Part shown: positions 1-64,000 of the stretch, in pieces
Position numbering within the stretch: position 1 is the first letter of the stretch
Layout of the letters: each line of letters begins with the position of its first letter
From: an uncultured Gammaproteobacteria bacterium
GTDB taxonomy: Bacteria; Patescibacteriota; Microgenomatia; Levybacterales; GWA1-39-11
Direction: 5' to 3'
DNA: 64,000 nucleotides
Assembly (NCBI GenBank): GCA_964425075.1
Contig: CAYRKM010000001.1
Coordinates: 601,827-665,826, forward strand
Notes under the pieces: model-generated
The model's input: only the letters and a program-made list of their open reading frames with translations
Database searches by the model: none
Told to the model about the DNA's origin: nothing
Program-made: the position numbers and the translations under genes

Positions 1-921
1 ATTGTTGGAAAAAGAGGCATCTTTCTAAGAGCATCAATAATTATTACAATTATTTGTTTTGTTTGTATTTTATTGTTCAGGTTTAAACCCTCCATTGAAT
101 TTACTGGTGGTTCACGTCTCGAAGTATTGAGTGCACAAAAAATAGATATTGCAAAAGTTGAGCAAGTACTTGAAAAGAACAATATAAATGTAGTAACCAT
201 ACGTGAAAATAGTGATAAAGACATTACCATAAGAACCGATACAATCTCGGATAAAGAGAAAAATGACGCTGTTAAGAAACTCAATGATTCGGGTCTTAAG
301 GTACAAGAAAAGAGCTTTGAAACATTGGGACCCACGATTGGAGCAGAAACTCGCAACAATGCTTTAAAGGCAGTTGGAATTGCAATAATTGCAATTACTC
401 TTTATATAGCATTTGCATTTAGGCAAGTTTCTAAGCCTGTATCATCATGGAAGTTTGGAGTTTCCGCAATAATTGCATTAATTCACGATGTTTTAATTGT
501 CCTTGGAACATTTGCAATACTTGGTCATTTTGCTGGAGTTGAAGTGGACACTTTGTTTATTACCGCGGTTTTGACAATTATGGGTTTTTCAGTTCACGAT
601 ACCATAGTGGTATTCGATAGGATTCGCGAAAACCTTGTAAAAAACGTAAGACATTTATCCTTTGAAGAGGTGGTTAATAATTCATTTAATGAAACACTTG
701 CTCGCTCACTCAACACGTCAGTGACAGTGGTTTTGGTGCTGTTAGCTTTACTTTTGTTTGGAGGGGAGTCAACTAGATGGTTTATTGTAGCTTTTATGGT
801 TGGTATGATTGTGGGAACATATTCTTCGATTTTTATTGCCTCCTCAATTTTAGTTGAATGGTATAAATTAGACGAGCATGGAGGATTTAAAAAATTAAAA
901 TTTCTTAAAAAAAGAGGTTAA
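1..921 (+). CDS. secF: Protein-export membrane protein SecF (5' partial; frame open to window start, track ORF begins at TTG 73)
   Basis: KPSIEFTGGSRLEV motif and multiple C-terminal TM helices typical of SecF; in-frame upstream TM segment with no stop back to position 1. Confidence 0.75.
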   Translation: MVGKRGIFLRASIIITIICFVCILLFRFKPSIEFTGGSRLEVLSAQKIDIAKVEQVLEKNNINVVTIRENSDKDITIRTDTISDKEKNDAVKKLNDSGLKVQEKSFETLGPTIGAETRNNALKAVGIAIIAITLYIAFAFRQVSKPVSSWKFGVSAIIALIHDVLIVLGTFAILGHFAGVEVDTLFITAVLTIMGFSVHDTIVVFDRIRENLVKNVRHLSFEEVVNNSFNETLARSLNTSVTVVLVLLALLLFGGESTRWFIVAFMVGMIVGTYSSIFIASSILVEWYKLDEHGGFKKLKFLKKRG

Positions 922-1367
922 GCCAGCTTTTCTCTAACAAGTTTTGAAACTAATTGCCCGTCTGCTTTGCCTTTTGTTTTTGGCATCAAAGCTCCCATGA
1001 CCTTTCCCATGTCAGAAATTGTTGTTGCCCCAGTTTCAGAAATTGCTTCTTCTATCAATTTTGTTAATTCTGCCTCTGACATTTGTTCTGGTAGATATTC
1101 CTGAAGTATTACTAACTCCCTTTTTTCCTTATCAGCAAGTTCTTGTCTTTGGCCTTTCTCATAGAGCTCAATTGATTCTCGACGCTTTTTAATTTCTCTT
1201 CCAACTACTTCAATAACGTCCTCATCTGTTGCAGTATATCCTGCGCCACCTTTTTGTATTTCGTGATATTGAATCGCTGACTTTAACATTCTAATGACAG
1301 ATAATTTTTCTTCGTCTTTTGAACGCATTGCATCAGCTAAATTTTCTTGAATTTTATCTTTTAACAT
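918..1367 (-). CDS. GatB/YqeY domain protein
   Basis: MLKDKIQENLADAMRSKDEEKLSVIRMLKSAI...EYLP pattern matches YqeY/GatB C-terminal domain family. Confidence 0.8.
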   Translation of the reverse strand: MLKDKIQENLADAMRSKDEEKLSVIRMLKSAIQYHEIQKGGAGYTATDEDVIEVVGREIKKRRESIELYEKGQRQELADKEKRELVILQEYLPEQMSEAELTKLIEEAISETGATTISDMGKVMGALMPKTKGKADGQLVSKLVREKLA

Positions 1368-1382
1368 AACAACAATTATACC

Positions 1383-2870
1383 CTACTTATTTAATTCCTC
1401 CAAACGTGATAGCAAATACTCTCTTGTATTTCTTGAAAGATCTTCATCAACTTCTTCAAAGAGTTTTTGTAAAATCTCTCCAATTTTTTTTCCTGGTGGA
1501 AGTTTTAATTCTCTCATTATGTCATTTCCGTCAATTGCCAAGTCATTAATTGAAAAAGGTGGATTGAGTTCTTTCTCAATCTTTTCTTTAAATTGTTTGA
1601 GTCGCCAGCTCTCAGCAGTTTTGGTTCCGCTACCAAGTCTATCGCCAATTCGAAGGTCTATCATATCAGTTACATTCTCAAGCTCTACGCGTCTTATAAA
1701 GCGTCTTACTGCACTATCTGTAATATGCTCATCAACCGTGAACATGTGCCATCTTATGAGAGTGTATAATTTTTCTTTCTGTTTTTTAGAAAGTCTTAGA
1801 CGGTCTGCAATAATTTGCGAAAGCTTTGCTCCTTCAACTTCATGGTTATAGAAGATTACATACCCCTCGTTATCAGTAGAGGCAATATACGGTTTACCAA
1901 CATCATGAATTAGGGCAGCAAATTTAACTAATGGGTCCTCTGAGGGACAATATTTTAAAGACAGTAGATTATGAGTAAACACATCGCTTGTGTGATGCCT
2001 GCCAGGACGCACCTGAGAAACTCCTTTTCCTTTCGAGAGCTCCGGAAGGATTATATCAAGAAGTCCAACTTCATCAAGCAAAAGCATTCCATCATATGCA
2101 TTTGGAAGGCTTAGAATTCTAAATAGTTCGTCGCGTATTCTCTCGTTTGATACGTGGGAAATGAGCGACGCATCATTTTTGATTGCAGATAATGTTTTCT
2201 CTTCAATCGTAAAGCCAAGTTGGGTTGTAAAGCGAATTGCTCTTAAGAGCCTAAGAGCATCTTCCTTAAAACGTTCATCGGGATTGCCAACTGCCCGAAG
2301 TATTTTATTTTGAAGGTCTTTTTGTCCATTTACCAAATCAACGACTTCAGCGTTGTTATCTTTATCCAGTTTTATTGCAAGAGCATTTACGGTGAAGTCT
2401 CGTCTTTTGACATCCTCCTCAAGGGTAGTTCCCCATTCAACTTTTCCAGGGTGTCTAAAGTCAGTGTATCCATTCTCTGTTCTAAAAGTTGTAATTTCTG
2501 CATATTCTTTTCCGGATTCATTTGGAGTGTTGTACTTAACCCCCACAGTACCAAATGAATTATCATCACTCGCTAATTCATTTGTAGTGTTGTACTTAAC
2601 TCCCACAGTACCAAATGAATTATCATCACTCGCTAATTCATTCGGAGTATTGTACTTAACTCCCACAGTACCAAATGAATTATCGTAGAAAGAGTCAGGG
2701 AAAACTTGTTGAATTTGCTCAGGAGTGGCGTTAGTTGTCATGTCCCAATCAGTAACTTCATGAGAGAGCAAGAGGTTTCGTACGCACCCACCCACAAGAT
2801 ACACTTCATATCCTGAGTCAGTTAATTTTCTATAAATTCTTACTACCTTTTCAGGTATATTTTTTTGCAT
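1383..2870 (-). CDS. cca: CCA tRNA nucleotidyltransferase / polyA polymerase family with HD domain
   Basis: N-terminal LVGGCVRNLLL head motif, RRDFTVNA, C-terminal HD (HDVGKP); contains 3x in-frame 20-aa repeat insertion. Confidence 0.8.
   Translation of the reverse strand: MQKNIPEKVVRIYRKLTDSGYEVYLVGGCVRNLLLSHEVTDWDMTTNATPEQIQQVFPDSFYDNSFGTVGVKYNTPNELASDDNSFGTVGVKYNTTNELASDDNSFGTVGVKYNTPNESGKEYAEITTFRTENGYTDFRHPGKVEWGTTLEEDVKRRDFTVNALAIKLDKDNNAEVVDLVNGQKDLQNKILRAVGNPDERFKEDALRLLRAIRFTTQLGFTIEEKTLSAIKNDASLISHVSNERIRDELFRILSLPNAYDGMLLLDEVGLLDIILPELSKGKGVSQVRPGRHHTSDVFTHNLLSLKYCPSEDPLVKFAALIHDVGKPYIASTDNEGYVIFYNHEVEGAKLSQIIADRLRLSKKQKEKLYTLIRWHMFTVDEHITDSAVRRFIRRVELENVTDMIDLRIGDRLGSGTKTAESWRLKQFKEKIEKELNPPFSINDLAIDGNDIMRELKLPPGKKIGEILQKLFEEVDEDLSRNTREYLLSRLEELNK
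2514..2686. repeat. 60-bp tandem direct repeat (~2.9 copies) inside cca coding region, in frame
   Basis: Units at 2521-2580, 2581-2640 and partial 2641-2685 nearly identical; encodes DNSFGTVGVKYNTPNELASD x3. Confidence 0.9.
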
Positions 2871-4550
2871 GTGATATTATTAGTTAATCAAAAAAAGTAT
2901 ATCATGAAACGCTGGAATATATTACAAAACAAACCACTTTCAACAAGTAAGGAAATAGTAGATATCCTTCTTAAAAATCGTAATATTGGTAAAAATGAGA
3001 AAGCAGAATTTTTACATCCCAATACCCAAACCATTATTCTAGAAAATGTTGGTCTCGAAAGAAAGGAATATAAAAAGTTTGAAAAAAGAATTAAATCTGC
3101 CATCAAGGATAATGAAAAAATTATTGTGTATGGTGACTATGATGTTGATGGAATAACTGGAAGCGCAATATTGTTTGAAACACTTTATTCATCTACCAAA
3201 CAAGTTACTGCATATATTCCAGGTAGAGTCGAGGAAGGATATGGTCTGTCTATGAAAGGAATTGACAATGTTTTAGAAAAATATCCTGACGCAAAATTAA
3301 TAATAACCGTTGATAATGGAATTGTTGCAAACAGTGCAGTTGATTATGCGAATAAAAAAGGAATTGACGTTATTATAACTGACCACCATGCAAAAGGAGA
3401 AAAATTACCCGAAGCATTTTGTATTCTTCATACGACTCAACTTTGTGGTGCAGGGGTTGCTTGGGTGATAGCAAAAGAAATGAAATTCGAATCAGATGAA
3501 AAGATCCATCAAAAACTGGAACTTGCAGCACTTGCAACAGTGGCAGATCTCGTACCTTTAATTGGGGCAAATAGAGCAATAGTGAAAGAGGGATTGGAGG
3601 TTCTTAAAAAAACTAAGCGTTTGGGTCTTAAAGAATTATTTAAACACGCAAGAATTGATTTAAATTCAATTTCCGTATACACAATTGGACATCAAATTGC
3701 ACCCCGGCTTAATGCCTCAGGAAGACTTACGCATGCACTCAACGCACTAAGACTTTTGTGTACAAAAGATCCTGAAAAAGCCACAAAGTATGCAAAGATG
3801 CTAGATGATACCAATCGTGACAGGCAGTTTCTCACTGAAGAAGCAGTGCAGCATGCAAAATTACTTGCGCTGGAGCATAAGTTGAACACTAAAATTATGC
3901 TTGTTTCACATAATTCATACAACCAAGGAATAATTGGTCTTGTTGCGTCGAACTTGGTTGAAAGTTATTACAGACCATCTTTTGCAATATCAATTGGGGA
4001 GGATGGGATATCAAAAGGTTCAGCGAGGTCAATTAGTGGTGTAAATATAGTTGAAATGTTACGAATGGTTTCTCATATTTTGGATGAAGTTGGAGGGCAT
4101 CCGATGGCAGCAGGATTTAGCTTAAAGACTGAGAAAATTGAGGAATTGCATATAGCTTTAGCAAAAATTGCAGAAAGATTAGTTACTGATGAGGTTGTTG
4201 AAAGAGTTTTAAGAATTGATGCTTTACTCAAGTTTGAATTGTTAGATAAAAGTTTGTTCAAAAATTTGCAAAGCCTTGCTCCTTTTGGAATGGGAAATCC
4301 TGAGCCAGTTTTTGCGACAGAAAAAGTAACGGTGGAGGAATGTAGAAAAATCGGTAGAGAAGGAAATCATCTCAAGTTGATTGTTTCAAAAGACGGGAAC
4401 AAATTTGATGCTGTGGGTTTTGGACTGGCAGATAAATTCGAAATTTCGAGTGGTGACACCATAGATGTCGCATACACAATTGACGTAAACGAATGGAATG
4501 GAAAGACTACTCTCCAGTTGAAAGTAAGGGACTTGAAAATTAAAGAATAG
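2865..4550 (+). CDS. recJ: Single-stranded-DNA-specific exonuclease RecJ (start may be Met14 near 2904)
   Basis: DHH family motifs (YGDYDVDGITG, ITDHH), DHHA1-like C-terminal region GGHPMAAG. Confidence 0.85.
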   Translation: MHVILLVNQKKYIMKRWNILQNKPLSTSKEIVDILLKNRNIGKNEKAEFLHPNTQTIILENVGLERKEYKKFEKRIKSAIKDNEKIIVYGDYDVDGITGSAILFETLYSSTKQVTAYIPGRVEEGYGLSMKGIDNVLEKYPDAKLIITVDNGIVANSAVDYANKKGIDVIITDHHAKGEKLPEAFCILHTTQLCGAGVAWVIAKEMKFESDEKIHQKLELAALATVADLVPLIGANRAIVKEGLEVLKKTKRLGLKELFKHARIDLNSISVYTIGHQIAPRLNASGRLTHALNALRLLCTKDPEKATKYAKMLDDTNRDRQFLTEEAVQHAKLLALEHKLNTKIMLVSHNSYNQGIIGLVASNLVESYYRPSFAISIGEDGISKGSARSISGVNIVEMLRMVSHILDEVGGHPMAAGFSLKTEKIEELHIALAKIAERLVTDEVVERVLRIDALLKFELLDKSLFKNLQSLAPFGMGNPEPVFATEKVTVEECRKIGREGNHLKLIVSKDGNKFDAVGFGLADKFEISSGDTIDVAYTIDVNEWNGKTTLQLKVRDLKIKE

Positions 4551-5070
4551 TCAACGGAATATTGAGTTGCATACATAATTCTATCTGTGCAGTTTCAGTA
4601 GGCAGTAAATTAACAGATCCATCAGATAGAGTTTCAACAGTATTATTTTCGCAGCCTTGAATTACCCTTCCTCCATGTCTTGTGCTGTATTCTAGTAGGG
4701 GAATAAGTGTTTCATTTTCAGGGTAGTCCTCAGTGACATCAACCACTGCCTCTGTTAACTCATCATCAAGGGCGCCATCATCAATGGTTCCGTCAGGACG
4801 GTAGGTAGTATCTCTGTGAACATCAAGATGCGGCAATTTAGGTCTAATTGCGTCAATTCCTATACCACCACTTGGTTTCCCGCCAGACTGAATTCTTGTT
4901 CTTGCTAAATGAGTCTCAATAACAAATGATGTTGCACCAGAGTCATGTAATATTTCGTTAATTGTCATATTTTTAACCCTTTCTATATCTGCCTGGACCG
5001 CCAGGAATTCCATGTTTTGAAACATGATTGCTCCAAGGTTTTCCTTGTGATTTGCCTCCAACAGGTTCAA
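4540..5070 (-). CDS. Hypothetical protein
   Basis: ORF only; overlaps next ORF in a different frame. Confidence 0.3.
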   Translation of the reverse strand: MNLLEANHKENLGAIMFQNMEFLAVQADIERVKNMTINEILHDSGATSFVIETHLARTRIQSGGKPSGGIGIDAIRPKLPHLDVHRDTTYRPDGTIDDGALDDELTEAVVDVTEDYPENETLIPLLEYSTRHGGRVIQGCENNTVETLSDGSVNLLPTETAQIELCMQLNIPLTIL

Positions 5071-5338
5071 GTATTGGTTCTGAAGTTATAGTAGGTTTAA
5101 TTGGGGGTTCAAATTTTGGCTTTGACTGAGCTGCCTTTTTTAGATCCTCCTCTGTTGCAGGTTTGATTTCAAAACCCCCATCTCGAGCGATGACAGCCAC
5201 TGGCTTTTTGCTTCTCTGCGCCATAAGTGATGCTACATCATGCAACTCCCTATCTCTTGTGTCATCCTGAGGCACATCAGTTCTAACTGCCTCATTTGGT
5301 TTGACTATTTCTTTTACTTCAATACCTTCTTCATTCAT
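4973..5338 (-). CDS. Hypothetical Pro/Lys-rich protein (possibly N-terminal part of a frameshifted gene continuing in 4540..5070)
   Basis: ORF only; 98-bp out-of-frame overlap with downstream ORF suggests frameshift or miscalled start. Confidence 0.25.
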   Translation of the reverse strand: MNEEGIEVKEIVKPNEAVRTDVPQDDTRDRELHDVASLMAQRSKKPVAVIARDGGFEIKPATEEDLKKAAQSKPKFEPPIKPTITSEPILEPVGGKSQGKPWSNHVSKHGIPGGPGRYRKG

Positions 5339-5350
5339 ATTTTTTGCCCA

Positions 5351-5386
5351 AAAAAAACTCCCTTTTTTAGGGAGTCGTGTTTTTCT
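5351..5386. terminator. Intrinsic-terminator-like hairpin flanked by A-tract and T-tract (bidirectional)
   Basis: aaaaaaaACTCCCttttttaGGGAGTcgtgttttt; 6-bp GC-rich stem with oligo-A upstream and oligo-T downstream. Confidence 0.45.
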
Positions 5387-5557
5387 AAAACTTTTTCACA
5401 CGTCTCCCCTAGCCTCTAAAGGCTTGGAGGGAGATAATAATATTCACGTGAGCGAAAAGTTTCATAACAATAAGAATTATATGTTCATGAAAACATTGTT
5501 GTCAAGTAGACTTTTTGAGGTGAAATTACCTTATTTCTATGATATGATAGCAAAAGA

Positions 5558-6913
5558 ATGGAAAAGAGAATATTAACAAAAGATTGTCTTGATAAGGTTG
5601 GCGAAACAGTCATGCTAGCCGGATGGATAGAAAGAGTGCGTTCACACGGAAAGATTGCTTTTTTTGACCTCCGAGACCGAAAAGGTACTCTTCAAGTTGT
5701 AGCTTTAACCCCTGAGACAATTACATCTGTAGAAAATGTTTCACCTCAAACCGTTGTTTCAATAACTGGGAAAGTAAAGGAGAGGGGAGAAAAGTTTGTT
5801 AACAACAATATAGAGCTTGGTGGAATCGAAGTAGAGCTTTTGGAGCCTTTAGAAATTCTTTCGGTTGCGGAAGAGATGCCATTTGATATGGGAGGAGTTG
5901 AGTTAAATTTACAACTGCCAACACTGCTTGATTATCGAGCACTAACATTGAGAAATGATAAAATTGCCAACATTTTTAGAGTGCAAGCAGCTGTTCTTAA
6001 AGGATTTAGAAAAGCTTCAAAAAAATTAGGAGCGGTAGAAATTGTTGTTCCTACAATTTCGGCTTCAGCAACTGAAGGAGGAGCTGAGGTTTTTTCCGTT
6101 GATTATTATGGATACAAAGCATATCTAACCCAAAGTCCTCAGCTTTACAAACAAATGATGGTGCCAGTTTTTGAAAGAGTGTTTACGATATCTCATGCAT
6201 ATAGGGCAGAGCCTTCGGTTACAACCCGTCATCTTTCAGAAAATACTCAAATGGATATGGAAATTGGATTCGTGGATTTTAATGAACTATTAAACATATT
6301 AGAACAAAACATAACCTCAACCCTAAAATATGCAGAGGAAAAATGCGAGAAGATTTTAAAAGAATATAACATTGAACCTATGGCTTTTGGAAGCATACCA
6401 CGATTAACTCTTGCTGAGGCACAAGAAATTATTTTTAAGGAATTTGGAAGGGACAGCCGTGGTGAGAAGGATTTAGCTCCACAGGATGAGATAGATATTT
6501 CAAAATGGGCATTGGACAAGCACAATTCCGATCTTGTTACAATTACTCATTTCCCAACTAAAAAAAGAGCATTTTATACAATGCCCGATCCAGAAAACCC
6601 TGAATTAAGTTTGTCATTCGATGTTTTATTCCGTGGAGTTGAGATATCGAGTGGAAGTCAGCGAATTCATGAATACGCTGACTTAGTAGCTGCAATTAAA
6701 GACAGAGGAATGGATCCGAACAACTTCAAATTGTATCTTCAAGCTTTTCAGTATGGCATGCCACCAGAGGGTGGATTTTCATTTGGTCTTGAAAGAATTA
6801 CAATGCATATATTGGGACTTTCTAATGTGAGGGAAGCCTCACTTTTCCCAAGAGATATGGAGCGCGTTGATGAAAGACTCTCAGTTATCCAGCCAAAAGA
6901 AGATAAAAAATAG
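5558..6913 (+). CDS. aspS: Aspartate--tRNA ligase, archaeal/eukaryal type (likely non-discriminating)
   Basis: N-terminal OB fold; class II motifs; LTQSPQLYKQ and FPRD signatures typical of archaeal-type AspRS rather than AsnRS. Confidence 0.8.
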   Translation: MEKRILTKDCLDKVGETVMLAGWIERVRSHGKIAFFDLRDRKGTLQVVALTPETITSVENVSPQTVVSITGKVKERGEKFVNNNIELGGIEVELLEPLEILSVAEEMPFDMGGVELNLQLPTLLDYRALTLRNDKIANIFRVQAAVLKGFRKASKKLGAVEIVVPTISASATEGGAEVFSVDYYGYKAYLTQSPQLYKQMMVPVFERVFTISHAYRAEPSVTTRHLSENTQMDMEIGFVDFNELLNILEQNITSTLKYAEEKCEKILKEYNIEPMAFGSIPRLTLAEAQEIIFKEFGRDSRGEKDLAPQDEIDISKWALDKHNSDLVTITHFPTKKRAFYTMPDPENPELSLSFDVLFRGVEISSGSQRIHEYADLVAAIKDRGMDPNNFKLYLQAFQYGMPPEGGFSFGLERITMHILGLSNVREASLFPRDMERVDERLSVIQPKEDKK

Positions 6914-7841
6914 TATTCCTAAAATTTCCCATTGGTACTCCAAAATACACCTGTACCATTTATTGGCTGTTGTATTTATTCTTAATTGCGTTGCCCTTTT
7001 ATTAATAGTTCTTTATTTTAGACAACTCCAGAATTTTGTACTCCCTCAGGACACGCCCAATTTTGTGAGTGTTCGCTCTATTCCCAACCTTTCAACAAAT
7101 ATCGATTCAATAAATGCTTCCGCTGCAGCATATGTTGTTTATGATACGGATTCCCGAAGTGTGGTTGCAGGTAAAAACCAAAACCTACGATTCACTCCAG
7201 CCTCAACTGCAAAGATTATGACTGCAATTCTGTCTTTAGAATATTATCCTCTTGAGCAATTACTTTCTGTTCCAAATGTTTCAGGTGTACAAGGTTCAAA
7301 AATGAATCTTATATCTGGTGAAAAACTTAGAGTAATTGATTTATTATATGGGTTAATGCTGCCTTCAGGAAATGATGCGGCATATACTCTCTCGTATAAT
7401 TATCCTGGTGGAAGAGGGGCCTTTATTGAAAAAATGAATAGTAAGGCAGATGAATTAGGTCTTACAAACACTCATTTTGTAGACCCTGCGGGGTATGAGG
7501 ACACGAATTACACAACAGCTGTTGAATTATCTCGTCTTGCATCATATGCAATGGAGAACCCAGCATTTACAAACATAGTAAAAACAAGGAGCATTACTGT
7601 TTATGATTCCACATTTCAACATGAATATTATTTGCAAAATCTTAATGAACTACTTTCATACCCTCACGTTTTGGGGGTTAAGACCGGATTTACCAATGAA
7701 GCAGGTGGGGTTCTTGTAACAGCCGTAAGACACGAAGGTAAAATATTGATTGTAGTTGTTTTAAAGAGTGAAAATAGATTTTTTGATACAGAGGATTTAA
7801 TGAAATTTATTGATCAGAAGGTTATCTATTCTTTACCCTAA
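6867..7841 (+). CDS. D-alanyl-D-alanine carboxypeptidase (serine-type, PBP5-like)
   Basis: N-terminal TM; STAK (SxxK), SGND (SxN) and KTGFT (KTG) motifs. Confidence 0.75.
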   Translation: MMKDSQLSSQKKIKNSIPKISHWYSKIHLYHLLAVVFILNCVALLLIVLYFRQLQNFVLPQDTPNFVSVRSIPNLSTNIDSINASAAAYVVYDTDSRSVVAGKNQNLRFTPASTAKIMTAILSLEYYPLEQLLSVPNVSGVQGSKMNLISGEKLRVIDLLYGLMLPSGNDAAYTLSYNYPGGRGAFIEKMNSKADELGLTNTHFVDPAGYEDTNYTTAVELSRLASYAMENPAFTNIVKTRSITVYDSTFQHEYYLQNLNELLSYPHVLGVKTGFTNEAGGVLVTAVRHEGKILIVVVLKSENRFFDTEDLMKFIDQKVIYSLP

Positions 7842-8878
7842 TTTTCCTCTAAATTTAAGGACGAATTCGGAATAGCCTGGACATATCCAGAAAAGTTAAT
7901 ACCCGTAAATAGATAAACAGGGAGTAAATAACCCTTCATATCTTTTCCCATATAATATCGAAGCGCTACGTTGGTGATGTCAACTGAGGATAATGCTTGA
8001 GGATTAAGCATGTAAGCATCTCCCTTTTTTAAATCCTCTAAAGCTTGCGCGACAGTCTTTATGGGATAGTCAGATTTTTCATCAGACGCTCTGTAGTGGA
8101 AAAATTGTCCTTCGACTAACTGAATATTTGTTGAGCCAGGATAAGAGACAACAAAATTTAAAAGTGAGGAAGTTGGTGTTTCATACACTAAAGGTATTTT
8201 TTCAATATCGTTTTGGACTAATTGAACTCTTGCAAATCTGGCATTTCCCAAATTTTCAGCTTCAACCAATTTACCACCGTTATTTTGAAGATATGTAACT
8301 GTAGATTTTTCAATATTTATATCTGTGGTGTCGACTTCCATTATTTGAAGAAAAGACAATATATCTTTTTTTACGTCTTCCTCAGAAGGCATAATTGAGG
8401 TCGATGTTAGATTTGGGTTGGTAAGATAGTCTGATGAGATTGTGAAATTTTTGGTGACTATGTCGTATTGAATAATTACTCCAGTACTTGTTTGGGTCCA
8501 CTGATATAAAGTGTCGGAAAGCTTTCTTTGATTTTCAACAAAACCTGCAGACTCAAGTATTTCTTTTGAATTGGCTAGATCAAGTAGGCTTGCTTGAGGC
8601 ATTATTAGTTTATAAACATTTGCTCTGTCTGGAAAAGCTGGAAGAGTTCCGTCAATGGTATTAATCTGAAACTCAATTCCAGGTGTACCAGCTGAGGGGA
8701 ATGAAGTTGAGGGTAATTTCCCATATGCTTGCATTGGTGGTGCGGGTGGGCTTGTGAGTTTCTTTATAAAAAGATATCCCTGAACAAAAAAATAAATCAA
8801 AAACCCCAAACCTAAAAGTGCTCCTCCTATTTTAAGAACTAAGCGAGTTTCGCGTGTAACGTTTGCTAAATTTGCCAT
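7838..8878 (-). CDS. Hypothetical membrane-anchored secreted protein
   Basis: N-terminal TM helix; no recognisable catalytic motifs. Confidence 0.4.
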   Translation of the reverse strand: MANLANVTRETRLVLKIGGALLGLGFLIYFFVQGYLFIKKLTSPPAPPMQAYGKLPSTSFPSAGTPGIEFQINTIDGTLPAFPDRANVYKLIMPQASLLDLANSKEILESAGFVENQRKLSDTLYQWTQTSTGVIIQYDIVTKNFTISSDYLTNPNLTSTSIMPSEEDVKKDILSFLQIMEVDTTDINIEKSTVTYLQNNGGKLVEAENLGNARFARVQLVQNDIEKIPLVYETPTSSLLNFVVSYPGSTNIQLVEGQFFHYRASDEKSDYPIKTVAQALEDLKKGDAYMLNPQALSSVDITNVALRYYMGKDMKGYLLPVYLFTGINFSGYVQAIPNSSLNLEEN

Positions 8879-8922
8879 ACTAATATTGAGTATAGGAATA
8901 TTGTACGGTACAATGCAAGAGT

Positions 8923-10164
8923 ATGAACCCTGAAAAACTTAATATCGCGGGTAACGTTAGGGTAAGATTTGCACCCAGCCCGACAGGAATTCCTCACGTG
9001 GGCAACATTAGAACTGCCCTTTTTGACTTTTTTTTGGCAAAAAACAAAAAAGGGACATTTATATTAAGAATTGAGGATACCGATCAAGCAAGGAAAATTG
9101 AAGGTGCAATTGAGGCTATTAAAGAAAGTCTTTCCTGGCTTGGAGCACAATGGGACGAATTTATAGTACAGTCTGAAAGGCTTGATGAATACAAAAAATA
9201 CGCACAGGAATTAGTGGAGAGTGGACTGGCAAGAGAAGAAGAGGGTGCAGTGCGTTTTATTATCCCAAAAGACTCAAAAGAGATTAAATGGACGGATTTG
9301 ATTGGTAATAAAGAAGTTTCATTTAATCTTGACGACGTTGAAGATTTTATAATTTTAAAAGCAGATGGATTCCCAACATACCATTTGGCAAATGTAGTCG
9401 ATGATCATTTAATGGGAATAACCCACGTCATAAGAGGCGAGGATTGGATTCCTTCTACTCCAAAACATCTATTGTTATATAGAGCATTTGGATGGAATGC
9501 TCCAGAATTCGCGCACGTACCAAATGTTTTAGGAACTGATGGCAAGAAGCTTTCAAAGAGAAAAGGCGCTAAGAGCGTTCTGGATTTCAAAAAAGAGGGA
9601 TATTTACCAGAAGCACTCCTGAATTACCTAATGCTCTTGGGGTGGTCACCAAAAAATGATCAGGAAATCTTGTCAAAGGACGAAATTATAAAAGAATTTT
9701 CACTTGAGAAGGTAAATAGTGCGCCATCAATATTTGATGAAAGAAAATTGCAATGGATGAATGGAGAATATATAAGAAAAACTCAAAATTCAGAACTCAA
9801 ATCTCAACTTCTAGAATTCGACCCGTTACTAAAAGAATTTGACGAGGATTTACTTGAGGCTCTTATAGAGCCAGCAAAAACTAGAATGAAGTTACTGTCT
9901 GAGTTTGTGAATTTAGTTTCACCATTTCTTACAACATCAAGAACACCATCTTCAAAATTAAAATCTGAGCTTGAAAGTAAATTTAATCAAATTAAAGTTT
10001 GGAATAAAGATGAAATTTTGATTGCTCTTAAAGACTTTATTGGCGAAAACAACTTAAGCTTTCAAGACATTTACACAATGATAATTGGGCAAAAACAAGG
10101 ACTCCCACTTGCTGATGTTTTTGAAATCCTTGGAAAAGAAAAAACCCTCTCCCTCTTGAAGTAA
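8923..10164 (+). CDS. gltX: Glutamate--tRNA ligase (short form)
   Basis: HIGH-type motif PSPTGIPHVGN and KLSKR (KMSKS) motif; 413 aa with truncated anticodon-binding region. Confidence 0.9.
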   Translation: MNPEKLNIAGNVRVRFAPSPTGIPHVGNIRTALFDFFLAKNKKGTFILRIEDTDQARKIEGAIEAIKESLSWLGAQWDEFIVQSERLDEYKKYAQELVESGLAREEEGAVRFIIPKDSKEIKWTDLIGNKEVSFNLDDVEDFIILKADGFPTYHLANVVDDHLMGITHVIRGEDWIPSTPKHLLLYRAFGWNAPEFAHVPNVLGTDGKKLSKRKGAKSVLDFKKEGYLPEALLNYLMLLGWSPKNDQEILSKDEIIKEFSLEKVNSAPSIFDERKLQWMNGEYIRKTQNSELKSQLLEFDPLLKEFDEDLLEALIEPAKTRMKLLSEFVNLVSPFLTTSRTPSSKLKSELESKFNQIKVWNKDEILIALKDFIGENNLSFQDIYTMIIGQKQGLPLADVFEILGKEKTLSLLK

Positions 10165-10190
10165 AACTTCACTTTCTATATCCTTAAAGC

Positions 10191-10769
10191 ATGAAACAAT
10201 TTGCAAATATTCTGACTTTTTTAATTCATCCCGCTGTTCTTTCCCTTCCTGCGGTTTTTCTAATTGTTTTTCACGAAGTTGGTAGTTTTAATGAGGCATT
10301 GCTTTGGATGATAGTTACGTTAATTGCAGTAGGAATAATTGGAGCATATGTTTTATTTGGGGTAAAAAGGGGCTTTTTTAATAATGTCGATGTTTCAAAT
10401 AGGAAGCAAAGAGTTTTGCTTTACCCATTTGTAGCTGGTGTAGTAATTTTTTTTGTAGGATGTGTTTATTTGCTTAAAGGTCCACCTGTGTTAATTTTTG
10501 GTGGATTTTTTTTGGTAATTTCTTTGCTTGTCTTTGATGCTATAAACACAAAAATAAAAGCAAGTGTTCATGTTGCTTCAATTACCTCTTTAAGCATTAT
10601 CCTAATTTCTCTATATGGTGGTTGGTCATATTTGGCATTACTTTTTGTTCCAATAGTTGCATGGGCTAGAGTAGTTGAGAGGAGACATACATTAAAAGAG
10701 ACAATCGCTGGAGGGGTAAGTGGCGCGATTTTAACAATTATTACGCTTATTGTTATACAATATCTTTAG
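10191..10769 (+). CDS. Integral membrane protein, possible PAP2-like phosphatase
   Basis: 5-6 TM helices; weak PAP2-like K...H...R...H pattern; adjacent to dgkA. Confidence 0.35.
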   Translation: MKQFANILTFLIHPAVLSLPAVFLIVFHEVGSFNEALLWMIVTLIAVGIIGAYVLFGVKRGFFNNVDVSNRKQRVLLYPFVAGVVIFFVGCVYLLKGPPVLIFGGFFLVISLLVFDAINTKIKASVHVASITSLSIILISLYGGWSYLALLFVPIVAWARVVERRHTLKETIAGGVSGAILTIITLIVIQYL

Positions 10770-10775
10770 ACAACT

Positions 10776-11141
10776 ATGTTAAACCCGAAAACATTTTATC
10801 GTTCATTTGGTTATGCCCTAGAAGGATTAAAACTTGCGGTAACACTTGACCAGAATGTTAGGATACATTTAGTTCTTGCTTTGCTCGTAATTCTTCTCTC
10901 AATCTATTTTCAGATATCAAAGTTTGAATTTTTGTTTGTAATTTTTTCAATTTTCTTTGTAATCATTACGGAGCTTGTAAACACAGCAATTGAGGAGATG
11001 ACAAATTTAATAGTTAATGAGCATAGAAGAGAGGCAAAAATTGCAAAGGACGTTGCAGCTGCCTCAGTCCTTCTTGCTGCTATATTTGCTTTAACTGTGG
11101 GAGTTGTTATATTTCTTCCCCGAATTTTAGAATTATTTTGA
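10776..11141 (+). CDS. dgkA: Diacylglycerol kinase / undecaprenol kinase (DgkA family)
   Basis: 121 aa, three TM helices, conserved ITELVNTAIEE motif of prokaryotic DAGK. Confidence 0.75.
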   Translation: MLNPKTFYRSFGYALEGLKLAVTLDQNVRIHLVLALLVILLSIYFQISKFEFLFVIFSIFFVIITELVNTAIEEMTNLIVNEHRREAKIAKDVAAASVLLAAIFALTVGVVIFLPRILELF

Positions 11142-11233
11142 GAGTGAATAACTCGCAACTCATTGCGAGGATGAGAGCGAGAAACAAACTTTTCTTAAAG
11201 AATTTTCTAGCTTTTAAGCCAGAGTAGTTTATT

Positions 11234-11506
11234 CTAATTTTTCTCCCGAGTTTCTGAATGCCCGTGGGTAAGTGCCAAAATTTCAGACAATTTTTTTACA
11301 AATTTTTGCGCATGAACCCTGCTCATTCCAATTCTCGCAACAACTTGAATTTGATCAGAGCTTCCAACTTTTTGGCAAACATCAAAAGTTACTCCATCAT
11401 CATTTACATTCATGAAAATTGTATCAGTGTACATGATGGGAGTAGTTTCTGAATTTAATTTTATTTGGAATTTTCTTGCTGGTTTGTCTGCCATATTATT
11501 CACCAC
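11234..11506 (-). CDS. DUF3467-like small protein
   Basis: ~90 aa with IMYTDTIFMNVNDDGVTFDV...ARIGMSRVHAQKF pattern reminiscent of DUF3467. Confidence 0.45.
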   Translation of the reverse strand: MVNNMADKPARKFQIKLNSETTPIMYTDTIFMNVNDDGVTFDVCQKVGSSDQIQVVARIGMSRVHAQKFVKKLSEILALTHGHSETREKN

Positions 11507-11830
11507 CTATCGAATTCGAAGGCCTGGCTCTACTTCTTTCTCTGGAGTTAAGAGAGAAATATTTTCTATGTCGTCTCCAGCGGCAAGTATCATTCCTTGA
11601 CTTTCAAGTCCCATCATCATTCTTGGTTCTAAATTTACAATTGCTACAATTTCCTTTCCGACCATTTCCTCGGGTGTATATGATTTTCCAATACCTGCAA
11701 GAATTTGTCTCTCTTCCTCACCCGCATTAACTGTTAGTCTCAATAGCTTATCAGAACCTTCAATTCTTTCAGCAGTCAAAACTTTTACAATTCTAATATC
11801 GCATTTTGCAAAATCATCAATTGAAATCAT
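11507..11830 (-). CDS. tRNA-binding protein (CsaA/Trbp111, EMAP-like OB domain)
   Basis: DIRIVKVLTAERIEGSDKLLRLTVNAGEE...LEPRMMMGLESQGMILAA matches tRNA_bind domain. Confidence 0.8.
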   Translation of the reverse strand: MISIDDFAKCDIRIVKVLTAERIEGSDKLLRLTVNAGEEERQILAGIGKSYTPEEMVGKEIVAIVNLEPRMMMGLESQGMILAAGDDIENISLLTPEKEVEPGLRIR

Positions 11831-11852
11831 AGGTAGATTATATACTATAAAC

Positions 11853-13283
11853 TTACTCTTTTACATAAACCTCATAATCCCCAAAGGAGGTAAAGTATGA
11901 ATAATATTGCCTTATATAAAAAATAATTTTTTCGTTTCTACCTTTTTGGATAAGCACTATTGGAACTTTTTTCTTTGATAAATTAAGAATCACGTTATAC
12001 TCATATGTTTTTTCATCAAAATCATAAGTTAGATAATTATGTTCAGTTGCTTCAATTCTATTCGAAATGAAATAAAACATAGGAGCGTAAGCATTTATAA
12101 ATAAATAGTCATTTGTTTTTGAGTTACTGTTGGTAATTTCAAGGAAATTTGAAAAGTCGTTATTTGTCTTTTCATTTACAAAAACAAATACTCTTGGATT
12201 ACTATAAAAATAATTATGTTTTATCAAAGGGTCTTCCCATCGATAGTATCCTTTAAATAAAGCAGTTTGAAATCCTAACGCTATCAAACCAGCTAGTCCT
12301 AAAATTATCAAAATTCTCAATGTCGAATATGTATTTAGTCGCAAAAATAGAACGGATGGAATTCCAACAAGCGAAAGAAGAGGGACAAGATGGAGATAAT
12401 CTGTTGTAGGACGAATTCCAAGAATATAAAAAAGGATTACAAATACTGTAAGGTGCAGGAGGTGGTAGCGTTTTCTGATAAAAATAATAATTAAGGCAGA
12501 TAAAGAAATAATAAATGGAGATAGATAAAGTAGGGTTCTTAAAAACGATTTTGTTAAAGTATCATAATAAATAAATGAAGTATTTAGATCCTTTTGAAAA
12601 ATAATTCTTTCAAGAGTAAATTTGTGCATGTCATAAACAAAATAAGCAAAGGAATTAGTTGTGAGTAAATATATGCAAAACAATATCAAGCTCCAGAAAA
12701 AACCATAGAGAAAAGAGAGAATAGAGGAAATTTTATGTGTTTGTTCTACAAATATAAAAAAGATAATTACGGCTCCAATGCCGGCAACTCCAAAATTCTG
12801 CTTGAAAAGAAATAATAAGAATGCCGAAACTCCTGCAAAGAACAAATATCTTTCAAGTTTTGTTTCAAAAAATTTAAGAAGAAGATAGCAAAGCGCAATA
12901 CCTAATGGAATACAAAACATAACCGGCCACGAAAAGTTAATATGAGTAGGTCCCCAAGCAACATAAACTAAAACAGATAGTATGGCATAGAGTTTATTTT
13001 TTGTTGAAAGAAAAACTGTTTTATAAATAAGAAAGGAAGATAGAAGAGAAACTCCAATCATTAAAATCCTAGTTGATAGAATACTTGGAGAAAAAAGGAA
13101 AAAAGAAAGCGAGGTTATAAAAATACTTCCTGGTGTATAAACGAAGTGAAAGTCTTTGTATGGAATTTCTCCATGTAAAAATCTAAGTGCGGATTGGAGG
13201 ATGTAGCCCTCATCATGCATCACAACGCCACGGGTATGAAAGAAAATAAGAATAAGAAGAATTAAAAAAATAAGAACCCTCAT
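11853..13283 (-). CDS. GT-C fold glycosyltransferase (family 39 / ArnT-PMT-like) integral membrane protein
   Basis: ~12 TM helices, N-terminal HDEGY...YKDFHFVYTPG loop typical of PMT_2/ArnT-like enzymes. Confidence 0.45.
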   Translation of the reverse strand: MRVLIFLILLILIFFHTRGVVMHDEGYILQSALRFLHGEIPYKDFHFVYTPGSIFITSLSFFLFSPSILSTRILMIGVSLLSSFLIYKTVFLSTKNKLYAILSVLVYVAWGPTHINFSWPVMFCIPLGIALCYLLLKFFETKLERYLFFAGVSAFLLFLFKQNFGVAGIGAVIIFFIFVEQTHKISSILSFLYGFFWSLILFCIYLLTTNSFAYFVYDMHKFTLERIIFQKDLNTSFIYYDTLTKSFLRTLLYLSPFIISLSALIIIFIRKRYHLLHLTVFVILFYILGIRPTTDYLHLVPLLSLVGIPSVLFLRLNTYSTLRILIILGLAGLIALGFQTALFKGYYRWEDPLIKHNYFYSNPRVFVFVNEKTNNDFSNFLEITNSNSKTNDYLFINAYAPMFYFISNRIEATEHNYLTYDFDEKTYEYNVILNLSKKKVPIVLIQKGRNEKIIFYIRQYYSYFTSFGDYEVYVKE

Positions 13284-13360
13284 GTATTAAGGGCAGTAGA
13301 GAATTTTTATTATACTATATGTGGAGCAAAGTTTTCTTCAGCTTTTTCGTGGGAGATTAT

Positions 13361-14557
13361 CTATTTTGCGTTATTTCTTTCGTTGTGAATAAAAGTAAGA
13401 TAGGGTCTTCCTACAAAAAATATAGCAGCAGTTACAATCCCTGACAAAACAAATGGGAGGCTTAAGTTAATAGAACCTAGTGCTCCACCAAGTAAAGGTC
13501 CAAAAATCATACCCATAGATCCAATGCTTTGTGTAACCCCTAAGACTATGCCTTGTTCTTCCTGCTTTGATTCAAGTGAAATGAGGGCTTGAGTGTTAAT
13601 CATAATAAGACTAACTGCAAAGGGAGTGGTCGCCCCAACAATTATCATTAGCCATTGGAATGGAGAAAGACCCATTATAAGAATTGAAATGCAGAATGTA
13701 AAAAGTCCAATTTTTATCAAATCAATTTCACTAAACTTTTTAAGTAGGAGTCTAACTAAAAACATTTGGGTGATAAAGGAGCTCATCCCGATAAGCCCAA
13801 AAAACATACCGTTTTGAGCTTGGGTCCAACCAAATTTTTGACTTCCAAGAAGCGAAAATACTCCGACAATAAGTGACAGCGAGAAATTAACGAAAAAGAA
13901 AAGTAAAAGAAGAAAGCCTATGTTCTTTGGTCTCATTACTTCCCTTGTAACCTTCCAGTTGAAAAGTTGGATTTTTATATTTTTTTGCAATGCTTTGTTA
14001 GATTCAGGAAGAATGAAGAAGATAAGTATTGCGTTAATAAGAGATAGTGCAGCCGGAATTGCAAATGCTGCAGAAATAGAAAACATCTCAGAAACAATTC
14101 CACCAAGCAATGGGCCCACAACAAACCCCAAACCAAAAACTGCCCCCATTGTTCCAAGGGTTCTAGTGCGTTCATGCGCGGTTGAGGAATCTGCAATATA
14201 AGCTTGCGCAACAGAGATATTGGCGCTTCCTATTCCAGCAAGCATACGAGCAACAAAAAGTACCCATATCTGCGGAAATAGAAAAATCAGAAAATAAGAA
14301 ATTGAATTTAAAATTGAACTAAGTATCAAAACTGGTCTACGACCATATTTATCTGAAAATCTTCCCAAAATTGGCGCAAAGATGAATTGAAATAAGGAAA
14401 AGGAAGCAATAATTGTCCCAACCAGGAATGTGTTTCCTCCAGATTCGGTTACCAAAGTTGGGAGAATTGGAATCACAATCCCAAACCCAATCATGTCTAT
14501 AAAAACTACAAGCAGAAGTGTTAAGATTTTTTTACTCATGACTATTAATTGTAGCAT
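13361..14557 (-). CDS. MFS transporter
   Basis: 12 TM helices; GRFSDKYGRRPVL signature motif A of major facilitator superfamily. Confidence 0.8.
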   Translation of the reverse strand: MLQLIVMSKKILTLLLVVFIDMIGFGIVIPILPTLVTESGGNTFLVGTIIASFSLFQFIFAPILGRFSDKYGRRPVLILSSILNSISYFLIFLFPQIWVLFVARMLAGIGSANISVAQAYIADSSTAHERTRTLGTMGAVFGLGFVVGPLLGGIVSEMFSISAAFAIPAALSLINAILIFFILPESNKALQKNIKIQLFNWKVTREVMRPKNIGFLLLLFFFVNFSLSLIVGVFSLLGSQKFGWTQAQNGMFFGLIGMSSFITQMFLVRLLLKKFSEIDLIKIGLFTFCISILIMGLSPFQWLMIIVGATTPFAVSLIMINTQALISLESKQEEQGIVLGVTQSIGSMGMIFGPLLGGALGSINLSLPFVLSGIVTAAIFFVGRPYLTFIHNERNNAK

Positions 14558-14744
14558 GAATTTTTATGACTATGACTATTATTTGCTCTTCAAGAAAACC
14601 CCGTCTTTAATAAAGACGGGGATGAATTGAAGAAAGAAAACATCTTTCCTTAGGGAATACCCCAAGTTTTAACTTGGGGAAGATGTTATTTTTATCTTTT
14701 AAGATTAGGGATATAATGTGTTCATTGAATAAGAGCTTGTAAAA

Positions 14745-16550
14745 ATGAAATCATTAAAAGCAGTAGCACAACTAGAACGCTTGGTATGGGCAGATGTATT
14801 AAGAGTAGTAGCAATTTATTTGGTACTTGTAGTTCATGCTTCCACAATGCCCTCATCAGCCTTTCCATTAAGTAATTCTTGGCCATACATAATTTCCTTT
14901 TCAATTGCAAAAATATGCGTGCCACTTTTTGTGATGTTAAGTGGCGCACTTCTTTTGGAAAAAAAGGAAACTTATAAAATGTTTTTCAAAAAAAGAATTT
15001 TAAAAGTGCTAACCCCTTGGATTGTTTGGACAGCGATTTATATGGGAATTAATTACTACACTAGAGATTTTCAACCACAAACTTTTTCTGAATGGAAATA
15101 TTATTTTACGCTGACTTTCTTTACTGAATTGTGGTTCCTACCTCTTATTTTTTCCATTTATTTATTAACTCCTATTATAAGACTTACCATTCCGTTATTA
15201 AAAAAAACTGACAAGATTTACATCATAATTTTGTGGTTTGTGTGGGTGTCGATTTTACCTTTCTTCAATTCAAGTCCCGCTTTTCCAAAACCATTCAACT
15301 CAGGACTTCTTTCATTGGCCGTATATTTTTCCGGGTACTTTCTTTTGGGCCATTTTTTAACAAAAATTAAGTATCCCAAGAATACTTTATGGTTCTCAAG
15401 TGTACTAATTATATTAGGCATACTAATTAATTTTGTTTCACTCTTTTTAGTTAATGAAAACGAATTAGTTCAATACCAAAGTTCTATTTTTGACTATATA
15501 GCACCTGATGAGTGGGGTTCAAACTCAATTGTTATTTCAAAATATGGAGCCAGAATAACCGTCGCATCAACTGAACAAAGCATAAGAGGATTAAGACACG
15601 GTGAGTATCGCCCAGACTTAGTCATATGTGATGATGTGGAAGATTTGAATAGTGTTAAAACACGAGAAGGTAGAGATAAAACATTTCAATGGTTAGTAGG
15701 AGAAGTTTTGCCAATTGGAGATCAGGGGACAAAGATTGTCATTGTAGGAAACCTACTACATGAAGATAGTCTCTTAATGAGATTGAAACAAGGAATCGAA
15801 AACCAAAAGTTAAATGGTAAGTTTTTTGCTTATCCACTCTTAGGCAAGGATAATGAAATTGCATGGAAGGATAAATTTCCTTCTCAAATCGATGTTGAGA
15901 AATTGCGCTCAAGTATAGGAACTGATTCAGCATGGTATAGAGAGTACCTTCTTCGAATCATCTCTGATGCAGAACGACTAGTCCATCCTGAGTGGATTGC
16001 CTATTACGATAAATCGCCTTCTGAAAGAGCTAATGGATTTAGATTTATTGCAACAGGTGTTGATCTTGCTATATCGCAAAAGGACTCAGCCGATTTCACA
16101 GCAATGGTGTCTGCAAAAATATTCGGACAGAAAGATGATCTAAGAGTTTATATCTTACCTTTCCCAATTAACAAAAGACTTAGTTTTCCAGAAACTTTTG
16201 AACAAGCAAAGAATCTTTCTGAAAATTTAGGAAATGGTCTTTACACAATGCTCTATATTGAAGATGTTGGGTATCAACAATCTTTAATCCAACACTTACA
16301 GGGGAATAATATTCCTGCAGTTGGAGTAAAGGTGTCAGGACAAGACAAAAGAGCAAGGCTTGCTTTAATAACCCATCTTATAAAACAAGGTAAAATACTT
16401 TTCCCGAAAAAAGGAGCAGAAGAATTAATACAACAGCTTACAGGTTTTAGCATTGAGAAGCATGACGATTTGGCAGATGCATTTTCCCTTCTAATTCTCA
16501 AGATTCAGGAGATGGATAATAAGCCTACATTCGATTACAGTTTTATCTAG
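14745..16550 (+). pseudogene. Chimeric ORF: acyltransferase-3 family membrane protein N-terminus (aa 1-~246) fused in frame to C-terminal ~355 aa of a phage terminase large subunit (lacks ATPase Walker A)
   Basis: N-terminus has Acyl_transf_3 pattern (LRVVAIYLVLVVHA, VPLFVMLSGALLL); from ~15483 the protein is ~85% identical by eye to residues ~132-490 of TerL at 29787..31313. Confidence 0.6.
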
Positions 16551-16551
16551 G

Positions 16552-16767
16552 CTAAAACAAATCAGACATATTAACCCTCAAAGCTTTAGCCAGCTTTGTC
16601 ATCACCTTAAGCGATGGTGATTTTCTTCCTTGCTCGATGTGACCCATGTGAGTCCTGCTGATATGAATTTTCTCGGCCAACTCTTCTTGAGATAAGCCCA
16701 TATTTTTTCTGAGCTTCTGAATCCTTTTACCCAGCCTTTCTTTTGTTTGTTTTTGACCTAAAATCAT
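16552..16767 (-). CDS. XRE-family HTH transcriptional regulator
   Basis: LRKNMGLSQEELAEKIHISRTHMGHIEQGRKSPSLKVMTKLAKAL helix-turn-helix. Confidence 0.8.
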   Translation of the reverse strand: MILGQKQTKERLGKRIQKLRKNMGLSQEELAEKIHISRTHMGHIEQGRKSPSLKVMTKLAKALRVNMSDLF

Positions 16768-16885
16768 AAGTTAATTTTGATAGCTATAAGCAATCAACTC
16801 TACTAGCTTAAAGCGAGCAATTAGCTTCAAATACTGCTTGCTTTTATGTTCACTTTCGCTTATCATTCAAATTAGAGGAATAAAT

Positions 16886-17386
16886 ATGGCATTATCTGAA
16901 GAACAGAAAATCAAAATTAAAGAAGAAGAGAAAAAGAAGCTTGAGGAAGAGAAATATAGAGAGAATGTAAAGAAAAATCTTAAAAAGGGACCTTGGTGGA
17001 AACCTAGGGGAGTATTAGCGTGGGTCGCAGTAGTCTTTATAATTGGATGGATTATTTATGCTGTATCTACCAACTCTTCTACAAGTACACCTCCTAAAGA
17101 TACAACTAATCTAGATGGAAATGTTTCCTATAATGATTTGCAATTCAAGGTAAGTAATACCGAACAAAAAGATTGGGAATATTGCCACTTTACTCTAAAT
17201 AATGATTATCATTATCCGGGAAGCTCTTTTAGCGATAAAGCTGGGCCAATTAAGGCTGGTGAAACTGTGTTTATTAATGCGTCAAATTTTGCAAAAAGCG
17301 ATGGTACGAGATTTAATCCCTATTCGGTAAAGCCACAGGCTATAAATGTAGATTGCAACGGAAGATTCGGCTACTGGAAATGGTAA
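16886..17386 (+). CDS. Membrane-anchored DUF4352-like protein with Lys/Glu-rich N-terminal coiled coil
   Basis: KKGPWWK then TM helix then beta-rich extracellular domain; positional equivalent of DUF4352 gene at 31663. Confidence 0.4.
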   Translation: MALSEEQKIKIKEEEKKKLEEEKYRENVKKNLKKGPWWKPRGVLAWVAVVFIIGWIIYAVSTNSSTSTPPKDTTNLDGNVSYNDLQFKVSNTEQKDWEYCHFTLNNDYHYPGSSFSDKAGPIKAGETVFINASNFAKSDGTRFNPYSVKPQAINVDCNGRFGYWKW

Positions 17387-17456
17387 ACCTCAAGCTATCC
17401 TTATAAGATTCTCCTACTAGACTTCACAAAACACCTGCGGTACCTTGTGTCCTGAG

Positions 17457-18797
17457 ATGGATAACAGTAACGTATTAGCAAGAGCACCTATAGTTTCATT
17501 ACCTACAACTGAATACTGTCTTTATGCCAGAAAATCGACAGAAGATGACGAAAGACAAGCTATGTCAATCGATTCTCAAATTAAGGAGATGAATGATATG
17601 GCTATACGAGACGGTCTGTTTATCAAAGAAATCCGCCAAGAGAAACATTCGGCTAAAATGTCTGGACAAAGGCCAGTATTTGCAAAATTAATTGAAGATA
17701 TTCGAATTGGAATGTTTACAGGCATTTTGACATGGGCGCCAGATAGATTAAGTAGAAACGCAGGCGACTTAGGGATGTTGGTAGATCTTATGGATCAGGG
17801 AAGCTTACATCACATAAAAACCTTTTCTCAAAGTTTTTCTAATAATCCGAATGAGAAATTTTTACTTATGATCCTATGTTCTCAGGCGAAATTAGAAAAT
17901 GATCAAAAAGGAATAAATGTTAAAAGAGGAATTCGTGCAAAATGTTCAATGGGCTGGCGTCCAGGGATGCCGCCCATCGGTTATTACAATAGAGCTTTTA
18001 ATGGAGTGAAAGATATAATTGTAGATCCTGATAGAGGCCCAATAATCAGAGAAATGTTTGATCGAGTAGCAAAAAATGGAGATAGTGGTAAGACTTTAAA
18101 GAAGTGGCTAGACACTTGCTTAACCACTAGAGCTGGAAAGAAAGTGACACTAAGCCAGATTTATATGATGCTTAAAAATCCTTTTTACTACGGGGAATTT
18201 GAATATCCTATAAACAGCGGCAATAGATATAAAGGAGCTCATCCACCTTTAATATCTAAGGAAATATTTGATGAGGTACAAAATCAACTAACTGCACCCA
18301 AGAGAGGCTGGGGATTTAAAACATTTGCCTTTAAAGATTTATTTAAATGTGGGAATTGTGGGTCAAGTGTAATTGGAGAAGAAAGGTGGAGAAAGAGAAA
18401 AGCAAGACCCCCAGTTCATCACGTCTATTATCATTGTACGCGGCAGAAAAATTGGGATTGTAAAGAACCGTATCTAACGGAGGAAAAATTAATAAAAGAA
18501 TTACTACGATATATCAATTTTAACGTTATTGCCCATCCACAAACTATAAATATTACTCCGGAGCTAAAAAGATATATGAATGAATACGAAAAAGCTAGAG
18601 AAATAACCCTCCTCCAGCAAGATATTGATCCAGACCACATCCAGTTTGGAATCTATGAATATTCTCAATATGCACTTAAGAACGGCTCAATTGAGGAGAA
18701 AAGAGAAGTAATAACTTCAATAAAAACACAGCTGTATATTCACAATCAGTTTATTAGTTCATTATCTAAAGTAAATGATGCACTAGTATCTAGTTGA
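17457..18797 (+). CDS. Large serine recombinase (resolvase catalytic domain + recombinase domain + zinc ribbon)
   Basis: YARKSTEDDERQ nucleophile-serine motif, recombinase domain, CGNCGS...YYHCTRQ zinc ribbon; ~80% identical by eye to paralog at 47374. Confidence 0.85.
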   Translation: MDNSNVLARAPIVSLPTTEYCLYARKSTEDDERQAMSIDSQIKEMNDMAIRDGLFIKEIRQEKHSAKMSGQRPVFAKLIEDIRIGMFTGILTWAPDRLSRNAGDLGMLVDLMDQGSLHHIKTFSQSFSNNPNEKFLLMILCSQAKLENDQKGINVKRGIRAKCSMGWRPGMPPIGYYNRAFNGVKDIIVDPDRGPIIREMFDRVAKNGDSGKTLKKWLDTCLTTRAGKKVTLSQIYMMLKNPFYYGEFEYPINSGNRYKGAHPPLISKEIFDEVQNQLTAPKRGWGFKTFAFKDLFKCGNCGSSVIGEERWRKRKARPPVHHVYYHCTRQKNWDCKEPYLTEEKLIKELLRYINFNVIAHPQTINITPELKRYMNEYEKAREITLLQQDIDPDHIQFGIYEYSQYALKNGSIEEKREVITSIKTQLYIHNQFISSLSKVNDALVSS

Positions 18798-18832
18798 TTT
18801 TGTTAGTGGATATCATGTTATGATAGTTACAT

Positions 18833-21505
18833 ATGCCACAACTATTCAAATCAATATATTTCCCTGATTATAATTCTGACAACAAAGAATCAAAATCATT
18901 TACGTTGGCATTTTCAGATAAGGATCAAGACATTTATGAACTATTAAGGACATCATCGAGCTTAGAGGTAAGAAGTTTATTATCAGTATTTTCATTTTCG
19001 GAATTAATTGATAAAGCTAATCAAGAAAGTCTACCTTTAAATACCTACTGTTTATGGAAAATCAGAAAAAACTTACAAAAGATTACCAGTCAAAATAAAA
19101 CTAACATCCAAACTAACTTATTTCCGCTAGATCCAGTACAGGTTACATTTGAAGGAGGAAAAAACTTACCCCTTCAATCTTGGTATCCCTACCTTGAAGG
19201 ATATTCTCCAGATTTTGTCGAGCACATTATAAAGAATTATTTAACACAGAACACAAGAACAGTTTATGATCCTTTTTCTGGATCTGGAACTACCCCTCTT
19301 GTAGCCTCATCTTTGAAGTATGATTCTTACTATTCAGAAATAAATCCCTTATTGCAATTTTTATCACAAACAAAATTCAGAGCTAAAAACATTAAAGATA
19401 AAAAAAAGACTATATCTAAGCTCACGATAATAAATAACACTCTTAAAAGTAAGATTCTAGCTTCTGATGAAGATATAGATCTTCGAGAAAACTATATTAG
19501 AACCTTTGGAAAGAGTAAGTTTTTCGATGATAAAGTTTTCTCTAACGTTTTAAGGACAAAGACGTATCTTAGGAGACTCGCTAAGCTAGATAGCTTGACA
19601 GCGGATTTAGTATGTACGGCAATCCTAGGAAGTTTAATAAAAGTATCTCTTTTAAAAAGGCAAGGTGATCTAAGGTATAAAACTAAAGATGAATTATCTA
19701 AAACAAAGACAGCTGAATATTTTGAAACTATACAGGCAAATCTGCAAAACATAATAAATGACATTTCGAATCTAAAGAAAGCTCCAGAGCCTATCTTCCT
19801 TACAGATGATGCAAGAAAAATAAAAGATTTAGACAAAATTGGTATAGACGCAGTAATAACTAGCCCCCCCTATCTGAACGGTACTAATTACTTTAGGAAT
19901 ACAAAGTTAGAGTTATGGTTTTTGGGATATTTAAAATCATTAAGTGATTTGACTGACTTTAGGCAACAGGCAGTAACTGCGGGTATTAATGACGTCTCTT
20001 TAAAAATTGAAAAGCAAATAGAAAATGAACTTCTTAAGGAGCTTTTGAAAGAAATTAATAAATCTGCATACGATCGAAGAATTCCTAAAATGATTCATGA
20101 TTATTTTGCAGATATGCAAACTATCTTTGAAGGATTAAAGAAACATTTAAATGATAATGCAGTTTTGGCTATCGATTTGGGAGATTCAATTTACAGTAAT
20201 GTTCATGTTAGAACTGACGAAATCCTGATTTCAATATTAAAACAATTAGGATATGAATTTGAGAGAAGCATTGTTTTGCGAAGACGGATATCCAAGAATG
20301 GCGAAGAACTGAGACAGGTGTTATTAATATTTAAATATAGACAATCCAAGCAGCCCAAAATAATCCCTATGAATAAATCTAATAAATGGGATCAGGATTG
20401 GAGTAAGTTTAAAAACGATTTGCCTCATCAGCAAATTCCATTATCAAAGAGAAATTGGGGAGATCCTATACATTCTTTGTGTTCATATCAAGGTAAGTTA
20501 AAGCCTTCTATTGCTCATATGTTAACCTCGATTTTTGTACCACCTAATGGCTCAGTATTAGATATTTTTGCAGGAGTTGGAACTATTCCACTAGAAGCCT
20601 CTCTCCAAGGAAAAAAATCATTTGGATTTGATATAAGTGCTCCTGCTGTTGCGATATCAAGAGCAAAATTATCTAAGATTTCAAGCGATAAAACTTATGA
20701 AATAATAAATGATCTTGAACAATATATTTTAAGCGGTAGAACTGACAAGTCTGAGCTTTCAAAAGCCCAAACATTTGGATTCAATAAGAAATTAATCGAT
20801 TACTTTCATCCAAATACATTAAAAGAGATTTTGTTAGCACGGGAATACTTCGGGAAGATAGGATATGATACACCAGAAAAGTCTATAGTTCTTGCCTCTA
20901 TTCTTCACATTCTTCATGGAAATAGACCGTATGCATTGAGTAGAAGATCTCACGGAATTACACCCTTTGCGCCTACAGGCGAATTTGAATATAAAAACCT
21001 TATAACTAAACTCAAAGAAAAAGTTTCCAGATCATTAAAATATGTTGATAGAAGTAATTTTGTAGAAGGAAATATGTATTTTCAAAATGCTCTAAATGAG
21101 TGGCCTAAAGAGATAAAGAATTTAGATGCAATCATCACAAGTCCGCCTTTCTTTGATAGTACGAGATTTTATCTTTCTAATTGGATGAGGATATGGTTTG
21201 CTGGCTGGGATGAAGAAAACTTCAAAACAGACTCTGTCGATTTCATAGAAGAATTACAAAAGAAAGATTTTTCCGTATATGACTCAATTTTTAAACAAGC
21301 CCGTGAGCGATTGAATAAAAATGGCGTATTTGTGATGCACTTAGGGAAAAGTAACAAGTGTAATATGGCAAAAATATTATCAGAAAAATCCAAGCCGTGG
21401 TTCAATACTTACGATATCTTTGAGGAAAGTGTAAGGACGGGAGAATCACATGGAGTCACAGATAAAGGAACAGTAGTCGACCATCAATATTTGGTATTAA
21501 ATTAG
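18833..21505 (+). CDS. Tandem two-domain DNA methyltransferase (two alpha-class N6A/N4C MTase domains)
   Basis: Motif I VYDPFSGSGTT + motif IV ITSPPYLNGTNYF in first half; VLDIFAGVGTIP + ITSPPFFDSTRFY in second half. Confidence 0.8.
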   Translation: MPQLFKSIYFPDYNSDNKESKSFTLAFSDKDQDIYELLRTSSSLEVRSLLSVFSFSELIDKANQESLPLNTYCLWKIRKNLQKITSQNKTNIQTNLFPLDPVQVTFEGGKNLPLQSWYPYLEGYSPDFVEHIIKNYLTQNTRTVYDPFSGSGTTPLVASSLKYDSYYSEINPLLQFLSQTKFRAKNIKDKKKTISKLTIINNTLKSKILASDEDIDLRENYIRTFGKSKFFDDKVFSNVLRTKTYLRRLAKLDSLTADLVCTAILGSLIKVSLLKRQGDLRYKTKDELSKTKTAEYFETIQANLQNIINDISNLKKAPEPIFLTDDARKIKDLDKIGIDAVITSPPYLNGTNYFRNTKLELWFLGYLKSLSDLTDFRQQAVTAGINDVSLKIEKQIENELLKELLKEINKSAYDRRIPKMIHDYFADMQTIFEGLKKHLNDNAVLAIDLGDSIYSNVHVRTDEILISILKQLGYEFERSIVLRRRISKNGEELRQVLLIFKYRQSKQPKIIPMNKSNKWDQDWSKFKNDLPHQQIPLSKRNWGDPIHSLCSYQGKLKPSIAHMLTSIFVPPNGSVLDIFAGVGTIPLEASLQGKKSFGFDISAPAVAISRAKLSKISSDKTYEIINDLEQYILSGRTDKSELSKAQTFGFNKKLIDYFHPNTLKEILLAREYFGKIGYDTPEKSIVLASILHILHGNRPYALSRRSHGITPFAPTGEFEYKNLITKLKEKVSRSLKYVDRSNFVEGNMYFQNALNEWPKEIKNLDAIITSPPFFDSTRFYLSNWMRIWFAGWDEENFKTDSVDFIEELQKKDFSVYDSIFKQARERLNKNGVFVMHLGKSNKCNMAKILSEKSKPWFNTYDIFEESVRTGESHGVTDKGTVVDHQYLVLN

Positions 21506-22548
21506 TATCCTAAAAGTTTTTTATTTGCGTCAGAAAGTTGTTCGACTAAATTATAGTCTTCAAGTAATTTCTTAATATCGTCAATTCTCCTACTTAAGTC
21601 CGTTGCAGATCTCACTGTCAGTAATCTTGTTACACACGCATTTACATCAATACGAGGATTAAGAATAGGCTCTCTTTTTGATATTAGCGATAAATCAGCT
21701 CCTGTAATCTGAGCTAAGCGTATAAGTTCCTCATTGGTATAAAAATCACTAGGCCACTTGTCGTTTTTCGCTGCATTTGCTTTTGTTGAGAGTAATGCTG
21801 CATTTTGTGAACTGAGAGGATAAAGCCACCTAGATGGCAAAATGTGATCGATTGCCCACGATCCTCTATCAGATTTGTCAATAATGATACCGGTTTTAAA
21901 ACATTTAGAATCAAATCGTTCAAACAATTCGTCTAAATCGACGGTTTGATTCTCACCCTCAAGTAGTAATTCAGCGGCTCTACGTTTGCTGGAAGATTCA
22001 TGTAGTTGTTGTTGCGTTCTTAGTGGGTTTAAGGTTGTGTTAATAACGGCTTTACAGCTTCTGCATTCAAGTTGTTTCTCCAGAGGTCCCCATCCAACGT
22101 GACGATCGAACGCCGACCCGGGAAGAACTCTACCACAGGTTCCGCACTGTTTCCAATAATTAGCTTTATCTGCTACTGCAATTCTAAAAAACGCTCTCCA
22201 AAATCGTTCTATATGCAAATCTCCTGGTAGGGTGTATTCTTCCTTCCAGTTTGTAAAAGGTGTTTCCTTGCCTGACGCATCAGTTAATGGTAATCCTGAC
22301 TGTCTTGAGTGAATATATCCACAAAAATCACATTTCCATTCTTCATTATCGTAAGCTTCTGTTTCCGATAGCAATCGTTCACCAATAGAATGCTTGTTAA
22401 GCATGTTACAACGTAGGCAATTAAAAATTACCCAGACATCATTGGGTTTTGCCCCAGCAATCCTAGGAATTTCCGTCCTGTTTGTAGTTGATCTTCTTGG
22501 CATATTGTTGCTTGTATTATATCCTAAGTGCCTTCTAAAGAAAAACAC
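21502..22548 (-). CDS. HNH-family endonuclease with zinc-ribbon (candidate restriction endonuclease partner of tandem MTase); start uncertain
   Basis: Multiple CxxC pairs (CLRC, CDFCGY, CGTCG, CRSC) and AIDHILP...N HNH-like motif; convergent and 4-bp overlapping with MTase. Confidence 0.55.
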   Translation of the reverse strand: MFFFRRHLGYNTSNNMPRRSTTNRTEIPRIAGAKPNDVWVIFNCLRCNMLNKHSIGERLLSETEAYDNEEWKCDFCGYIHSRQSGLPLTDASGKETPFTNWKEEYTLPGDLHIERFWRAFFRIAVADKANYWKQCGTCGRVLPGSAFDRHVGWGPLEKQLECRSCKAVINTTLNPLRTQQQLHESSSKRRAAELLLEGENQTVDLDELFERFDSKCFKTGIIIDKSDRGSWAIDHILPSRWLYPLSSQNAALLSTKANAAKNDKWPSDFYTNEELIRLAQITGADLSLISKREPILNPRIDVNACVTRLLTVRSATDLSRRIDDIKKLLEDYNLVEQLSDANKKLLGY

Positions 22549-22692
22549 CTATGATTGGAATTCGAACCGCAACCTCGGTATTCAGATGTTTAAAGGTGTG
22601 AATAGTGAGGGTACGGTGAGATACTAACACGTGCTTGCTGAGAGGCTCGGTCTAGAACCTTCTTATCCTTATAACGATTGTCTCACATCAAG

Positions 22693-22730
22693 GCTAAATG
22701 AGACAAACGAGACACTATAAAAAAGGGTGT
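22693..22730 (+). repeat. Copy A of conserved hairpin motif (aGGCTAAATGAGACAAAyGAGACACyATAAAA)
   Basis: Near-identical 38-nt stretch also at 53786-53822; contains GTCTCA...TGAGAC stem. Confidence 0.6.
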
Positions 22731-22788
22731 CTTATTTTCTATAATATCCCATAACAACACAACAGATAAATGATATATTTTGATATAG

Positions 22789-23382
22789 TTGTGTTTCTGC
22801 CCTTTAATTATGGCAAGGGCAAGAAAATATACAACATTTAATAGGGCAAGGCTTATGTTATTTACTCATTCATATGCCTGTTATGCTATTACTTGCCATG
22901 TAAAAACGAAATATAAAATTAATGATAACCTAACGCCACGAGAATTACGAAAGAGATATATCAATAAGAGAATTATTCCAGAAATTTCTAGGCTTTCTTA
23001 TTCGCTACATTTTGACTACGAAGTTCTATGGAGAGCAATACTATTGAATAAAAAGCCGCTACTGAGTAAGCAGGTAAGAAGCAGTGATGGAATTAGGTTA
23101 TATCTTGCCATCGAGGACGAACTGATTGCTCTTGCCGAATCAAAAAGGCACAGATCACGAGACTTTTTCGACCCTGATTATGAAAATGAATATGCGCTAC
23201 TCAGTATTGCAATAGAACGAGCAGCAGGAAGTCTTCTTAATGACGTAGAGGATGACTTTGTCTTTGATCAGCAATGTGAAGAAATGAAGAAGATATGTTT
23301 CAAGTGGTATTACAAAATTGCGTATCGATATAAACTGCCGACAACAAGAATTGTCCCGTTTGTTTTGAGACTTATCAGCTGA
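22789..23382 (+). CDS. Hypothetical protein (start uncertain)
   Basis: ORF only; convergent with helicase gene, 4-bp gap. Confidence 0.35.
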   Translation: MCFCPLIMARARKYTTFNRARLMLFTHSYACYAITCHVKTKYKINDNLTPRELRKRYINKRIIPEISRLSYSLHFDYEVLWRAILLNKKPLLSKQVRSSDGIRLYLAIEDELIALAESKRHRSRDFFDPDYENEYALLSIAIERAAGSLLNDVEDDFVFDQQCEEMKKICFKWYYKIAYRYKLPTTRIVPFVLRLIS

Positions 23383-23385
23383 AGT

Positions 23386-26300
23386 TTATTGACTGGCTAT
23401 CACTTCTAAGTTTATTGCGTGTGTTTCTTTAAGATAATTTTCTGTAACGGCGAGTAGTTCTAGTTGACTATTACTTGCTTGGTTTTTAGATAAACCTGGC
23501 TGAACAACTGTGATTGTAAATTCAGGAATAAGATAAGGTACTTTATTTCTTATTTCTTCGAGTTTTTCTAAATCACCTTTTTCAAATCTTGAAACCAATC
23601 CTTTCTTTTGTCGACTCACCTCACGTAAAGTTAAGTGATCGATAAGTTTTTGTATATCATCTCTCCAATGAACACTTTTTTGTGCTTGACCGCAAACTGC
23701 ATATAGATCTTCGACTCTTGCTCCGGGAGTGGCAGATTGGGAGAACTTACAATGGTATAAATCAACTATTAATTTCTCCTCTGTCATTTTAATTCCTATT
23801 ACATCCGCAGCTTCATAGGAATCGTCATCGTCAAAAACGACATCATATTGTGAATCGTGGGTATCCTTTAGTGCCTCTTGTATGACTCGATATTGTATTG
23901 AGTCAGTATCTTTATTTACTGTCTGCGATTCTTTACTCAAATCAATACCATTCCAGTCCCATATTTGAATCTTATCCTTATCAAAAGGTGCAGGCGGATC
24001 AGCAGGATTTTCAAAAAGAACGTTGTATTGTAGGTATGAATCGTTTTCAAAACGAACAATAGGAGAATTCTCTTTTAACCAATCAGGAAGGGATTGTGGT
24101 TTTCTCGCAATTATAATTTGTGCAGTGTCTTGCCCAGTCGGTAAATACTCAACATTGTTATTATTAAATGCAATTTTATATTCAACACTTTTGTTTTCAC
24201 TAAAAACCTGGAACTTTATTGGGCCTGTTTTATTAAAGTCCGTTAACTCAATACCTGCTTCATACAATGGAATCGTCTCTCCCGCGATATTTAGTTCAAC
24301 AGTTTCCTCGCTTTTCAAGAGTAAGTCTTCTGGCCACTCTATTGTTAGCGGTACGAGGTTTGGCCGTTGTGTTATTAAAGTTGGGCGCAATACATATTTA
24401 AGAATATCTGTTGCAGAAAAAGTATCATCAAGTAATTTTGTGCCTGTTTTTCGGCACCATTCAATCCATTCCGAGATATCATCTGCTATTTTATAAGACC
24501 AAATCCTCCCTTTGTAAGATGACCCGATGCTTGTTTTACTACCATTCTCAAAACCTCTTCCAAAAAGATTGGATTTAATCCTATTTTGTTGCTGAGCGTC
24601 CGAGATTGCTGATAGTATGTCTGATCCAACATACATTGTGAATCGCATTGCTCGATTTAAGGAATGTGTTAAGCCAAGATTCATAAGGCTTAATCTATTG
24701 ATCCCAGAGAGAGTACGAAACACTTGTTCTCCACGAACTATTTCAACATCATCGCCACAAATAGCTTTTGCTAATTCCCCATGGAAGGACCTGTTGTTTG
24801 AGCTATTGATAAATAATAATTTTTGAGCTTCATCCCAATGAATCAAATACAGATCCCAAATCGTATTATGGATATCCTTAAAATTGCCCCAAGAAATTGG
24901 TTCTTTCTCGCAGGTAACAAAGAACACGACTTTTTCTCCTTGATTTACAGTAGGGTCAATAAAAAGCCTAGATTCTTTTACTACTTTTGGTATGTTTTCG
25001 GGAGTCCACCGCGTATTATTTGTTTTATAAACAACAGTGCTCATTTTAGGCAAAATATTTTGAGGTAAGAATTCTGGAGGCAAATCCACAAATCCTTCAA
25101 AAAACTGAGATAGCTTTTCCTGTTTGGTAGTCGCTCCTTCACTTAAGTTCCGTAGTAATTTATCCCAATCAGCATCTTCTGCATATAAGTCTTTTAACGC
25201 TTCTTCAACACCAGGGTTGGCGATATTTGCAACAATCGTTGCGGAACCAATATTTGGTTTTGTTCTTGTAAATCTTCCTGTAAACTGCAATGTAATGGCA
25301 AGACCTTTATGCACATCATGGAGTGCTGCAATTTTTAATTCAGGTAAGTCAAAACCTTCTCCAAACATGTCAACACATACAATAATTCTTGATTTTCTTT
25401 CATTTATTTCATTAAGAGATTGGCGTTTTTCAGCCACTTTTTTCTTACTATGAAAAAGTTGAGGATTATGATTTGCGCCGTGTTGTTGGTAAATAGCAAA
25501 TATATCTCGCGCACGAGTTATACTATCTGCTCGCGCCAAGATAATATGGTCTAGATTTTGTGCAAGGTCTTCTTCCAGCTTTTTGATTGCTCTTTTGGCA
25601 ATAGTCTCATCGGCACGTTGTTTATTATAATCTCTTACACCAATAAAACTGATTTGCTTGAAATACCCTTCGCTTTGCGCTTTTCGTAATGGATAATTAA
25701 AAATTACCTTTCCATCAATATGTCTTCCATCTCCTCTAAAAGGTGTGGCGGTAAATTGTAATATGGTTTTTTCTTTGAAGAATTTTCTGAATTTTTGCCA
25801 AGTTGGTGCTGAAATATGATGTGCCTCATCTATAAAAAGGTACGTAGCTGTTCCAGCCATTGCCTTTTGAATTTCTTCTGAGCATCCACCTACTATTGCC
25901 ATTGTCGTTATCACCACATTGCATGACCCAAAAAATTTATTTACCTCATCTACTGTTTTGAGTCGATGCTCGAGGGTCCCCACGATAGGATTTTCTGCTT
26001 TCCTTCCAACAGCTCCAATTTTTCTTAATAATCCGAGACCTAGGAATTTATTCGTGATCTGATCTCTTAGCGCATCTGTTGGTACAACTACTAGGATTTT
26101 ATCTATTCGCTCGCAAACCATAAGTGCAAGCATTGTTTCCGTTTTTCCTGTACCAGTAGGCATAACAATGGTGGCTGATGCGTTTGTTACTTTCCAATGA
26201 GCGAGTGCGGCATGGAGTGCACCGATTTGGGGCGGACGCAATCCTTCTTCAAGAATTTGATCATTTTCTCGTTTTTCTTCGACGAAAGAGAATTGCTTAT

Positions 26301-26466
26301 CCCAGGATTTAATTACTTTTTCGCAAGATCTGGGGAATGTAGCAATTCTTCTATTACTAAGTGTTAACGCTCTAGGTTTATCGCCGGAAAATGTAGCAGA
26401 TTTATTAACCTGCCTAATAGGATTACCTAATACTTTTGTGTTGATTATAAATTGATCATTATTCAC
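23386..26466 (-). CDS. SF2 helicase (DEAH, Type III Res-like) with ~500-aa C-terminal extension containing a PD-(D/E)xK-like motif
   Basis: Motif I MPTGTGKT, motif II FIDEAHH, motif III TATP, motif VI QFTGRFTR; C-terminal DVIGIKMTEEK pattern. Confidence 0.75.
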   Translation of the reverse strand: MNNDQFIINTKVLGNPIRQVNKSATFSGDKPRALTLSNRRIATFPRSCEKVIKSWDKQFSFVEEKRENDQILEEGLRPPQIGALHAALAHWKVTNASATIVMPTGTGKTETMLALMVCERIDKILVVVPTDALRDQITNKFLGLGLLRKIGAVGRKAENPIVGTLEHRLKTVDEVNKFFGSCNVVITTMAIVGGCSEEIQKAMAGTATYLFIDEAHHISAPTWQKFRKFFKEKTILQFTATPFRGDGRHIDGKVIFNYPLRKAQSEGYFKQISFIGVRDYNKQRADETIAKRAIKKLEEDLAQNLDHIILARADSITRARDIFAIYQQHGANHNPQLFHSKKKVAEKRQSLNEINERKSRIIVCVDMFGEGFDLPELKIAALHDVHKGLAITLQFTGRFTRTKPNIGSATIVANIANPGVEEALKDLYAEDADWDKLLRNLSEGATTKQEKLSQFFEGFVDLPPEFLPQNILPKMSTVVYKTNNTRWTPENIPKVVKESRLFIDPTVNQGEKVVFFVTCEKEPISWGNFKDIHNTIWDLYLIHWDEAQKLLFINSSNNRSFHGELAKAICGDDVEIVRGEQVFRTLSGINRLSLMNLGLTHSLNRAMRFTMYVGSDILSAISDAQQQNRIKSNLFGRGFENGSKTSIGSSYKGRIWSYKIADDISEWIEWCRKTGTKLLDDTFSATDILKYVLRPTLITQRPNLVPLTIEWPEDLLLKSEETVELNIAGETIPLYEAGIELTDFNKTGPIKFQVFSENKSVEYKIAFNNNNVEYLPTGQDTAQIIIARKPQSLPDWLKENSPIVRFENDSYLQYNVLFENPADPPAPFDKDKIQIWDWNGIDLSKESQTVNKDTDSIQYRVIQEALKDTHDSQYDVVFDDDDSYEAADVIGIKMTEEKLIVDLYHCKFSQSATPGARVEDLYAVCGQAQKSVHWRDDIQKLIDHLTLREVSRQKKGLVSRFEKGDLEKLEEIRNKVPYLIPEFTITVVQPGLSKNQASNSQLELLAVTENYLKETHAINLEVIASQ

Positions 26467-26539
26467 GGTGTTTTGAAGCTGTTCCTTTTATTAGCTGAAT
26501 TATATACAATACGAATGTATAAAGCTAGAATTATGGGCT

Positions 26540-27283
26540 ATGAAAAAAGACTATTTTGCTGAAAAAACGAAGCGACTGAAACAGGAAATAAAAGTGCTTG
26601 TCAGCAGACCTGCATTTCAGAAAGAAATTGCTGACCTCAGGAAAAAATGGAATATTCCTTCCGAAGGAATAAAGAATGAGGATGACAATTTAGAATGGAA
26701 TCATAAGCTTGATATTGCAACTGACGAGTATTACAAAACAGAATGGCCGAAGTGTCGAGCAGAGATTGATAGCTTAAATAAAGAGAAAAAGTTCCTAGAA
26801 GCTGAGGATAAAAGAAAAGAGTGTAACGCTAAAGCTCCAATGCATGCATTTCGTGAGGATGTATGGGGTGTCGTCAGAAAATATCGCCTTTCTCCACGTT
26901 GGCACACTGGTATTCGTCGCTACCTTTTATTTAATGATCCCGATAATCTGAACTTGACCGCAGGAGTAACTATGGTTACGACATGGGAAAACGGTATGAA
27001 AAGACTTTCGCTTGAAATTGATGGCGATACGACCCTCAATGACATCAGGCATATTTGGCCGTGGGTGAAGCGAATGCAGAAAGATTTAATGTATAGGAAG
27101 GCTGATAAGTTCCAGCCTATTAAGAACTTTGACCGAGATCAAAGAATTTATGAGCTTGAACAAGAAGGAAAGTCGGAAAAGGATATTGGGGATATCATAC
27201 AGCAAGAATTTGGTGACTCACTTGATTACAACGAAATAAATATAGCTATCAACCGCTACAAGAAACGCCTCAACATCAATTAG
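26540..27283 (+). CDS. Hypothetical protein (phage-like, basic/acidic mixed)
   Basis: ORF only. Confidence 0.4.
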   Translation: MKKDYFAEKTKRLKQEIKVLVSRPAFQKEIADLRKKWNIPSEGIKNEDDNLEWNHKLDIATDEYYKTEWPKCRAEIDSLNKEKKFLEAEDKRKECNAKAPMHAFREDVWGVVRKYRLSPRWHTGIRRYLLFNDPDNLNLTAGVTMVTTWENGMKRLSLEIDGDTTLNDIRHIWPWVKRMQKDLMYRKADKFQPIKNFDRDQRIYELEQEGKSEKDIGDIIQQEFGDSLDYNEINIAINRYKKRLNIN

Positions 27284-27333
27284 TCACAATTGTTGTTTAT
27301 ACACAAGCCCTTTTTCATCCTATTATTGATAGT

Positions 27334-28626
27334 ATGTTGAACGCACATACTAAACAAGAGAACCCATATTCTATCGTTTATGTTTCAGCTCAAGAACTTC
27401 GCCCCGCTGAATACAATCCAAGAAAATGGGATGAGGAAGCTGCCAAGCAATTAACGGAGAGTATTAAGCGCTTCGGATTGATAGATCCCATTATTGCGAA
27501 TGGTGCATCTAATCGAAAAAATATTGTAATTGGTGGACATTTCAGACTCGAAGTAGGAAAAAGACTAGGTATAGAAAAAGTACCTGTGGTTTATGTTAAT
27601 ATCCCCAATCTTCAGAAGGAAAAGGAGTTGAATCTACGTCTTAACCGCAATACTGGAGAATGGGATTTTGAACTTCTGAAATCATTTAATGTCGAGCTGT
27701 TACTTGATGTTGGATTTGATGATAGCGATCTTTCACACATTTGGGATGATAACTTGGGAGTCGAAAATGACGACTTTGATGTTAAAAAAGAAATTGAAAA
27801 GATCAAAGAACCAAAAAGCAAATGGGGAGATATATACCAGCTTGGATCGCACCGACTTATTTGTGGAGACGCGACAGATCCCGAAGTACTCAAAAAGCTA
27901 GTACAGGATGACAAGATATCCATGCTCTACTGCGATCCCCCATATAATATCTCGCTCGATTACAGCAACGGGATTGGAACAAATGGAAAATATGGCGGGA
28001 AAACGAATGACAAGAAATCTGAAGAAGAATATAAAGCGTTTCTCAAGAAAACGCTTGAAAATGGGCTATCAACTGCTTTTCCTGATGCACACGTGTTTTA
28101 TTGGTGTGATGAAAATTACATTGGACTAATCCAGGGAATATACAAGGAACTTGGGATTATAAACAAACGAGTTTGTCTTTGGATTAAGAATAACCAGAAC
28201 GTCACTCCACAAACTGCATTTAATAAAGTGTATGAACCATGCGTTTATGGTATTCAAGGTAATCCGTATCTTTCCGAATCAGTCAAAAACCTGAATGAGG
28301 TTCTCAATAAAGAGGTAGGAACAGGAAATCGACTGACAGATGATATCCTTGACCTTTTTAATATATGGCTAGCAAAACGTCTTCCTGCACAAGAATACGA
28401 ACATCCGACAGAAAAACCACCAACACTCCATGAAAAAGCATTACGTCGTTGCACGAAAGCTGGAGACATCGTGCTTGATGTATTCGGTGGCTCCGGATCT
28501 ACTCTCATTGCGTGTGAACAACTCAAACGCAGAGCATATCTTTGCGAAATTGAGCCTATTTTTTGTGACCTTATTATCAAGCGCTTCGAGAAGTTGACTG
28601 GACAGGAGGCAAAGCTATGCAAATAA
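27334..28626 (+). CDS. ParB-like nuclease domain fused to beta-class DNA methyltransferase
   Basis: N-terminal ParB/Srx fold (VIGGHFRLEVGKRLG); motif IV CDPPYNI then motif I VLDVFGGSGSTLIA. Confidence 0.8.
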   Translation: MLNAHTKQENPYSIVYVSAQELRPAEYNPRKWDEEAAKQLTESIKRFGLIDPIIANGASNRKNIVIGGHFRLEVGKRLGIEKVPVVYVNIPNLQKEKELNLRLNRNTGEWDFELLKSFNVELLLDVGFDDSDLSHIWDDNLGVENDDFDVKKEIEKIKEPKSKWGDIYQLGSHRLICGDATDPEVLKKLVQDDKISMLYCDPPYNISLDYSNGIGTNGKYGGKTNDKKSEEEYKAFLKKTLENGLSTAFPDAHVFYWCDENYIGLIQGIYKELGIINKRVCLWIKNNQNVTPQTAFNKVYEPCVYGIQGNPYLSESVKNLNEVLNKEVGTGNRLTDDILDLFNIWLAKRLPAQEYEHPTEKPPTLHEKALRRCTKAGDIVLDVFGGSGSTLIACEQLKRRAYLCEIEPIFCDLIIKRFEKLTGQEAKLCK

Positions 28627-29372
28627 AAATAGGTGATGTTCTACAACTCGGTGATCATCGCTTGGCGTGTGGAGATGCAAAAGACTCAGCGTTGTTAAAG
28701 AGGCTTATTTTAGATGATCGAATCTCTCTCCTTCTGACGGATCCGCCCTACGGCGTGGCTTATGTTGAAGGAAAAGCTGAACTTACGGAAATTAAGAGTA
28801 ATAAAAAGATAGCCAACGATCACAACCAAACAGAAGGAACGTATCGCCATTTTACGAAGGAATGGCTAGAAGCAATAAAGCCATATCTTGCCAAGAAAAA
28901 TTCTTTTTACATTTTTAACTCAGACAAAATGGTGTTCTCCTTGCGAGATGGCATTGTTGATGCGGGTTTTCGACTCACACAACTACTTGTGTGGATCAAA
29001 AACAATGTTGTCGTCGGACGGCTTCACTATTTACCACAACATGAGCTGATCGCATACGGATGGTTTGGAAGTCATGAGTTCTATAAAGCAAAGGACAAAA
29101 GTATCCTCATCTATCCAAAACCTAATAAAAGCCCACTTCATCCAACCATGAAGCCAGTCGGACTTCTCAGAAACTTAATCCTTAATAGCTCGAAAATTGA
29201 TGACTATGTCTATGACCCATTCGGCGGATCGGGATCAACACTTATTGCTTGCGAACAAACGAAAAGGAAATGCCTCATGGTGGAGATAGATCCGGAGTAC
29301 TGCCAAGTGATTATTGATCGCTTTGAAAAAGTTACAGGTTACAAAGCAGAAAGGACAAAAGATGGAAAATAA
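28617..29372 (+). CDS. DNA methyltransferase (beta-class N4C/N6A)
   Basis: Motif IV LLLTDPPYGV followed by motif I VYDPFGGSGSTLIA. Confidence 0.8.
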   Translation: MQIKIGDVLQLGDHRLACGDAKDSALLKRLILDDRISLLLTDPPYGVAYVEGKAELTEIKSNKKIANDHNQTEGTYRHFTKEWLEAIKPYLAKKNSFYIFNSDKMVFSLRDGIVDAGFRLTQLLVWIKNNVVVGRLHYLPQHELIAYGWFGSHEFYKAKDKSILIYPKPNKSPLHPTMKPVGLLRNLILNSSKIDDYVYDPFGGSGSTLIACEQTKRKCLMVEIDPEYCQVIIDRFEKVTGYKAERTKDGK

Positions 29373-29790
29373 TCCGACGATTCAGAAGCGAATAGATAAA
29401 AATCAGGAACTACTTATTGAGCAGCTTAAGAAAACGCCAATTGTTCAAGTTGCGTGTGAGAAAGTCGGGGTAGGCCGAGCTACTTATTACCGATGGAGAA
29501 AAGAAAATGAAGTATTTGCCGAACAAGCAGATGAAGCAATAGCTGAAGGAGCGTTACTTGTGAATGACATGGCCGAGTCCCAACTCATGGCAGCGATTCG
29601 GGATAAAAATCTCACAGCCATCATTTTCTGGTTGAAGCACCATCACCCTCACTACGCAACGAAAGTTGAAGTGACGGCTAGACTAAAAGCTGATAACGAA
29701 GTTTTAACGCCTGAACAAGAAGCACTAGTAACGAAAGCATTAAAACTTGCCTCATTAATTCCTGAAACAAAGGAGGAAGTAAAACAATGA
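29362..29790 (+). CDS. Terminase small subunit-like HTH protein
   Basis: VACEKVGVGRATYYRWRKE helix-turn-helix; immediately upstream of and overlapping TerL. Confidence 0.5.
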   Translation: MENNPTIQKRIDKNQELLIEQLKKTPIVQVACEKVGVGRATYYRWRKENEVFAEQADEAIAEGALLVNDMAESQLMAAIRDKNLTAIIFWLKHHHPHYATKVEVTARLKADNEVLTPEQEALVTKALKLASLIPETKEEVKQ

Positions 29791-31313
29791 TTGTTGGAGC
29801 AATTACAGATAACGTGCTCGAAGGAATAAAAAGAGAAAGATCCGTGAGACGAGAAGTCGCAAGAAGTAGCCATCTTTGGTTTTTCTCAATATACCTTGGA
29901 CACTATATCAAGTATCCATTTGCGCCGTTTCATTCAGAAATGTTTGCGCTGACGGAAAATGCTGACATACGATTATCAGTTCTTGTAGCATTTCGTGGTT
30001 CTGGAAAATCAACGCTTATAACTCTGTCTTATCCAATCTGGGCAATTGTGGGAGCACAGCAAAAGAAGTTTGTGCTCATCCTCTCTCAAACCCAAACGCA
30101 AGCAAGACTTCATATGGCAAACATAAAACGAGAGCTTGAGAGTAATGACTTATTAAAAGCAGATATTGGACCATTTGAAGAAGTAAGTGACGAATGGGGA
30201 TCAAATTCAATTGTCATCTCAAAATATGGCGCACGTATTACTGTTGCCTCAACGGAGCAGAGTATTCGAGGATTAAGACATGGGGAGCATCGACCTGATC
30301 TGGTTATTTGTGATGATGTGGAGGATTTAAATAGTGTAAAAACCCGGGAAGGACGAGACAAAACATTCCAATGGCTGGTTGGTGAAGTGCTCCCAATCGG
30401 AGATCAAGAAACAAAGATTGTAATTGTTGGAAATCTTTTGCACGAAGACAGTCTCTTAATGCGACTGAAAAAAGGAATTGAAAATGAAAAACTTAATGGA
30501 AAATATTTTGCCTATCCACTCCTAGATATAAATAATACTATTGCATGGCAGGCTAAATTTAAAACTTTAGAGGACGTTGAGAGATTACGGGCAAGTATTG
30601 GAACAGACTCTGCGTGGTATCGAGAGTATTTATTACGAATAATTTCTGATGCGGACCGCTTAGTCCATCCTGAATGGATTCAGTATTATGACCGGATACC
30701 ATCTGAAGATAGTGGTGACTTCCATTACACTGCAACTGGTATTGATCTGGCGATATCTCAACGGGAGTCTGCAGACTATACTGCAATGGTTTCAGCTAAA
30801 GTATTTGGCTACTATGAGAAATTAAAAATATACATCCTGCCCCATCCCGTAAATGAACGTTTAAGTTTTCCTGAAACCTACGAGAAAGCAAAACAATTGT
30901 CCAAAGATTTAGGGGACGGTCACTATACTAAATTATTTATCGAAGATGTAGGATATCAAGCTGCTCTTATCCAAGACTTATCAAATCACAATGTTCCAGC
31001 AGAAGGGGTAAAGGTATCAGGACAAGATAAAAGATCAAGACTTGCTTTGATAACGCATCTTATTAAGCAAGGAAAAGTTCTCTTCCCTAAGGGAAACCAA
31101 GCTGAAGAACTTATTATGCAACTTACCGGGTTCGGTATTGAGAAACATGACGATTTAGCTGATGCGTTTTCGCTTCTACTTCTAAAGATCCTGGAAGAGG
31201 ATCAAGGAGAGCCAAGTGTCTATATCATCGATATGGGAAGCAGTCTTTATGATAGATATTCACCACTCGGGAATCTGAACGAAGACCGTTTTACACTTGA
31301 TACAAAATTTTAG
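29787..31313 (+). CDS. Phage terminase large subunit (ATPase + nuclease)
   Basis: Walker A AFRGSGKSTLI, Walker B LVICDDVED, C-terminal RNaseH-like nuclease with DDLADAF. Confidence 0.85.
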   Translation: MIVGAITDNVLEGIKRERSVRREVARSSHLWFFSIYLGHYIKYPFAPFHSEMFALTENADIRLSVLVAFRGSGKSTLITLSYPIWAIVGAQQKKFVLILSQTQTQARLHMANIKRELESNDLLKADIGPFEEVSDEWGSNSIVISKYGARITVASTEQSIRGLRHGEHRPDLVICDDVEDLNSVKTREGRDKTFQWLVGEVLPIGDQETKIVIVGNLLHEDSLLMRLKKGIENEKLNGKYFAYPLLDINNTIAWQAKFKTLEDVERLRASIGTDSAWYREYLLRIISDADRLVHPEWIQYYDRIPSEDSGDFHYTATGIDLAISQRESADYTAMVSAKVFGYYEKLKIYILPHPVNERLSFPETYEKAKQLSKDLGDGHYTKLFIEDVGYQAALIQDLSNHNVPAEGVKVSGQDKRSRLALITHLIKQGKVLFPKGNQAEELIMQLTGFGIEKHDDLADAFSLLLLKILEEDQGEPSVYIIDMGSSLYDRYSPLGNLNEDRFTLDTKF

Positions 31314-31580
31314 CTAAACAGTCGAAGGATACAAATCATCAACTTTTACCTTCAATGCTTTGGCAATACGATAGAGCGTGTAGGATGAAGGTGTTCTTTT
31401 CGCAGTCTCTACAAGATTAATATATGTCCGATAAAAACCACATTCAGCAGAAAGTTGATCTTGAGACCACCCCTTCTTCTTTCTCGCCTCCCTTATATTG
31501 TTACCGACAATTTCGGTAAACTTATACTTACTCAGCATATAGCATATTTTCCTAGGCTCTCCTACAACTGTGCAACGCAC
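31314..31580 (-). CDS. XRE-family HTH transcriptional regulator
   Basis: NNIREARKKKGWSQDQLSAECGFYRTYINLVETAKRTPS helix-turn-helix. Confidence 0.75.
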   Translation of the reverse strand: MRCTVVGEPRKICYMLSKYKFTEIVGNNIREARKKKGWSQDQLSAECGFYRTYINLVETAKRTPSSYTLYRIAKALKVKVDDLYPSTV

Positions 31581-31662
31581 TATTAGTAGAATTACTGCTT
31601 GATTTCCTCTATAATTAGCGATAATGTTGGGTTTAACCTATAAAGAAAGGAGGTGCTAAAAC

Positions 31663-32223
31663 ATGAAGAAATTACTTAAATGGGGAGGAATCGGACTCAT
31701 AATTATTATTGTGCTTGCAGTAATTGCAAGTAGCGGTGGAGATAAATCAGGTAACCAATCCACAACTGACTCAAACTCAGCGGGATCGCCTGATAGCAAG
31801 CAGGACAATACTGCTAAAACATACGGTCTTAATGAGACTGTCCAGGACGGAGATCTTGCTTTTACCGTTACCGGTGTTGAAACAGCCAAAACGCTTGGAA
31901 ATCAATTCACCGAGAAAGATTCTCAGGGCACGTTTTACGTTGTAACCCTGAAAATTGAAAATAAGGGAAACAAAACCGCAACCTTTGATAGCTCAATGGC
32001 GAAAGTAACAGACGACCAAGGCCGTGAATTTGAACGCTCTATCGAAGGCCAAACCGCCAAAGGTATGGCGCAGGGTAGTGTGGATTTATTTCTACAGCAA
32101 ATTCAACCATCATTATCTGTAACAGGAGACTTGGTGTTTGATCTGCCAGCGGATATGCAAAATCCAATGCTGGTTGTTAAAGGTTCACTCTTTGCAAAAG
32201 GAGCGAAAATTAAGCTTCAGTAA
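31663..32223 (+). CDS. DUF4352 domain membrane-anchored protein
   Basis: N-terminal TM, Ser/Thr-rich linker, FTVTGVE...YVVTLKIENKG...DDQGREF pattern of DUF4352; strong SD AAAGGAGGTG 8 nt upstream. Confidence 0.6.
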   Translation: MKKLLKWGGIGLIIIIVLAVIASSGGDKSGNQSTTDSNSAGSPDSKQDNTAKTYGLNETVQDGDLAFTVTGVETAKTLGNQFTEKDSQGTFYVVTLKIENKGNKTATFDSSMAKVTDDQGREFERSIEGQTAKGMAQGSVDLFLQQIQPSLSVTGDLVFDLPADMQNPMLVVKGSLFAKGAKIKLQ

Positions 32224-32224
32224 A

Positions 32225-32274
32225 AATAACGGATCCGTTATTTTCAAAAGCCCCTTCTTTAAGGAGGGGCTTTT
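32225..32274 (+). terminator. Two tandem intrinsic terminators after DUF4352 gene
   Basis: AATAACGGATCCGTTATTtt perfect palindrome then AAAAGCCCCTtctttaaggAGGGGCTTTT hairpin with T-tract. Confidence 0.6.
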
Positions 32275-32279
32275 AGTTC

Positions 32280-32306
32280 TTGACACACTACTACACAATG
32301 TAGTAG
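32280..32306 (+). promoter_or_regulatory. Promoter -35 TTGACA with overlapping cop-box-like palindromic operator CTACTACA-caa-TGTAGTAG upstream of csoR
   Basis: TTGACA at 32280-32285; perfect 8-bp inverted repeat at 32288-32306; same motif recurs 3 more times in island. Confidence 0.5.
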
Positions 32307-32326
32307 ATTATCTCTATGGGGGGTAT

Positions 32327-32599
32327 ATGTCATACAGGCCTAAAGATACACAAGAGCGAATAATCCACCGTCTCAAGATCGCAAAGGGGCAACTAGAGAA
32401 AGTAATCAAAATGGTTGAAGAAGATACATATTGTATTGATATCCTTCACCAATCGCACGCTATACAGAAAGCCCTAAAAGAGACAGATCATCTCATGCTT
32501 GAGAATCATCTACAAAAATGTGCCGCTGATGCTATTGGCAAAGGTCGCAAAGATGAAGCAATAAAAGAAGTAATGCAAGTTTTCAAAAAATCTCAATGA
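32327..32599 (+). CDS. csoR: CsoR/RcnR-family metal-sensing transcriptional repressor
   Basis: ~91 aa from Met64 of track ORF; conserved C-x24-H-x3-C style residues (YCIDILHQSHAIQKAL) of CsoR family. Confidence 0.75.
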   Translation: MSYRPKDTQERIIHRLKIAKGQLEKVIKMVEEDTYCIDILHQSHAIQKALKETDHLMLENHLQKCAADAIGKGRKDEAIKEVMQVFKKSQ

Positions 32600-33384
32600 A
32601 AGTGATTTTAATTATTGTTATTTTATTCTTTGCCATAGCCGCGTCAGGATTTCTATATTTTACGGTTAATAGAAATGGCACGAAAGCTCAAGAGAACTCA
32701 AGAACAAAAGTTCAGCAGAGTAATTCAAGCTTACAAGATCTCGTTGTTGCTCCACAAAAACCCACGGATAAAGTAATTGTAGAAAAAGTTACTCTCAAGA
32801 AAGCTGGATTTCTTGCTCTACGTGAGATGGAAGGAGACACACTGAGCCAAATTGTTGAGATAAGTACTTTCTTAAAGGTAGGAACACACACTGATGTGGA
32901 GATTCCTCTTAACAACGTGGATATTACGGATAAGGATCTTATTGTAATGGTTTATGAAGATCAAGAAAATGATCAGGTTTTTAATGATCTTGAGATTCCG
33001 GCAGTCAATGAGAAAGGTTCTTTGATTGCAAGATATGTAAAAACTGGTGAACCCCTTCCAGAAAATCTAGTTGAAGGAAATACATCTGACATGCCTGCAC
33101 ACAGCATGGAAGGAATGGTAACAGTAAAGTATACAGATAATGGATTTACACCAAATAAGATAGAAATTAACGAGGGAGATATGGTTGAATTTCGAAATGA
33201 GAGTAACAGGAATATGTGGGTTGCCTCAGCCAATCACCCGGCACATGAAGTTCTACCTACTTTTGACCAATTCAGAGCGTTTACGAAAGGTTCTGTATAT
33301 CGCTATGTATTCAAAAAGACAGGTTCATGGGAGTATCACGATCACTTAAGTCCAACTTTAGGAGGAGTAGTTGTCGTAAATTAA
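32596..33384 (+). CDS. Membrane-anchored protein with C-terminal cupredoxin-like domain (putative metal-binding)
   Basis: N-terminal TM; C-terminal beta-rich region with His cluster EYHDHL; context in copper island. Confidence 0.35.
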   Translation: MKVILIIVILFFAIAASGFLYFTVNRNGTKAQENSRTKVQQSNSSLQDLVVAPQKPTDKVIVEKVTLKKAGFLALREMEGDTLSQIVEISTFLKVGTHTDVEIPLNNVDITDKDLIVMVYEDQENDQVFNDLEIPAVNEKGSLIARYVKTGEPLPENLVEGNTSDMPAHSMEGMVTVKYTDNGFTPNKIEINEGDMVEFRNESNRNMWVASANHPAHEVLPTFDQFRAFTKGSVYRYVFKKTGSWEYHDHLSPTLGGVVVVN

Positions 33385-33422
33385 ATGTAAATATTGAAAT
33401 GTAGGACATAATAACTTTTACT

Positions 33423-34580
33423 ATGCAATTATCAAAACACATATATACAATTGCTTCATTTGTTTTTGTAATATTCGTATTGGGACTAGCCTTTTTCTCC
33501 GATAAAATAGCTGCTACTAATAACTCAACTGTTAAACAAAATCAAGCCGCAGAAAAATTATATGTAGCCTTAGAGGATGATGGTGCAATCGCTGTGATTG
33601 ATACAAAAGATAATTCACTTCTTGGCAAAATCGATCTTACAGAAAAGAATGGGGAGATGGAAGTCGGTTACTCAGCTCATAATGTGCAGGTAGCACCGGA
33701 TGGCAAAAGTGTTTGGGTAACTGCAAACTTTATGGGTCTTGGGGGACATGAAGGAGAAAATGATACCACTGAAAATGAAGAAACAAAAGAAGCATTTTCA
33801 GACCAAGTGATAATCATTGATCCCCAAAAGGATTCTATAGTAAAACGTATTGATATAGGAGCTGATCAGCATCTTGCCCACATAGTTGTAACCAGGGGCG
33901 GAAAAACTGCCTTTGCTACCGCGCAGGAACCAGGACTGGTATATAAAATAAACGGTGTAACATACGAAGTCGAGAAAACTATCCCTCTTACAAAAGATGC
34001 AGAGCCGCATGGTCTAAGACTTTCAGCAGATGACACAAAAGCTTTTGTTGCACTTATAGATGGAAAAGGCATTGGTGTAGTCGATACCAGAACAAATGAA
34101 GTAAAAACTGTCCCACTTTCAGGAAGCGCTGTACAAACAGCGGTTATTCCTAATACTAACTATATTGCAGCTTCGGTGTACGATACAAAGCAGATAGCAT
34201 TTTATGATACCGTTACAGGGGAAGTTTCCTATGTAGATTTACCTGCTGAATCTGAAGGCGCAATCCAATCATATGCTACACCAGATGGAAGGTATTTATA
34301 TATTGCAGATCAAGGATATTACTTCGGCAAACCAACAAGTGATTATGTGTATGTTATTGATGTTCAAGGGAAGCAGGTTGTTGGCAAAATTCAGGCAGGT
34401 GTTGCGCCTCACGGTGTTGTAGTGTCCCCTGATGGGAAAAGAGCGTATATTACAAATCTTTTAAGTGATGACATTTCAGTTATTGATACAGCCACTGATA
34501 AAGAACTTACCAAAATAAAAGTTGGAAAAATGCCAAATGGTATTAGCTTGTGGTCACACCAATCGGGAGGTACACCTTAA
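33423..34580 (+). CDS. Secreted YVTN-family beta-propeller repeat protein
   Basis: Signal/TM then repeated ~40-aa units (YVxxxxDxxIxVIDT) typical of YVTN beta-propeller. Confidence 0.55.
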
Positions 34581-36859
34581 TGGAAACGAAAACATTTCAA
34601 GTTAAAGGGATGCACTGCGCATCCTGCGCAAATATCATAAAAAGAAAATTAGAAAAGCTCGAGGGAGTTACAACTTGCACTGTTAATTTCGGAACAGAAA
34701 AAGCAGAAGTAGCATTTGATGCTACGAAAGTTGGGTTGCTTCAGATGAATGAGCAAGTTAACAAGCTTGGGTATACTCTTAATACTACTGAAGCTCCTAA
34801 TGCTTCTGAACAATCACAAGTTTCGACAGAAAATGAGGCAAAAGAGCAAAAGCTTAAAGAACTTGAAGAAATGAGGCAGAAAACAGCCTTTGTCATGCCG
34901 ATTGCAGCAGTTGTTTTTGTCTTGATGCTCTGGGAAATTCTTGTCTCTAGGGTAGCGTTTCTTCCTACCTTTCCTCTTTCAATGGATGCATTTAACAGAG
35001 CATCATTTATATTGGCAACTCCTGTCATGTTCTGGATCGGGAAACCTTTTATTAACGGCGTGGTACGGTTTATTAAGTATAGAGCCGCAAATATGGATAC
35101 ACTGGTTGGAATTGGTACATTAGTTGCATACTTCTACAGCAGTATTATGCTTCTTTTTCCTGAAATAAAGACGCTTCTAAACGCTCCTGAAGGGTTATAT
35201 TATGATGTAACAATTGTCGTTATTGGATTTATTACGTTAGGTAAGTATCTTGAAGCAAAATCAAAACTTAAGACTGGTGAGGCAATTGAAAAACTTTTAG
35301 GGCTTGCGGCAAAATCTGCTATTGTGATTCGCGATGGAAAAGAATTAGAGATTCCCATTGGACAAGTAGTTGTCGACGATACGCTTATTGTGAAACCAGG
35401 TCAAAAAATCCCAGTAGATGGAGAGATTATTCAAGGAAAATCCTCAATAGATGAGTCCATGATTACAGGAGAATCAATACCAGTTGATAAAACTGTTGGG
35501 GATACCGTGATCGGTGCAACTATTAATAAACACGGCGCATTTCAAATGAAGGCAACACAGGTAGGAGGACAAACAGTTTTGTCTCAAATAATAAAAATGG
35601 TTGAGGCGGCTCAAGGATCAAAAGCGCCTATTGAAAGGATAGCCGATCAAGTATCAGGAGTTTTCGTTCCCATTGTTTTGGTATTTGCAGTTATTGTCCT
35701 TCTTTTATGGCTCACTGTTGGATCTCAATTTATGCCATTCTCTCAAGCTCTCTCGCTTGGTCTTATTAGCTTTGTAGGAATTTTGGTTATCGCCTGTCCA
35801 TGCGCAATGGGTCTTGCAACTCCCACCGCTGTCATAGTCGGCGTTGGTAAAGCAGCGCAAAATGGTATCTTAATTAAGAATGCAGAAAGTCTTGAGAAGT
35901 TTCAAGGTATTAACTTTGTTGTGATGGATAAAACAGGCACGATTACTAATGGAACACCCGCAGTAACGGATATAAAAGTGACTGCAAAAATAGCGCAAAA
36001 AAAGATATTACAGCTGCTTGCGTCTTTAGAAAAACAATCAGAACACCCATTAGCTCAGGCAGTAGTTGATGCGGCAAAAGATGAAAATATTAGCTTCTTA
36101 TCAGTTTCTCACTTCAAGGCATTGGAAGGAAAGGGGCTTGAAGGAAGTATTGCCGGAACGCATTACTTTGCCGGAAATCTTAAATTAGCAGATGATCTTG
36201 GGTTAAAAGTTGATACAAATTTGATTAAAAAATTAACTTCGCAAGGAAAAACACCAGTAGTCTTTGCAACTAAAAAAGCAATTATTGCCTATGTTGCTAT
36301 AGCCGATACCATCAAAGAAGACGCAAAAGAAGCAGTTGCAGCGCTTCATAAGCTTGGTATCAAAGTTGCAATGCTAACAGGAGATAACAGACGTACTGCA
36401 GAACACATTGCAAAGCAAGTTGGCATTGATCGGGTTATTGCAGAAGTGCTACCAAGCGATAAGGCGAAGGAAGTAAAAAAGCTACAGGATGAAGGGTATA
36501 AAGTCGCAATGGTAGGTGATGGTATTAATGATGCACCAGCGCTTGCTACGGCTGATGTGGGAGTGGCAATGGGCACAGGAACTGATGTGGCTATTGAGTC
36601 TGCAGGAATAACCCTTCTTGGCGGTCACATTTCTAAATTACCAAAAGCAATAAAGCTTTCCCGTAAAACTATGCGGGTTATCAAACAGAATCTGTTCTGG
36701 GCATTTTTCTATAATATTGTCGGGATCCCGGTAGCTGCGGGAGCGCTATATCCATTTATAGGTATTATGCTTTCTCCTGCGATTGCAGGGGCAGCGATGG
36801 CCTTTAGCAGTGTTTCAGTCGTGACCAATTCACTTCTTCTAAAACGTCATAGACTTTAA
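34580..36859 (+). CDS. copA: Copper-translocating P1B-type ATPase (CopA-like)
   Basis: N-terminal [13 protein letters not shown]6 CPC ([11 protein letters not shown]), [15 protein letters not shown]. Confidence 0.9.
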
Positions 36860-36863
36860 CTTT

Positions 36864-37589
36864 ATGAAAATTCTCAAGTTGGTAATAATTTGTATTTTTT
36901 TATTGGCCGTTATAGGAGGAGTTATTGTTTGGCAAAAAACAAACTTCTCTCCTTCAAGCCAACAAATAAATAATACTCAAAATCTTGATAAGGAGTATCA
37001 ACTAGCTGAAGGAAAAATAACTATTCTGGATAGACATAATAAGAAAGAAATAGCCACAATCGACTTAGCTGCAAAAGAAGGAGATTTCCTCATTAAATTT
37101 TATCCCCATGACATTACAACGGTAGATGATAAAAATCAGATTTGGATAACAGTAAGTGCATCACAAGAAGAAATACAGACAATAACCAAAGAACTTGTCG
37201 AAAAAACACAAAGAGATCAGCACGTTATGATGGCTACAGATCAGGTAATTGTCATAGATAAAACTTTAGACAAGATTGTAAAAAGAATCCCAATAGGAGT
37301 AAGTTTAGGATTAGCAGATATTATCATTGCGCCAGATAATAGAAACGCTTATGTTACAGTAGAGGCGAGTGCTGTTTACAAAGTTAACATAGATACCCAT
37401 AAAGTGGAATTAATACAACTGCCTCCTGAAAGTAAACCTCATCAGCTTGCTTTATCAGCTTCAGGAGCAGAACTTTACACAAAAAATCAGGTAAATGGTA
37501 GTGTTTATCTAATTTCGACAAAAACAAATGAAGTTAAGAACTTAAAAGATACTGAAGAGATAAAAAATCTTAGATGGTCGAGTCACTAA
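36864..37589 (+). CDS. Secreted beta-propeller-like protein
   Basis: N-terminal TM; partial YVTN-like repeats (VIVIDKTLDKIVKRIPIG). Confidence 0.4.
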   Translation: MKILKLVIICIFLLAVIGGVIVWQKTNFSPSSQQINNTQNLDKEYQLAEGKITILDRHNKKEIATIDLAAKEGDFLIKFYPHDITTVDDKNQIWITVSASQEEIQTITKELVEKTQRDQHVMMATDQVIVIDKTLDKIVKRIPIGVSLGLADIIIAPDNRNAYVTVEASAVYKVNIDTHKVELIQLPPESKPHQLALSASGAELYTKNQVNGSVYLISTKTNEVKNLKDTEEIKNLRWSSH

Positions 37590-38581
37590 ACGAAATAGTA
37601 ATTATGAATAGAAAGTTAATAATCTTATTTGTATTATTAGTTATTTTTGCAGGAGCATTTTTTCTCTGGCAAAGAAATAACTTCTCTGTCTCGAATCAAC
37701 AAATAGGCACTCCCCAAAATACAAATCCTGAGAGTGATCAGTTATCAGATACTAACAATAATCAGTCGTTTATTGAAGGCTTACAAAATAGGGAGTTTAA
37801 AGGCGGAGAAATAAAAATTGAAGAAACACTAGCACATAATAACTCCTATACAAGTTATATTTTTTCTTATCCCTCAGATAATTTAAAAATTTACGGCATG
37901 ATGAATATTCCCGAAGGAGATGGACCGTTTCCGGTTATTGTTCTTAATCATGGTTACTATAATCCTTCAAGTTTTAATAGCGGTGATGGTACACGAACAA
38001 TGGCAGATATTCTTGCGACAAATGGCTACATTACAGTTGCTTCAGATTATAGAGGACATGGACAATCAGAAGATGATGGACAAAGACGAGGAGGTCATCG
38101 ACCGGAGTTTGCAATTGATGTTTTAAATCTTATCGCTTCAATAAAGAGTATTGATAAAGCAGATCCAAATAGGATTGGTATGTGGGGACATAGTATGGGA
38201 GGAGAGGTGGCTTTGAGAGTTGCAGAAGCAACAGATAAAGTAAAAGCAATTGCATTGTGGGCACCAACGAGCGCAAATGCTTCAGATAATGCTAATTTTT
38301 ATGGAGGAAGGCATAATCCTAATACAAATAATCCTGAGAATGATGGTATATCACCTATTAACTATTTACAGTACATCTCAGCACCAATTAGCTTACATCA
38401 GGGATTAGTTGACGTAGAAGTAAAACCTGAGTGGTCAAAGCAATTGAATGATGCTTTGAAAAAAGAAGGAAAGCAGGTTGAATATTTTGAGTATGAAGGG
38501 CAAGATCATAACTTTAGAAATTTAGGTTGGGATTTGATTTCTCAAAGAACTTTAGAGTTCTATAACAAGTACCTAAAGTAG
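37574..38581 (+). CDS. Alpha/beta hydrolase (dienelactone hydrolase / S9 peptidase-like esterase)
   Basis: GHSMGG nucleophile elbow, downstream Asp and His (QDHNF). Confidence 0.65.
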   Translation: MVESLNEIVIMNRKLIILFVLLVIFAGAFFLWQRNNFSVSNQQIGTPQNTNPESDQLSDTNNNQSFIEGLQNREFKGGEIKIEETLAHNNSYTSYIFSYPSDNLKIYGMMNIPEGDGPFPVIVLNHGYYNPSSFNSGDGTRTMADILATNGYITVASDYRGHGQSEDDGQRRGGHRPEFAIDVLNLIASIKSIDKADPNRIGMWGHSMGGEVALRVAEATDKVKAIALWAPTSANASDNANFYGGRHNPNTNNPENDGISPINYLQYISAPISLHQGLVDVEVKPEWSKQLNDALKKEGKQVEYFEYEGQDHNFRNLGWDLISQRTLEFYNKYLK

Positions 38582-38598
38582 TGATTTGTTATCTAACC

Positions 38599-38615
38599 TG
38601 CTACAATATGTAGTA
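38599..38615 (+). promoter_or_regulatory. Cop-box-like operator tgCTACA-ATA-TGTAGta overlapping TACAAT -10 and start codon of blaI-like gene
   Basis: Inverted repeat CTACA/TGTAG with 3-nt spacer; TACAAT hexamer inside. Confidence 0.45.
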
Positions 38616-38992
38616 TGAAACCTAATCTTGGTGAGCTTGAGCAACAGATCATGGACATTGTTTGGGAGCACAAAAACTGCTCTGCTCGTGATGTTCTTAA
38701 TATGATTGAGAAAGATAAAAAACTTGCATACACCACCGTCGCAACAATCTTACAAAGACTCTTCGATAAAGGTCTTCTTACTCGAAATGAAAATACTGCT
38801 GGACATATTTACTCTCCTAAGGTTTCAAAGGAAAAATACACAAAAAATGTCGCTCAGTCGTTTTTAAAGAACTTCATAAATTCTTTTGGTGATACCGCAA
38901 TCGCCTCATTTGCGGACAGTATTGATAAGCTGCCGGAAAAAAAGAGAAAGTATTTTTTAAAAGTTCTCGACGAGTATGATAAAAATAAATAA
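38615..38992 (+). CDS. BlaI/MecI/CopY-family winged-helix transcriptional repressor
   Basis: LGELEQQIMDIVWEHKNCSARDVL...AYTTVATILQRLFDKGLL matches Penicillinase_R family; lacks CopY C-terminal Cys motif. Confidence 0.8.
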   Translation: MKPNLGELEQQIMDIVWEHKNCSARDVLNMIEKDKKLAYTTVATILQRLFDKGLLTRNENTAGHIYSPKVSKEKYTKNVAQSFLKNFINSFGDTAIASFADSIDKLPEKKRKYFLKVLDEYDKNK

Positions 38993-39983
38993 AAATCTTT
39001 CCTTATTTTCGGGGTTATTTCTTTTATTGGGAACGCTTTTACTTTACACGCTTCAAAAGTTTTCTCCACTTTTAGGTCACGTTACATATTACTGTCAGTC
39101 ATTACTAATAGATGCAAATATGGTCCCGATACCCTATTACCTTAGTATGATTCCATTTGCTTTACTTTTCATTATTTTGGCAATTTCTGTAATAAAGTTT
39201 CTTGTTCTAAACATTAAAGTACAATTTCTTAAATTTAAATTAAAAGGAAGTGTTGCTATTGATACTAGCACTTATAAACTAATCAGTCGGCTTGGATTAC
39301 AAGATAAAGCAATCCTTGTAAAGTCAGATAAGCAGTTTGCATTTTGTTTAGGCGTCAGAATGCCCAAGATTTACTTTTCAACTGGTTTACTTACTCAGTT
39401 GTCACAGAAAGAATTAGAAGCAGTGCTATTACATGAACAATATCATTTAGAAAATTATGATACATTTACTATGATTGTCGCATCAGTCGCGCAATCACTG
39501 TTTCCTTTTTTCCCATTGATTAATGATCTTATTAATAAATACAGGATTGAAAGAGAAATAGCTGCTGACAAATTTGCAGTTGACAAGTTAGCTGACAAAT
39601 ACATACTTATATCGGCCCTTAAAAAACTTCTTGCGTTTCCTACTGTTCAGGCAGCACCAGTTGCTGCTATTGCAGACCAGGATACACTAGAACCAAGAAT
39701 TTACTCGCTTGTAAATAAACCATATGTCAGGCGACACTTTAAACTAAAACATGCATTTATAACCTTATTTTCTTGTTTGGTACTTGCAGCAGTTATTGTT
39801 ATGCCAGTACATGCCAAAGAGCTTCACCACGAAGAACATGATGTCATGATGCTCTGTACAGATGGAGAATGTATGAACTCATGCACAAGCGAAAAGAACT
39901 TGAATAAACTTTATTCTGAAATACCAGGTGCTGAAGTGAATCAGTCAATCTCATCACAACCATACAGTCCAATTCATAAGTAG
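38976..39983 (+). CDS. BlaR1/MecR1-like M56 peptidase membrane protein with Cys/His-rich C-terminal tail
   Basis: 4 TM helices, HEQYHL (HExxH) zinc-protease motif; C-terminal HHEEHDVMMLCTDGECMNSC instead of a penicillin-binding sensor domain. Confidence 0.75.
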   Translation: MIKINKNLSLFSGLFLLLGTLLLYTLQKFSPLLGHVTYYCQSLLIDANMVPIPYYLSMIPFALLFIILAISVIKFLVLNIKVQFLKFKLKGSVAIDTSTYKLISRLGLQDKAILVKSDKQFAFCLGVRMPKIYFSTGLLTQLSQKELEAVLLHEQYHLENYDTFTMIVASVAQSLFPFFPLINDLINKYRIEREIAADKFAVDKLADKYILISALKKLLAFPTVQAAPVAAIADQDTLEPRIYSLVNKPYVRRHFKLKHAFITLFSCLVLAAVIVMPVHAKELHHEEHDVMMLCTDGECMNSCTSEKNLNKLYSEIPGAEVNQSISSQPYSPIHK

Positions 39984-40021
39984 CCTCTAATAAATTTACC
40001 CTTGACAACACTAGAATTATA

Positions 40022-40040
40022 CTACTACAATATGTAGTAG
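40022..40040 (+). promoter_or_regulatory. Cop-box-like operator CTACTACA-ATA-TGTAGTAG within promoter (TTGACA 40002-40007; TACAAT 40026-40031) of dsbA-like operon
   Basis: Perfect 8-bp inverted repeat with 3-nt spacer; overlaps -10. Confidence 0.55.
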
Positions 40041-40058
40041 GCAGTTTTTAACAGTAGT

Positions 40059-40862
40059 ATGACAGAACAAAAAGAAAATAATTATATAACATTACGTGTT
40101 CCAAAGTTTCATAAAACACAACTTTTATTAACAATTGCTTTGATGGTCGCTGCATTTCTTATTGGCTCACTCTGGACAAAACTTCAATACTTGGAAAAAG
40201 GTGGAACTCTTACAAAGGGAGCGACTACTGCAAATGCCCAAGGTGCAGCGCAACAAGTACCACCTCAACAAGCTCCTCCAGAAGACACTACTCCTAAAAA
40301 AGTATCAATTGATGATGACCCGGTTTTAGGTGATAAAAATGCTAAAGTTACACTTATTGACTTCACGGACTATGAATGTCCATTCTGTAAGCGATATTAT
40401 GATGAGACTTTTTCTCAAATAAAAAGAGACTATATTGATACTGGTAAAATGAAATATGTCGTTCGTGATTTACCTTTAAGTTTCCATGCAAATGCTCATA
40501 AAGAAGCGCAAGCTGCAGAGTGCGCACGAGAACAAGGTGGGGACGAAGCATATTTCAAGTATCACGATGAAATATTTAAAAGAACAACCTCAAACGGAAC
40601 AGGTATTGCGCTTGATAAACTTTCAGTAATAGCAAATGATTTAGGCTTAAGTGGTGATACACTACAATCATGTCTTGACGCAGATAAATTTAAAGCAGAG
40701 GTTGATAAAGACTTGGCAGATGCTTCGGCAGTAGGAGCAACTGGCACACCAACATTTTTTATCGGAAAATCAACATCTGATGGTATTATTACAGGTACAA
40801 AAATAGTAGGAGCACAACCATACAGCGCATTTCAGGCAGAAATTGATAAACAACTGAAATAA
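40059..40862 (+). CDS. DsbA-like thioredoxin-fold protein, membrane-anchored
   Basis: N-terminal TM, CPFC active site (DYECPFCKRYY), Thioredoxin_4-like. Confidence 0.75.
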   Translation: MTEQKENNYITLRVPKFHKTQLLLTIALMVAAFLIGSLWTKLQYLEKGGTLTKGATTANAQGAAQQVPPQQAPPEDTTPKKVSIDDDPVLGDKNAKVTLIDFTDYECPFCKRYYDETFSQIKRDYIDTGKMKYVVRDLPLSFHANAHKEAQAAECAREQGGDEAYFKYHDEIFKRTTSNGTGIALDKLSVIANDLGLSGDTLQSCLDADKFKAEVDKDLADASAVGATGTPTFFIGKSTSDGIITGTKIVGAQPYSAFQAEIDKQLK

Positions 40863-40864
40863 TT

Positions 40865-41899
40865 ATGAATTTAGGAGCAGTTTTTTTAACAGGGCTATTT
40901 ACAGGCGGACTTACTTGCCTTGCTGTGCAGGGTGGACTTCTTGCTACAACAATTGCCCAGCGTGAAGAGGAAAAACTTAAGGAGAAAACTAAAACATCCG
41001 GTAATGCCCTGCCAATTCTTTCCTTTCTTGTTGCAAAAGTGGTTGCCTACACTATTCTCGGGTTCTTATTAGGCTGGCTTGGTTCGGTTGTTCAGTTATC
41101 TTTAACAGCTACGGTTATTTTGACAGTTGCAGTCGCTATCTTTATGATCGGTACTGCATTGAACCTTTTAAATGTTCATCCAATATTCCGTTACTTCATT
41201 ATCCAGCCACCTAAGTTTCTAACAAGACTCGTGAGGAATCAGTCAAAAAGTAACAGTATTTTTGCACCAGCTATGCTTGGAGCATTTACTGTATTTATTC
41301 CATGCGGGACTACACAGGCAATGATGGCATTAGCAATTGCCTCTGGTAACCCCCTATATGGAGCAGCAATACTTGCCGCATTTACGTTAGGCACTTCTCC
41401 AGTATTCTTTACACTTGGGTATCTTGCAACAAAACTTGGAGACGCAATGCATCGAAAATTCTTGAAGGTTGCAGCCTATGCGCTTATTCTTCTTGCTGTC
41501 TATAATCTGAATGGAGCAATAGCTCTAACTGGAAGTAACCTGACGCTTGAGAATGCATGGACAAATTTTTACTGCACATTCACTTTCTGTGAGAGGGATT
41601 TTGCACCAACAGCGCAAGCTGCAGTCCCTGTATCAGATGCCACTATAACAATTAATAATGATGGATATAGCCCGAATAACCTTACTGTCAAAGCAGGATC
41701 AAAAGTTACTTTGAAAATTGTCAATGAAGGTGGTGGAGGTTGTACCCAGGCCTTCACCCTACCAAAATATAATATTCAAAAAATAGTTCCGATAGGAAGT
41801 TCTGATCAGGTAACCTTTACTGCGCCGAATGAACCTGGCACGCAACTTGCTTTTATGTGTAGTATGGGGATGTACCGGGGAACAATTAACGTGATATAA
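40865..41899 (+). CDS. CcdA/DsbD-like thiol-disulfide transporter membrane domain fused to C-terminal cupredoxin-like domain
   Basis: Cys in TM1 (GLTCLAVQ) and TM4 (FIPCGTTQ) as in CcdA; C-terminal beta-sandwich with Cys/Met (GGGGCTQ...FMCSMGMY). Confidence 0.55.
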   Translation: MNLGAVFLTGLFTGGLTCLAVQGGLLATTIAQREEEKLKEKTKTSGNALPILSFLVAKVVAYTILGFLLGWLGSVVQLSLTATVILTVAVAIFMIGTALNLLNVHPIFRYFIIQPPKFLTRLVRNQSKSNSIFAPAMLGAFTVFIPCGTTQAMMALAIASGNPLYGAAILAAFTLGTSPVFFTLGYLATKLGDAMHRKFLKVAAYALILLAVYNLNGAIALTGSNLTLENAWTNFYCTFTFCERDFAPTAQAAVPVSDATITINNDGYSPNNLTVKAGSKVTLKIVNEGGGGCTQAFTLPKYNIQKIVPIGSSDQVTFTAPNEPGTQLAFMCSMGMYRGTINVI

Positions 41900-41903
41900 A
41901 CTT

Positions 41904-42131
41904 ATGCAAACAGTAAAATTAAACATTTATGGCATGCATTGTACGAGTTGCGCTTTCAATATTGATGGTGAGCTTGAAGATATGGAAGGAGTTAAAGAAT
42001 CAAAGACAAATTATGCAAAGCAGCAAACTGAAGTAACTTTTGATCCTAAAAAAATTTCACCAGATAAGATTATAAGCATTATTAAAAAGCTTGATGATAG
42101 TTATGATGCTGAAGTTAATAAAGAAGAGTAA
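41904..42131 (+). CDS. copZ: Heavy-metal-associated (HMA) copper chaperone CopZ-like
   Basis: 75 aa with GMHCTSCA MxCxxC motif. Confidence 0.85.
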   Translation: MQTVKLNIYGMHCTSCAFNIDGELEDMEGVKESKTNYAKQQTEVTFDPKKISPDKIISIIKKLDDSYDAEVNKEE

Positions 42132-42136
42132 CATGT

Positions 42137-42646
42137 ATGACAACAGAAAAGAAAGTAATCGGCGGTATTGCACTTTTAACTATAGCCATATTAGTTGGTG
42201 GAGTTTTCTTTTTGTCGGCTAGCTCTAATCAATCCACTTCTGGTAACTCAAATAACAATTCCGATACATCTGTCCCCGAAAGTGAAATTGTTGTTCGTAA
42301 TGGTATGCATTGGCATCCGAAACTATCGATCTATATTAACGGAGAAAAACAGCCTTTCACAAACGGTATTGGTTTAAATGGTGCAGTACATAACCCTATT
42401 CATACTCATGATGACGCTGACAAAGATATTGTTCACATGGAGTTTCAGGGTGTTGTTAGCAAGGAAGATACAAAATTAAGTAACTTCTTTAAGATATGGG
42501 GTAAAGACTTTTCATCAACTCAGATTTTTGATAAGAAAAATGGAGAAGAAGGAACTGTTAAAATGATGGTTAACGGAAAAGAAAACACAGAATTTCAAAA
42601 TTATATGATGAAGGATGGCGATAATATTGAGATACGCTATGAATAA
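42137..42646 (+). CDS. Secreted His-rich hypothetical protein
   Basis: N-terminal TM; HNPIHTHDDADKDIVHMEF His cluster. Confidence 0.35.
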   Translation: MTTEKKVIGGIALLTIAILVGGVFFLSASSNQSTSGNSNNNSDTSVPESEIVVRNGMHWHPKLSIYINGEKQPFTNGIGLNGAVHNPIHTHDDADKDIVHMEFQGVVSKEDTKLSNFFKIWGKDFSSTQIFDKKNGEEGTVKMMVNGKENTEFQNYMMKDGDNIEIRYE

Positions 42647-42851
42647 AGAAATAAAAACAATCGCTCATCTTGCTTGTCCGAAGTGCGGAAAATTACAAAC
42701 AGCAAAAATGCCTACAGATGCCTGTCAGCATTTTTATAAATGTCAAAGCTGTGGTGAAACCATAAAGCCAAAAGAAGGAGATTGTTGTGTATTCTGTTCT
42801 TATGCTGATACAAAATGTCCGCCAAAACAAGCGGAGCAAATGATGATATGA
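42642..42851 (+). CDS. Small Cys-rich (zinc-ribbon-like) protein
   Basis: CPKCG...CQSCG...CCVFCSY Cys pairs in ~70 aa. Confidence 0.4.
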   Translation, partial: NKEIKTIAHLACPKCGKLQTAKMPTDACQHFYKCQSCGETIKPKEGDCCVFCSYADTKCPPKQAEQMMI

Positions 42852-44458
42852 ATACTATGCAAAGAATACTTATTGCTGTCGTTATAGGTATTGCGCTTCT
42901 GGGAGCAGGAATATATTTGTATTCAAATTCTCAGAGGCAAAGAGAAGGATCGAGTAAGACGGGAGAATATTCAAAAGCGGTAAAGAATTATCCTGAAGCA
43001 AAATCTTCTGAGGTTGTAGAGCTAAAGAATGGTGATTCGTACAATTTAACGGCGAGTATAGTAAAGAGAAAAATTAATGGAACAGAAGTAAAAATGCTCG
43101 CCTATAACGGCTCGATTCCAGGCCCACTTATCAAAGTACCACAAGATGCTGAAATTACCATTAATTTCAAAAACGACACTGATGTAGATACAGCCCTACA
43201 TTCACATGGAGTCAGGCTTGAGAATCAATTTGATGGGGTGGTAGATGTTACCCAGAAGGCAATTCCAGTTGGCGGTACTTTTACTTACAAAGTGAAATTT
43301 CCGGATGAAGGGATCTTCTGGTATCATCCTCACTTTCGAGAAGATTATGCTCAAGAACTTGGACTCTATGGTAATTACCTTGTAGCACCTGAACAAAAAG
43401 ACTATTGGGCTGAAGTAGATCGAGAAGAAGCGCTGTTTTTAGATGATATTCTTTTGCAAAACGGGCAGGTAGCAGCTTTCAGCAGAGCAGGGGCAGATCA
43501 TACCTTAATGGGAAGATTTGGGAACGTCATGCTTGTGAATGGTAACGACAATTATAAATTATCGGTTAAACAAGGAGAGAGGATCCGTTTCTATATAACC
43601 AATTCAGCTAATACCAGAGTATTTAATTTTTCTATTCCCAATGCCCGAATGAAGTTAGTAGGCGCGGACAATGGCAAATACGAGCGCGAGGAGTGGGTCG
43701 ATTCGATTGTAATCGGACCGTCTGAACGCTCAGTTATAGAAATCTGGTTTGATCAGGCAGGAGATTATCAGATAGTTAATAAAACCCCTGAAAAAACATA
43801 CACGATGGGCACAATAGCCGTTGCATCTGCTCCAGTAACTACATCATATCTTCTCGTGCCTCGGGTAAATCAAGATTTTATTAATTCTTTATCCTCAATT
43901 CGTCCGCTCTTTACTAAACCTGCTGATAAGACACTTAATATGACTCTTACGATGATGGGAAATATGATGCAGCAAAATCAGAACAATGAGGGTATGCACA
44001 ACATGCATGGAGGCCAAATGATGCCAAATGAAGAAATGCCTTTGAATGACGGAACAGTTGAAAAAATAGAATGGGAAGATGATATGGGACAGATGAACGT
44101 AATGTCCAATACAAAAATGATTACATGGAAACTTGTTGACACAGAAACAAAAGCGGAAAATATGGATATTAAATGGCAGTTTAAAAAAGGAGACAAGATA
44201 AAACTCAAGCTTATCAATGATCCGAAAGCTCAACACCCTATGCAACATCCCATCCATGTTCACGGCCAGCGGTTCTTAGTACTGAATACAAATGGAGTAC
44301 CGAATCAAAACTTGGTTTGGAAAGACACAGTGCTCGTGCAGACCGGTGACACAGTAGAACTACTTGTCGATATGGATAATCCTGGCGACTGGGTGCTTCA
44401 CTGTCATATACCTGAGCATATGGAAGCCGGGATGATGTCACAGTTTGAAGTAATCTAA
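42815..44458 (+). CDS. Multicopper oxidase (CueO/laccase-like) with Met-rich insert (start may be Met12 at 42848)
   Basis: WYHPH and HCHIPEHMEAGMM copper-site motifs; Met-rich segment MMGNMMQQNQNNEGMHNMHGGQMM. Confidence 0.85.
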   Translation: MSAKTSGANDDMNTMQRILIAVVIGIALLGAGIYLYSNSQRQREGSSKTGEYSKAVKNYPEAKSSEVVELKNGDSYNLTASIVKRKINGTEVKMLAYNGSIPGPLIKVPQDAEITINFKNDTDVDTALHSHGVRLENQFDGVVDVTQKAIPVGGTFTYKVKFPDEGIFWYHPHFREDYAQELGLYGNYLVAPEQKDYWAEVDREEALFLDDILLQNGQVAAFSRAGADHTLMGRFGNVMLVNGNDNYKLSVKQGERIRFYITNSANTRVFNFSIPNARMKLVGADNGKYEREEWVDSIVIGPSERSVIEIWFDQAGDYQIVNKTPEKTYTMGTIAVASAPVTTSYLLVPRVNQDFINSLSSIRPLFTKPADKTLNMTLTMMGNMMQQNQNNEGMHNMHGGQMMPNEEMPLNDGTVEKIEWEDDMGQMNVMSNTKMITWKLVDTETKAENMDIKWQFKKGDKIKLKLINDPKAQHPMQHPIHVHGQRFLVLNTNGVPNQNLVWKDTVLVQTGDTVELLVDMDNPGDWVLHCHIPEHMEAGMMSQFEVI

Positions 44459-44535
44459 ATTGTGGAGGAGATGATGACTATGATGGATGAAAAGAGGCAT
44501 AAGCATTAAACAATATCAAGAGGAGAGATCAACAT

Positions 44536-45030
44536 ATGGCAAAGGAACATGAACATAATGTCGAGCCAATAAGAGGAAGCATTTTTGTTTTAACTCTAAA
44601 ACTTGCACTCATACTGCTTATTATAGACTCTCTTTACAGCCTTATATATTATCTCCTTAATTTAGGCTTTGGTATTCCTTTTGATTTCCATCACCACATT
44701 TCAGTAACGCTCTTTATCACACAAGTAGGAAAGATCATACTTGAAATTTTTCTGATTACTTATGTGGTTTTGCAGTGGGCAAATAATACCTATTTTCTTA
44801 CAGATAAGCATTTAATACGAAGAACTGGAATACTTAGCACCGAAGAAGATGTATTTCATTTCGAAAATATCAGATCTATTACAACACACCAGTCTTTATT
44901 AGGAAGGCTTTTTAACTACGGAGACGTTATATTAAAAACAAGTGCTTCAGGAGGGTATCAAGGCGAAGTTACCCTGACAGGAATCTCCAATCCATATAAA
45001 TACGAAAACGCTCTCAAAAAATCCTTTTGA
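44536..45030 (+). CDS. Membrane protein with bacterial PH domain (bPH_2/YdbS-like)
   Basis: Two TM helices then YFLTDKHLIRRTGILSTEEDVFHFENIRSI pattern of bPH_2. Confidence 0.6.
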   Translation: MAKEHEHNVEPIRGSIFVLTLKLALILLIIDSLYSLIYYLLNLGFGIPFDFHHHISVTLFITQVGKIILEIFLITYVVLQWANNTYFLTDKHLIRRTGILSTEEDVFHFENIRSITTHQSLLGRLFNYGDVILKTSASGGYQGEVTLTGISNPYKYENALKKSF

Positions 45031-45033
45031 CTG

Positions 45034-45054
45034 TGTACTACAATTAGTAGTACA
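45034..45054 (+). promoter_or_regulatory. Cop-box-like operator TGTACTACA-ATT-AGTAGTACA upstream of second P-type ATPase
   Basis: 8/9-bp inverted repeat arms; TTGACT -35-like hexamer at 45027-45032. Confidence 0.45.
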
Positions 45055-45081
45055 AATATATTATGCAGATGAGAAATAGTT

Positions 45082-47304
45082 ATGAGTAACAAAACATATA
45101 CCTGTCCAATGCATCCTGAAGTCAGAAAAGACAAGCCTGGTGTTTGTCCTAAATGTGGCATGGCACTTGTTGAAGTAAAGAATGATAAACATGGAATGCA
45201 TGAAAGTCATTTGAGCCATGAGCATACAATGAAATCCCTTGATCAAATGTCATTTTGGGAAAAATTCAAGATGAGTATGACTATGACAATGGGTATGGAC
45301 CATACAGGGAAAGCAGGACGTGAGATGGCGAAGCTAATGGAAGAGGATATTCGAAATAAGTTTTTGGTCTCTCTTCTTTTGACACTTCCAATTGTTGCCT
45401 ATTCTCCACTTGGAAAGAACATCTTTGGTCTTAATCTACCAACGCCGATTCCTGAGAATTGGTTAATGCTGTTACTGACAACTCCTGTTTATTTTTATTG
45501 TGGTTGGATATTCCTTTACTCAAGTTATATTGCTCTTAAACAAAAGACGCTCAATATGGCAGTTTTGATTGCCGTTGGCATTACTGCGGCCTATGTCTTT
45601 AGTATTGTTTTAACTCTTTTAGGATCTGAAGAATCTTTTTATGAAGCAGCAGCAATGCTTACTACTTTTGTCCTCTTTGGTCATTGGATGGAAATGAAAT
45701 CAAGGCGTGGCACAACTGATGCCCTTCAGGCCCTATTTAATCTCGTTCCCCCTCAAGCACGAGTAATGAGAAATGGCAAAGAGCAGTTAATTCCTACCTC
45801 AGAAGTTGTATTAGGAGATATTGTCGTTCTTAAGCCTGGCGATAAAGTGCCGGTTGACGGGGAAATTATAGAAGGAGAAACGTCAATAGACGAATCACTT
45901 GTTACAGGTGAATCAATACCTGTTGCCAAGAAAAAGGGAGATAGTGTCATTGGCGGTTCCATCAATACTTCAGGATCAGTACAATTCAATGCCACAAAAG
46001 TAGGAGGAGATACAGCGCTAGCACAGATTGTAAAGATGGTAGAAACAGCTCAGAACTCAAAAGCTCCCGGGCAGAAGCTTGCTGATAGGTTTGCCAAGTA
46101 TTTAGTTATTGTAGCTGTTGGAGGAGGATTACTAACCTTTGCAGTATGGTTTTTAATTCTCGGCCAACCATTCTTATTTGCAGTCACATTTGCCATTTCA
46201 ACAGTTGTTATTGCCTGTCCTGATGCTCTTGGACTTGCAACACCTACAGCGGTGGCAGTAGGAACAGGACTTGGAGCCAAACACAACATTTTGATTAAAG
46301 ACGCTCCGACACTTGAACAGGTATCCAAGATCCAAGCCGTAGTGTTAGATAAAACAGGCACTCTCACAGAAGGAAAGCCACAAGTGACAGGTATTGCAAC
46401 CGCAAAAGGGTTTTCAGAAAAAGAAGCACTAAGACTCGTGGGAGCCGCAGAGGTAAAATCTTCTCATCCTTTAGCAAACGCCGTAATCGAAGAGCTGAAA
46501 AAAAGAAAACTTGCTTTGCCTACATCAATAGAAAAATTTGAGAATCTTTCTGGGCTTGGCGTAAAAGCCACAGTAGAAGGTAAAAAGGTACTTGTCGGGA
46601 CAGTGAAATTGATGAAAGAAAATAGCGTTGATGTAAAGCCTCTCGAAAACAAAATTAATGAATTTTTAGAAAACGGAAATACTATCATGCTTCTTGCAGT
46701 TGAAGGTACCATTTCAGCTCTTGTAGGAGCTGCAGATCCAATAAAAGAGAATGCAAAAAAAGCTATAGATAAATTAAATGAATTAGGCATAGAAACTGCA
46801 ATGATCACTGGGGACAACGAAAAAACAGCACAAGTAGTTGCGAAGAAGATTGGTATCAAACGAGTATTTGCCGATGTCATGCCTGAAGATAAAGCTTCAT
46901 ATGTTAAAAAGTTGCAGCAAGAAGGAAAATTTGTGGCTATGGTTGGCGATGGTGTAAACGATGCGCCTGCACTTGCTCAAGCAGATATAGGAATTGCTAT
47001 TGGTGCCGGAACGGATGTAGCAATAGAAACAGCGAAAGTTGTACTTATGAAATCTGATCCAGCAGATGTGCTTCGCGCTATTAGACTCTCCAAAGCAACA
47101 GTAAGGAAAATGAAACAAAACCTATTCTGGGCATCTATTTATAATCTTTTGGCAATTCCTGTGGCTGCTGGAGTTCTTTACCCTGCTTTCCAGATTTCGC
47201 TACGTCCCGAAATATCAGCTCTTCTGATGAGCATTTCCTCAATCATTGTTGCAACAAATGCAGTCCTCCTTAATAGAGCAGAAAAAGACCTTATAAGTGT
47301 GTAA
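45082..47304 (+). CDS. Heavy-metal P1B-type ATPase with N-terminal CxxC x2 metal-binding domain, His-rich stretch and non-canonical CPD TM6 motif
   Basis: YTCPMHPE...CPKCGM; HGMHESHLSHEH; IACPDALGLATP; DKTGTLT; GDGVNDAP. Confidence 0.85.
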   Translation: MSNKTYTCPMHPEVRKDKPGVCPKCGMALVEVKNDKHGMHESHLSHEHTMKSLDQMSFWEKFKMSMTMTMGMDHTGKAGREMAKLMEEDIRNKFLVSLLLTLPIVAYSPLGKNIFGLNLPTPIPENWLMLLLTTPVYFYCGWIFLYSSYIALKQKTLNMAVLIAVGITAAYVFSIVLTLLGSEESFYEAAAMLTTFVLFGHWMEMKSRRGTTDALQALFNLVPPQARVMRNGKEQLIPTSEVVLGDIVVLKPGDKVPVDGEIIEGETSIDESLVTGESIPVAKKKGDSVIGGSINTSGSVQFNATKVGGDTALAQIVKMVETAQNSKAPGQKLADRFAKYLVIVAVGGGLLTFAVWFLILGQPFLFAVTFAISTVVIACPDALGLATPTAVAVGTGLGAKHNILIKDAPTLEQVSKIQAVVLDKTGTLTEGKPQVTGIATAKGFSEKEALRLVGAAEVKSSHPLANAVIEELKKRKLALPTSIEKFENLSGLGVKATVEGKKVLVGTVKLMKENSVDVKPLENKINEFLENGNTIMLLAVEGTISALVGAADPIKENAKKAIDKLNELGIETAMITGDNEKTAQVVAKKIGIKRVFADVMPEDKASYVKKLQQEGKFVAMVGDGVNDAPALAQADIGIAIGAGTDVAIETAKVVLMKSDPADVLRAIRLSKATVRKMKQNLFWASIYNLLAIPVAAGVLYPAFQISLRPEISALLMSISSIIVATNAVLLNRAEKDLISV

Positions 47305-47373
47305 TTTTGATTAATCCTCATAGTATTTTGCGTCTGGACTTCAAAGAACGGTTGCGGTACCTTGTCCCCTGAT

Positions 47374-48702
47374 ATGAACTACCAGAATGAATTATTACAG
47401 CAACCAACTCAAACACAACCGCTGGTTATTGAATATTGTCTCTACGCACGAAAATCCACAGAAGATGACGAGCGCCAAGCGATGTCAATCGATTCTCAAA
47501 TTAAAGAGATGACTGACATGGCGATCAAAGAAGGACTCTTTATCAAAGAAATCAGACGAGAAAGTCATTCTGCTAAAATGTCAGGACAACGACCAGTCTT
47601 CAATCAACTTCTCAATGACTTAAGAAATGGTCTATTCACCGGAATTCTCACATGGGCTCCGGATCGATTATCAAGAAATGCAGGAGATTTAGGAATGCTG
47701 GTTGATATGATGGATGGCGGAAAACTCATTCACATTAAAACATTTACGCAGGCATTCTCAAACAGTCCAAGCGATAAATTTTTACTCATGATTCTCTGCT
47801 CTCAAGCAAAACTCGAGAATGACCAAAAAGGGATAAATGTTAAACGAGGTATCAGAGCTAAATGCAATATGGGATGGAGACCAGGGATGCCACCAATCGG
47901 TTATTTCAACAGAGCAATGGCTGGGATAAAAGATATTATTCCTGACCCTGAAAGAGCACCATTTGTGACAGAAATGTTTGAAAGAGTTGCGAGGAACGGA
48001 GATAGTGGACGAACACTCAAAAAATGGCTGGATACATGCCTTACAACAAGGGCGGGAAAGAGAGTCACGCTAAGTCAGATTTATCTCATGCTCAAGAATC
48101 CTTTCTATTACGGGGAATTTGAATATCCAATTGGAAGCGGTAATTGGTATAAGGGATCACATAAGCCATTAATTACCAAAGAGCTATTTGATCAAGTCCA
48201 GAAACAACTTACAGTGCCATTTAAAAAAGCAAAATGGGGAAGCAAAATGTTTACCTTCAAAGAACTCTTTAAATGTGCAAGCTGCGGATCATTAGTAATT
48301 GGTGAGGACAGATATAGAAAGAGAAAATATGGAGAGCCGAGGTATCATATCTACTATCATTGTACTAGACAAAAGAAGTACGGCTGTCCTGAGCCATACT
48401 TAACAGAAGAAAAGCTTGTAAAGCAAATTCTTCGATATCTTAATTTTATGTACATGGCACACCCGCAAATATTTACCTTCAAGGAATTTATAAAACAAAG
48501 CATGGAAGCATATAAGAAAATGAGAGACGAAATTCTCTGGGCGCAAGATATAAACCCTGAGAATAAGCCTGTACATTTTATGGATTATGCAAATTATATT
48601 TTCAGAAATGGAACACTGCAAGAAAAACGAGAAATAACGAATATCCTCAATCGACAACTCTATATACACAACGAAACGGTCACTTCAGTACCCCTTATCT
48701 AG
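47374..48702 (+). CDS. Large serine recombinase (paralog of 17457..18797)
   Basis: Same motif set; conserved upstream TGCGGTACCTTGT..CCTGA.ATG shared with paralog. Confidence 0.85.
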   Translation: MNYQNELLQQPTQTQPLVIEYCLYARKSTEDDERQAMSIDSQIKEMTDMAIKEGLFIKEIRRESHSAKMSGQRPVFNQLLNDLRNGLFTGILTWAPDRLSRNAGDLGMLVDMMDGGKLIHIKTFTQAFSNSPSDKFLLMILCSQAKLENDQKGINVKRGIRAKCNMGWRPGMPPIGYFNRAMAGIKDIIPDPERAPFVTEMFERVARNGDSGRTLKKWLDTCLTTRAGKRVTLSQIYLMLKNPFYYGEFEYPIGSGNWYKGSHKPLITKELFDQVQKQLTVPFKKAKWGSKMFTFKELFKCASCGSLVIGEDRYRKRKYGEPRYHIYYHCTRQKKYGCPEPYLTEEKLVKQILRYLNFMYMAHPQIFTFKEFIKQSMEAYKKMRDEILWAQDINPENKPVHFMDYANYIFRNGTLQEKREITNILNRQLYIHNETVTSVPLI

Positions 48703-49267
48703 ATGATTTTCTCTTTCGTTTCTTTAAAACAAAAGCAACTAGTCCTAGTCCCAAAGCACCTCCAATGATGGGTAAAAGCATATTTGTATTAACAGACTTC
48801 TCTACAGTTTCACTTGTCTGGGAACTGGATAAATCCTGAGTATAACCATTTGGTGAATATCCACTGCCAAGAACTGCTCTATCTTCTTCCGAAAGATTTC
48901 CTGTAACTTCTTTATTTCCCATGCATGCATTTGTTTTAAGGTTACCTGAGTCCATTTTTAGAAAAAGGAGATATTTTTTGTCCTCTTCAAACGCAAAATC
49001 GACAGACGTTACTGTACCTGGAGCTTCTTGTCCACTTACCTCAATCTGAGAAGGTCCACCATGACCTTTAAAGTATCGCTCGACATTAAATATAGCTGGA
49101 GTATCAGCTATACTTGTTACTCTACCTAACACGACAATATCTGCCTGTTCTTTATATTCAGCTAATGACACAGCAGGAGCACAGGAAGCAAAGGCAACAT
49201 GAGGAGTAAAGGATAAGAGCGAAAAAAGTGCGATTATAAAGGTAAATAGTATATTTCTAAGTTGCAT
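48695..49267 (-). CDS. Secreted protein with signal peptide and C-terminal TM anchor plus basic tail
   Basis: N-terminal hydrophobic leader; C-terminal LLPIIGGALGLGLVAFVLKKRKRKSSR sorting-signal-like segment. Confidence 0.4.
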   Translation of the reverse strand: MQLRNILFTFIIALFSLLSFTPHVAFASCAPAVSLAEYKEQADIVVLGRVTSIADTPAIFNVERYFKGHGGPSQIEVSGQEAPGTVTSVDFAFEEDKKYLLFLKMDSGNLKTNACMGNKEVTGNLSEEDRAVLGSGYSPNGYTQDLSSSQTSETVEKSVNTNMLLPIIGGALGLGLVAFVLKKRKRKSSR

Positions 49268-49466
49268 GTTTATAAAAGGATTATACCAAAAATTTTCTGT
49301 TTGAATCCTAACTCTGCGGTTAAGTAGGACATATATGAACCTTAGCCTTAATATGGGGATTTTGAGGGTGTTTTGCCGGTCCGAATGTTTCCCGTCTTGA
49401 AGGGGATTTTAGCAAGCCCCTTCAAGCTAAATAGGGAATACGGTCACTCTAGGGTGCCCGTCTCAG

Positions 49467-49537
49467 CTGGGAGTCAGGGATTTGAACCCCAATAAACAGA
49501 TCCAGAATCTGTTGTCCTACCATTAGACGAACTCCCA
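49467..49537 (-). tRNA. tRNA-Gln (anticodon CUG), U1-A72, discriminator G, CCA not encoded
   Basis: Manual cloverleaf: acceptor TGGGAGT/ACTCCCA, D stem GTCT/GGAC, anticodon stem ACAGA/TCTGT with loop TTCTGGA, T loop TTCAAAT. Confidence 0.7.
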
Positions 49538-49658
49538 AAAAATTTGTTCGATTTATTGCCATTCGTCTAATGTCGAACTCATTAGACGAACTCCCATTGA
49601 GTTCACATATTTTACTAGATTTGATCATTTATTGCTATTCTAGTGATAAAATTATGAA

Positions 49659-49991
49659 ATGAGGATTTGGGATTTGGACCCTAAAATTTTATGTAGAAAT
49701 CACCTACTCGGGGAACATAGGGAGCTTCATGCTCTTTGGTCTATTATTTCTAACAACAAAAAAGGGTATTCTAGACACCCAGAAACCCTAAGATGGCAGG
49801 GCAAGCTTAATGCATTATATTTGCGCCACGAAAAATTAGTAAAAGAGATGGAAAGTAGGGGGTATTCTCACCACAGCCCTCTTGATAAGAAGCTAGCTAA
49901 AGGTGGAAATATTCAGGAAATTTATGTACATACACCAGAAGAGCAGAAAGAAATTTTACGTTTGAAAAATTGTGAATGTAAGTTGAAATGA
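49659..49991 (+). CDS. Pyrimidine-dimer DNA glycosylase (T4 endonuclease V / DenV-like)
   Basis: N-terminal MRIWDLDPKILCRNHLLGEHRELHALW resembles T4 endoV N-terminus (MTRINL...QHLMAEYREL). Confidence 0.55.
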   Translation: MRIWDLDPKILCRNHLLGEHRELHALWSIISNNKKGYSRHPETLRWQGKLNALYLRHEKLVKEMESRGYSHHSPLDKKLAKGGNIQEIYVHTPEEQKEILRLKNCECKLK

Positions 49992-50102
49992 GTCAATTTC
50001 GCCTTGACTTAGCGTAGTTATTCAATTATTCTATATGTGTCTTCTTCAAGATATTATTTAAGGAATTGACAATTAGCAATTGATTTGCTAAACTGCTAAT
50101 CC

Positions 50103-52505
50103 ATGGCACAATCATACTCAAACTACAGCGAAAAACAAATCCCAGTTATACCAATCCGCGACGGAATTGTATTCCCTCACACTGAATCCATACTTACCTT
50201 TGGTCGAGAAAGAAGCCTAGCTGCTCTTGAGGCTGCTTTTGCGGGAGAAAGAGTCGTTTGTTTTGTTTTGCAAAAAAATCCTAGACAAGAAGACCCCGAG
50301 CTTTCAGATCTTTACCAAATGGGTACAATTGCCCACATTGAACGCATGATAAGAGCAGATGGTGAGGTAAATGCACTCGTTAAAGGACTTTCTCGAGCAC
50401 AAATTGTTTCATACTCTGAGTCATCTCAATTTCTTCAAGCAGTAGTTCATGAAATTGACGATTTTGAACCTGAAAATCCTGAAGTAAGAGCTCTTATGAA
50501 TCAGCTTACTACTTTGTTCAAAAAAGCCTTAAGTCTTGGAAAACAAGCCGACTTTTTGGTTTTCATGAATATTATGTCTGAAATCAACGCTTCAGAGTTA
50601 GCTGACCAAATAGCTTCCACTCTGGACATAAAGGGAAGCGAGAGACAAGAGATTTTGGAAACCATACCTGTTAGAAAAAGACTTGAGAAAGTCTATGAAT
50701 ACCTTTCAAAGGAAGTAAAAGTATTGGAGCTTGAACGAAAAATTGCCTCAAAAACCCAAGAACAACTTGAGAAAAGCACGAAAGACGCAATTTTGAGAGA
50801 AAGACTTAAAACAATCGAAAAAGAGTTGGGGGATACTGATGAGGGTGGAGAGATAAAGGAGCTTTCTGACAAAATCAAGAAAGCAGGAATGCCTAAAGAC
50901 GTTGAGGAAAAGGCCGTAAAGGAGCTTAAAAAGCTTCAACAACTTACACCATATAACCCAGAATCAGGGTATATCAGAAATTATCTAGAGTGGATTGTTG
51001 CGCTTCCTTGGAATGTAAAGACTGAGCGCAAGATTAATATAAAAGATGCTGAAAAGATATTGGATGAAGGACATTATGGCCTTCAGAAAGTGAAAGAGAG
51101 GGTTGTCGAATACCTGGCCGTTCATCAACTCTCAGGGAAAATGAAGGGGCCCATCCTTTGTTTCTCTGGACCTCCTGGAGTTGGTAAAACTTCAATTGGT
51201 AAATCAATCGCAAAAGCTTTGGGTAGAGAATTTGTAAAAATGTCACTTGGAGGAATTCGGGATGAGGCTGAAATTCGAGGGCACAGAAGAACATATGTTG
51301 GTGCGCTTCCAGGAAGAATTATTCAAGGCATAAAAGACTCAGGGACGAAAAATCCTGTTTTTATGTTAGACGAGATTGATAAAGTAGGAGCTGATTTTAG
51401 AGGCGACCCATCTTCAGCACTTCTTGAGGCTTTGGATCCAGAGCAGAATAGTGGATTTTCAGATCACTATTTAGAAGTTCCTTTTGATCTTTCTGACGTG
51501 ATGTTTATAACAACCGCAAATATGCTTCATACTATCCCGCCTGCACTTCGTGATAGACTCGAAATTATAAATTTTGCAGGATACACACAGGAAGAAAAAT
51601 TTCATATTGCAAAGGACTTTTTGACCAAAAAACAAGTCCAAGCTCACGGGTTAAAACCATCTCAAGTAAGGATTTCTGATGATGCTATTCAGCATATTAT
51701 TAATCGCTACACAAGAGAAGCTGGAGTTAGAGGTCTTGAAAGACAACTTGCTGCAATACTTAGAAAAGTAGCAAGAAAAGTGGCTGAGGGTGGAAAAGGA
51801 AAGATTGTAATAACTGGTAAAAATATCACGAAATTCCTAGGTCCTGAAAAATTTGCCTCAACAATTGCCGAGAAAAAGGACGAAGTTGGAATGGCAACAG
51901 GACTTGCATGGACTGAAGTAGGGGGAGAGATATTGTTTGTTGAGGTTGCTCTTATGCCAGGAAAAGGACAGTTAATTCTTACTGGACAGCTTGGTGATGT
52001 GATGAAAGAATCATGTCAGGCCGCAATGACTTATGTTAGGGCAAGGGCTAAGAAATTTGGACTGGAAGATGACTTTTACAAGCAAATTGACGTCCATGTT
52101 CACGTACCAGAAGGCGCAACACCAAAAGATGGTCCATCAGCTGGAGATACAATAACCACTGCTTTGGTTAGTGCTCTTACCAAAATTCCAGTAAATAGAC
52201 TTGTAGGTATGACAGGGGAGGTAACCATCAGAGGCAAGATACTTGAAATCGGAGGAGTGAAAGAAAAAATTATTGCAGCACACAGAGCAGGGCTTCGAAC
52301 AATAATTCTGCCAAAAGATAACAGAAAAGACTTAGAGGAGATTCCAAAAGAAGTTGCAAAGGACTTAAGGTTTATATTCGTATCTCACATGGATGATGTG
52401 TTAAAAGTTGCTCTTACAAAACCTCTTCCTGGATTTAGAGAAATAAAGGGAGAAAAAGAAAAGAAAAACAATCTTACTACCCCAACCCCTACCCTTGCTG
52501 ACTAG
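50103..52505 (+). CDS. lon: ATP-dependent Lon protease
   Basis: Lon N-domain, Walker A GPPGVGKTS, S16 protease Ser site PKDGPSAG and downstream Lys. Confidence 0.9.
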   Translation: MAQSYSNYSEKQIPVIPIRDGIVFPHTESILTFGRERSLAALEAAFAGERVVCFVLQKNPRQEDPELSDLYQMGTIAHIERMIRADGEVNALVKGLSRAQIVSYSESSQFLQAVVHEIDDFEPENPEVRALMNQLTTLFKKALSLGKQADFLVFMNIMSEINASELADQIASTLDIKGSERQEILETIPVRKRLEKVYEYLSKEVKVLELERKIASKTQEQLEKSTKDAILRERLKTIEKELGDTDEGGEIKELSDKIKKAGMPKDVEEKAVKELKKLQQLTPYNPESGYIRNYLEWIVALPWNVKTERKINIKDAEKILDEGHYGLQKVKERVVEYLAVHQLSGKMKGPILCFSGPPGVGKTSIGKSIAKALGREFVKMSLGGIRDEAEIRGHRRTYVGALPGRIIQGIKDSGTKNPVFMLDEIDKVGADFRGDPSSALLEALDPEQNSGFSDHYLEVPFDLSDVMFITTANMLHTIPPALRDRLEIINFAGYTQEEKFHIAKDFLTKKQVQAHGLKPSQVRISDDAIQHIINRYTREAGVRGLERQLAAILRKVARKVAEGGKGKIVITGKNITKFLGPEKFASTIAEKKDEVGMATGLAWTEVGGEILFVEVALMPGKGQLILTGQLGDVMKESCQAAMTYVRARAKKFGLEDDFYKQIDVHVHVPEGATPKDGPSAGDTITTALVSALTKIPVNRLVGMTGEVTIRGKILEIGGVKEKIIAAHRAGLRTIILPKDNRKDLEEIPKEVAKDLRFIFVSHMDDVLKVALTKPLPGFREIKGEKEKKNNLTTPTPTLAD

Positions 52506-52517
52506 GGAAGATAAAAA

Positions 52518-53591
52518 TCATTCGTTATAAGGTGTAAATTTCGTTAGATAATTATTTTCAATATCTTCTTTTTTTGCCAAGGTTACATCAACTACTATTG
52601 CTCCAATGTTTTTTTGCCCGTAAATAACCAATGAGTTTAATGGTGCAAAAAGTACGCTTGGTATTACCAATAAGTCTTCCTCGCCAAATATTTTGATAGC
52701 TAATTTTATATTTTCTTTAAATGCTTTAGTGATTGTTTTTTGGATCCCTAGCGCCGTCCTTGAATTTATAGTGCCAGGCTTGTTATTAAGAGCAACATTC
52801 ATAGCTGGAAGTGATGCAAGAACATCATTTGGTATTTTGGTTCTGGAGTTAATATGATCATAAATTGAAATGTTCGGAATAATACCTTTCTTGACAAGGT
52901 TATAAACGACAATATCGCCCACTGCGATTATAAATTTATCCTTTAATTCAAATGGCGCAAATTCTTTAACTATATACCCAAGTGGTTTTTTAAATTCTTC
53001 CCTGTATTTTTCCAAAAGCGTAAAGCTTTCTGCCTTACCAAAAAAGTCAGCATAATGAATTCCAAAGTCATTTGTAAGACCGAGTCTTATATTGCTTGAG
53101 GAAATTATTTCTCCAGCCTCATTTTTTAGCATTTCGACTTTTATGATTTCAAGAGGTGGGAAATTAATTTTTATTCTCTCCTCATTTATTCTTTCTGCAT
53201 TTTTTATATTGTCCTCAGTTACAAAAATCGCATCGATATTTTTCTCCTCCAATGTTATTCCATAAATATTCTCGATTGGTATAATTTCTGCCTGGGTAAA
53301 TAGATTTTCTGTTTTAAGAAAATTAATAAGAGCCGATTTCCTATCTTCAAAGGGTGCAATGGGGGAAGGAGTTTTGTTTTGCACAAAGTTATCGGAAGTA
53401 AGGCCAATTATCACCTTGTGAGACTTTTCAAACGCACTTTTAATAAAAAAGATATGTCCATTGTGAAGATTGTCAAAAGTTCCACCAATGACTACAGTGT
53501 TAAATTTTTTCATGAAGAAAGTTTGTGCTCTGATTATATCAGAGCAATCTATTTGAGGACTGGGGGAGGTTCGAATTAAGCTAGTAAACAC
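52518..53591 (-). CDS. Cytidylyltransferase-like (archaeal-type PPAT-like) domain fused to DUF359-like domain (candidate archaeal-type CoA biosynthesis fusion); start probably Met27
   Basis: VVIGGTFDNLHNGH (GxFDxxHxGH) nucleotidyltransferase motif; C-terminal region with AVGDIVV pattern reminiscent of DUF359 GTP-dependent dephospho-CoA kinase. Confidence 0.5.
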   Translation of the reverse strand: MFTSLIRTSPSPQIDCSDIIRAQTFFMKKFNTVVIGGTFDNLHNGHIFFIKSAFEKSHKVIIGLTSDNFVQNKTPSPIAPFEDRKSALINFLKTENLFTQAEIIPIENIYGITLEEKNIDAIFVTEDNIKNAERINEERIKINFPPLEIIKVEMLKNEAGEIISSSNIRLGLTNDFGIHYADFFGKAESFTLLEKYREEFKKPLGYIVKEFAPFELKDKFIIAVGDIVVYNLVKKGIIPNISIYDHINSRTKIPNDVLASLPAMNVALNNKPGTINSRTALGIQKTITKAFKENIKLAIKIFGEEDLLVIPSVLFAPLNSLVIYGQKNIGAIVVDVTLAKKEDIENNYLTKFTPYNE

Positions 53592-53785
53592 GAGTTTGGT
53601 GTGGGTTTGGGTTTCGTCGTAGCATTAAATCTGTGACCCGTAGGAGAGTCGAACTCCTCTTACTAGGATGAGAACCTAATTTCATCGCTACCTTGATGCA
53701 AGCATCAAGGGTAACCAATAGAATGTGACCCAAACGGGTTCGGAACCATATAGGCCTTATAGCGGTTCTTTGGACTGTCTCACCT

Positions 53786-53822
53786 TGAGGCTAAATGAGA
53801 CAAATGAGACACCATAAAAGAG
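53786..53822 (+). repeat. Copy B of conserved hairpin motif (GAGGCTAAATGAGACAAATGAGACACCATAAAA)
   Basis: Matches 22693-22730 with 2-3 substitutions; preceded by weaker ~50-nt similarity. Confidence 0.6.
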
Positions 53823-53872
53823 AATCGTATAGTCTTAAAATGATATAGTTTGATATATTTAAGGCAGTGCTG

Positions 53873-54319
53873 CTAATGTAGCTCGTAGAATTTTACATTT
53901 TCTCCATATGAGTATGGTGAATCGAATATTTTATGTTCAAAAATCGGCCCATTTGACCATTTTGAGCGAACCATTCCTTTTCCAAGATAAATACCAGAAT
54001 GGTAGATGATTGGAGCGATTTCTCTTTCAGTATCTATGTATAAAATTATGCAGTTTAGTTTAGGTTGAGGTAGCTCAACTAAGTTACCATCTGTTAGTAG
54101 TTGAAAGACATTTGGTGTGGGAAACCAAACGCCTTTATTGAATGTGAAGCCGTGACAATTCATTTGTCTCTCGCGTGTATCCGGCTCGCCAATAATTTTA
54201 AGACTTGAGGGGATACTGCTTTCTACTTCATCAAAGAAATTAGCATCAACCATACCTCTTTTTTTCATCAACTGATCAAGGCTTATTCTGGAACCTTGGG
54301 AATATTTTTTAAAATTCAT
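53873..54319 (-). CDS. Hypothetical protein (possible Cys/His papain-like hydrolase)
   Basis: Weak CHGFTF...IIYHSGIYLGKG pattern only. Confidence 0.3.
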   Translation of the reverse strand: MNFKKYSQGSRISLDQLMKKRGMVDANFFDEVESSIPSSLKIIGEPDTRERQMNCHGFTFNKGVWFPTPNVFQLLTDGNLVELPQPKLNCIILYIDTEREIAPIIYHSGIYLGKGMVRSKWSNGPIFEHKIFDSPYSYGENVKFYELH

Positions 54320-54451
54320 AGATTAGTAAAAAAAAGGGTAAAAACTTGTTCCTCGCAAGAACACACCTCATATAAGCTACTCCGGTTGTTTTGTGAAGTC
54401 TTTACCCTCAAAAATATTATAACACTGGATTAAAAATAGAAAAAAACGAAC

Positions 54452-55453
54452 CTAACTTATGAGGGTAACATTTGGATCTTCTGGAGCATTGTTTCTGATA
54501 ATACTTATGTATTTAGAATCTTTTGCAATTTTCTGAACCTCATCTAGATAATTAACAGTGTTATCCTTTTCAAGGTATACGATATTTCTCTTATGCTTCA
54601 TGTATTTCTTAATCAGATCAAGAGTTTCCTCTTCCCTCAAGAACTCACTACTGTCCATTGTGATTGTTACTTTCATTGGATTAAAATCTTCAGAGGAGAA
54701 TGATAAAGCCCATTTTGCCTGCTCCTCAACAGTCATATATTCGTGATATTTTCCTTTAACCATGTAAGGGGATACGACTGCAATGCCTGAGAGTGCGAAA
54801 AGTTGGATAGTTAGTAAAAATCTGTCCTCTCTCAATTCGTTATCAAGAATATAAAATATATCTACTCCCCGGCTTTGTATTGCATCCCAGAACTCAGTAA
54901 TAACAGTTGCAAAGTATGCGCGAGTATAATCATCTACCTGAGTAGCAGATGATGAATAACGATATGTATGATCTACTAAGAATATTGCTAAACTTTTAAG
55001 TTTTTCTTTATCGGGACTTACATCACGGAAAAAATTCCAAATATAGTTAGTTAATTGTTTTGGCAGTTCGGTTTTGTCATCATTCTTTCGCATCTCTGCT
55101 AGATAAAGGTCAATTTTCTCAATAATATCTGTAATTTTTAAAAGAAGGGTGTCAGATTTGCCTGAGGGGCTATCGTGTTGGCTTTTACTCCTCTCAACTA
55201 CCTTAAGTGCCATTTCCTCTTTTATGACATCGGGGACATTAGTATGCAAGAATATATCTTCAATTTCTTCCTGAACATCCCACAGGTGTTTTTTAAGAAA
55301 GTGGTACTTTTTTTCACCATTTTCTATCACACTAGTTGCATATAAATCCCCGTTTTCATCTGCAAGTTTGTCTATGGTTTCAATATCAACATCCCAGTAT
55401 TCCTCAAGAATTTCATCAAAATCTTTTATGAATACCTTATTTTTCTTATTCAT
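54452..55453 (-). CDS. Hypothetical protein
   Basis: ORF only. Confidence 0.35.
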   Translation of the reverse strand: MNKKNKVFIKDFDEILEEYWDVDIETIDKLADENGDLYATSVIENGEKKYHFLKKHLWDVQEEIEDIFLHTNVPDVIKEEMALKVVERSKSQHDSPSGKSDTLLLKITDIIEKIDLYLAEMRKNDDKTELPKQLTNYIWNFFRDVSPDKEKLKSLAIFLVDHTYRYSSSATQVDDYTRAYFATVITEFWDAIQSRGVDIFYILDNELREDRFLLTIQLFALSGIAVVSPYMVKGKYHEYMTVEEQAKWALSFSSEDFNPMKVTITMDSSEFLREEETLDLIKKYMKHKRNIVYLEKDNTVNYLDEVQKIAKDSKYISIIRNNAPEDPNVTLIS

Positions 55454-55475
55454 GCTATTACAAATTGTTTTGTTA

Positions 55476-55802
55476 TTATTTGTTTCTTTGGTGAATTACT
55501 TCTACTAACGCGTCGGCTACTTGATCGAGGCATCTGTCAATAATCTGGTTGGTAACATAAAAAGTACTAAAATCATCACCATCAGAGTAATGGCTTCTCT
55601 TAAAGTCTCTTGTTATTTGTGTGGGATCTGTAAAGTGTTGTAAGCCATCAACTTCGATGAACAATTTTGCATCCAATACTGCAATATCAACAGTCTTGTG
55701 CCCATCGTTATATTCCAATACAGCATTGATTCCCCTGGCTGTTAATGCGTCATATAACATTTTTGAATGTTGACTTGAGGAATTATTAATAGCTTGATCC
55801 AT
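55476..55802 (-). CDS. DUF559 / Vsr-like endonuclease-fold protein
   Basis: VDIAVLDAKLFIEVDGLQH matches DUF559 hhD...hIExDGxxH core. Confidence 0.6.
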   Translation of the reverse strand: MDQAINNSSSQHSKMLYDALTARGINAVLEYNDGHKTVDIAVLDAKLFIEVDGLQHFTDPTQITRDFKRSHYSDGDDFSTFYVTNQIIDRCLDQVADALVEVIHQRNK

Positions 55803-55843
55803 GACTTATTAAAATATAGCAGATTTGATAATACTCTGAAGGA

Positions 55844-56245
55844 CTACTCTAGAATTTCCTCAATTAATCCAATGACTTCAAATGCAAAATCATCAAGATT
55901 TTTATAATCTTTGAAAACTATTTTCTGAATACCTTTTGCACGTAATTGGTCGTTATATTCAGGAATCGAAGATATTCCAATGATTTCAGAGTCTTTGTAT
56001 TTATTAAGATCAAGAGCATGGAATGAGCCTCCGGCTTTACAGTCGCGATCTAAAAGAATTACATCAAATTTTTCAGTTGTACTTGGATTAATATGTTCTT
56101 CAACCTGCCAGTATTCAGAAAGTACCGTGATAGCAATATCTCTCCCTTCGTTTTGGATCCTTTTTTCAAGGAGGGTAAAATGTTTCAGAAGTGTTGCAAG
56201 CGTTTCGAGGTCATCTTCAAGAATTAAAATGCGATGCATTTTCAT
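55844..56245 (-). CDS. Standalone response-regulator receiver domain protein
   Basis: ILILEDD acidic pair, VILLDRD phospho-acceptor Asp context, ~130 aa. Confidence 0.55.
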   Translation of the reverse strand: MKMHRILILEDDLETLATLLKHFTLLEKRIQNEGRDIAITVLSEYWQVEEHINPSTTEKFDVILLDRDCKAGGSFHALDLNKYKDSEIIGISSIPEYNDQLRAKGIQKIVFKDYKNLDDFAFEVIGLIEEILE

Positions 56246-56367
56246 ATATATTGACTTACCTTAGCATATATTTCTCTGTTTGTGTAGCCTCAAATTAAAG
56301 TCATTATAGATGATAGGATTTACAAAATATTTGCTTTGAAAAATAACAGCGAGTATACTTTTTAGGA

Positions 56368-56739
56368 ATGGATGAAGAAGCAAAAAAACAAATCGAAGAA
56401 CTCAAAACTGAGGTCGTAAGCTTACGAATTAGGGTAAAAAGACTTGAAGATTTTTACAATGCATTTCCAGATCCAGCAGAATATTTATATGACCATGATT
56501 TAGGACCTGGAGAAAGAGATGATCTATTCGAACAAGCTGTGAGGGTAGTAGCTCAACATGATAGAGCCTCCGCTTCACTAATCCAGAGAAGAATGCAGAT
56601 TGGATTTAATAGAGCCGCAAGACTATTAGAACAACTGGAAGAAGCAGGCGCAATAGGAGCTGCCGATGGATCAAAACCAAGAGATGTTTTGATAAAAAAT
56701 GCTGACGAGTTTTTAAAGAAACTTGAGGAAAATAGTTAA
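56368..56739 (+). CDS. Standalone FtsK gamma (KOPS-binding winged-helix) domain protein with N-terminal coiled coil
   Basis: DDLFEQAVRVVAQHDRASASLIQRRMQIGFNRAARLLEQLEEAGAIG closely matches FtsK gamma domain (DPLFDQAV...[30 protein letters not shown]). Confidence 0.85.
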   Translation: MDEEAKKQIEELKTEVVSLRIRVKRLEDFYNAFPDPAEYLYDHDLGPGERDDLFEQAVRVVAQHDRASASLIQRRMQIGFNRAARLLEQLEEAGAIGAADGSKPRDVLIKNADEFLKKLEENS

Positions 56740-56745
56740 TTATTC

Positions 56746-57459
56746 TTATTTATTCGCTAAATCAACAGCCCTATAAATTGCCCCAAGCTCGCGCACCGAT
56801 TCCATTTCATTTTCAAAAATTAACTTTTCGCAATCCTCTGGGTTATTTTTATAAAGTTTTTGGACACAAAAGACTAATGTTTTTAAGTCTCCAACAACCT
56901 GACTTGATGATTGATTATCAAAAAACATCACATAGAAGAACTGCATGCAAAATAGAGCTAAATTGAAAAGAAAAAAGTTAGGTAGAGCAAACAATAAGAT
57001 AATAAGTAGCACGCCGACCTCAGCCCCATTTCTAAATGCGTGATATTTGAAACCTACTGAATTATAGTGAGATATAACGTGCAGTGCCCCCTCTGGATTC
57101 TCTGACTCTGCATCGTCTATTTTCAAAGTTTTGATATTTTTTAAGTAATAATTTATACTTTTTCGTCTTTTGACATGGATCTTATACATCCACGACTTTT
57201 TCATTAGAAACCAGAAAGTATTTGACCATGCAAGACTAATAAATGTAGTTACACTGATGAAAAAGATTTTTATATAAATCAAAGGTAGAGTATAGGGGTC
57301 AGGATTAATTAAAATTGGGATTGTTAAAATAACGCAGACAATCAATATCAAAATACGCTTATTAATTGGTGGATTATCAATGATAACAGTTGCAAAATTC
57401 CAACAAGATTCAAAGTCTCCAATAATATCAAAAAATAAGGATTTAATTTTATTCAGCAC
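56746..57459 (-). CDS. Hypothetical multi-pass membrane protein
   Basis: Several TM helices; no motifs. Confidence 0.4.
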   Translation of the reverse strand: MLNKIKSLFFDIIGDFESCWNFATVIIDNPPINKRILILIVCVILTIPILINPDPYTLPLIYIKIFFISVTTFISLAWSNTFWFLMKKSWMYKIHVKRRKSINYYLKNIKTLKIDDAESENPEGALHVISHYNSVGFKYHAFRNGAEVGVLLIILLFALPNFFLFNLALFCMQFFYVMFFDNQSSSQVVGDLKTLVFCVQKLYKNNPEDCEKLIFENEMESVRELGAIYRAVDLANK

Positions 57460-57475
57460 AAATTATTTAATTGAG

Positions 57476-59686
57476 TTATTTAAGTTTTATCTGTTTTCCT
57501 GGTTTAAGAAATTGCTTTGAAATTTTCTCTACAACTTCATCCTTTACCCAATCAAACGATAAAAATGTAGCCAAATCAACAAGTTTACTACTGTTTTTGT
57601 CCCATCCAAACCCTACCCACTCTTTACATTTAGTGGAATATTTTTTCATGACTGCAAATGAATAGAGCTGTTTATATAGTTTTTCTGGATCATCGCGAGT
57701 ATCCATTCCAATAAAACAATATCCTAACGGCTTTTCATCAAGTACAAAAGAAAAACTTTCAAGTTTTTTCCCAGACGTAACTTTAGTTTTGAGAGATTCT
57801 ACGGATTTAACGAAATTTTCTCTTCCCTTATATCCAAGATCGAGTAATCTCATGGCACAATCTGTACTATAAGGAGTTCTGAGTTTAGTGATAGCTGATA
57901 AATAATCATCAAAGCCATCAGGTGATTGTTGACGAGGTTTGGTAGGATTTAAAGTTGTTTCATGCTTTTCAAAGATATATTTATCTACTTCTCCAGAAAC
58001 ACCAGAAAAACTCGCGGCGTTATATTGATCAAATTCGCCATCTTCAAAATAAATTCCTCTTGAGAAATACAGCCCGAGTAAGTCTATTTCATCAGCCATC
58101 AAATGAAAAGTCGTCTTTTCTATTGTCATTCTACGCGAAATGTAATGTAAAAATTGTTCAGGTGAGTCAATTATTTCCGTGATTGTACCAAGATCAGAAA
58201 GAGATACAGACCAAGGATATTTATTCTCTTCAAAAACTTTAAGGATAGAATTCGTATTCGAGAATCTCGTTGTAAAATTTTGGTAGCTATCTAGCGTAAC
58301 GCTTATTGGAAAAATCTTAGATATTTGTCGACTATCTACTACAATTTCTCCCTTTTCTACCTTGATTTTTACTGGCTTACCAGCCTCTAGGTAATTTTTA
58401 GCTTTTATTGCCTGGTCGAATGCACTTCGTATTCCTTTTGAAATATCACTTTTGATTGCTTCTATATTCATGCCTATTAATGATTCATGTTGCATCCGCT
58501 TTGTCTTATCTTGAAAGACCAAAACATATCTATCAAAAAGAACTAACACATCACACATTTCCGTACCATCTGGGTATTCAGGATTTAGAAAAATACAGTC
58601 TTTTGGAAATATTCTTTCAAGATATTCGGCTGTTTTCTCTTCGAGAGAGTTGGCGTAGGTTTTTGATCCACCTGAGTTCCAATATTGGCTATCTCCAATC
58701 AAATCATAGTAAAACGTATGATATAGAACTTCATAAAATAATGAAGGTATTGGAACATAATATTTTCCACCACGCCCAATAATTGGTTTTTCGTAGAGGG
58801 TGTTGTAGTCCCAAGGTGCAAGTTTTGCTTCTTCAAATGAATTGGGAAATCTTGGATTTTTGTATCCGAAATTTTGGCTCAGCCTAGATAAGAAAGCTTT
58901 GCAGATATCTTCTGGGAATCCTGAAAATGATACAAGCTCTTTCAACGAAAAAGAAAGAATTCGATCAGATTCTCCAAAAAAGTAGTAACAACCAACTCGC
59001 GTTATATATTTTTTCTCATCAAAAAGTGGATCGCTACTTTCTGGATGATCTTTTACATATTTCTTTGCTTTTTTGAGACTTAATTCTTTCTCAAGATTAA
59101 CTCTATCGTTATATTCTGAAATAATTGATTCGCTTATGCTTAGTGCCTCAGCGATAGTAAAGCCAAGCCTTTCCTTAAACCATTTATCATGAGTAGAGTA
59201 TAGACTAACTAATATATCTCTCAGTTGATGTTGGTATGATTCTCCTCGAACATAAAATGAAAATAACTTAGCACTTTTAAGAATAGCTTCAATTTCTTTG
59301 TCCTCTTCCTTTTCTATTAAGCTACCTGATGTGAGAAGGTCAGTCGTAATACTTTTTAGATATCTTTCAAGTGCTTTCTCTACAATCTCCAAATCCCCTC
59401 CATCTACTAATGATTTTGGGGCTATCGGGTAATCCTGGGAAAGATACAGTCCAGCAAGAAATTCTGACTTTCTGAGCCATTCTTCCTGTTCTGAATCTTC
59501 ACCATGAAATTCGTTTTCTGGAACTAATAAATATGTGAGATGAATTTGGCTCAGTAACTTAATCGGGTCGTATTTAGACAAAGTTTCTATTAGTTCCTTG
59601 AATGAAGTTTCAATTTCTTGGAGATTGTCTTTATTTACATCCGTAAGTTTTTTAGTAAATGCCTGTTGTTTTGGTAGTTTCTTCAT
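57476..59686 (-). CDS. Large uncharacterised protein (736 aa), possible PD-(D/E)xK-like segment
   Basis: ORF; GTEMCDVLVLFDRYVLVFQDK nuclease-like strand pattern; ATGA overlap with upstream gene. Confidence 0.45.
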   Translation of the reverse strand: MKKLPKQQAFTKKLTDVNKDNLQEIETSFKELIETLSKYDPIKLLSQIHLTYLLVPENEFHGEDSEQEEWLRKSEFLAGLYLSQDYPIAPKSLVDGGDLEIVEKALERYLKSITTDLLTSGSLIEKEEDKEIEAILKSAKLFSFYVRGESYQHQLRDILVSLYSTHDKWFKERLGFTIAEALSISESIISEYNDRVNLEKELSLKKAKKYVKDHPESSDPLFDEKKYITRVGCYYFFGESDRILSFSLKELVSFSGFPEDICKAFLSRLSQNFGYKNPRFPNSFEEAKLAPWDYNTLYEKPIIGRGGKYYVPIPSLFYEVLYHTFYYDLIGDSQYWNSGGSKTYANSLEEKTAEYLERIFPKDCIFLNPEYPDGTEMCDVLVLFDRYVLVFQDKTKRMQHESLIGMNIEAIKSDISKGIRSAFDQAIKAKNYLEAGKPVKIKVEKGEIVVDSRQISKIFPISVTLDSYQNFTTRFSNTNSILKVFEENKYPWSVSLSDLGTITEIIDSPEQFLHYISRRMTIEKTTFHLMADEIDLLGLYFSRGIYFEDGEFDQYNAASFSGVSGEVDKYIFEKHETTLNPTKPRQQSPDGFDDYLSAITKLRTPYSTDCAMRLLDLGYKGRENFVKSVESLKTKVTSGKKLESFSFVLDEKPLGYCFIGMDTRDDPEKLYKQLYSFAVMKKYSTKCKEWVGFGWDKNSSKLVDLATFLSFDWVKDEVVEKISKQFLKPGKQIKLK

Positions 59687-61350
59687 AATTCAATTGATTT
59701 TCCGTCTTTACCGCTAACCGTCATCTTTATATCAGATTTCTTTTTCGGATACTTCTTGAGAAATTCCTGATTTTCACTCACTAAGTAAACTGTGTAGTAA
59801 TCAGATCCATCTTGTCTCTTTAAATCCCTACCATGAAGCAATCCTTCTTTCATTAATTTACGAACAGATGATGGGTGAACTCCATGATTGGACTTTATCT
59901 GCCAACTCTCAAACCAATTACTTTTGTCATCATATCTGGGTGTTAATGATGGAATAACGCCTTCTTGAATGTTTCTCCAGCAATCTTTGCATCGTGTTCC
60001 GTCCAAATTCCACCACATTTCATTACCATAGTAGTGTTCACCACAAATAGTACATGTAAGTGGGCCTTCACTGGCTTCAAGGAAGAACCCTTCTGGTTCC
60101 TTTTCAAGTCTTCGCTTTCTCATATTCTCAATTCCTGCATACTTCCCAGTCATTCGCCCAAGTTGGACTAAGTTGTTTGAAGCGTACTTCTGGCGTTTTT
60201 CTTCATCAATTTTTGGTTTGGGCTTGGGCTCATCTGTTTTTCCAGCAAGTTTGAGCATATCTTCTTCTCGTTCATATCCTTTCAGTCGTCCCTCAAGATA
60301 TCCAAGTCGGTACATGACGCTATTGGATAATAACCGCCAATTAGTGTTTTCCAGAGCACCCTTAATCAGTTTTTCTAGTTCAGAAACGCTTACTCTGTCT
60401 CTCCGCGTGGAATCGTTGTCCTGAAGCGTAAAGGGAACAATGACATATTGACCAATCTCTGGTTTCTCAAATGAGAGTTTGGCGTATTTGGCTTTTTCGA
60501 GTGGTTCTAATAATAGTTTTTCCAGGTCTACAATGGTTGTTCTCTTTAGTTTAGTAACTCGCTCATAAACAGGGTTATCATACTTTTGCATCTCTTCTTC
60601 ATGAACAACATTAGCAACTTCCATAGCTTCAAGTGTTTCAACGTATTCTTTGCCTTCTTTGTCTGACAAACAAAATTCTACTCGGTACTTTTCAAGAAGT
60701 TTTTTACCTTCTTCTTCCTTTTTATCTTGTTCTTCTTGCCATTTCTTGTGCTCTTCATCGTGCTTGCTAAGATCTTCCACTTCAGTTTTTGAGAAGCCAC
60801 AAACTTTGCACTTATGCTTCCAAGTAATGGCTTTGCCTTTTCGAGTAGCCTTTATATCTATTCCTTTCTTGCACTTGGGACAAAGATCAGGTTTTGAAAC
60901 TCGTATTTCACCATCATCGAATACCCATTGTTGTTTATCGCAGTTGTTACACTTAAAAAGAAACATCATCCTTAGAATTGGACTATCGTATGAGTATTCA
61001 AGATGCTTTGAAGAGTTAAAAGACATTGAACCAACGCAGAAGGGACAAACAATTCCTTCTGGAGCGGGAGTAAGATCCTGTTTGTCTTGTTTTAGCTTAT
61101 CTTCCTCAATCCATTTCTGGATGGTTTCTTGTCTTTTCTCATATCTTTTTCCTTTTATAACAAAAAGTGTTCGATGGAGCATGAGATTTGAATCTTTTAA
61201 TTTGTCTTCTTGGGAAAGATGTTTAAGATCTTCGCTAACTAAGATTTTTTGATAAATATCTTGAAACATTTTTACATTATCAAGGCATTCTTCAATGGTG
61301 TGAAGGTCGTAACGATTTATATAGTGTTGTTCATCACGAAGATACTGCAT
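59683..61350 (-). CDS. Uncharacterised Lys/Glu-rich protein with multiple zinc-ribbon motifs (555 aa)
   Basis: CPFC...CNNC, CPKC...CKVC, CTIC...CKDC Cys pairs. Confidence 0.45.
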   Translation of the reverse strand: MQYLRDEQHYINRYDLHTIEECLDNVKMFQDIYQKILVSEDLKHLSQEDKLKDSNLMLHRTLFVIKGKRYEKRQETIQKWIEEDKLKQDKQDLTPAPEGIVCPFCVGSMSFNSSKHLEYSYDSPILRMMFLFKCNNCDKQQWVFDDGEIRVSKPDLCPKCKKGIDIKATRKGKAITWKHKCKVCGFSKTEVEDLSKHDEEHKKWQEEQDKKEEEGKKLLEKYRVEFCLSDKEGKEYVETLEAMEVANVVHEEEMQKYDNPVYERVTKLKRTTIVDLEKLLLEPLEKAKYAKLSFEKPEIGQYVIVPFTLQDNDSTRRDRVSVSELEKLIKGALENTNWRLLSNSVMYRLGYLEGRLKGYEREEDMLKLAGKTDEPKPKPKIDEEKRQKYASNNLVQLGRMTGKYAGIENMRKRRLEKEPEGFFLEASEGPLTCTICGEHYYGNEMWWNLDGTRCKDCWRNIQEGVIPSLTPRYDDKSNWFESWQIKSNHGVHPSSVRKLMKEGLLHGRDLKRQDGSDYYTVYLVSENQEFLKKYPKKKSDIKMTVSGKDGKSIEL

Positions 61351-64000
61351 TGTATTTTTCGTAAATCTCCCTCAGTCGAAGATTTCGGTGTTCAGCATAA
61401 AACACACATATTTGATTAGCAAGATCCTTTACTTCTTTCTCTTTTTTGCCTACGTTGTACAAAAAGGTAATAATTTCCACAATATTTTCCCATTTGTAGT
61501 CAGGTATTAACTCTTCTGCACCTTCAAGCATTTTGAGAAAAAGCAAACCGATATATTTGGCCGTTTTTTGTTGATCACCCTTATTCTTAATATCGTTTAG
61601 ATATTCAATGAAGTATGGTGAGTCAAAATCCACAGTTACAAATGGAGCGGAGATAAGTAACCTTTTATATCCTATTTCATCTAAGTTAGAAAGATAAATA
61701 GAAAACTTACCCATTTCACTTAACACTTTTTTATCATCTTCTGTTAAAGGCTTCTTCTTGCTAAATATGTCAAGAATATAATCCCAGAATGTGATAATTC
61801 TTGATTTAAATTCTGACTGTTCTTTCTGGACAGCTTCGTCCTTGCTTTTCTCAAAGATTATATAGTCTTTTTGATGCCACAGGAATTCAACTACCTGGCG
61901 AAGGTATACTGAGTCCTCTGTGGCAATAATTGTATCCATCAGGCTATCGCTTCCAAGCTTTTCATCTCCTCTTACATAGCCAACCGTTATGTGCTGAATA
62001 AGACGCTCTTGAATTCTTTTATCTTCAAAATTCACAGCAAGAGCTTTTTCATAAGCCTTTACTAACAATTTGTATAGCTTTTCATAAACTTTGCCAGTGA
62101 ATAAATACCCCTCCATGAATGTTTCAAACTTTTTATCTTCTAGGGTATGGATACTTTTTGACTTATTTTCAGCCCATTCTTTGTCGATGTAATGGAGGTT
62201 TGGTAGATACTGTCCCAATAATGTATATGCTTCCAAGATGTCTTGCTCTAAAGCTTTTTCAAAGTTACCTTTCAAAGATTTACTCCATTTTGAGGTTTTT
62301 TTCTCTTTGTTTTTGTCACTTAATCTTGCTTCTCTAAGACCTAAGTAAATAATAGCTATGAGCATTTTCCCCCAACTCGAGTTTAAGGCGTGATCAACCC
62401 CTGCGCCTTTGTATGTTTCATTATCATAAGGCAACTTATCAACAATAATATCAATGACCTTTTCTATGTCAGTATGTAGGGATTCATTAAAACTCCAGTC
62501 ATCAGCTCTGCAACCCTCCCGTATCAGATCTCCAATTGCTGAAAGTGTCCAAGCGTAATAATTTTGATGGCGTAATTTATCTTCTTCTGGAGGTTTCCAA
62601 AACCAGTCTTCTTGCAGCAGTTCAAGCGTAAATTTTATTACTTTATCCCAAGAAATATCTTTATGCTGTTTCCAGGCTTCCTCCAAGCCATTATAGAGAC
62701 TTAATAACAAGTGGTAGTCCTTAGTTTTAAAGGGAAATATATTCTGAGTAAATTTATTGGGATCAAGCTCTACAGCAGATTGCAATGTACTATATATTCC
62801 ATCCGGTGAAAAATTCGAGAATTGTCCTGAAGGTTTGTATTCTGCAACATACTTTACTATCCCGTCATTTTCTTTTGTCAAAAATTCTTCAGCCGAAACC
62901 GGTGACTTATCAAATTCCTCCTTAAATATTACTCCATCGTTGTATTCAGGCAATCTTACTTCCCGCTTAGTTACTTTCTTAATTTCTTCATACCTAGACT
63001 TAAACTCAGGATTTGTGTCAAGAATTTTATATAAGCTTTGTTTCCAATAAAGTTTATATTCTTCTTTCTTATTGTCTGGCAGCTCATCAGAAGGGCCTTT
63101 ATCAATTATTCTTTCGAGTTTATTTTTTTGTTTTTGTGTCAATTCGTTTGAATGTTCCCTTAGAAGGTGCGCAAGTTCCGGCTTAAATGCATCTCTATCA
63201 AAATATTTCTCTTTGTTGTCATCTAAAATAAGGTCGAAATACTTACTAAAATTTTTCCAATCCATAGAAATAAGTACTATTGCCAGACGTTTGAAAAGGG
63301 TATGGGGATATTCATCGCTTAAGAACCTATCAATAACTTCCATGCCTTCTTTCTTACTATGTTTTACCTTTTCTATTGCAATCTGACGGAGTATTATGGC
63401 AAGAAAGTGTTCAGGATTATAAATCGATTTTGTTTGATCTTTAGTCAAATCCCTAAGCCAAATATAAGAATAGTCATCAGTTTTATATTTCTTATTAAAA
63501 ATCCTCCGTATCTTGTTTGAGAGATTAAAAATAGGTTCGTTTGTGCATTTTTGTGCAATAAGCTGCGAATTATTTTTAGCAATAAAGCTTTCTTCAAGCC
63601 AATGAGTATCAATTTTTGTTTCTACGTCTATTGTGTCGCCGAGCGTGCTTTTTTTAACTTTTAAATCTTTAACATCAAGTAAAGCATCGACAAGTCTTTC
63701 AACCTTTTTAACATCTTCCGGATTATTAATTTGATTAAGATATGATGGCAATAGATCATCAGTTAGATCTGCACCAGGCAAAGTAAGGTTAAATTTAGAA
63801 TCAAGCCACACTGGCAGTGCTTGGTTAAATATTTTGTATGGAACTTTTGACAGAGGAATGTTAAGTAAGATTTTTACGAAATACCACCAAGTTCTGTAAT
63901 TATCTATGTGTGCGCCATTTTTTTTGTATAGCGATACCTCATCAATTATTTTTAGTAATTCATCATCAAGCTTCCTATACTTAACAGATAGTTTTTCAAG
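61334..64000 (-). CDS. Very large uncharacterised alpha-helical protein, 3' part (gene continues beyond window end; track Met at 63811 is an internal GTG)
   Basis: Reading frame stays open from 63811 to 64000 on minus strand (…KIFNQALPVWLDS…), no stop. Confidence 0.45.
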   Translation of the reverse strand, partial: LEKLSVKYRKLDDELLKIIDEVSLYKKNGAHIDNYRTWWYFVKILLNIPLSKVPYKIFNQALPVWLDSKFNLTLPGADLTDDLLPSYLNQINNPEDVKKVERLVDALLDVKDLKVKKSTLGDTIDVETKIDTHWLEESFIAKNNSQLIAQKCTNEPIFNLSNKIRRIFNKKYKTDDYSYIWLRDLTKDQTKSIYNPEHFLAIILRQIAIEKVKHSKKEGMEVIDRFLSDEYPHTLFKRLAIVLISMDWKNFSKYFDLILDDNKEKYFDRDAFKPELAHLLREHSNELTQKQKNKLERIIDKGPSDELPDNKKEEYKLYWKQSLYKILDTNPEFKSRYEEIKKVTKREVRLPEYNDGVIFKEEFDKSPVSAEEFLTKENDGIVKYVAEYKPSGQFSNFSPDGIYSTLQSAVELDPNKFTQNIFPFKTKDYHLLLSLYNGLEEAWKQHKDISWDKVIKFTLELLQEDWFWKPPEEDKLRHQNYYAWTLSAIGDLIREGCRADDWSFNESLHTDIEKVIDIIVDKLPYDNETYKGAGVDHALNSSWGKMLIAIIYLGLREARLSDKNKEKKTSKWSKSLKGNFEKALEQDILEAYTLLGQYLPNLHYIDKEWAENKSKSIHTLEDKKFETFMEGYLFTGKVYEKLYKLLVKAYEKALAVNFEDKRIQERLIQHITVGYVRGDEKLGSDSLMDTIIATEDSVYLRQVVEFLWHQKDYIIFEKSKDEAVQKEQSEFKSRIITFWDYILDIFSKKKPLTEDDKKVLSEMGKFSIYLSNLDEIGYKRLLISAPFVTVDFDSPYFIEYLNDIKNKGDQQKTAKYIGLLFLKMLEGAEELIPDYKWENIVEIITFLYNVGKKEKEVKDLANQICVFYAEHRNLRLREIYEKYNAVSS

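What the first reader, a model, noticed from the sequence alone, without database searches (positions are those of the whole stretch)
2514..2686. In-frame 60-bp tandem triplication inside the catalytic head of the CCA-adding enzyme
Three near-identical 60-bp units insert DNSFGTVGVKYNTPNELASD x3 into an essential housekeeping enzyme. The units differ by a few substitutions, so they are not an assembly artefact of identical copies. Copy-number variation here would be a contingency-type polymorphism in a tRNA-maturation enzyme.
Basis: seen in the sequence. Interest (0 to 1): 0.5.

Follow-up and report, generated by a model that had tools for sequence, protein, structure and literature searches.

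The report
Triplicated strand module in CCA-adding enzyme
A candidate-phylum bacterium's essential tRNA CCA-adding enzyme carries two extra in-frame copies of a 20-residue piece of its catalytic core; this is a real, lineage-specific tandem duplication in an insertion-tolerant loop, not a genetic switch.

Summary
TRF finds a 60-bp period, 2.8 copies and 95% matches at 2516-2684. [quoted passage not shown]

Each unit encodes the beta-turn (DNSF), the following strand (GTVGVKY) and most of the hairpin loop. That loop leads to the strand inferred to carry the third catalytic carboxylate. The net insertion is two units (40 aa), not three.

Two k=31 contigs of run SRR14271372 match the window at 100% identity. 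They stop exactly where a de Bruijn graph of an array of three or more units must branch.

The five closest relatives (85-88% identity) have one copy, and the window nests inside that clade. The gain therefore happened in situ.

Other Levybacteria carry older two-copy versions, decayed remnants, or unrelated insertions of up to about 45 aa in the same loop.

AlphaFold models the rest of the enzyme confidently and the extra copies as a low-confidence loop.

The most likely reading is slippage or unequal recombination in a tolerant loop, with the enzyme still functional. A contingency locus is not supported.

Two points remain open: the remodelled linker (LASD versus SGKE), and apparent purifying selection on the second strand in the older duplicates.

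The parts
1383..2870 (-). Gene for a class II CCA-adding enzyme (tRNA nucleotidyltransferase) with a C-terminal HD domain, 495 aa. It is intact, with no frameshift or internal stop.
   Evidence: The ORF is listed. Pfam hits are PolyA_pol, PolyA_pol_RNAbd, HD and tRNA_NucTran2_2. The best NCBIfam hits are CCA tRNA nucleotidyltransferase equivalogs, below their cut-offs. AlphaFold gives pLDDT 87.5, and Foldseek's top hits are 6qy6, 1miv and 4x4w. Against P0001, dN/dS is 0.07.
2516..2684 (-). In-frame tandem array: period 60 bp, 2.8 units
   Evidence: TRF score 310 with 95% matches.
2625..2684 (-). Unit 1 (residues 63-82, DNSFGTVGVKYNTPNELASD). It is joined to the native upstream sequence FPDSFY and is inferred to supply the working beta-turn and strand.
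   Evidence: Translation is. In all two-copy relatives the first copy keeps DNSFGTVGV. AlphaFold places residues 68-72 in the sheet, but that placement is biased by the alignment.
2565..2624 (-). Unit 2 (residues 83-102, DNSFGTVGVKYNTTNELASD). This is the internal extra copy, flanked by linkers on both sides, and it carries the only amino-acid difference (Thr).
   Evidence: Sequence is. Residues 77-119 have pLDDT below 50.
2516..2564 (-). Unit 3 (residues 103-118, DNSFGTVGVKYNTPNE, plus 1 nt). It is partial and runs into the ancestral tail SGKE and the next strand.
   Evidence: Sequence is. The tail SGKEY matches the single-copy relatives (GKEY in P0003, EKGY in P0001).
2625..2636 (-). Linker 1, LASD (tta gcg agt gat)
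   Evidence: It is identical to linker 2, differs from the U3 tail at 8 of 12 nt, and has no other copy in the window.
2565..2576 (-). Linker 2, LASD (tta gcg agt gat)
2505..2516 (-). Tail after unit 3, SGKE (tcc gga aaa gaa). This is the ancestral end of the hairpin loop.
   Evidence: compared with P0001-P0005.
2673..2684 (-). Beta-turn element of unit 1 (DNSF). It is the counterpart of GEKH in the human enzyme.
   Evidence: hhalign aligns SFGTVGVKY with human KHGTITARL. The human sequence was verified against PDB entries 8cbm, 4x4w and 1ou5. GEKH is named as the beta-turn in PMC7730189, and R70W is placed in the beta-turn in PMC11784652.
2742..2792 (-). Motif A: GGCVRN (2775-2792) and the catalytic DWD (2742-2750)
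   Evidence: Translation is. D41, W42 and D43 are invariant in 121 sequences.
2481..2504 (-). Strand YAEITTFR with invariant E125, inferred to be the third catalytic carboxylate
   Evidence: By analogy with Glu74 of the A. aeolicus enzyme and Asp99 of the T. maritima enzyme (PMC3925840). This assignment is inferred.
2382..2480 (-). Flexible-loop region (TENGYTDFRHPGKVEW...) and motif B (RRDFTVNA, 2382-2405)
   Evidence: The role of the flexible loop comes from PMC7730189 and PMC3925840.
2229..2264 (-). Motif D, the nucleotide-templating EDALRLLRAIRF
   Evidence: E203, D204, R207, R210 and R213 are invariant.
1731..2003 (-). HD (HDIG) phosphohydrolase domain
   Evidence: Pfam PF01966 and TIGR00277. 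H292, H293, H322 and D323 are invariant.

Best explanation
The gene at 1383-2870 (minus strand) encodes a class II CCA-adding enzyme of a Levybacterium (Candidate Phyla Radiation).

A 60-bp unit has been tandemly amplified in frame, adding two extra 20-residue modules (40 aa). The unit encodes three things: the catalytic-core beta-turn (DNSF), the strand that follows it (GTVGVKY), and most of the hairpin loop. That loop leads to the strand with the third catalytic carboxylate.

The amplification arose in situ in this lineage, after it split from its single-copy closest relatives. The likely mechanism is slipped-strand mispairing or unequal recombination, in at least two steps:
1. A first duplication.
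2. A junction that became LASD instead of SGKE.
3. A second duplication of the unit that already carried the linker.

I infer that the enzyme still works. Copy 1, attached to the native upstream segment, would provide the beta-turn and strand. Copies 2 and 3 would be looped out between that strand and the YAEITTFR strand. In Levybacteria this site naturally tolerates insertions of many lengths and origins.

The array is a tolerated, mostly passive insertion, expected to decay or be deleted with time as in relatives. It is not a switch.

What is shown:
- the array itself;
- its position relative to the motifs;
- the intact motifs;
- the distribution among relatives;
- the variability of the loop.

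What is inferred:
- which copy sits in the fold;
- retained enzyme activity;
- the mutational mechanism.
For: - The array and its reading frame are confirmed.
- All class II motifs are intact and fall on invariant alignment columns. Pfam domains are present.
- AlphaFold gives mean pLDDT 87.5 and pTM 0.83. Only residues 77-119 fall below 50. Foldseek matches solved CCA-adding enzymes.
- Gene-wide dN/dS against P0001 is 0.07.
- The only Rfam-supported tRNA gene in the window (Gln, 49467-49537) lacks an encoded CCA, so CCA addition is needed. No second nucleotidyltransferase lies in the window.
- The unit maps to the beta-turn plus the next strand.
- Closest relatives P0001-P0005 have one copy. 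The clade of window plus P0001-5 has 100% bootstrap support, and P0001-5 alone has 0%. Flanking residues are P0001-like right up to the array.
- Synonymous divergence between units is 0.10-0.35, against 1.34 for window versus P0001. The array is therefore younger than that split, but not brand-new.
- Two-copy relatives always keep DNSFGTVGV in copy 1 and lose SFG in copy 2. P0042, P0062 and P0020 show partial deletion of the second copy.
- Loop length after FGTVG[VI] ranges from 7 to 52 residues (median 13) over 226 distinct homologous hairpins, against 53 in the window.
- Logan k=31 contigs break exactly where an array of three or more units predicts.
Against: - The array is 2.8 units, not 3.0. 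The internal linkers differ from the terminal tail at 8 of 12 nt while the cores differ at 2-3 of 48 nt. A simple clean duplication does not explain this.
- The linker EL-A-SD resembles the linkers of unrelated two-copy lineages (ELLSD, ELISD, ELLRD, ELSRN). That hints at constraint, or a shared origin, rather than passive junk.
- Substitutions among the window's units are 3 synonymous to 1 nonsynonymous (one-sided binomial p about 0.04 against an N:S ratio of 3.6).
- In older two-copy genes, copy 2 keeps DN + T[VI]GVK with pN/pS about 0.09. This is not expected for a purely looped-out spacer.
- Which copy sits in the sheet is not independently shown, because both AlphaFold alignments placed homologs on copy 1.
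- No activity data exist.
Confidence: 0.6

Rival explanations
1. The duplicated module is a selected, structured extension of the head domain. The extra strand(s) and acidic linkers would fold against the beta-hairpin near the tRNA 3' end and tune substrate binding, A-addition or product release. The module would evolve recurrently, or be retained, in Levybacteria.
For: - The unit contains the beta-turn region. This region positions the tRNA 3' end, and changes to it alter tRNA affinity in nematode enzymes (PMC7730189 and PMC12013499).
- Copy 2 of older duplicates conserves DN + T[VI]GVK (10 synonymous against 3 nonsynonymous differences, pN/pS about 0.09). SFG in the same copies is relaxed (pN/pS about 0.45).
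- The window's units differ by 3 synonymous and 1 nonsynonymous substitution.
- Linkers are similar across lineages that do not cluster once the hairpin is masked.
- The linker was remodelled at 8 of 12 nt while the cores stayed almost identical.
Against: - Each unit has net charge -2, which is the wrong sign for RNA binding.
- AlphaFold gives no confident structure for the extra copies in either the window protein or P0008.
- The second copy is partly deleted in P0042, P0062 and P0020.
- Most Levybacteria, and all five closest relatives, do without it.
- The substitution counts are very small.
Confidence: 0.2
2. The copy number in the window is an assembly error. The real genome would carry two units, or four or more, and the assembler traversed a repeat cycle the wrong number of times or merged strain variants.
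For: - A 169-bp array of 95-98% identical units is a classic problem for short-read de Bruijn assembly.
- The Logan k=31 assembly of the same run could not cross it.
- A four-unit array (U1-U2-U2-U3) predicts the same contig ends as three units.
- No reads could be mapped here.
Against: - Each unit carries its own markers (U1 aat+ccg, U2 aca, U3 ggg+cca), spaced 60 nt apart or less, so ordinary 150-nt reads can phase the array.
- Simple two-unit arrays would have been assembled straight through at k=31. The two tested two-unit strain mixtures predict contig ends different from those observed.
- Two-copy relatives were assembled independently in several samples: P0008 on 5 contigs and P0026 in 2 runs. 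Multi-copy states at this site are therefore real biology.
Confidence: 0.1
3. The insertion has disabled the enzyme. The gene would be a recently inactivated copy, with CCA addition carried out by another enzyme elsewhere in the genome.
For: - The insertion duplicates a catalytic-core element and lies two residues upstream of the strand inferred to bear the third carboxylate.
- NCBIfam equivalog scores fall below their cut-offs (268.9 against 290).
Against: - The reading frame is open over 495 codons with every invariant residue kept.
- The units have accumulated mainly synonymous changes.
- Homologs with comparably long insertions at the same site are widespread and conserved in synteny.
- No second nucleotidyltransferase lies in the 64-kb window, but the rest of the genome was not seen.
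Confidence: 0.05
4. This is a contingency (hypermutable) locus. Frequent gain and loss of 60-bp units would generate functionally distinct enzyme variants within the population.
For: - Direct repeats of 95-98% identity are substrates for slippage and recombination.
- Copy number differs among related species: 1, 2 or 3.
Against: - The units are in frame, so there is no on/off switching.
- There are only 2.8 units.
- The units have had time to accumulate 4 substitutions (dS 0.10-0.35). Frequent turnover would have homogenised them.
- It is the only such array in 64 kb.
- The gene class is untypical for contingency loci (my own knowledge of such loci).
- No same-species variant with another copy number was found.
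Confidence: 0.03

Closest known systems
Bacterial class II CCA-adding enzymes with solved structures (Planococcus halocryophilus 6QY6/6QXN, Geobacillus stearothermophilus 1MIV) and the HD-domain type of Escherichia coli Cca
   Same: The head, neck and body architecture is the same. Motif A (GGxVRx...DxD), the beta-turn, the flexible loop, motif B (RRDxTxNA) and motif D (EDxxRxxRxxRF) are all present, and there is an HD domain as in E. coli Cca.
   Different: The solved enzymes have one beta-turn and strand module and a 3-4-residue hairpin turn before the E-V-T-T strand. The window enzyme has three modules, with 53 residues between FGTVGV and E-I-T-T.
Beta-turn region adaptation in nematode CCA-adding enzymes (Romanomermis culicivorax; PMC7730189, PMC12013499)
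   Same: The same structural region changes: the stretch between motif A and the conserved E-I-T-T stretch. This region positions the tRNA 3' end.
   Different: In the nematode the change is by substitutions that add Lys and Arg and raise tRNA affinity. Here the change is a tandem duplication of the whole module, with net charge -2 per unit and no functional data.
Two-copy Levybacteria CCA enzymes found here (P0006, P0007-9, P0010, P0026, P0061, fragment P0121) and remnants (P0042, P0062, P0020)
   Same: The same module is duplicated at the same place. The unit is 19-20 residues, with an EL-x-(S/R)-(D/N) linker followed by DN.
   Different: These have two copies, not three. The copies are much more diverged (core DNA identity 21-30 of 33 nt, against 94-98% in the window), and copy 2 has lost SFG. 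P0061 has a different 45-bp unit. None is the window's closest relative.
Engineered tandem sequence duplications in T4 lysozyme (Matthews laboratory; from my own knowledge, not checked here)
   Same: A secondary-structure element is duplicated in tandem. One copy takes the native position and the other is looped out with little loss of fold.
   Different: Those are engineered helix duplications in a different fold. Here the duplication is natural, involves a beta-turn and strand, and is a triplication. Which copy is used is not known.
Contingency loci / coding VNTRs of bacterial surface proteins (from my own knowledge)
   Same: Head-to-tail in-frame repeats whose number differs between relatives.
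   Different: There are only 2.8 long units in a cytoplasmic housekeeping enzyme. No frame switching is possible, and there is no evidence of variation within a population.

Membership tests
Class II CCA-adding enzyme (tRNA nucleotidyltransferase, Pol beta superfamily) | Head domain with motif A, GGxVR(D/N)...DxD (two catalytic carboxylates) | tested here: met
   GGCVRN lies at residues 27-32 and DWD at 41-43. D41, W42 and D43 are invariant in 121 sequences. Pfam PF01743 scores 4.5e-33.
Class II CCA-adding enzyme (tRNA nucleotidyltransferase, Pol beta superfamily) | Third catalytic carboxylate on the strand after the hairpin | tested here: met
   E125 in YAEITTFR is invariant and aligns with the human F-E-I-T-T-L-R stretch. 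Its catalytic role is inferred from PMC3925840.
Class II CCA-adding enzyme (tRNA nucleotidyltransferase, Pol beta superfamily) | Motif B (RRDxTxNA) and motif D (EDxxRxxRxxRF), the protein-based nucleotide template | tested here: met
   RRDFTVNA lies at residues 156-163 and EDALRLLRAIRF at 203-214.
Class II CCA-adding enzyme (tRNA nucleotidyltransferase, Pol beta superfamily) | Flexible loop upstream of motif B. It is present in CCA- and A-adding enzymes and deleted in CC-adding enzymes. | tested here: met
   TENGYTDFRHPGKVEW lies between E-I-T-T-F-R and motif B. The role of the loop comes from PMC7730189 and PMC3925840.
Class II CCA-adding enzyme (tRNA nucleotidyltransferase, Pol beta superfamily) | Fold similar to solved class II enzymes | tested here: met
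   Foldseek against 6qy6 gives E 4.5e-19 and TM (target-normalised) 0.77. 1miv, 4x4w and 3h37 also match.
Class II CCA-adding enzyme (tRNA nucleotidyltransferase, Pol beta superfamily) | NCBIfam equivalog score at or above the curated cut-off | tested here: not met
   The best hit, NF009814, scores 268.9 bits against a cut-off of 290, in 3 stretches. TIGR02692 scores 265 against 438.8. The protein belongs to a divergent CPR lineage, and the match is split by the repeat.
Class II CCA-adding enzyme (tRNA nucleotidyltransferase, Pol beta superfamily) | Adds C-C-A to tRNA 3' ends (enzymatic activity and specificity) | not testable with these tools
   This needs a biochemical assay. The only indirect evidence is that the tRNA-Gln gene lacks an encoded CCA.
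In-frame coding tandem repeat (minisatellite-type duplication) | Head-to-tail copies, with a unit length that is a multiple of three, inside an open reading frame | tested here: met
   Period 60, 2.8 copies, no indels, and the ORF stays open.
In-frame coding tandem repeat (minisatellite-type duplication) | Copy number differs among orthologs | tested here: met
   One copy in P0001-5 and most others, two in P0006-10, P0026 and P0061, and three in the window.
Contingency (phase-variable) locus | A hypermutable short-unit tract whose length changes switch the reading frame or promoter spacing | tested here: not met
   The unit is 60 bp and in frame, so copy changes cannot shift the frame.
Contingency (phase-variable) locus | Copy-number heterogeneity within a population | not testable with these tools
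   No reads were available. Only one same-species source was found (SRR14271372), and its contigs break in the array.

The most novel reading that the evidence does not exclude
Levybacteria would have repeatedly evolved, or long retained, a duplicated beta-turn and strand module that forms a structured, selected extension of the catalytic head of the CCA-adding enzyme. The linker would have converged on EL-x-S-D-D-N, and the second strand would be kept under purifying selection. The extension would change how the tRNA 3' end is held during CCA synthesis. The window would show the youngest and largest (three-copy) stage of this process.
Probability: 0.2. Interest if true: 0.55.

Novelty: new variant of a known kind. 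Interest (0 to 1): 0.3.

Why it matters
CCA-adding enzymes are model template-independent polymerases, and their beta-turn region is known to position the tRNA 3' end. Natural enzymes carrying one, two or three copies of that module form a ready-made series. They could be used to test how much insertion the catalytic core tolerates, which copy of a duplicated strand a protein folds with, and how a loop insertion is born, remodelled and decays. If the extra copies turn out to be passive, the finding is an ordinary example of an insertion-tolerant loop in a fast-evolving CPR lineage.

Tried and rejected
**Searches that found nothing useful**
- The exact-protein look-up of the window enzyme found nothing on record.
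- An exact 41-mer across the unit junction found nothing in metagenome contigs.
- Protein-guided scans of GTDB species genomes and JGI metagenomes found no same-species locus. The best hits were 68% and 67% identical.
- An 81-aa query of the repeat region alone returned only one fragment, P0121.
- The HMMER scan of 1.84 billion representatives with the same region returned only unrelated periodic proteins and one CCA fragment. This shows no other deep lineage with the module multiplied. It cannot see variants hidden inside 50% clusters.
- A third homolog search with P0008 added no new two-copy proteins.
- A search for a source of the LASD linker elsewhere in the window found none.
- A search for a second nucleotidyltransferase in the window found none.
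- No literature on CPR CCA enzymes with this duplication was found.

**Analyses that could not decide**
- AlphaFold runs on the window protein and on P0008 could not decide which copy is used, or whether the extra copy is structured. Both alignments place homologs on copy 1.
- Pairwise BLASTP against the human enzyme mis-registered the beta-turn region. It was replaced by profile alignment.

**Ideas considered and rejected by reasoning only**
- Translational bypass: the array has no stop codon and no take-off context.
- Intein or intron: there are no such motifs, and the units are simple copies of the flanking sequence.
- The antisense ORF at 2353-2688 as a gene: it stays open only because the repeat lacks stop codons.

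**Origin of the two-copy lineages**
- A single ancient origin for all two-copy lineages could be neither supported nor excluded. Monophyly has 0% bootstrap support, and with the hairpin masked each lineage's nearest neighbours are single-copy. The linkers are nonetheless alike.
Full report
**1. Observation**

Tandem Repeats Finder reports one array at 2516-2684. It has a period of 60, 2.8 copies, 95% matches, no indels and a score of 310. It is the only array in the 64-kb window with a period above 22 or a score above 59.

The array lies inside the minus-strand ORF 1383-2870, which is 495 aa long. On the coding strand the units are as follows:
- U1 (2625-2684): DNSFGTVGVKYNTPNELASD
- U2 (2565-2624): DNSFGTVGVKYNTTNELASD
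- U3 (2516-2564): DNSFGTVGVKYNTPNE, which then continues as SGKE-YAEITTFR

Four sites vary among the units: gga/gga/ggg, aat/aac/aac, and two positions of ccg/aca/cca. Three of the changes are synonymous.

The description is therefore right, with two corrections:
- One unit is the native sequence, so the net insertion is two units (40 aa).
- The array is 2.8 units, not 3.0. Both internal tails are tta gcg agt gat (LASD). The tail after U3 is tcc gga aaa gaa (SGKE), which differs at 8 of 12 nt.

**2. Is the array real?**

The exact protein is not on record, but two neighbouring proteins are. The YqeY-like protein and RecJ each occur on one Logan contig of run SRR14271372. Those contigs are L169 (window 837-2571) and L170 (window 2655-6126). 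Both are 100% identical to the window, and both end inside the array.

I simulated a k=31 de Bruijn graph for several candidate arrays:
- The as-assembled U1-U2-U3 array predicts exactly the observed contig ends: '...gtgggagttaag' and 'gagtgatgataattc...gtgggg'.
- A four-unit array predicts the same ends.
- Two-unit arrays would be assembled straight through.
- Two tested mixtures of two-unit strains predict other ends.

That Logan uses k=31 is from my own knowledge. Reads of that run therefore contain a linker followed by both a 'gga' unit and a 'ggg' unit. This needs at least three units. Three versus four units cannot be settled without the reads.

**3. The gene**

Pfam finds PolyA_pol, PolyA_pol_RNAbd, HD and tRNA_NucTran2_2. 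The best NCBIfam hits are CCA tRNA nucleotidyltransferase equivalogs, though below their cut-offs.

Named homologs are from Candidatus Levybacteria/Levyibacteriota. The window has 36.5% G+C. Synteny (RecJ divergently transcribed, then cca and a YqeY-domain gene, with SecDF usually further downstream) is largely conserved.

All class II motifs are present and fall on invariant columns of a 121-sequence alignment:
- GGCVRN
- DWD
- E125 in YAEITTFR
- the flexible-loop region
- RRDFTVNA
- EDALRLLRAIRF
- the HD residues

AlphaFold2 gives mean pLDDT 87.5 and pTM 0.83. Foldseek matches solved class II enzymes, including 6qy6, 1miv, 4x4w and 3h37.

Against the closest relative P0001, dN is 0.09 and dS is 1.34. 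The only tRNA gene supported by Rfam (Gln, 49467-49537) is followed by CTG rather than CCA. No second nucleotidyltransferase lies in the window.

**4. What the unit is**

[quoted passage not shown] It lies between strands 3 and 4 of the head-domain sheet and binds and positions the tRNA 3' end. In the human enzyme it is GEKH, and the pathogenic R70W change lies in it (PMC7730189; PMC11784652).

I checked the human sequence against PDB entries 8cbm, 4x4w and 1ou5...[25 protein letters not shown]. A pairwise BLASTP alignment mis-registered this stretch. A profile alignment pairs the window's SFGTVGVKY with human KHGTITARL, and YAEITTFR with FEITTLR.

Each 20-residue unit therefore holds three elements:
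- the beta-turn (DNSF);
- the following strand (GTVGVKY);
- most of the hairpin loop that leads to the strand with invariant E125.

E125 is inferred to be the third catalytic carboxylate, by analogy with Glu74 and Asp99 of the Aquifex and Thermotoga enzymes (PMC3925840).

**5. Relatives**

The five closest proteins (P0001-P0005) are 85-88% identical outside the hairpin and have one copy. In 300 NJ bootstraps with the hairpin masked, the clade of window plus P0001-5 is recovered in 100% of replicates. P0001-5 without the window is never recovered. The flanks are P0001-like right up to the array. The extra units were therefore gained in situ.

Synonymous divergence between units is 0.10-0.35 on very few sites, against 1.34 to P0001. 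The array is younger than that split, but not brand-new.

Other Levybacteria carry older versions:
- P0006: DNSFGTVGVKFDNQKELLSD-DNPYGTVGVKF...
- P0007-9: ...KELISD-DNSSDTVGVKV...
- P0010: ...SELLRD-DNPPATVGVKS...
- P0026: ...KEISRS-DNSISTIGVKH...
- The fragment P0121.
- P0061, with a different 45-bp unit.
- P0042, P0062 and P0020, which keep the linker but have lost part or all of the second strand.

Core DNA identity between the copies is 30, 27, 26, 21 and 21 of 33 nt in P0061, P0008, P0006, P0010 and P0026. In the window it is 94-98%.

P0008 was assembled on five contigs, and P0026 in two runs. With the hairpin masked, each two-copy lineage's nearest neighbours are single-copy. For example, P0026 and P0048 are 90% identical with 100% bootstrap support. 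Monophyly of the two-copy set is never recovered. Copy number has therefore changed at least five times, by gain or by loss.

**6. The site tolerates insertions**

Across 226 distinct homologous hairpins, the stretch between FGTVG[VI] and E[VI]TT is 7-52 residues long, with a median of 13. In the window it is 53.

Several long versions are not duplications. They are in-frame G+C-rich perfect palindromes:
- CCTGCCTGCCGGCAGGCAGG, read as LPAGRQV.
- A GTCATTCTGG...CCAGAATGAC element, read as VILGxEVTPES...SGQARMT.

The window has none of these.

**7. Most likely mechanism**

The best-supported account is tandem amplification by slippage or unequal recombination in an insertion-tolerant hairpin of an enzyme that remains functional.

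Copy 1 most likely supplies the working beta-turn and strand, for two reasons:
- It is joined to the native upstream segment.
- In every diverged two-copy relative the first copy keeps DNSFGTVGV, while the second loses the otherwise invariant F/G.

Copies 2-3 would then be part of the loop. AlphaFold agrees: residues 68-72 are a strand and residues 77-119 have pLDDT below 50. In P0008, residues 77-96 are likewise below 50. This is not independent evidence, because the alignments put all homologs on copy 1.

At least two steps are needed. Both internal linkers are identical to each other and unlike the terminal tail.

**8. What does not fit a purely passive insertion**

- The linker differs from the ancestral tail at 8 of 12 nt, while the cores differ at 2-3 of 48 nt.
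- The linker resembles those of unrelated two-copy lineages.
- The window's units differ by 3 synonymous and 1 nonsynonymous change. The one-sided binomial p is about 0.04 against an N:S ratio of 3.6, ignoring transition bias.
- Pooled over five older duplicates, copy 2 versus copy 1 shows 10 synonymous and 3 nonsynonymous differences at DN+T[VI]GVK (pN/pS about 0.09). At SFG the counts are 9 and 11 (pN/pS about 0.45).

The counts are small, and the lineages may not be independent. They still leave room for a structured, selected extension.

Against that reading:
- Each unit has net charge -2.
- The second copy is partly deleted in some lineages.
- Most relatives lack it.

**9. Comparison with known systems, and verdict**

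The protein meets the sequence and fold criteria of a class II CCA-adding enzyme. Its activity is untested, and the curated NCBIfam cut-offs are not reached.

I found no report of a multiplied beta-turn and strand module. No other 50%-cluster representative carries one.

The closest functional precedent for change in this region is the nematode beta-turn adaptation, which works through basic substitutions.

The contingency-locus reading is not supported, for these reasons:
- The units are in frame.
- There are few copies.
- The units have diverged from each other.
- The gene is a housekeeping gene.
- No variant within a population was seen.

The verdict is a real, lineage-specific tandem triplication: a new structural variant of a well-known enzyme. 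It is of modest interest, mainly as a natural series for studying insertion tolerance and strand duplication in a catalytic core.

Noticed in passing
L089:1842-1861, L109:1734-1753, L127:1617-1636 and 1752-1771, L141:469-488 (related loci, not the window): In other Levybacteria cca genes, a perfect 20-nt G+C-rich palindrome (CCTGCCTGCCGGCAGGCAGG) sits in frame and is read as LPAGRQV. In the three genes whose hairpin sequence was read (L089, L127, L141) it lies just before the E-[IV]-T-T strand. L127 has a second copy further upstream in the gene. The peptide also occurs in P0068 and P0113. It looks like a small palindromic element inserted into coding sequence. None is present in the window.
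   Followed up: partly
L089, L123, L015 hairpin loops; protein fragment P0146: A second in-frame insertion family occupies the same loop. It is bounded by inverted repeats GTCATTCTGG...CCAGAATGAC and translates as VILGxEVTPES...SGQARMT. P0146 has a related SVIASSVERDEAISS stretch. This suggests mobile palindromic elements that survive inside this loop.
   Followed up: partly
window 53633-53706 (-): ARAGORN calls a tRNA-Glu(CTC) here. Rfam's tRNA model finds nothing at its gathering score, and the ends do not form an obvious acceptor stem. It is probably a false positive.
   Followed up: partly
window 49467-49537 (-): The tRNA-Gln(CTG) gene is followed by CTG, so the 3' CCA is not encoded and must be added after transcription.
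   Followed up: yes
window 2353-2688 (+): A 111-aa antisense ORF runs through the array (…NSFGVLYLTPTVPNELSSLA… repeated). It stays open only because the repeat has no stop codons on that strand, and nothing suggests it is a gene.
   Followed up: no
window 837-2571 and 2655-6126; L169, L170: The same organism is present in public run SRR14271372. Two Logan contigs are 100% identical to the window and break inside the repeat. No other sample in the collection carried these exact neighbouring proteins.
   Followed up: yes
window 73-4550; L082, L163-L168: Gene order around cca is largely conserved across Levybacteria. RecJ is divergently transcribed upstream. A YqeY-domain gene follows cca in most loci, sometimes with a NUDIX gene, and SecDF lies further on. 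L165 and L166 differ downstream.
   Followed up: partly

Follow-up and report, generated by a model that had tools for sequence, protein, structure and literature searches.

Bacteria of the CPR (Patescibacteria) have genomes of about 1 Mb and are mostly uncultured, and their gene exchange is little understood. In staphylococci, resistance cargo enters a conserved housekeeping gene at its 3' end through the Ccr large serine recombinases of SCC elements (SCCmec), and these elements stack in tandem at that one site as composite islands in which the older ones decay. tRNA genes are unusual targets for serine integrases. Among phage satellites, cfPICIs encode both TerS and TerL. The tycheposons of Prochlorococcus integrate at tRNA genes of streamlined genomes, carry modular adaptive or defence cargo, accumulate as islands beside the tRNA and include a PICI-like subset with packaging genes (Hackl et al., 10.1101/2020.12.28.424599). 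A lineage-specific tyrosine recombinase is present in 910 of 937 of them, with a minority having large serine recombinases, and they share a hallmark set with replication genes (primase, helicase, excisionase) and an inward-facing integrase (10.1101/2020.12.28.424599).

The 64,000-nucleotide stretch of DNA analysed here (the window) likely holds two related mobile islands of one family, lying head-to-tail beside a tRNA-Gln(CUG) gene in an ultra-small CPR/Patescibacteria bacterium, as judged from gene content and alignments (Table 1). Of these, element B is complete; it spans 26.8 kb (about 22639-49468), and the copper-resistance genes in its second variable slot occupy 15.0 kb and are served by promoters and operators of their own. 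What is left of the older element A (about 15495-22638) is a truncated TerL (TerL'), an XRE regulator, a small protein and a recombinase (Rec1), followed in slot 3 by a restriction-modification pair and then by a right arm. The family backbone runs from left-end motifs through p197, variable slot 1, p247, a ParB-N/methylase fusion, in some cases a second methylase, and a TerS-like protein to TerL, and continues with XRE, a small exported protein, variable slot 2, a large serine recombinase, variable slot 3 and a spacer of about 180 bp that reaches the tRNA. The unit is this whole integrative element, of which the genes from TerL to the recombinase make up only the right-hand third. With PICIs and cfPICIs it shares an end-located site-specific integrase, a repressor-type regulator, accessory cargo, a backbone some 9-10 kb long, and phage packaging genes (here TerS-like and TerL) in place of a full virion set (10.1101/2020.12.28.424599).

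Table 1. Features of the two elements and their surroundings (window coordinates).
Feature	Position	Strand	Evidence or remarks
Acyltransferase, 5' part (Acyl_transf_3, chromosomal)	14745-15495	+	PF01757 E = 8e-29, aa 14-265 of a 601-aa ORF
TerL' of element A	15496-16550	+	C-terminal ~350 aa, Walker B and nuclease; Terminase_6C match
XRE-type HTH regulator, element A (type-1 cassette)	16552-16767	-	HTH_3 E = 1.5e-16
Small membrane-anchored protein, element A	16886-17386	+	Positional counterpart of 31663-32223
Rec1, large serine recombinase, element A	17457-18797	+	Resolvase, Recombinase, Zn_ribbon_recom domains; ORF intact
Post-recombinase cargo of element A, restriction-modification-like pair	18833-22548		Between Rec1 and right arm of A
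Double DNA methylase, element A	18833-21505	+	N6_N4_Mtase; PADLOC MTase_II E = 4e-70
HNH-type endonuclease, element A	21502-22548	-	phrog_1035 endonuclease VII and Cas9 HNH models
Right arm (spacer end) of element A	22549-22638	+	Abuts element B (tandem junction)
Left end of element B	22639-22790	+	T-arm-like half-site (GAGAGGCTCGGTCTAGAACC), CCTTATA, TGTCTCAC..GGCTAAATGAGACAAACGAGACA, AATGATATATTTTGATATAGT
p197 (190 aa), conserved all-helical protein at the left end	22810-23382	+	
Variable slot 1: 1026-aa ResIII/DEAD helicase-family protein	23386-26466	-	Pfam ResIII, DEAD, Helicase_C
p247, conserved helical protein	26540-27283	+	C-terminal HTH
ParB-N/DNA methylase fusion and second DNA methylase	27334-29372 (27334-28626; 28617-29372)	+	
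TerS-like small HTH protein	29362-29790	+	HTH_Tnp_1_2
TerL of element B (TerL2), full length, 508 aa	29787-31313	+	All catalytic motifs; phrog_38 E = 2e-78
XRE-type regulator, element B (type-2 cassette)	31314-31580	-	HTH_3 E = 2e-13
DUF4352 exported protein	31663-32223	+	PF11611 E = 4e-28; phrog_806 E = 1e-34
Slot 2, copper-resistance genes, 15.0 kb, three operons	32275-47319	+	Pfam annotations
Rec2, large serine recombinase, with conserved 54-bp leader	47320-48702	+	Resolvase, Recombinase, Zn_ribbon_recom domains
Slot 3: p190, secreted or membrane protein	48695-49267	-	
Conserved non-coding spacer, right arm of element B	49290-49466	+	Ends ...CCCGTCTCAG
tRNA-Gln(CUG), predicted integration target	49467-49537	-	ARAGORN; Rfam 58.6 bits

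The ends of element B were placed by comparison with other genomes. Homology to CP065002.1 (L082) begins at 22635 and to locus L002 at 22637, and positions 22637-22680 are 100% identical over 44 bp to positions 10725-10768 of L072. The CP065002.1 element is 92.5% identical from 22635 to 31712 and 85% at the start of the cargo, and its left flank is unrelated. The same left end, starting (C)TGAG..., is common to seven metagenome contigs that differ from each other in the DNA upstream of it, and its motifs are conserved in 20 loci. On the other side, the spacer is 67-89% identical behind the recombinase in eight loci (L009, L011, L012, L014, L016, L017, L019 and L072) and is conserved as far as the tRNA; a left end directly follows the recombinase and its spacer in both L072 and L012. 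In all 52 loci with a downstream tRNA, the nearest one is on the opposite strand, and 32 of 61 loci have it no more than 600 bp away. tRNA-Gln is the neighbour of recombinases that share at least 57% identity with Rec1 or Rec2, and those below about 57% lie mostly beside Glu, Lys, Ser or Arg tRNAs, several of them still beside tRNA-Gln; tRNA identity tracks recombinase clade. Integration at tRNA sites that builds islands, seen here in these 52 of 52 loci and in tandem pairs, is a likeness to tycheposons, whereas the serine recombinase is here transcribed outward, towards the tRNA.

The crossover is predicted to lie at about 49467-49469, at the 3' end of the tRNA. The attP reconstructed from the junctions, ...CCCGTCTCAG-CTG-AGAGGCTCGG..., holds a 12-bp palindrome, TCTCAGCTGAGA, and attL and attR have only (G)CTG..GAG in common. 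Serine-integrase phages of the phiC31, Bxb1 and A118 types have an attP built as an imperfect inverted repeat with a short common core at its centre, and the attP predicted here would be of that build; the recombinase shares their three domains, PF00239, PF07508 and PF13408 being present in both Rec1 and Rec2, together with an identical YARKSTEDD segment holding the presumed catalytic serine; unlike those phages, the element has no virion or lysis genes. SCC elements differ in targeting rlmH (orfX) instead of a tRNA, in being without a terminase or ParB-methylase module, and in having the ccr genes inside the element, whereas the recombinase here lies at its edge. No excised circle, empty site (attB) or encapsidated copy was seen among the loci compared, and the P-arm/P'-arm junctions of L072, L012, L096 and L100 can all be explained as tandem junctions, with no need for a circle. 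As enzymes with natural tRNA targets whose att sites can be read off the sequence, these serine recombinases may in addition be of use as integration tools.

Within the left half of element B, p197 is a candidate regulator or directionality factor; the structures of p197 and p247 pointed to no function, and no directionality factor was found in element B. The helicase-family protein of slot 1 gave weak PADLOC matches to PbeA and a type IV REase and is a candidate defence gene; in the family this slot holds defence-type genes on the minus strand, with other genes filling it in L004. Beyond it, the ParB-N/methylase region shows ParB_N and N6_N4_Mtase domains (phrog_498, E = 4e-102), the TerS-like protein matches five PHROG small-terminase families (E = 2.5e-9 to 3e-4), and the Walker A, Walker B and nuclease Asp residues of TerL are invariant in 28 family members. 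The XRE gene of element B probably starts at 31538, its CP065002.1 orthologue being called at 74 aa. At the right end, Rec2 matches the phrog_95 integrase family (E = 5e-60), its leader is conserved with the first copy, and p190 is found in three other loci (L007, L008, L020) and missing in four (L012, L072, L014, L016), where the spacer directly follows the recombinase.

None of the ORFs of element B has a Pfam or PHROG match to a capsid, portal, tail, lysis, relaxase, T4SS or replicase domain. As no portal, major capsid, tail or lysis gene lies between 22639 and 49468, the element is not a complete prophage, and no relaxase, coupling protein or type IV secretion domain was found by Pfam in any ORF of A or B. 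The conserved backbone is also without a primase, helicase or initiator replication domain, the only helicase being that of the variable slot (23386-26466). Classical PICIs carry TerS or capsid-remodelling genes and cfPICIs a full head set, whereas this family carries TerS and TerL without capsid, portal or head-tail genes. It differs from PICIs further in its large serine recombinase targeting tRNA 3' ends, in having no primase or replication-initiator module, in its cargo of up to 15 kb and in its Patescibacteria host. Compared with tycheposons by their published description only, its hallmark set is p197, p247, ParB-methylase, TerS and TerL, and none of the tycheposon hallmark functions (primase, helicase, excisionase) is present in the backbone.

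Twenty-six window proteins were mapped by tBLASTN onto about 80 Patescibacteria loci, and the same gene order was found in Levy-, Woese-, Davies-, Roizman-, Gottesman- and Saccharibacteria genomes; 10 IMG/VR contigs show the same architecture. The family is thus widespread in Patescibacteria. A search with TerL scored 8000 candidates and gave 3493 proteins at E <= 1e-10, the best 120 of these 3493 being 63-100% identical. A full-text search of the open-access literature found no earlier description of the family. Among 50,697 phage records, the best identity was at most 31% for the recombinase and at most 28% for TerL. In two IMG/VR contigs, L091 and L092, a portal gene comes after a TerL with 46-47% identity to TerL2, and in L091 genes for head morphogenesis and for a major head protein come next; these are candidate helper-type phage contigs.

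The family thus looks satellite-like, with packaging presumably by helper phages, and the following mechanism is proposed. The recombinase would join attP, made up of the spacer end and the left end (predicted as ...CCCGTCTCAG-CTG-AGAGGCTCGGTCTAGAACC, palindrome included), to the tRNA 3' end, and after excision the element's own TerS and TerL would package its DNA into helper-phage capsids, as in phage satellites. The ParB-methylases would protect this DNA in new hosts, the XRE gene and its exported partner could form an immunity or exclusion cassette, and slot contents may be swapped through recombination between the conserved flanks of different elements. Element B, at 26.8 kb, may exceed the capacity of a small helper capsid. 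We put forward, tentatively and with more doubt than confidence, the broader proposal that these elements represent a phylum-wide and so far undescribed class in Patescibacteria, capsid-less, with a complete terminase and serine recombination at tRNA 3' ends, which would be satellites that bring TerS and TerL themselves and travel inside capsids of related siphovirus-like CPR phages, would serve as the main carrier of defence and metal-resistance genes from one of these ultra-small genomes to another, and would build tandem islands by repeated arrival at one tRNA. This raises the question of whether a satellite bringing only a terminase and no capsid proteins can take over helper heads, a question that the candidate helper-type contigs, with their related TerL, now open to experiment.

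The gene content could also be read as that of decayed prophages, in which case both copies would be remnants of temperate phages, TerS, TerL and the methylases would be relics and nothing would now be mobile. The cut TerL and lost left half of element A fit such decay, as does the absence of an observed excision product, and in the phage contig L091 the order ParB-methylase, TerS, TerL is the start of the morphogenesis module. Independent decay, however, would not end right behind TerL in about 40 loci of different classes, nor would it keep TerL at full length with invariant catalytic motifs or preserve the left-end motifs and the spacer; the 92.5%-identical B element of CP065002.1, with other flanking DNA, also argues against it. 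We consider this reading unlikely. Also quite improbable is a terminase module domesticated for defence on a recombinase-borne island, where it would degrade or mis-package phage DNA, or act in a GTA-like manner with heads encoded elsewhere. The high conservation of TerL would fit such a cellular role too, the element has no capsid genes, and slots 1 and 3 often hold defence-type genes; yet TerL is always found together with the recombinase and the att-proximal motifs within the mobile unit, TerS, TerL and ParB-methylase form a typical packaging cassette, and PADLOC contains no terminase-based defence system, the neighbouring genes giving only MTase matches.

In the satellite-like family favoured here, slot 2 of element B carries the copper cargo. 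That about 15 kb of copper genes lie between the DUF4352 and recombinase genes, as an earlier note on this DNA had it, is borne out by Pfam. The cargo begins where the alignment with L002 ends (32274) and stops where seven loci begin to align (47320), and each of its operons is preceded by the palindrome CTACTACA-N3-TGTAGTAG (32288, 40022, 45034). It encodes CsoR (PF02583), two P1B-ATPases (E1-E2, HMA or HMBD domains), a CopZ-like HMA protein, a three-domain multicopper oxidase, a BlaI/CopY-type (Penicillinase_R-type) repressor, a BlaR1-like protease, DsbA-like and DsbD-like proteins, and cupredoxin domains. With ATPase, metallochaperone, repressor and oxidase all found, it fits cop/cso-type copper determinants, the metal specificity being predicted from these domains. 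The tandem terminators said to bracket it were confirmed on the left, where two hairpins directly follow the DUF4352 gene (32226-32275), and are absent on the right, none being found from the stop of CopA2 (47304) to the start of the recombinase gene (47374). A conserved cargo slot between the small-protein gene and the recombinase is likewise supported: the gap from TerL to recombinase varies from 90 bp to 9.6 kb in 36 related loci and is 0.9 kb and 16 kb in the two copies here, and related genomes, when searched for the module without cargo, were found to contain it. Elsewhere the cargo includes MarR/MFS/oxidoreductase genes and a two-component system with copper genes, and slots 1 and 3 are often of defence type (helicase, restriction-modification pair, a Dsr1-like protein in a third element, C). 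With its well-defined ends, its predictable target at a tRNA and its three slots for cargo, the family offers a concrete transfer route for copper resistance and anti-phage defence among these bacteria, one 27-kb element amounting to about 2% of a genome of ~1.3 Mb (a size taken from the related CP065002.1).

In element A, the ORF at 14745-16550 joins an Acyl_transf_3 N-terminus in frame to TerL from residue ~134, with the junction at about 15490-15505 by nucleotide alignment, a fusion that, on sequence grounds, marks the deletion that took the left half of the element. TerL' is 76% identical in amino acids to TerL2 residues 117-472, and the invariant Walker A motif of the family corresponds to TerL2 residues 69-76, upstream of the break; because the Walker A region is gone, TerL' is a pseudogene fragment, in agreement with the fragment described before. 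Orthologues of its XRE regulator (54-77% identity) follow TerL in L004, L022, L028, L035 and L076, and the adjacent small protein, without a DUF4352 Pfam or any PHROG match, is 61% identical to a 163-aa protein behind XRE in L004, L005 and L006. The stretch between Rec1 and TerL2 comprises the restriction-modification cargo of A and the left half of B. The right arm of A can be aligned to the spacer end of B at 49421-49473 and is very similar to the spacer ahead of the next element in L022/L095 and L100. Since the newest arrival would land beside the tRNA, B would have come after A. A large serine recombinase normally requires a full attB, and integration of B into the attR-like site of A would need the spacer end of A to replace the native arm of B.

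The two copies were compared by self-BLASTN of the interval and by protein alignments. The earlier note had described them as diverged copies of a four-gene module with proteins about 80-85% identical. All eight ORFs exist at its coordinates, and the self-comparison gave exactly two paired segments, the TerL pair (15506-16510 and 30188-31195; 72.8% in DNA, 76% in protein over 357 aa) and the recombinase pair (17510-18522 and 47430-48448; 72.0% and 68%); the rest of the interval gave no alignment. The protein identities had therefore been set too high, the XRE proteins being only 31% identical. The first copy's protein called DUF4352-like and the DUF4352 protein of the second (E = 4e-28) gave no significant match to each other (E = 0.18), so that two of the four genes match in position and are not diverged copies. 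The reading as two related recombinase-borne elements in tandem stands, and they are not a recent duplication because each copy has nearer relatives elsewhere than within the window (Rec2 95% identical to L009 and TerL2 92% to P0002; TerL1 82% to L076 and Rec1 77% to L035). The interval then given, 14745-48702, should be about 15495-49537. That description was also without the target at the tRNA-Gln 3' end (49467-49537), two further variable slots, and the state of copy 1 as a truncated remnant.

Both recombinases have the same orientation, and the attL of A, if still there, could with the attR of B excise both elements together, as stacked elements of composite SCC islands in staphylococci are jointly excised. 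A and B might accordingly be, or once have been, a single composite unit built from repeated four-gene modules. We regard this as very unlikely: the left attachment site of A is deleted, the copies have no homology in two of the four module genes, B occurs alone with identical ends in genomes without A (CP065002.1, L002, L097/L101, L098, L099), and other genomes so far show only separate or differently paired elements. A segmental duplication, or core synteny beside Lon, is hardly conceivable, for although L019, L026 and L028 too have Lon downstream of their recombinase, this shared neighbourhood arises because the conserved tRNA-Gln target lies beside Lon, while the copies are only 72-73% identical in DNA with non-homologous intervening genes, each has much nearer relatives elsewhere, other members are found next to Glu, Lys, Ser and Arg tRNAs, left flanks differ, and the 92.5%-identical CP065002.1 element has a wholly different left flank.

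Tandem arrangements of separate elements recur elsewhere, with pairs 22-26 kb apart in JBBTVD010000006 (L022, L014) and CAYOTA010000001 (L012, L019), and in the window itself the third element, C, probably starts at about 53.72 kb.

The earlier note had taken this region for a composite island made of two diverged copies of one module, the second carrying copper genes in a conserved slot. This observation stood in part: related elements do lie in tandem and do possess a cargo slot, but corrections were required for what constitutes the unit, for its limits and target, and for the status of copy 1. All eight ORFs that had been named were present at their coordinates, and the copper cargo of copy 2 was as described. 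Self-BLASTN of the window recovered the TerL pair (15506-16510 and 30188-31195, 72.8%) and the recombinase pair (17510-18522 and 47430-48448, 72.0%), with no further paired segment in the interval. At the protein level the copies were more distant than the roughly 80-85% identity that had been estimated, with values of 76% for TerL (357 residues), 68% for the recombinase and 31% for the XRE regulator. The small proteins of copies 1 and 2 did not match each other (E = 0.18), and the DUF4352 assignment proposed for both held by Pfam for that of copy 2 but not for that of copy 1. Similarly, the terminators said to bracket the cargo were found as hairpins on its left side only. The G+C content of the window is 32-41%, its flanking genes are housekeeping ones (SecF, CCA-adding enzyme, RecJ, AspRS, GluRS and Lon), and close relatives of its proteins occur in Levy-, Woese- and Roizmanbacteria MAGs, which places the organism within the Patescibacteria/CPR.

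A search with TerL, in which 8000 candidates were scored, revealed 3493 related proteins at E <= 1e-10, the best 120 listed being 63-100% identical. The neighbourhoods of three TerL matches shared a recurring gene order, consisting of the conserved helical protein p247, a ParB-N/methylase, (a methylase), a TerS-like HTH protein, TerL and XRE, followed by a small exported protein, a block of unrelated genes and a large serine recombinase. The variable block contained a two-component system and copper genes in loci L002 and L003, and MarR/MFS/oxidoreductase genes in L004 and L005. When one genome per species was scanned with the alignment of Rec1 and Rec2, the recombinases of copies 1 and 2, as query, 75 loci were obtained, and when 26 proteins of the window were mapped onto these, the gene order proved to be the same in several CPR classes. 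The TerL end and the recombinase start were separated by 90 bp to 9.6 kb in 36 loci, the upper value being limited by the 10-kb flank, compared to 0.9 kb in copy 1 and 16.1 kb in copy 2 of the window. Hence, the module without cargo, for which the earlier note had proposed to search, exists many times, and the conserved slot is real. The edges of this slot in the window are 32274, where the alignment with L002 stops, and 47320, where alignments to seven loci start. The latter lies 54 bp ahead of the recombinase start, and this 54-bp leader is kept between copies 1 and 2.

In four loci (L012, L072, L014 and L016) the spacer, a non-coding right arm, lies directly 3' of the recombinase, and therefore p190, the ORF that follows Rec2 in the window, has been inserted there and defines a third position of variable content. 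The backbones are also mosaics, as deduced from the pairings in two loci. In L004 the terminase is of the TerL2 type (82%), the regulator of the XRE1 type (54%) and the small protein of the copy-1 type (61%); L074 has a B-type helicase (96%) and p247 (92%) along with an XRE1-type regulator and a TerL that shares only 74% identity with TerL2. The content of the slots is likely to change by recombination between the conserved flanks. Two consecutive TerL genes were present between TerS and the recombinase in three element-type IMG/VR contigs of 52% G+C (L083, L084 and L085).

Pieces of the copper cargo were also detected behind recombinases of other clades and at other tRNA targets, as in L036 (tRNA-Lys), with 67-77% DNA identity to window 38648-42062, and in L007, L020, L012, L072 and L015. 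The complete genome CP065002.1 shares the cargo start at 85% identity, so the copper load was acquired before its element and B, the complete element of the window, diverged. A palindrome, CTACTACA-N3-TGTAGTAG, is located at 32288-32306 and 40022-40040 ahead of cop operons, and a third site with TGTACTACA-N3-TAGTAGTACA is found at 45034-45054, so that each of the three cop operons has one upstream. A TTGACA -35 hexamer is found at the first two of these sites, either immediately ahead of the palindrome or overlapping its start. The palindrome resembles a cop-box-type operator for the repressor of the BlaI/CopY family encoded at 38615-38992.

The left end of B was located by several comparisons. 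CP065002.1 carries an element 92.5% identical to B that aligns from window position 22635 onward, with nothing aligning to the left of it; the alignment with L002 starts at 22637; and the same left end is common to seven metagenome contigs, among which the DNA upstream differs. The shared sequence begins (C)TGAGAGGCTCGGTCTAGAACC, and the tRNA-Gln read from its 3' end is CTGGGAGTCAGGGATTTGAACC, so the left arm is similar to the acceptor and T arm of this target. The putative crossover maps to a stretch of about 3 nt, at 22638-22640 and 49467-49469. Joining of the two ends of B produces a predicted attP, ...CCCGTCTCAG-CTG-AGAGGCTCGG..., which holds a 12-bp palindrome. Such a site would be of the type used by serine integrases. 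Further inside the left end, TGTCTCAC..GGCTAAATGAGACAAAYGAGACA and AATGATATAKTTTGATATAGT are conserved in 20 loci, distant clades included, and could serve as operator, promoter or pac site. A 50-bp repeat (22676-22725 and 53773-53822) was considered as attL/attR of a 31-kb element including Lon and was rejected, as the motif is found at the left end of many unrelated members; the repeat thus marks the starts of two elements, B and the probable element C.

With respect to the target, the nearest tRNA downstream of the recombinase was on the opposite strand in all 52 loci that have one, so that its 3' end faces the recombinase, and it lay within 600 bp in 32 of the 61 loci with enough sequence. 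Recombinases that share 57% identity or more with Rec1 or Rec2 and have a downstream tRNA all adjoin tRNA-Gln; those below about 57% are mostly at tRNA-Glu, -Lys, -Ser or -Arg, although several are still at tRNA-Gln. The spacer of B was 67-89% identical in eight other loci. Among the loci fetched, no unoccupied tRNA-Gln (empty attB) with the same flanks was found. The first 17 nt of tRNA-Gln are duplicated just upstream of it as attagacgaactccca (49583-49598), preceded by an inverted copy, ccattcgtctaatg, which yields a 44-bp insert between direct repeats (window 49538-49598). This insert may be the footprint of an older recombination event on the 5' side of the tRNA.

Features at the right ends of elements A and B and in the putative element C
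Feature	Position	Strand	Remarks
Double methylase	18833-21505		slot 3 of A
HNH endonuclease	21502-22548		slot 3 of A
Rec2	ends 48702
p190	48695-49267	minus
Non-coding spacer	49290-49466
tRNA-Gln(CUG)	49467-49537
tRNA-Glu(CUC)	53633-53706		adjoins start of C
123-aa protein, coiled-coil N-terminus and FtsK gamma (KOPS-binding winged-helix)	56368-56739	plus	stand-alone; E = 8e-28
Dsr1-like ORF, 825 aa	61334-63811	minus	PADLOC, E = 2e-100

The segment immediately left of B (22590-22638) aligned with the end of B's own spacer (49421-49473) and was very similar to the spacer ahead of the next element in L022/L095 and L100. Therefore, the DNA from Rec1 to B corresponds to the slot-3 cargo of the remnant element A followed by the right arm of A. 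The succession of recombinase, spacer and left end of a next element was also found in L072 and L012, with 44 bp of L072 being identical to the window at the tandem junction, and element pairs were detected 22-26 kb apart in two other genomes. A newcomer using the tRNA would come to adjoin it, so B would be the later arrival and A the older one, which fits the truncation of A. The weakest step of this integration model is that a serine recombinase would accept a site whose outer half is the spacer of another element. The segment 22552-22590 was also considered as a displaced half-gene of tRNA-Gln and discarded, as no tRNA was detected there by Rfam or by ARAGORN with its threshold relaxed, and the junction lies about 50 bp further right. 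As a circular-junction probe, the left-end pattern gave zero matches in IMG/VR; it had seven metagenome matches, three of them with a spacer-like right arm upstream, none distinguishable from a tandem junction. With TerL2 and the glycosylase as queries, only short Logan contigs were recovered (L001, L102 and L103, from SRR14271365 and SRR14271372), all 100% identical to the window. Their ends are at 27683 and 49622, at 32320, which is just within the cargo, and at 49485, which falls in tRNA-Gln at 18 nt from the att crossover. Such breaks could be due to strains that differ at the slot and att site, or equally well to tRNA and repeat sequences that are shared.

The truncation of A affects its terminase. 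The ORF at 14745-16550 is a chimera in which an Acyl_transf_3 domain (residues 14-265) is followed in frame by TerL from about residue 250, entering TerL at residue ~134, with the junction at 15490-15505. As the Walker A motif, invariant in the family, is located upstream of the break, the TerL of copy 1 cannot function as an ATPase.

All ORFs of B were scanned against Pfam, and its backbone also against PHROGs, revealing no portal, capsid, tail, lysis, relaxase, secretion or replication-initiator domain. The element is neither a complete prophage nor a conjugative element. Its TerL strongly matches phage large terminases (phrog_38, E = 2e-78), and the TerS-like and ParB-methylase proteins are typical TerL neighbours. 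The closest matches in known phage records were 28% identical for TerL and 31% for the recombinase. Two IMG/VR contigs of 31-33% G+C, L091 (1229-7548) and L092 (114-5215), encode a TerL 46-47% identical to TerL2 and then a portal, beyond which L091 encodes an SPP1 gp7-like head-morphogenesis protein, a major head protein and, between them, a scaffold/protease-like protein. Both contigs are genuinely of phage type, and the corresponding phages may be related to the element family or act as its helpers. The element has the appearance of the packaging end of a phage of this kind, interrupted just before the portal and followed by a regulator, a cargo bay and an integrase. In the most economical reading, it would be a satellite with a terminase of its own that depends on another phage for heads and tails; the rival explanations are that it is a relic, that it has a defence function or that it belongs to a GTA-like system. 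The model of p247 (pLDDT 90) showed only a generic C-terminal HTH, and that of p197, another helical protein from the left part of B (pLDDT 85), was all-helical and had no informative match. Either protein could be the missing directionality factor or a regulator.

Among known systems, the element can be likened to PICI-type satellites, although it has no replication module, and in its ecology to tycheposons, although it lacks their recombinase and hallmark genes. In SCC composite islands, resistance cargo is stacked in tandem by a serine recombinase. The element shares this tandem stacking but not the rlmH target. No earlier description of the family was found by full-text searches of open-access literature, from which most subscription journals are absent.

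A third element of the same family, C, probably starts at window 53721 and runs to 64000 and off the window. Its start, GTGACCC, repeats the 3' end of the adjoining tRNA-Glu(CUC) and is followed by the family left-end motifs GGGTTCGGAACC..CCTTATAG, TGTCTCAC..GGCTAAATGAGACAAATGAGACA and AATGATATAGTTTGATATAT. No p197 homologue was found in the part of C within the window (53721-64000). In L026 (CP011214) the left-end motif is likewise located just past Lon. The Dsr1-like ORF matches the C-terminal two thirds of the defence protein Dsr1 (profile positions 457-1225 of 1227), and the N-terminal (SIR2) part would fall at or past the window end. This ORF is in an apparent operon with genes for 555-aa and 736-aa proteins, neither of which has a family match; homologues of the 555-aa gene are present in the variable left region of the elements in L022 and L074. 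The FtsK gamma protein is also encoded within putative element C. Finally, the gene for the CCA-adding enzyme (1383-2870, minus strand) contains an internal 60-bp tandem repeat of about 2.8 copies (2516-2684, 94-95% identical), which encodes NSFGTVGVKYNT(P/T)NELASDD three times.

What the first reader, a model, noticed from the sequence alone, without database searches (positions are those of the whole stretch)
14745..16550. In-frame chimera of a disrupted acyltransferase-3 gene and a terminase nuclease-domain fragment marks an element boundary
The 601-aa ORF switches at about nt 15483 from an Acyl_transf_3 membrane protein (truncated to ~246 aa) to the C-terminal two-thirds of a terminase large subunit lacking its Walker A ATPase. 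This looks like the left junction of an insertion or deletion event that destroyed the acyltransferase gene.
Basis: seen in the sequence. Interest (0 to 1): 0.55.

Follow-up and report, generated by a model that had tools for sequence, protein, structure and literature searches.

The report
Deletion scar fusing acyltransferase and terminase
A one-off rearrangement, most likely a deletion, joined the front of a bacterial membrane acyltransferase gene in frame to the back of a mobile-element terminase gene; the result is an ordinary gene remnant at the edge of an unusual cluster of capsid-less mobile elements.

Summary
The 601-aa ORF (14745-16550, +) is real and chimeric. Codons 1-254 are the N-terminal ~73% of an Acyl_transf_3 protein. 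Codons 255-601 are the C-terminal ~70% of a large terminase (TerL). The switch is at nt 15506|15507, not ~15483. The acyltransferase part lacks its last ~95 residues, including an invariant SLGIY..H motif. The TerL part lacks Walker A. The junction is 100% identical in two independent Logan assemblies. No other such fusion appeared among the 120 listed hits of a 5.8-billion-protein search.

The TerL fragment belongs to a 5'-truncated copy (A, 15507 to ~22.6 kb) of a mobile-element family found in Patescibacteria. The family core is ParB-methylase, TerS, TerL, Xre-HTH, cargo and a large serine recombinase, with no portal or capsid genes. An intact copy (B, ~22.65-48.7 kb, copper-resistance cargo) follows. 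A probable third copy begins at ~53.74 kb.

Integrated relatives keep TerL intact, so the junction is not a native element end. Neither the acyltransferase C-terminus nor a TerL N-terminus occurs elsewhere in the window. The best reading is a recent deletion that truncated both genes and is in frame by 1-in-3 chance. The chimera itself is ordinary. The element family is the more interesting lead.

The parts
14745..16550 (+). Chimeric 601-aa ORF (acyltransferase N-part fused in frame to TerL C-part)
14745..15506 (+). Codons 1-254 of an Acyl_transf_3 O-acyltransferase (host gene). It lacks about the last 95 residues, including at least 3 hydrophobic segments and the invariant S-L-G-I-Y-x-x-H motif.
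15504..15509 (+). Junction CCT|GAT (15506|15507). The last acyltransferase codon is P254 and the first TerL codon is D255, equivalent to D135 of the intact TerL.
15507..16550 (+). 3' 347 codons of the TerL gene of element A. It has no Walker A; Walker B, the VGN motif and the nuclease motifs are kept. It is 77% identical to the intact TerL of element B and 84% identical to P0002.
16552..16767 (-). Xre-type HTH regulator of element A. It is conserved after TerL in L006, L009 and L010.
16838..17386 (+). 182-aa membrane protein of element A, with a homologue after TerL/HTH in L006
17445..18797 (+). Large serine recombinase A (Resolvase + Recombinase + Zn_ribbon_recom), full length. The likely ATG start is 17457, because Logan aa.
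18833..21505 (+). 890-aa N6/N4 DNA methylase, 35 nt downstream of recombinase A; assigned to element A
21502..22548 (-). 348-aa endonuclease VII/HNH-like protein (phrog_1035); probable nuclease partner of the methylase
22650..22790 (+). Conserved left-end motif of element B (..CCTTATAAC..TGTCTCAC..GGCTAAATGAGACAAACGAGACACTATAAAAA.. plus AAATGATATATTTTGATATA). The same motif occurs at L006:3374 and L097:1235.
22789..23382 (+). 197-aa protein, first gene of element B (54% identical homologue in the same position in L006)
23386..26466 (-). 1026-aa ResIII/DEAD helicase (left-arm defence-like gene of B)
26540..27283 (+). 247-aa conserved core protein of the family (66% identical in L006)
27334..29372 (+). 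ParB_N-DNA methylase (27334-28626) and a second DNA methylase (28617-29372)
29314..29790 (+). Small terminase-like HTH protein (TerS)
29787..31313 (+). Intact 508-aa TerL of element B, with Walker A GSGKST at aa 71-76
31314..31580 (-). Xre-type HTH of element B
31663..47304 (+). Copper/heavy-metal resistance cargo of B: two P-type ATPases, a multicopper oxidase, a CsoR-type repressor, a BlaI/BlaR-like pair and a DsbA-like protein
47362..48702 (+). Large serine recombinase B (68% identical to A)
53737..53857 (+). Second copy of the family's left-end motif, about 30 nt from tRNA-Glu (53633-53706, -); probable left end of a third element that runs off the window

Best explanation
The ORF is a rearrangement scar, most likely from a single deletion. 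One breakpoint lay after codon 254 of a host surface-polysaccharide-type O-acyltransferase gene. The other lay before codon ~135 of the TerL gene of an integrated mobile element (element A).

The deletion removed four things:
- the acyltransferase C-terminus;
- any host DNA and the attL that lay between the two genes;
- the element's left arm, namely the left-end motif, defence genes, the 247-aa core protein, ParB-methylase and TerS;
- the TerL N-terminus with Walker A.

The two reading frames happened to match, which is a 1-in-3 chance. The acyltransferase promoter and start codon therefore now head a 601-aa ORF. If translated, the product would be a membrane-anchored polypeptide. Neither half should keep its original activity: the acyltransferase half lacks its last transmembrane segments and an invariant motif, and the TerL half lacks the ATP-binding P-loop.

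Shown: the chimeric composition, the exact junction, its reality in independent assemblies, its uniqueness among the hits listed, the truncated state of element A compared with intact relatives, and the absence of the missing halves from the window.

Inferred: that the event was a deletion, that it is recent, and that the product has no function.
For: - Domain composition and junction.
- Missing motifs: Walker A is absent. The invariant SLGIY..H motif of the acyltransferase family lies in the missing C-terminus.
- Reality of the junction: independent Logan assemblies are 100% identical across it, and another covers recombinase A, the methylase and the nuclease.
- Uniqueness: in a search of 5.8e9 proteins only the query itself is full length among the 120 best hits listed. 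Acyltransferase relatives are mostly 320-388-aa proteins with Acyl_transf_3 as their only Pfam domain.
- Native architecture: h247, ParB-MTase, TerS, intact TerL, HTH(-), cargo and a large serine recombinase occur in L006 (550-kb chromosome contig), L009 (746-kb contig), L010, L092, L093, L096 and L097. Element A has only the part from TerL codon ~135 rightwards, and it lacks the left-end motif that precedes element B and the elements in L006 and L097.
- Missing halves: tblastn finds no acyltransferase C-terminus and no separate TerL N-terminus anywhere in the window on either strand.
- Host flank: the left flank is core host DNA.
- Recency: the TerL fragment has no stop codon or frameshift in 347 codons, only 5 conservative singleton changes, and no rate acceleration in Tajima tests.
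Against: - No ancestral (intact) allele or closely related genome was available. The best acyltransferase relative is 58% identical and not syntenic.
- I could read only 64 kb of an 835-kb contig. A reciprocal junction elsewhere, which would indicate an inversion or translocation, is therefore not excluded.
- The absence of any decay in the TerL fragment, together with the in-frame fusion behind an intact start, would also fit a product that is still under selection.
Confidence: 0.7

Rival explanations
1. The event was an inversion or translocation rather than a deletion. The same two breakpoints were used, but the reciprocal product (TerL N-terminus joined to the acyltransferase C-terminus) survives elsewhere on the 835-kb chromosome.
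For: I could not read the rest of the genome. It is not among the GTDB representatives scanned. The profile search for the acyltransferase C-terminus had doubtful sensitivity, because it returned only 11 short fragments and not even the known full-length relatives.
Against: No reciprocal piece lies within 14.7 kb to the left or 47 kb to the right. No hit came from an 835,411-bp contig. A deletion needs fewer events.
Confidence: 0.12
2. A linear, already 5'-truncated element fragment (for example a packaged or transduced piece that began near the pac site in terS/terL) inserted illegitimately into the acyltransferase gene, and the downstream part of that gene was lost at the same time.
For: The fragment begins about 400 nt into terL, just downstream of terS, where headful packaging often starts (established knowledge about pac phages, not tested here). 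The family encodes its own TerS and TerL.
Against: A simple insertion predicts the acyltransferase remainder at the right end of A (~22.6 kb) or of B (~49 kb), and it is absent from both. No evidence for packaging exists.
Confidence: 0.07
3. The fusion is a functional protein, for example a membrane-tethered TerL nuclease domain co-opted for exclusion of related elements or phages.
For: The fusion is in frame behind an intact start. There are no stops in 601 codons. The nuclease-domain motifs are intact and the lineage shows no accelerated evolution.
Against: It is a single occurrence with no homologous fusion among the hits listed. Both halves lack family-invariant motifs. An in-frame join is a 1-in-3 chance. 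Lack of decay is equally expected for a recent event.
Confidence: 0.04
4. The junction is a native attL. On this view the serine recombinase's attP lies inside terL and attB lies inside the acyltransferase gene, so that excision would restore both genes (a programmed gene-splitting element like SPbeta/spsM or skin/sigK).
For: A large serine recombinase lies 1.9 kb downstream. Such recombinases are known to split host genes (established knowledge).
Against: The closest relatives of element A carry an intact terL while integrated in large chromosomal contigs, with terS and ParB-MTase upstream. Element B in this same window is integrated with terL intact. No reciprocal attR-type junction occurs in the window. 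The family has a different conserved left end.
Confidence: 0.03
5. The junction is an assembly chimera in the metagenome-assembled genome.
For: The source is evidently a metagenome-assembled Patescibacteria genome, and the window holds two related elements that could confuse an assembler.
Against: Two independent Logan assemblies of two sequencing runs reproduce 2.7-2.9 kb across the junction without a single difference. There is no sequence similarity between the acyltransferase and terL at the join that could cause a false join.
Confidence: 0.02

Closest known systems
Gene remnants and fusion pseudogenes at deletion boundaries of decaying prophages and genomic islands (cryptic-prophage decay)
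   Same: A mobile element has lost one end. A host gene and an element gene are both truncated and abut without an att site. The remaining element keeps its recombinase and some cargo.
   Different: The two remnants happen to be in frame and form one long ORF. The decaying element is not a classical prophage but a capsid-less TerS/TerL element.
Large-serine-recombinase prophages and elements that split host genes (SPbeta in spsM, skin in sigK, A118 in comK)
   Same: An element carrying a large serine recombinase lies next to an interrupted host gene.
   Different: In those systems the break is at attB/attP, the other half of the gene lies at the other end of the element, and excision restores it. 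Here the break is inside an element gene (terL), the other half is absent from the window, and relatives keep terL intact when integrated.
Phage satellites / PICI-like islands (integrase, packaging-redirecting TerS, no full virion gene set)
   Same: Elements A and B have an integrase, TerS, regulators and cargo but no portal or capsid genes. A distant TerL relative (36% identity) sits in a genuine phage next to portal, protease and major head protein genes.
   Different: These elements carry a large terminase and a ParB-methylase, use a large serine recombinase, and occur in Patescibacteria. Helper dependence, induction and packaging are untested. I found no description of this architecture in the literature searches.

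Membership tests
Acyl_transf_3 (PF01757) membrane O-acyltransferase | N-terminal conserved core (His in the first helix, F-V-M-L-S-G-A-L-L motif), scoring above the Pfam gathering threshold | tested here: met
   The score is 101.1 bits against a cut-off of 31. H31 and FVMLSGALL are aligned with invariant columns.
Acyl_transf_3 (PF01757) membrane O-acyltransferase | Complete domain, including the C-terminal transmembrane segments and the invariant S-L-G-I-Y-x-x-H motif of this subfamily | tested here: not met
   The profile is matched only to position 249 of 326. Relatives continue for about 95 more residues that hold the invariant SLGIY..H motif. At least 3 hydrophobic segments are missing.
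Large terminase subunit (phrog_38; Terminase_6N/6C) | Walker A P-loop of the packaging ATPase | tested here: not met
   GSGKST is at aa 71-76 of the intact paralogue and is absent from the chimera. The match begins at the equivalent of aa 135.
Large terminase subunit (phrog_38; Terminase_6N/6C) | Walker B/catalytic carboxylate and an RNaseH-like nuclease domain | tested here: met
   DLVICDD, VGN, DLAIS, EDVGYQ and HDDLADA are present. Terminase_6C scores 31.1 bits against a cut-off of 22.6.
Native attL junction of an element integrated by a large serine recombinase | The junction coincides with the element's conserved end, and the other half of the host gene lies at the other end | tested here: not met
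   Relatives have an intact terL with upstream terS and ParB-MTase, and a different conserved left-end motif. No acyltransferase C-terminus occurs in the window.
Genuine multidomain architecture (acyltransferase-terminase) | Recurrence of the same fusion in other genomes | tested here: not met
   Only the query itself is full length among the 120 best hits listed. The apparent 84% coverage of P0051 is a BLAST over-extension of an ordinary 481-aa TerL.
Phage satellite / PICI-like element (for elements A and B, not for the ORF) | An integrase plus packaging gene(s) but no capsid, portal or tail genes | tested here: met
   Element B (~22.65-48.7 kb) has a large serine recombinase, TerS and TerL, with only defence-like and copper-resistance genes otherwise.
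Phage satellite / PICI-like element (for elements A and B, not for the ORF) | Helper-phage-dependent induction, excision and packaging | not testable with these tools
   This needs experiments, or virome data that show the element DNA in particles.

The most novel reading that the evidence does not exclude
The chimera is the decay scar at the edge of an array of three members (A truncated, B intact, C partly in the window) of a so-far undescribed family of integrative elements. The family is capsid-less, encodes TerS, TerL and a ParB-methylase, and uses a large serine recombinase. It is widespread in Microgenomates/Patescibacteria and carries defence and metal-resistance cargo. The elements would be phage satellites or self-packaging transducing elements, a kind of mobile element not yet documented for these ultra-small bacteria. 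A much less likely finding-centred variant (about 0.04) is that the fusion itself is expressed as a membrane-tethered terminase nuclease with an exclusion function.
Probability: 0.3. Interest if true: 0.55.

Novelty: new member of a known kind. Interest (0 to 1): 0.22.

Why it matters
The ORF itself mostly matters for annotation. It should be labelled a fusion pseudogene, not an acyltransferase and not a terminase. It also dates a recent loss of a surface-polysaccharide O-acyltransferase in this lineage, which might alter the cell surface. Its wider value is as a pointer. It exposes a hotspot that holds several copies of a conserved terminase-plus-serine-recombinase element family in Patescibacteria. 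This family moves copper-resistance and restriction/defence genes without any virion genes. If these elements are satellites or self-packaging elements, they would be a route of horizontal transfer in a phylum whose mobile elements are poorly known.

Tried and rejected
1. The remainder in the window. A tblastn search with six intact acyltransferases and with TerL aa 1-150 against the whole window found nothing beyond the known pieces.
2. The remainder elsewhere in the genome. The genome-contig scan with an acyltransferase alignment did not return this genome, so it is not a GTDB representative there. A profile of the acyltransferase C-terminus against 5.8e9 proteins returned only 11 short fragments, none from the 835,411-bp contig, and missed the known full-length relatives. 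I treat that search as inconclusive. Its best hit, P0241, comes from an unrelated sample and context.
3. An ancestral allele. The nearest acyltransferases are at most 58% identical and not syntenic. A 27-mer ending at the junction has no match in the JGI metagenome contigs.
4. Exact look-ups of both recombinases failed, probably because the gene calls use a different start codon. The methylase look-up succeeded instead.
5. I considered recent gene conversion between TerL A and TerL B near the junction, because the first 25 residues are identical. I rejected it because the DNA there differs at many synonymous sites.
6. I considered the 50-nt repeat at 22.68 and 53.78 kb as a tRNA-linked att duplication. 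There is no tRNA or Rfam match at 22.3-23.0 kb, and it turned out to be a family-wide left-end motif.
7. The palindrome GGTTCGGAACC as an att core occurs only once in the window and is not above chance.
8. Promoter and terminator scans around the ORF were at background level.
9. Four literature searches found no description of this element architecture.

Full report
**Observation.** The ORF 14745..16550 (+) exists and encodes 601 aa from an ATG start. Pfam finds Acyl_transf_3 (E 8.4e-29; aa 14-265 on profile positions 2-249 of 326) and Terminase_6C (31.1 bits against a gathering score of 22.6; aa 438-585). PHROGs finds phrog_38, a large terminase (E 4.9e-53; aa 254-593 on profile 377-709 of 760), and phrog_3333, an O-acetyltransferase (aa 12-236). 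The ORF is therefore a real two-part chimera.

**Exact junction.** I aligned the ORF with six intact relatives of 345-351 aa.
- Acyltransferase similarity runs through the conserved 'FDY(F/I)AP' (aa 249-254).
- The relatives then continue 'GIVITS...' for about 95 more residues. These hold a motif that is invariant in 13 relatives, S-L-G-I-Y-x-x-H.
- The chimera instead continues 'DEWGSNSIVISKYGARITVASTEQS'. This is identical to residues 135-159 of an intact 508-aa TerL encoded in the same window at 29787-31313. The two proteins are 77% identical over 355 aa.
- At the DNA level the switch lies between CCT (15504-15506) and GAT (15507-15509).

**What each half lacks.**
- The retained TerL part is 347 aa, against a family median of 504 aa.
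- It lacks Walker A (GSGKST at aa 71-76 of the intact copy).
- It keeps Walker B (DLVICDD), the VGN motif and the nuclease-domain motifs.
- A crude hydropathy scan shows at least three C-terminal hydrophobic segments missing from the acyltransferase part.

**Reality.** The exact 601-aa product is encoded on two Logan contigs from two sequencing runs, SRR14271365 and SRR14271372. These contigs are 100% identical to window 14663-17536 and 14661-17379. Their left ends coincide with a perfect hairpin (CCCCAAGTTTTAACTTGGGG at 14661-14680), not with the junction. A third Logan contig independently confirms the adjacency of recombinase A, the methylase and the nuclease. An assembly artefact is therefore very unlikely.

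**Uniqueness.** In a search of about 5.8e9 proteins, only the query itself covers the full length among the 120 best hits listed. The other 119 are 420-513-aa terminases covering 56-63% of the query. The one apparent exception, P0051 at 84% coverage, is a BLAST over-extension of an ordinary 481-aa TerL that has a Walker A motif. Relatives of the N-terminal half are mostly 320-388-aa proteins with Acyl_transf_3 as their only Pfam domain, and the best is 58% identical.

**Context: host side.** To the left is core chromosome: SecF, YqeY, CCA-adding enzyme, RecJ, an Asp/Asn-tRNA synthetase, a D-Ala-D-Ala carboxypeptidase, Glu-tRNA synthetase, a PMT_2 glycosyltransferase and an MFS transporter.

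**Context: element side.** To the right are two related mobile elements.
- Element A runs from 15507 to ~22.6 kb. It holds TerL-C, Xre-HTH (-), a 182-aa membrane protein, large serine recombinase A, an 890-aa DNA methylase and an endonuclease-VII/HNH-like protein.
- Element B runs from ~22.65 to 48.7 kb. In order it holds:
  - a conserved left-end motif and a 197-aa protein;
  - a ResIII helicase (-) and a 247-aa protein;
  - ParB-methylase, a second methylase, TerS and the intact TerL;
  - Xre-HTH (-);
  - 15.6 kb of copper-resistance genes;
  - large serine recombinase B, which is 68% identical to A.

Neither element has portal, capsid or tail genes.

**The element family.** The same core (247-aa protein, ParB-methylase, TerS, TerL, HTH, variable cargo, large serine recombinase) recurs in other contigs: L006 (550-kb contig), L009 (746-kb contig), L010, L092, L093, L096 and L097. 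The few hits that carry source names are Patescibacteria: Roizmanbacteria, Microgenomates and 'Patescibacteria group'. The TerL is at most 28% identical to any TerL in GenBank phages. A 36%-identical relative (L102) sits in a genuine phage, next to portal, protease and major-head genes.

**The left-end motif.** A conserved ~90-nt motif (..CCTTATA..TGTCTCAC..GGCTAAATGAGACAAAYGAGACA.TATAAAA..) was found at four places:
- the left end of B at 22.68 kb;
- L006:3374, upstream of the 197-aa homologue;
- L097:1235, directly after a host MacB/FtsX gene;
- window ~53.74-53.86 kb, beside tRNA-Glu.

Genes to the right of that last copy have homologues in or beside the left arms of other elements. A third element probably starts there and runs off the window.

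**Why a deletion scar.**
1. Integrated relatives, including the clade closest to A (82-84% identity), keep terL intact with terS and ParB-methylase upstream. The junction is therefore not a native end or att site.
2. Element A lacks everything left of TerL codon ~135, including the family's left-end motif.
3. Neither the acyltransferase C-terminus nor a TerL N-terminus occurs anywhere else in the window on either strand. A simple insertion, which would leave the remainder at the right end of A or B, is therefore excluded.
4. An in-frame join has a prior probability of one in three and needs no special explanation.
5. The TerL fragment has no stop or frameshift. It has only 5 conservative singleton substitutions, within a family range of 0-19. 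Tajima tests give 11-16 lineage-specific changes in A against 22-31 in intact sisters, so there is no acceleration. My rough estimate is that about 6% neutral divergence would be enough to make a stop codon likely. This fits a recent event.

**What is inferred.** That the event was a deletion rather than an inversion with a distant reciprocal junction is inference. I could not read the remaining ~770 kb of the contig.

**How it works.** I conclude that it does not work as either enzyme. The acyltransferase promoter and start probably still drive transcription and translation of a membrane-anchored polypeptide, but this is inferred, and the promoter scan was uninformative. The acyltransferase half lacks family-invariant C-terminal elements. 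The terminase half lacks the P-loop needed for ATP-driven packaging. The biological consequences are loss of this O-acyltransferase and immobilisation or decay of element A's packaging module. A's recombinase, HTH regulator and methylase/nuclease pair remain intact.

**Rivals.** The alternatives and my confidence in each are as follows; the evidence and refuting results are listed in the structured fields.
- Inversion or translocation: 0.12.
- Illegitimate insertion of a truncated linear fragment with an accompanying deletion: 0.07.
- A functional neo-fusion: 0.04.
- A programmed att site inside terL: 0.03.
- Misassembly: 0.02.

**Comparison with what is known.** The ORF is an example of a fusion pseudogene at the eroded edge of a mobile element. 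Elements such as SPbeta, skin and A118 split host genes with a large serine recombinase, and this case resembles them only superficially. Here the break is in an element gene, the partner half is missing, and relatives keep that gene intact when integrated. The elements themselves resemble phage satellites and PICIs in having an integrase and packaging genes without virion genes. They differ in carrying TerL and a ParB-methylase, in using a large serine recombinase, and in occurring in Patescibacteria. Four literature searches found no description of them. These searches were limited and do not prove novelty.

**Verdict.** The chimera is of low intrinsic interest (0.22) and is a new member of a known kind. 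The surrounding array of terminase-plus-serine-recombinase elements is the lead worth following.

Noticed in passing
window 15507-48702 and ~53740-64000; loci L006, L009, L010, L092, L093, L096, L097: This is a conserved family of capsid-less integrative elements in Patescibacteria. Its core is a 247-aa protein, ParB-methylase, TerS, TerL, Xre-HTH, variable cargo and a large serine recombinase, with a variable defence-like left arm on the minus strand. Two to three copies lie in an array in this window. The TerL proteins are 60-84% identical across more than 100 protein clusters, yet at most 28% identical to any GenBank phage TerL.
   Followed up: partly
window 22650-22790 and 53737-53857; L006:3300-3420; L097:1170-1290: A conserved ~90-nt motif (..CCTTATA..TGTCTCAC..GGCTAAATGAGACAAAYGAGACA.TATAAAA.., followed in the window by AAATGATATAnTTTGATATA) marks the left end of the elements. 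It lies next to a host MacB/FtsX gene in L097, after another serine recombinase gene in L006, and about 30 nt from tRNA-Glu at 53.74 kb. It could be a promoter/operator or part of the attachment site.
   Followed up: partly
window 17397-17477 and 47314-47394: An ~80-nt region directly upstream of both serine recombinase genes is conserved (70% identity; shared core GCGGTACCTTGT). It may be a regulatory or leader region of the recombinase gene.
   Followed up: no
window 31663-47304: Element B carries a 15.6-kb copper/heavy-metal resistance cargo between TerL and the recombinase. It includes two P-type ATPases, a multicopper oxidase, a CsoR-type repressor, a BlaI/BlaR1-like pair, a DsbA-like thioredoxin, a DUF4352 protein and a YncE-like beta-propeller. 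Other family members carry different cargo at the same position (MarR/MFS/oxidoreductases in L006).
   Followed up: partly
window 53873-63811 (minus strand): This is a run of large minus-strand ORFs (148, 333, 108, 133, 237, 736, 555 and 825 aa). None has a Pfam match except a DUF559-like protein. The 555-aa and 237-aa proteins have homologues in or beside the left arms of elements in L094, L097 and L006. They are candidate novel defence genes of a third element.
   Followed up: partly
window 2516-2695: There are three tandem copies of a 60-nt unit (97% and 80% identity) inside the ORF of the CCA-adding/poly(A) polymerase-family enzyme (1383-2870, -). This amounts to an in-frame 20-aa repeat near its N-terminus.
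   Followed up: no
L092:3899-6914 and L093:2498-5516: Two IMG/VR contigs of the same element family carry two tandem TerL paralogues, each 51-55% identical to TerL B, between TerS and the serine recombinase.
   Followed up: no
L011-L014, L016-L021 (genome contigs): The closest genomic relatives of the acyltransferase lie in TPA MAGs titled 'uncultured Gammaproteobacteria bacterium', while other close relatives are Patescibacteria (Levyibacteriota, Pacebacteria). The Gammaproteobacteria labels look doubtful.
   Followed up: no
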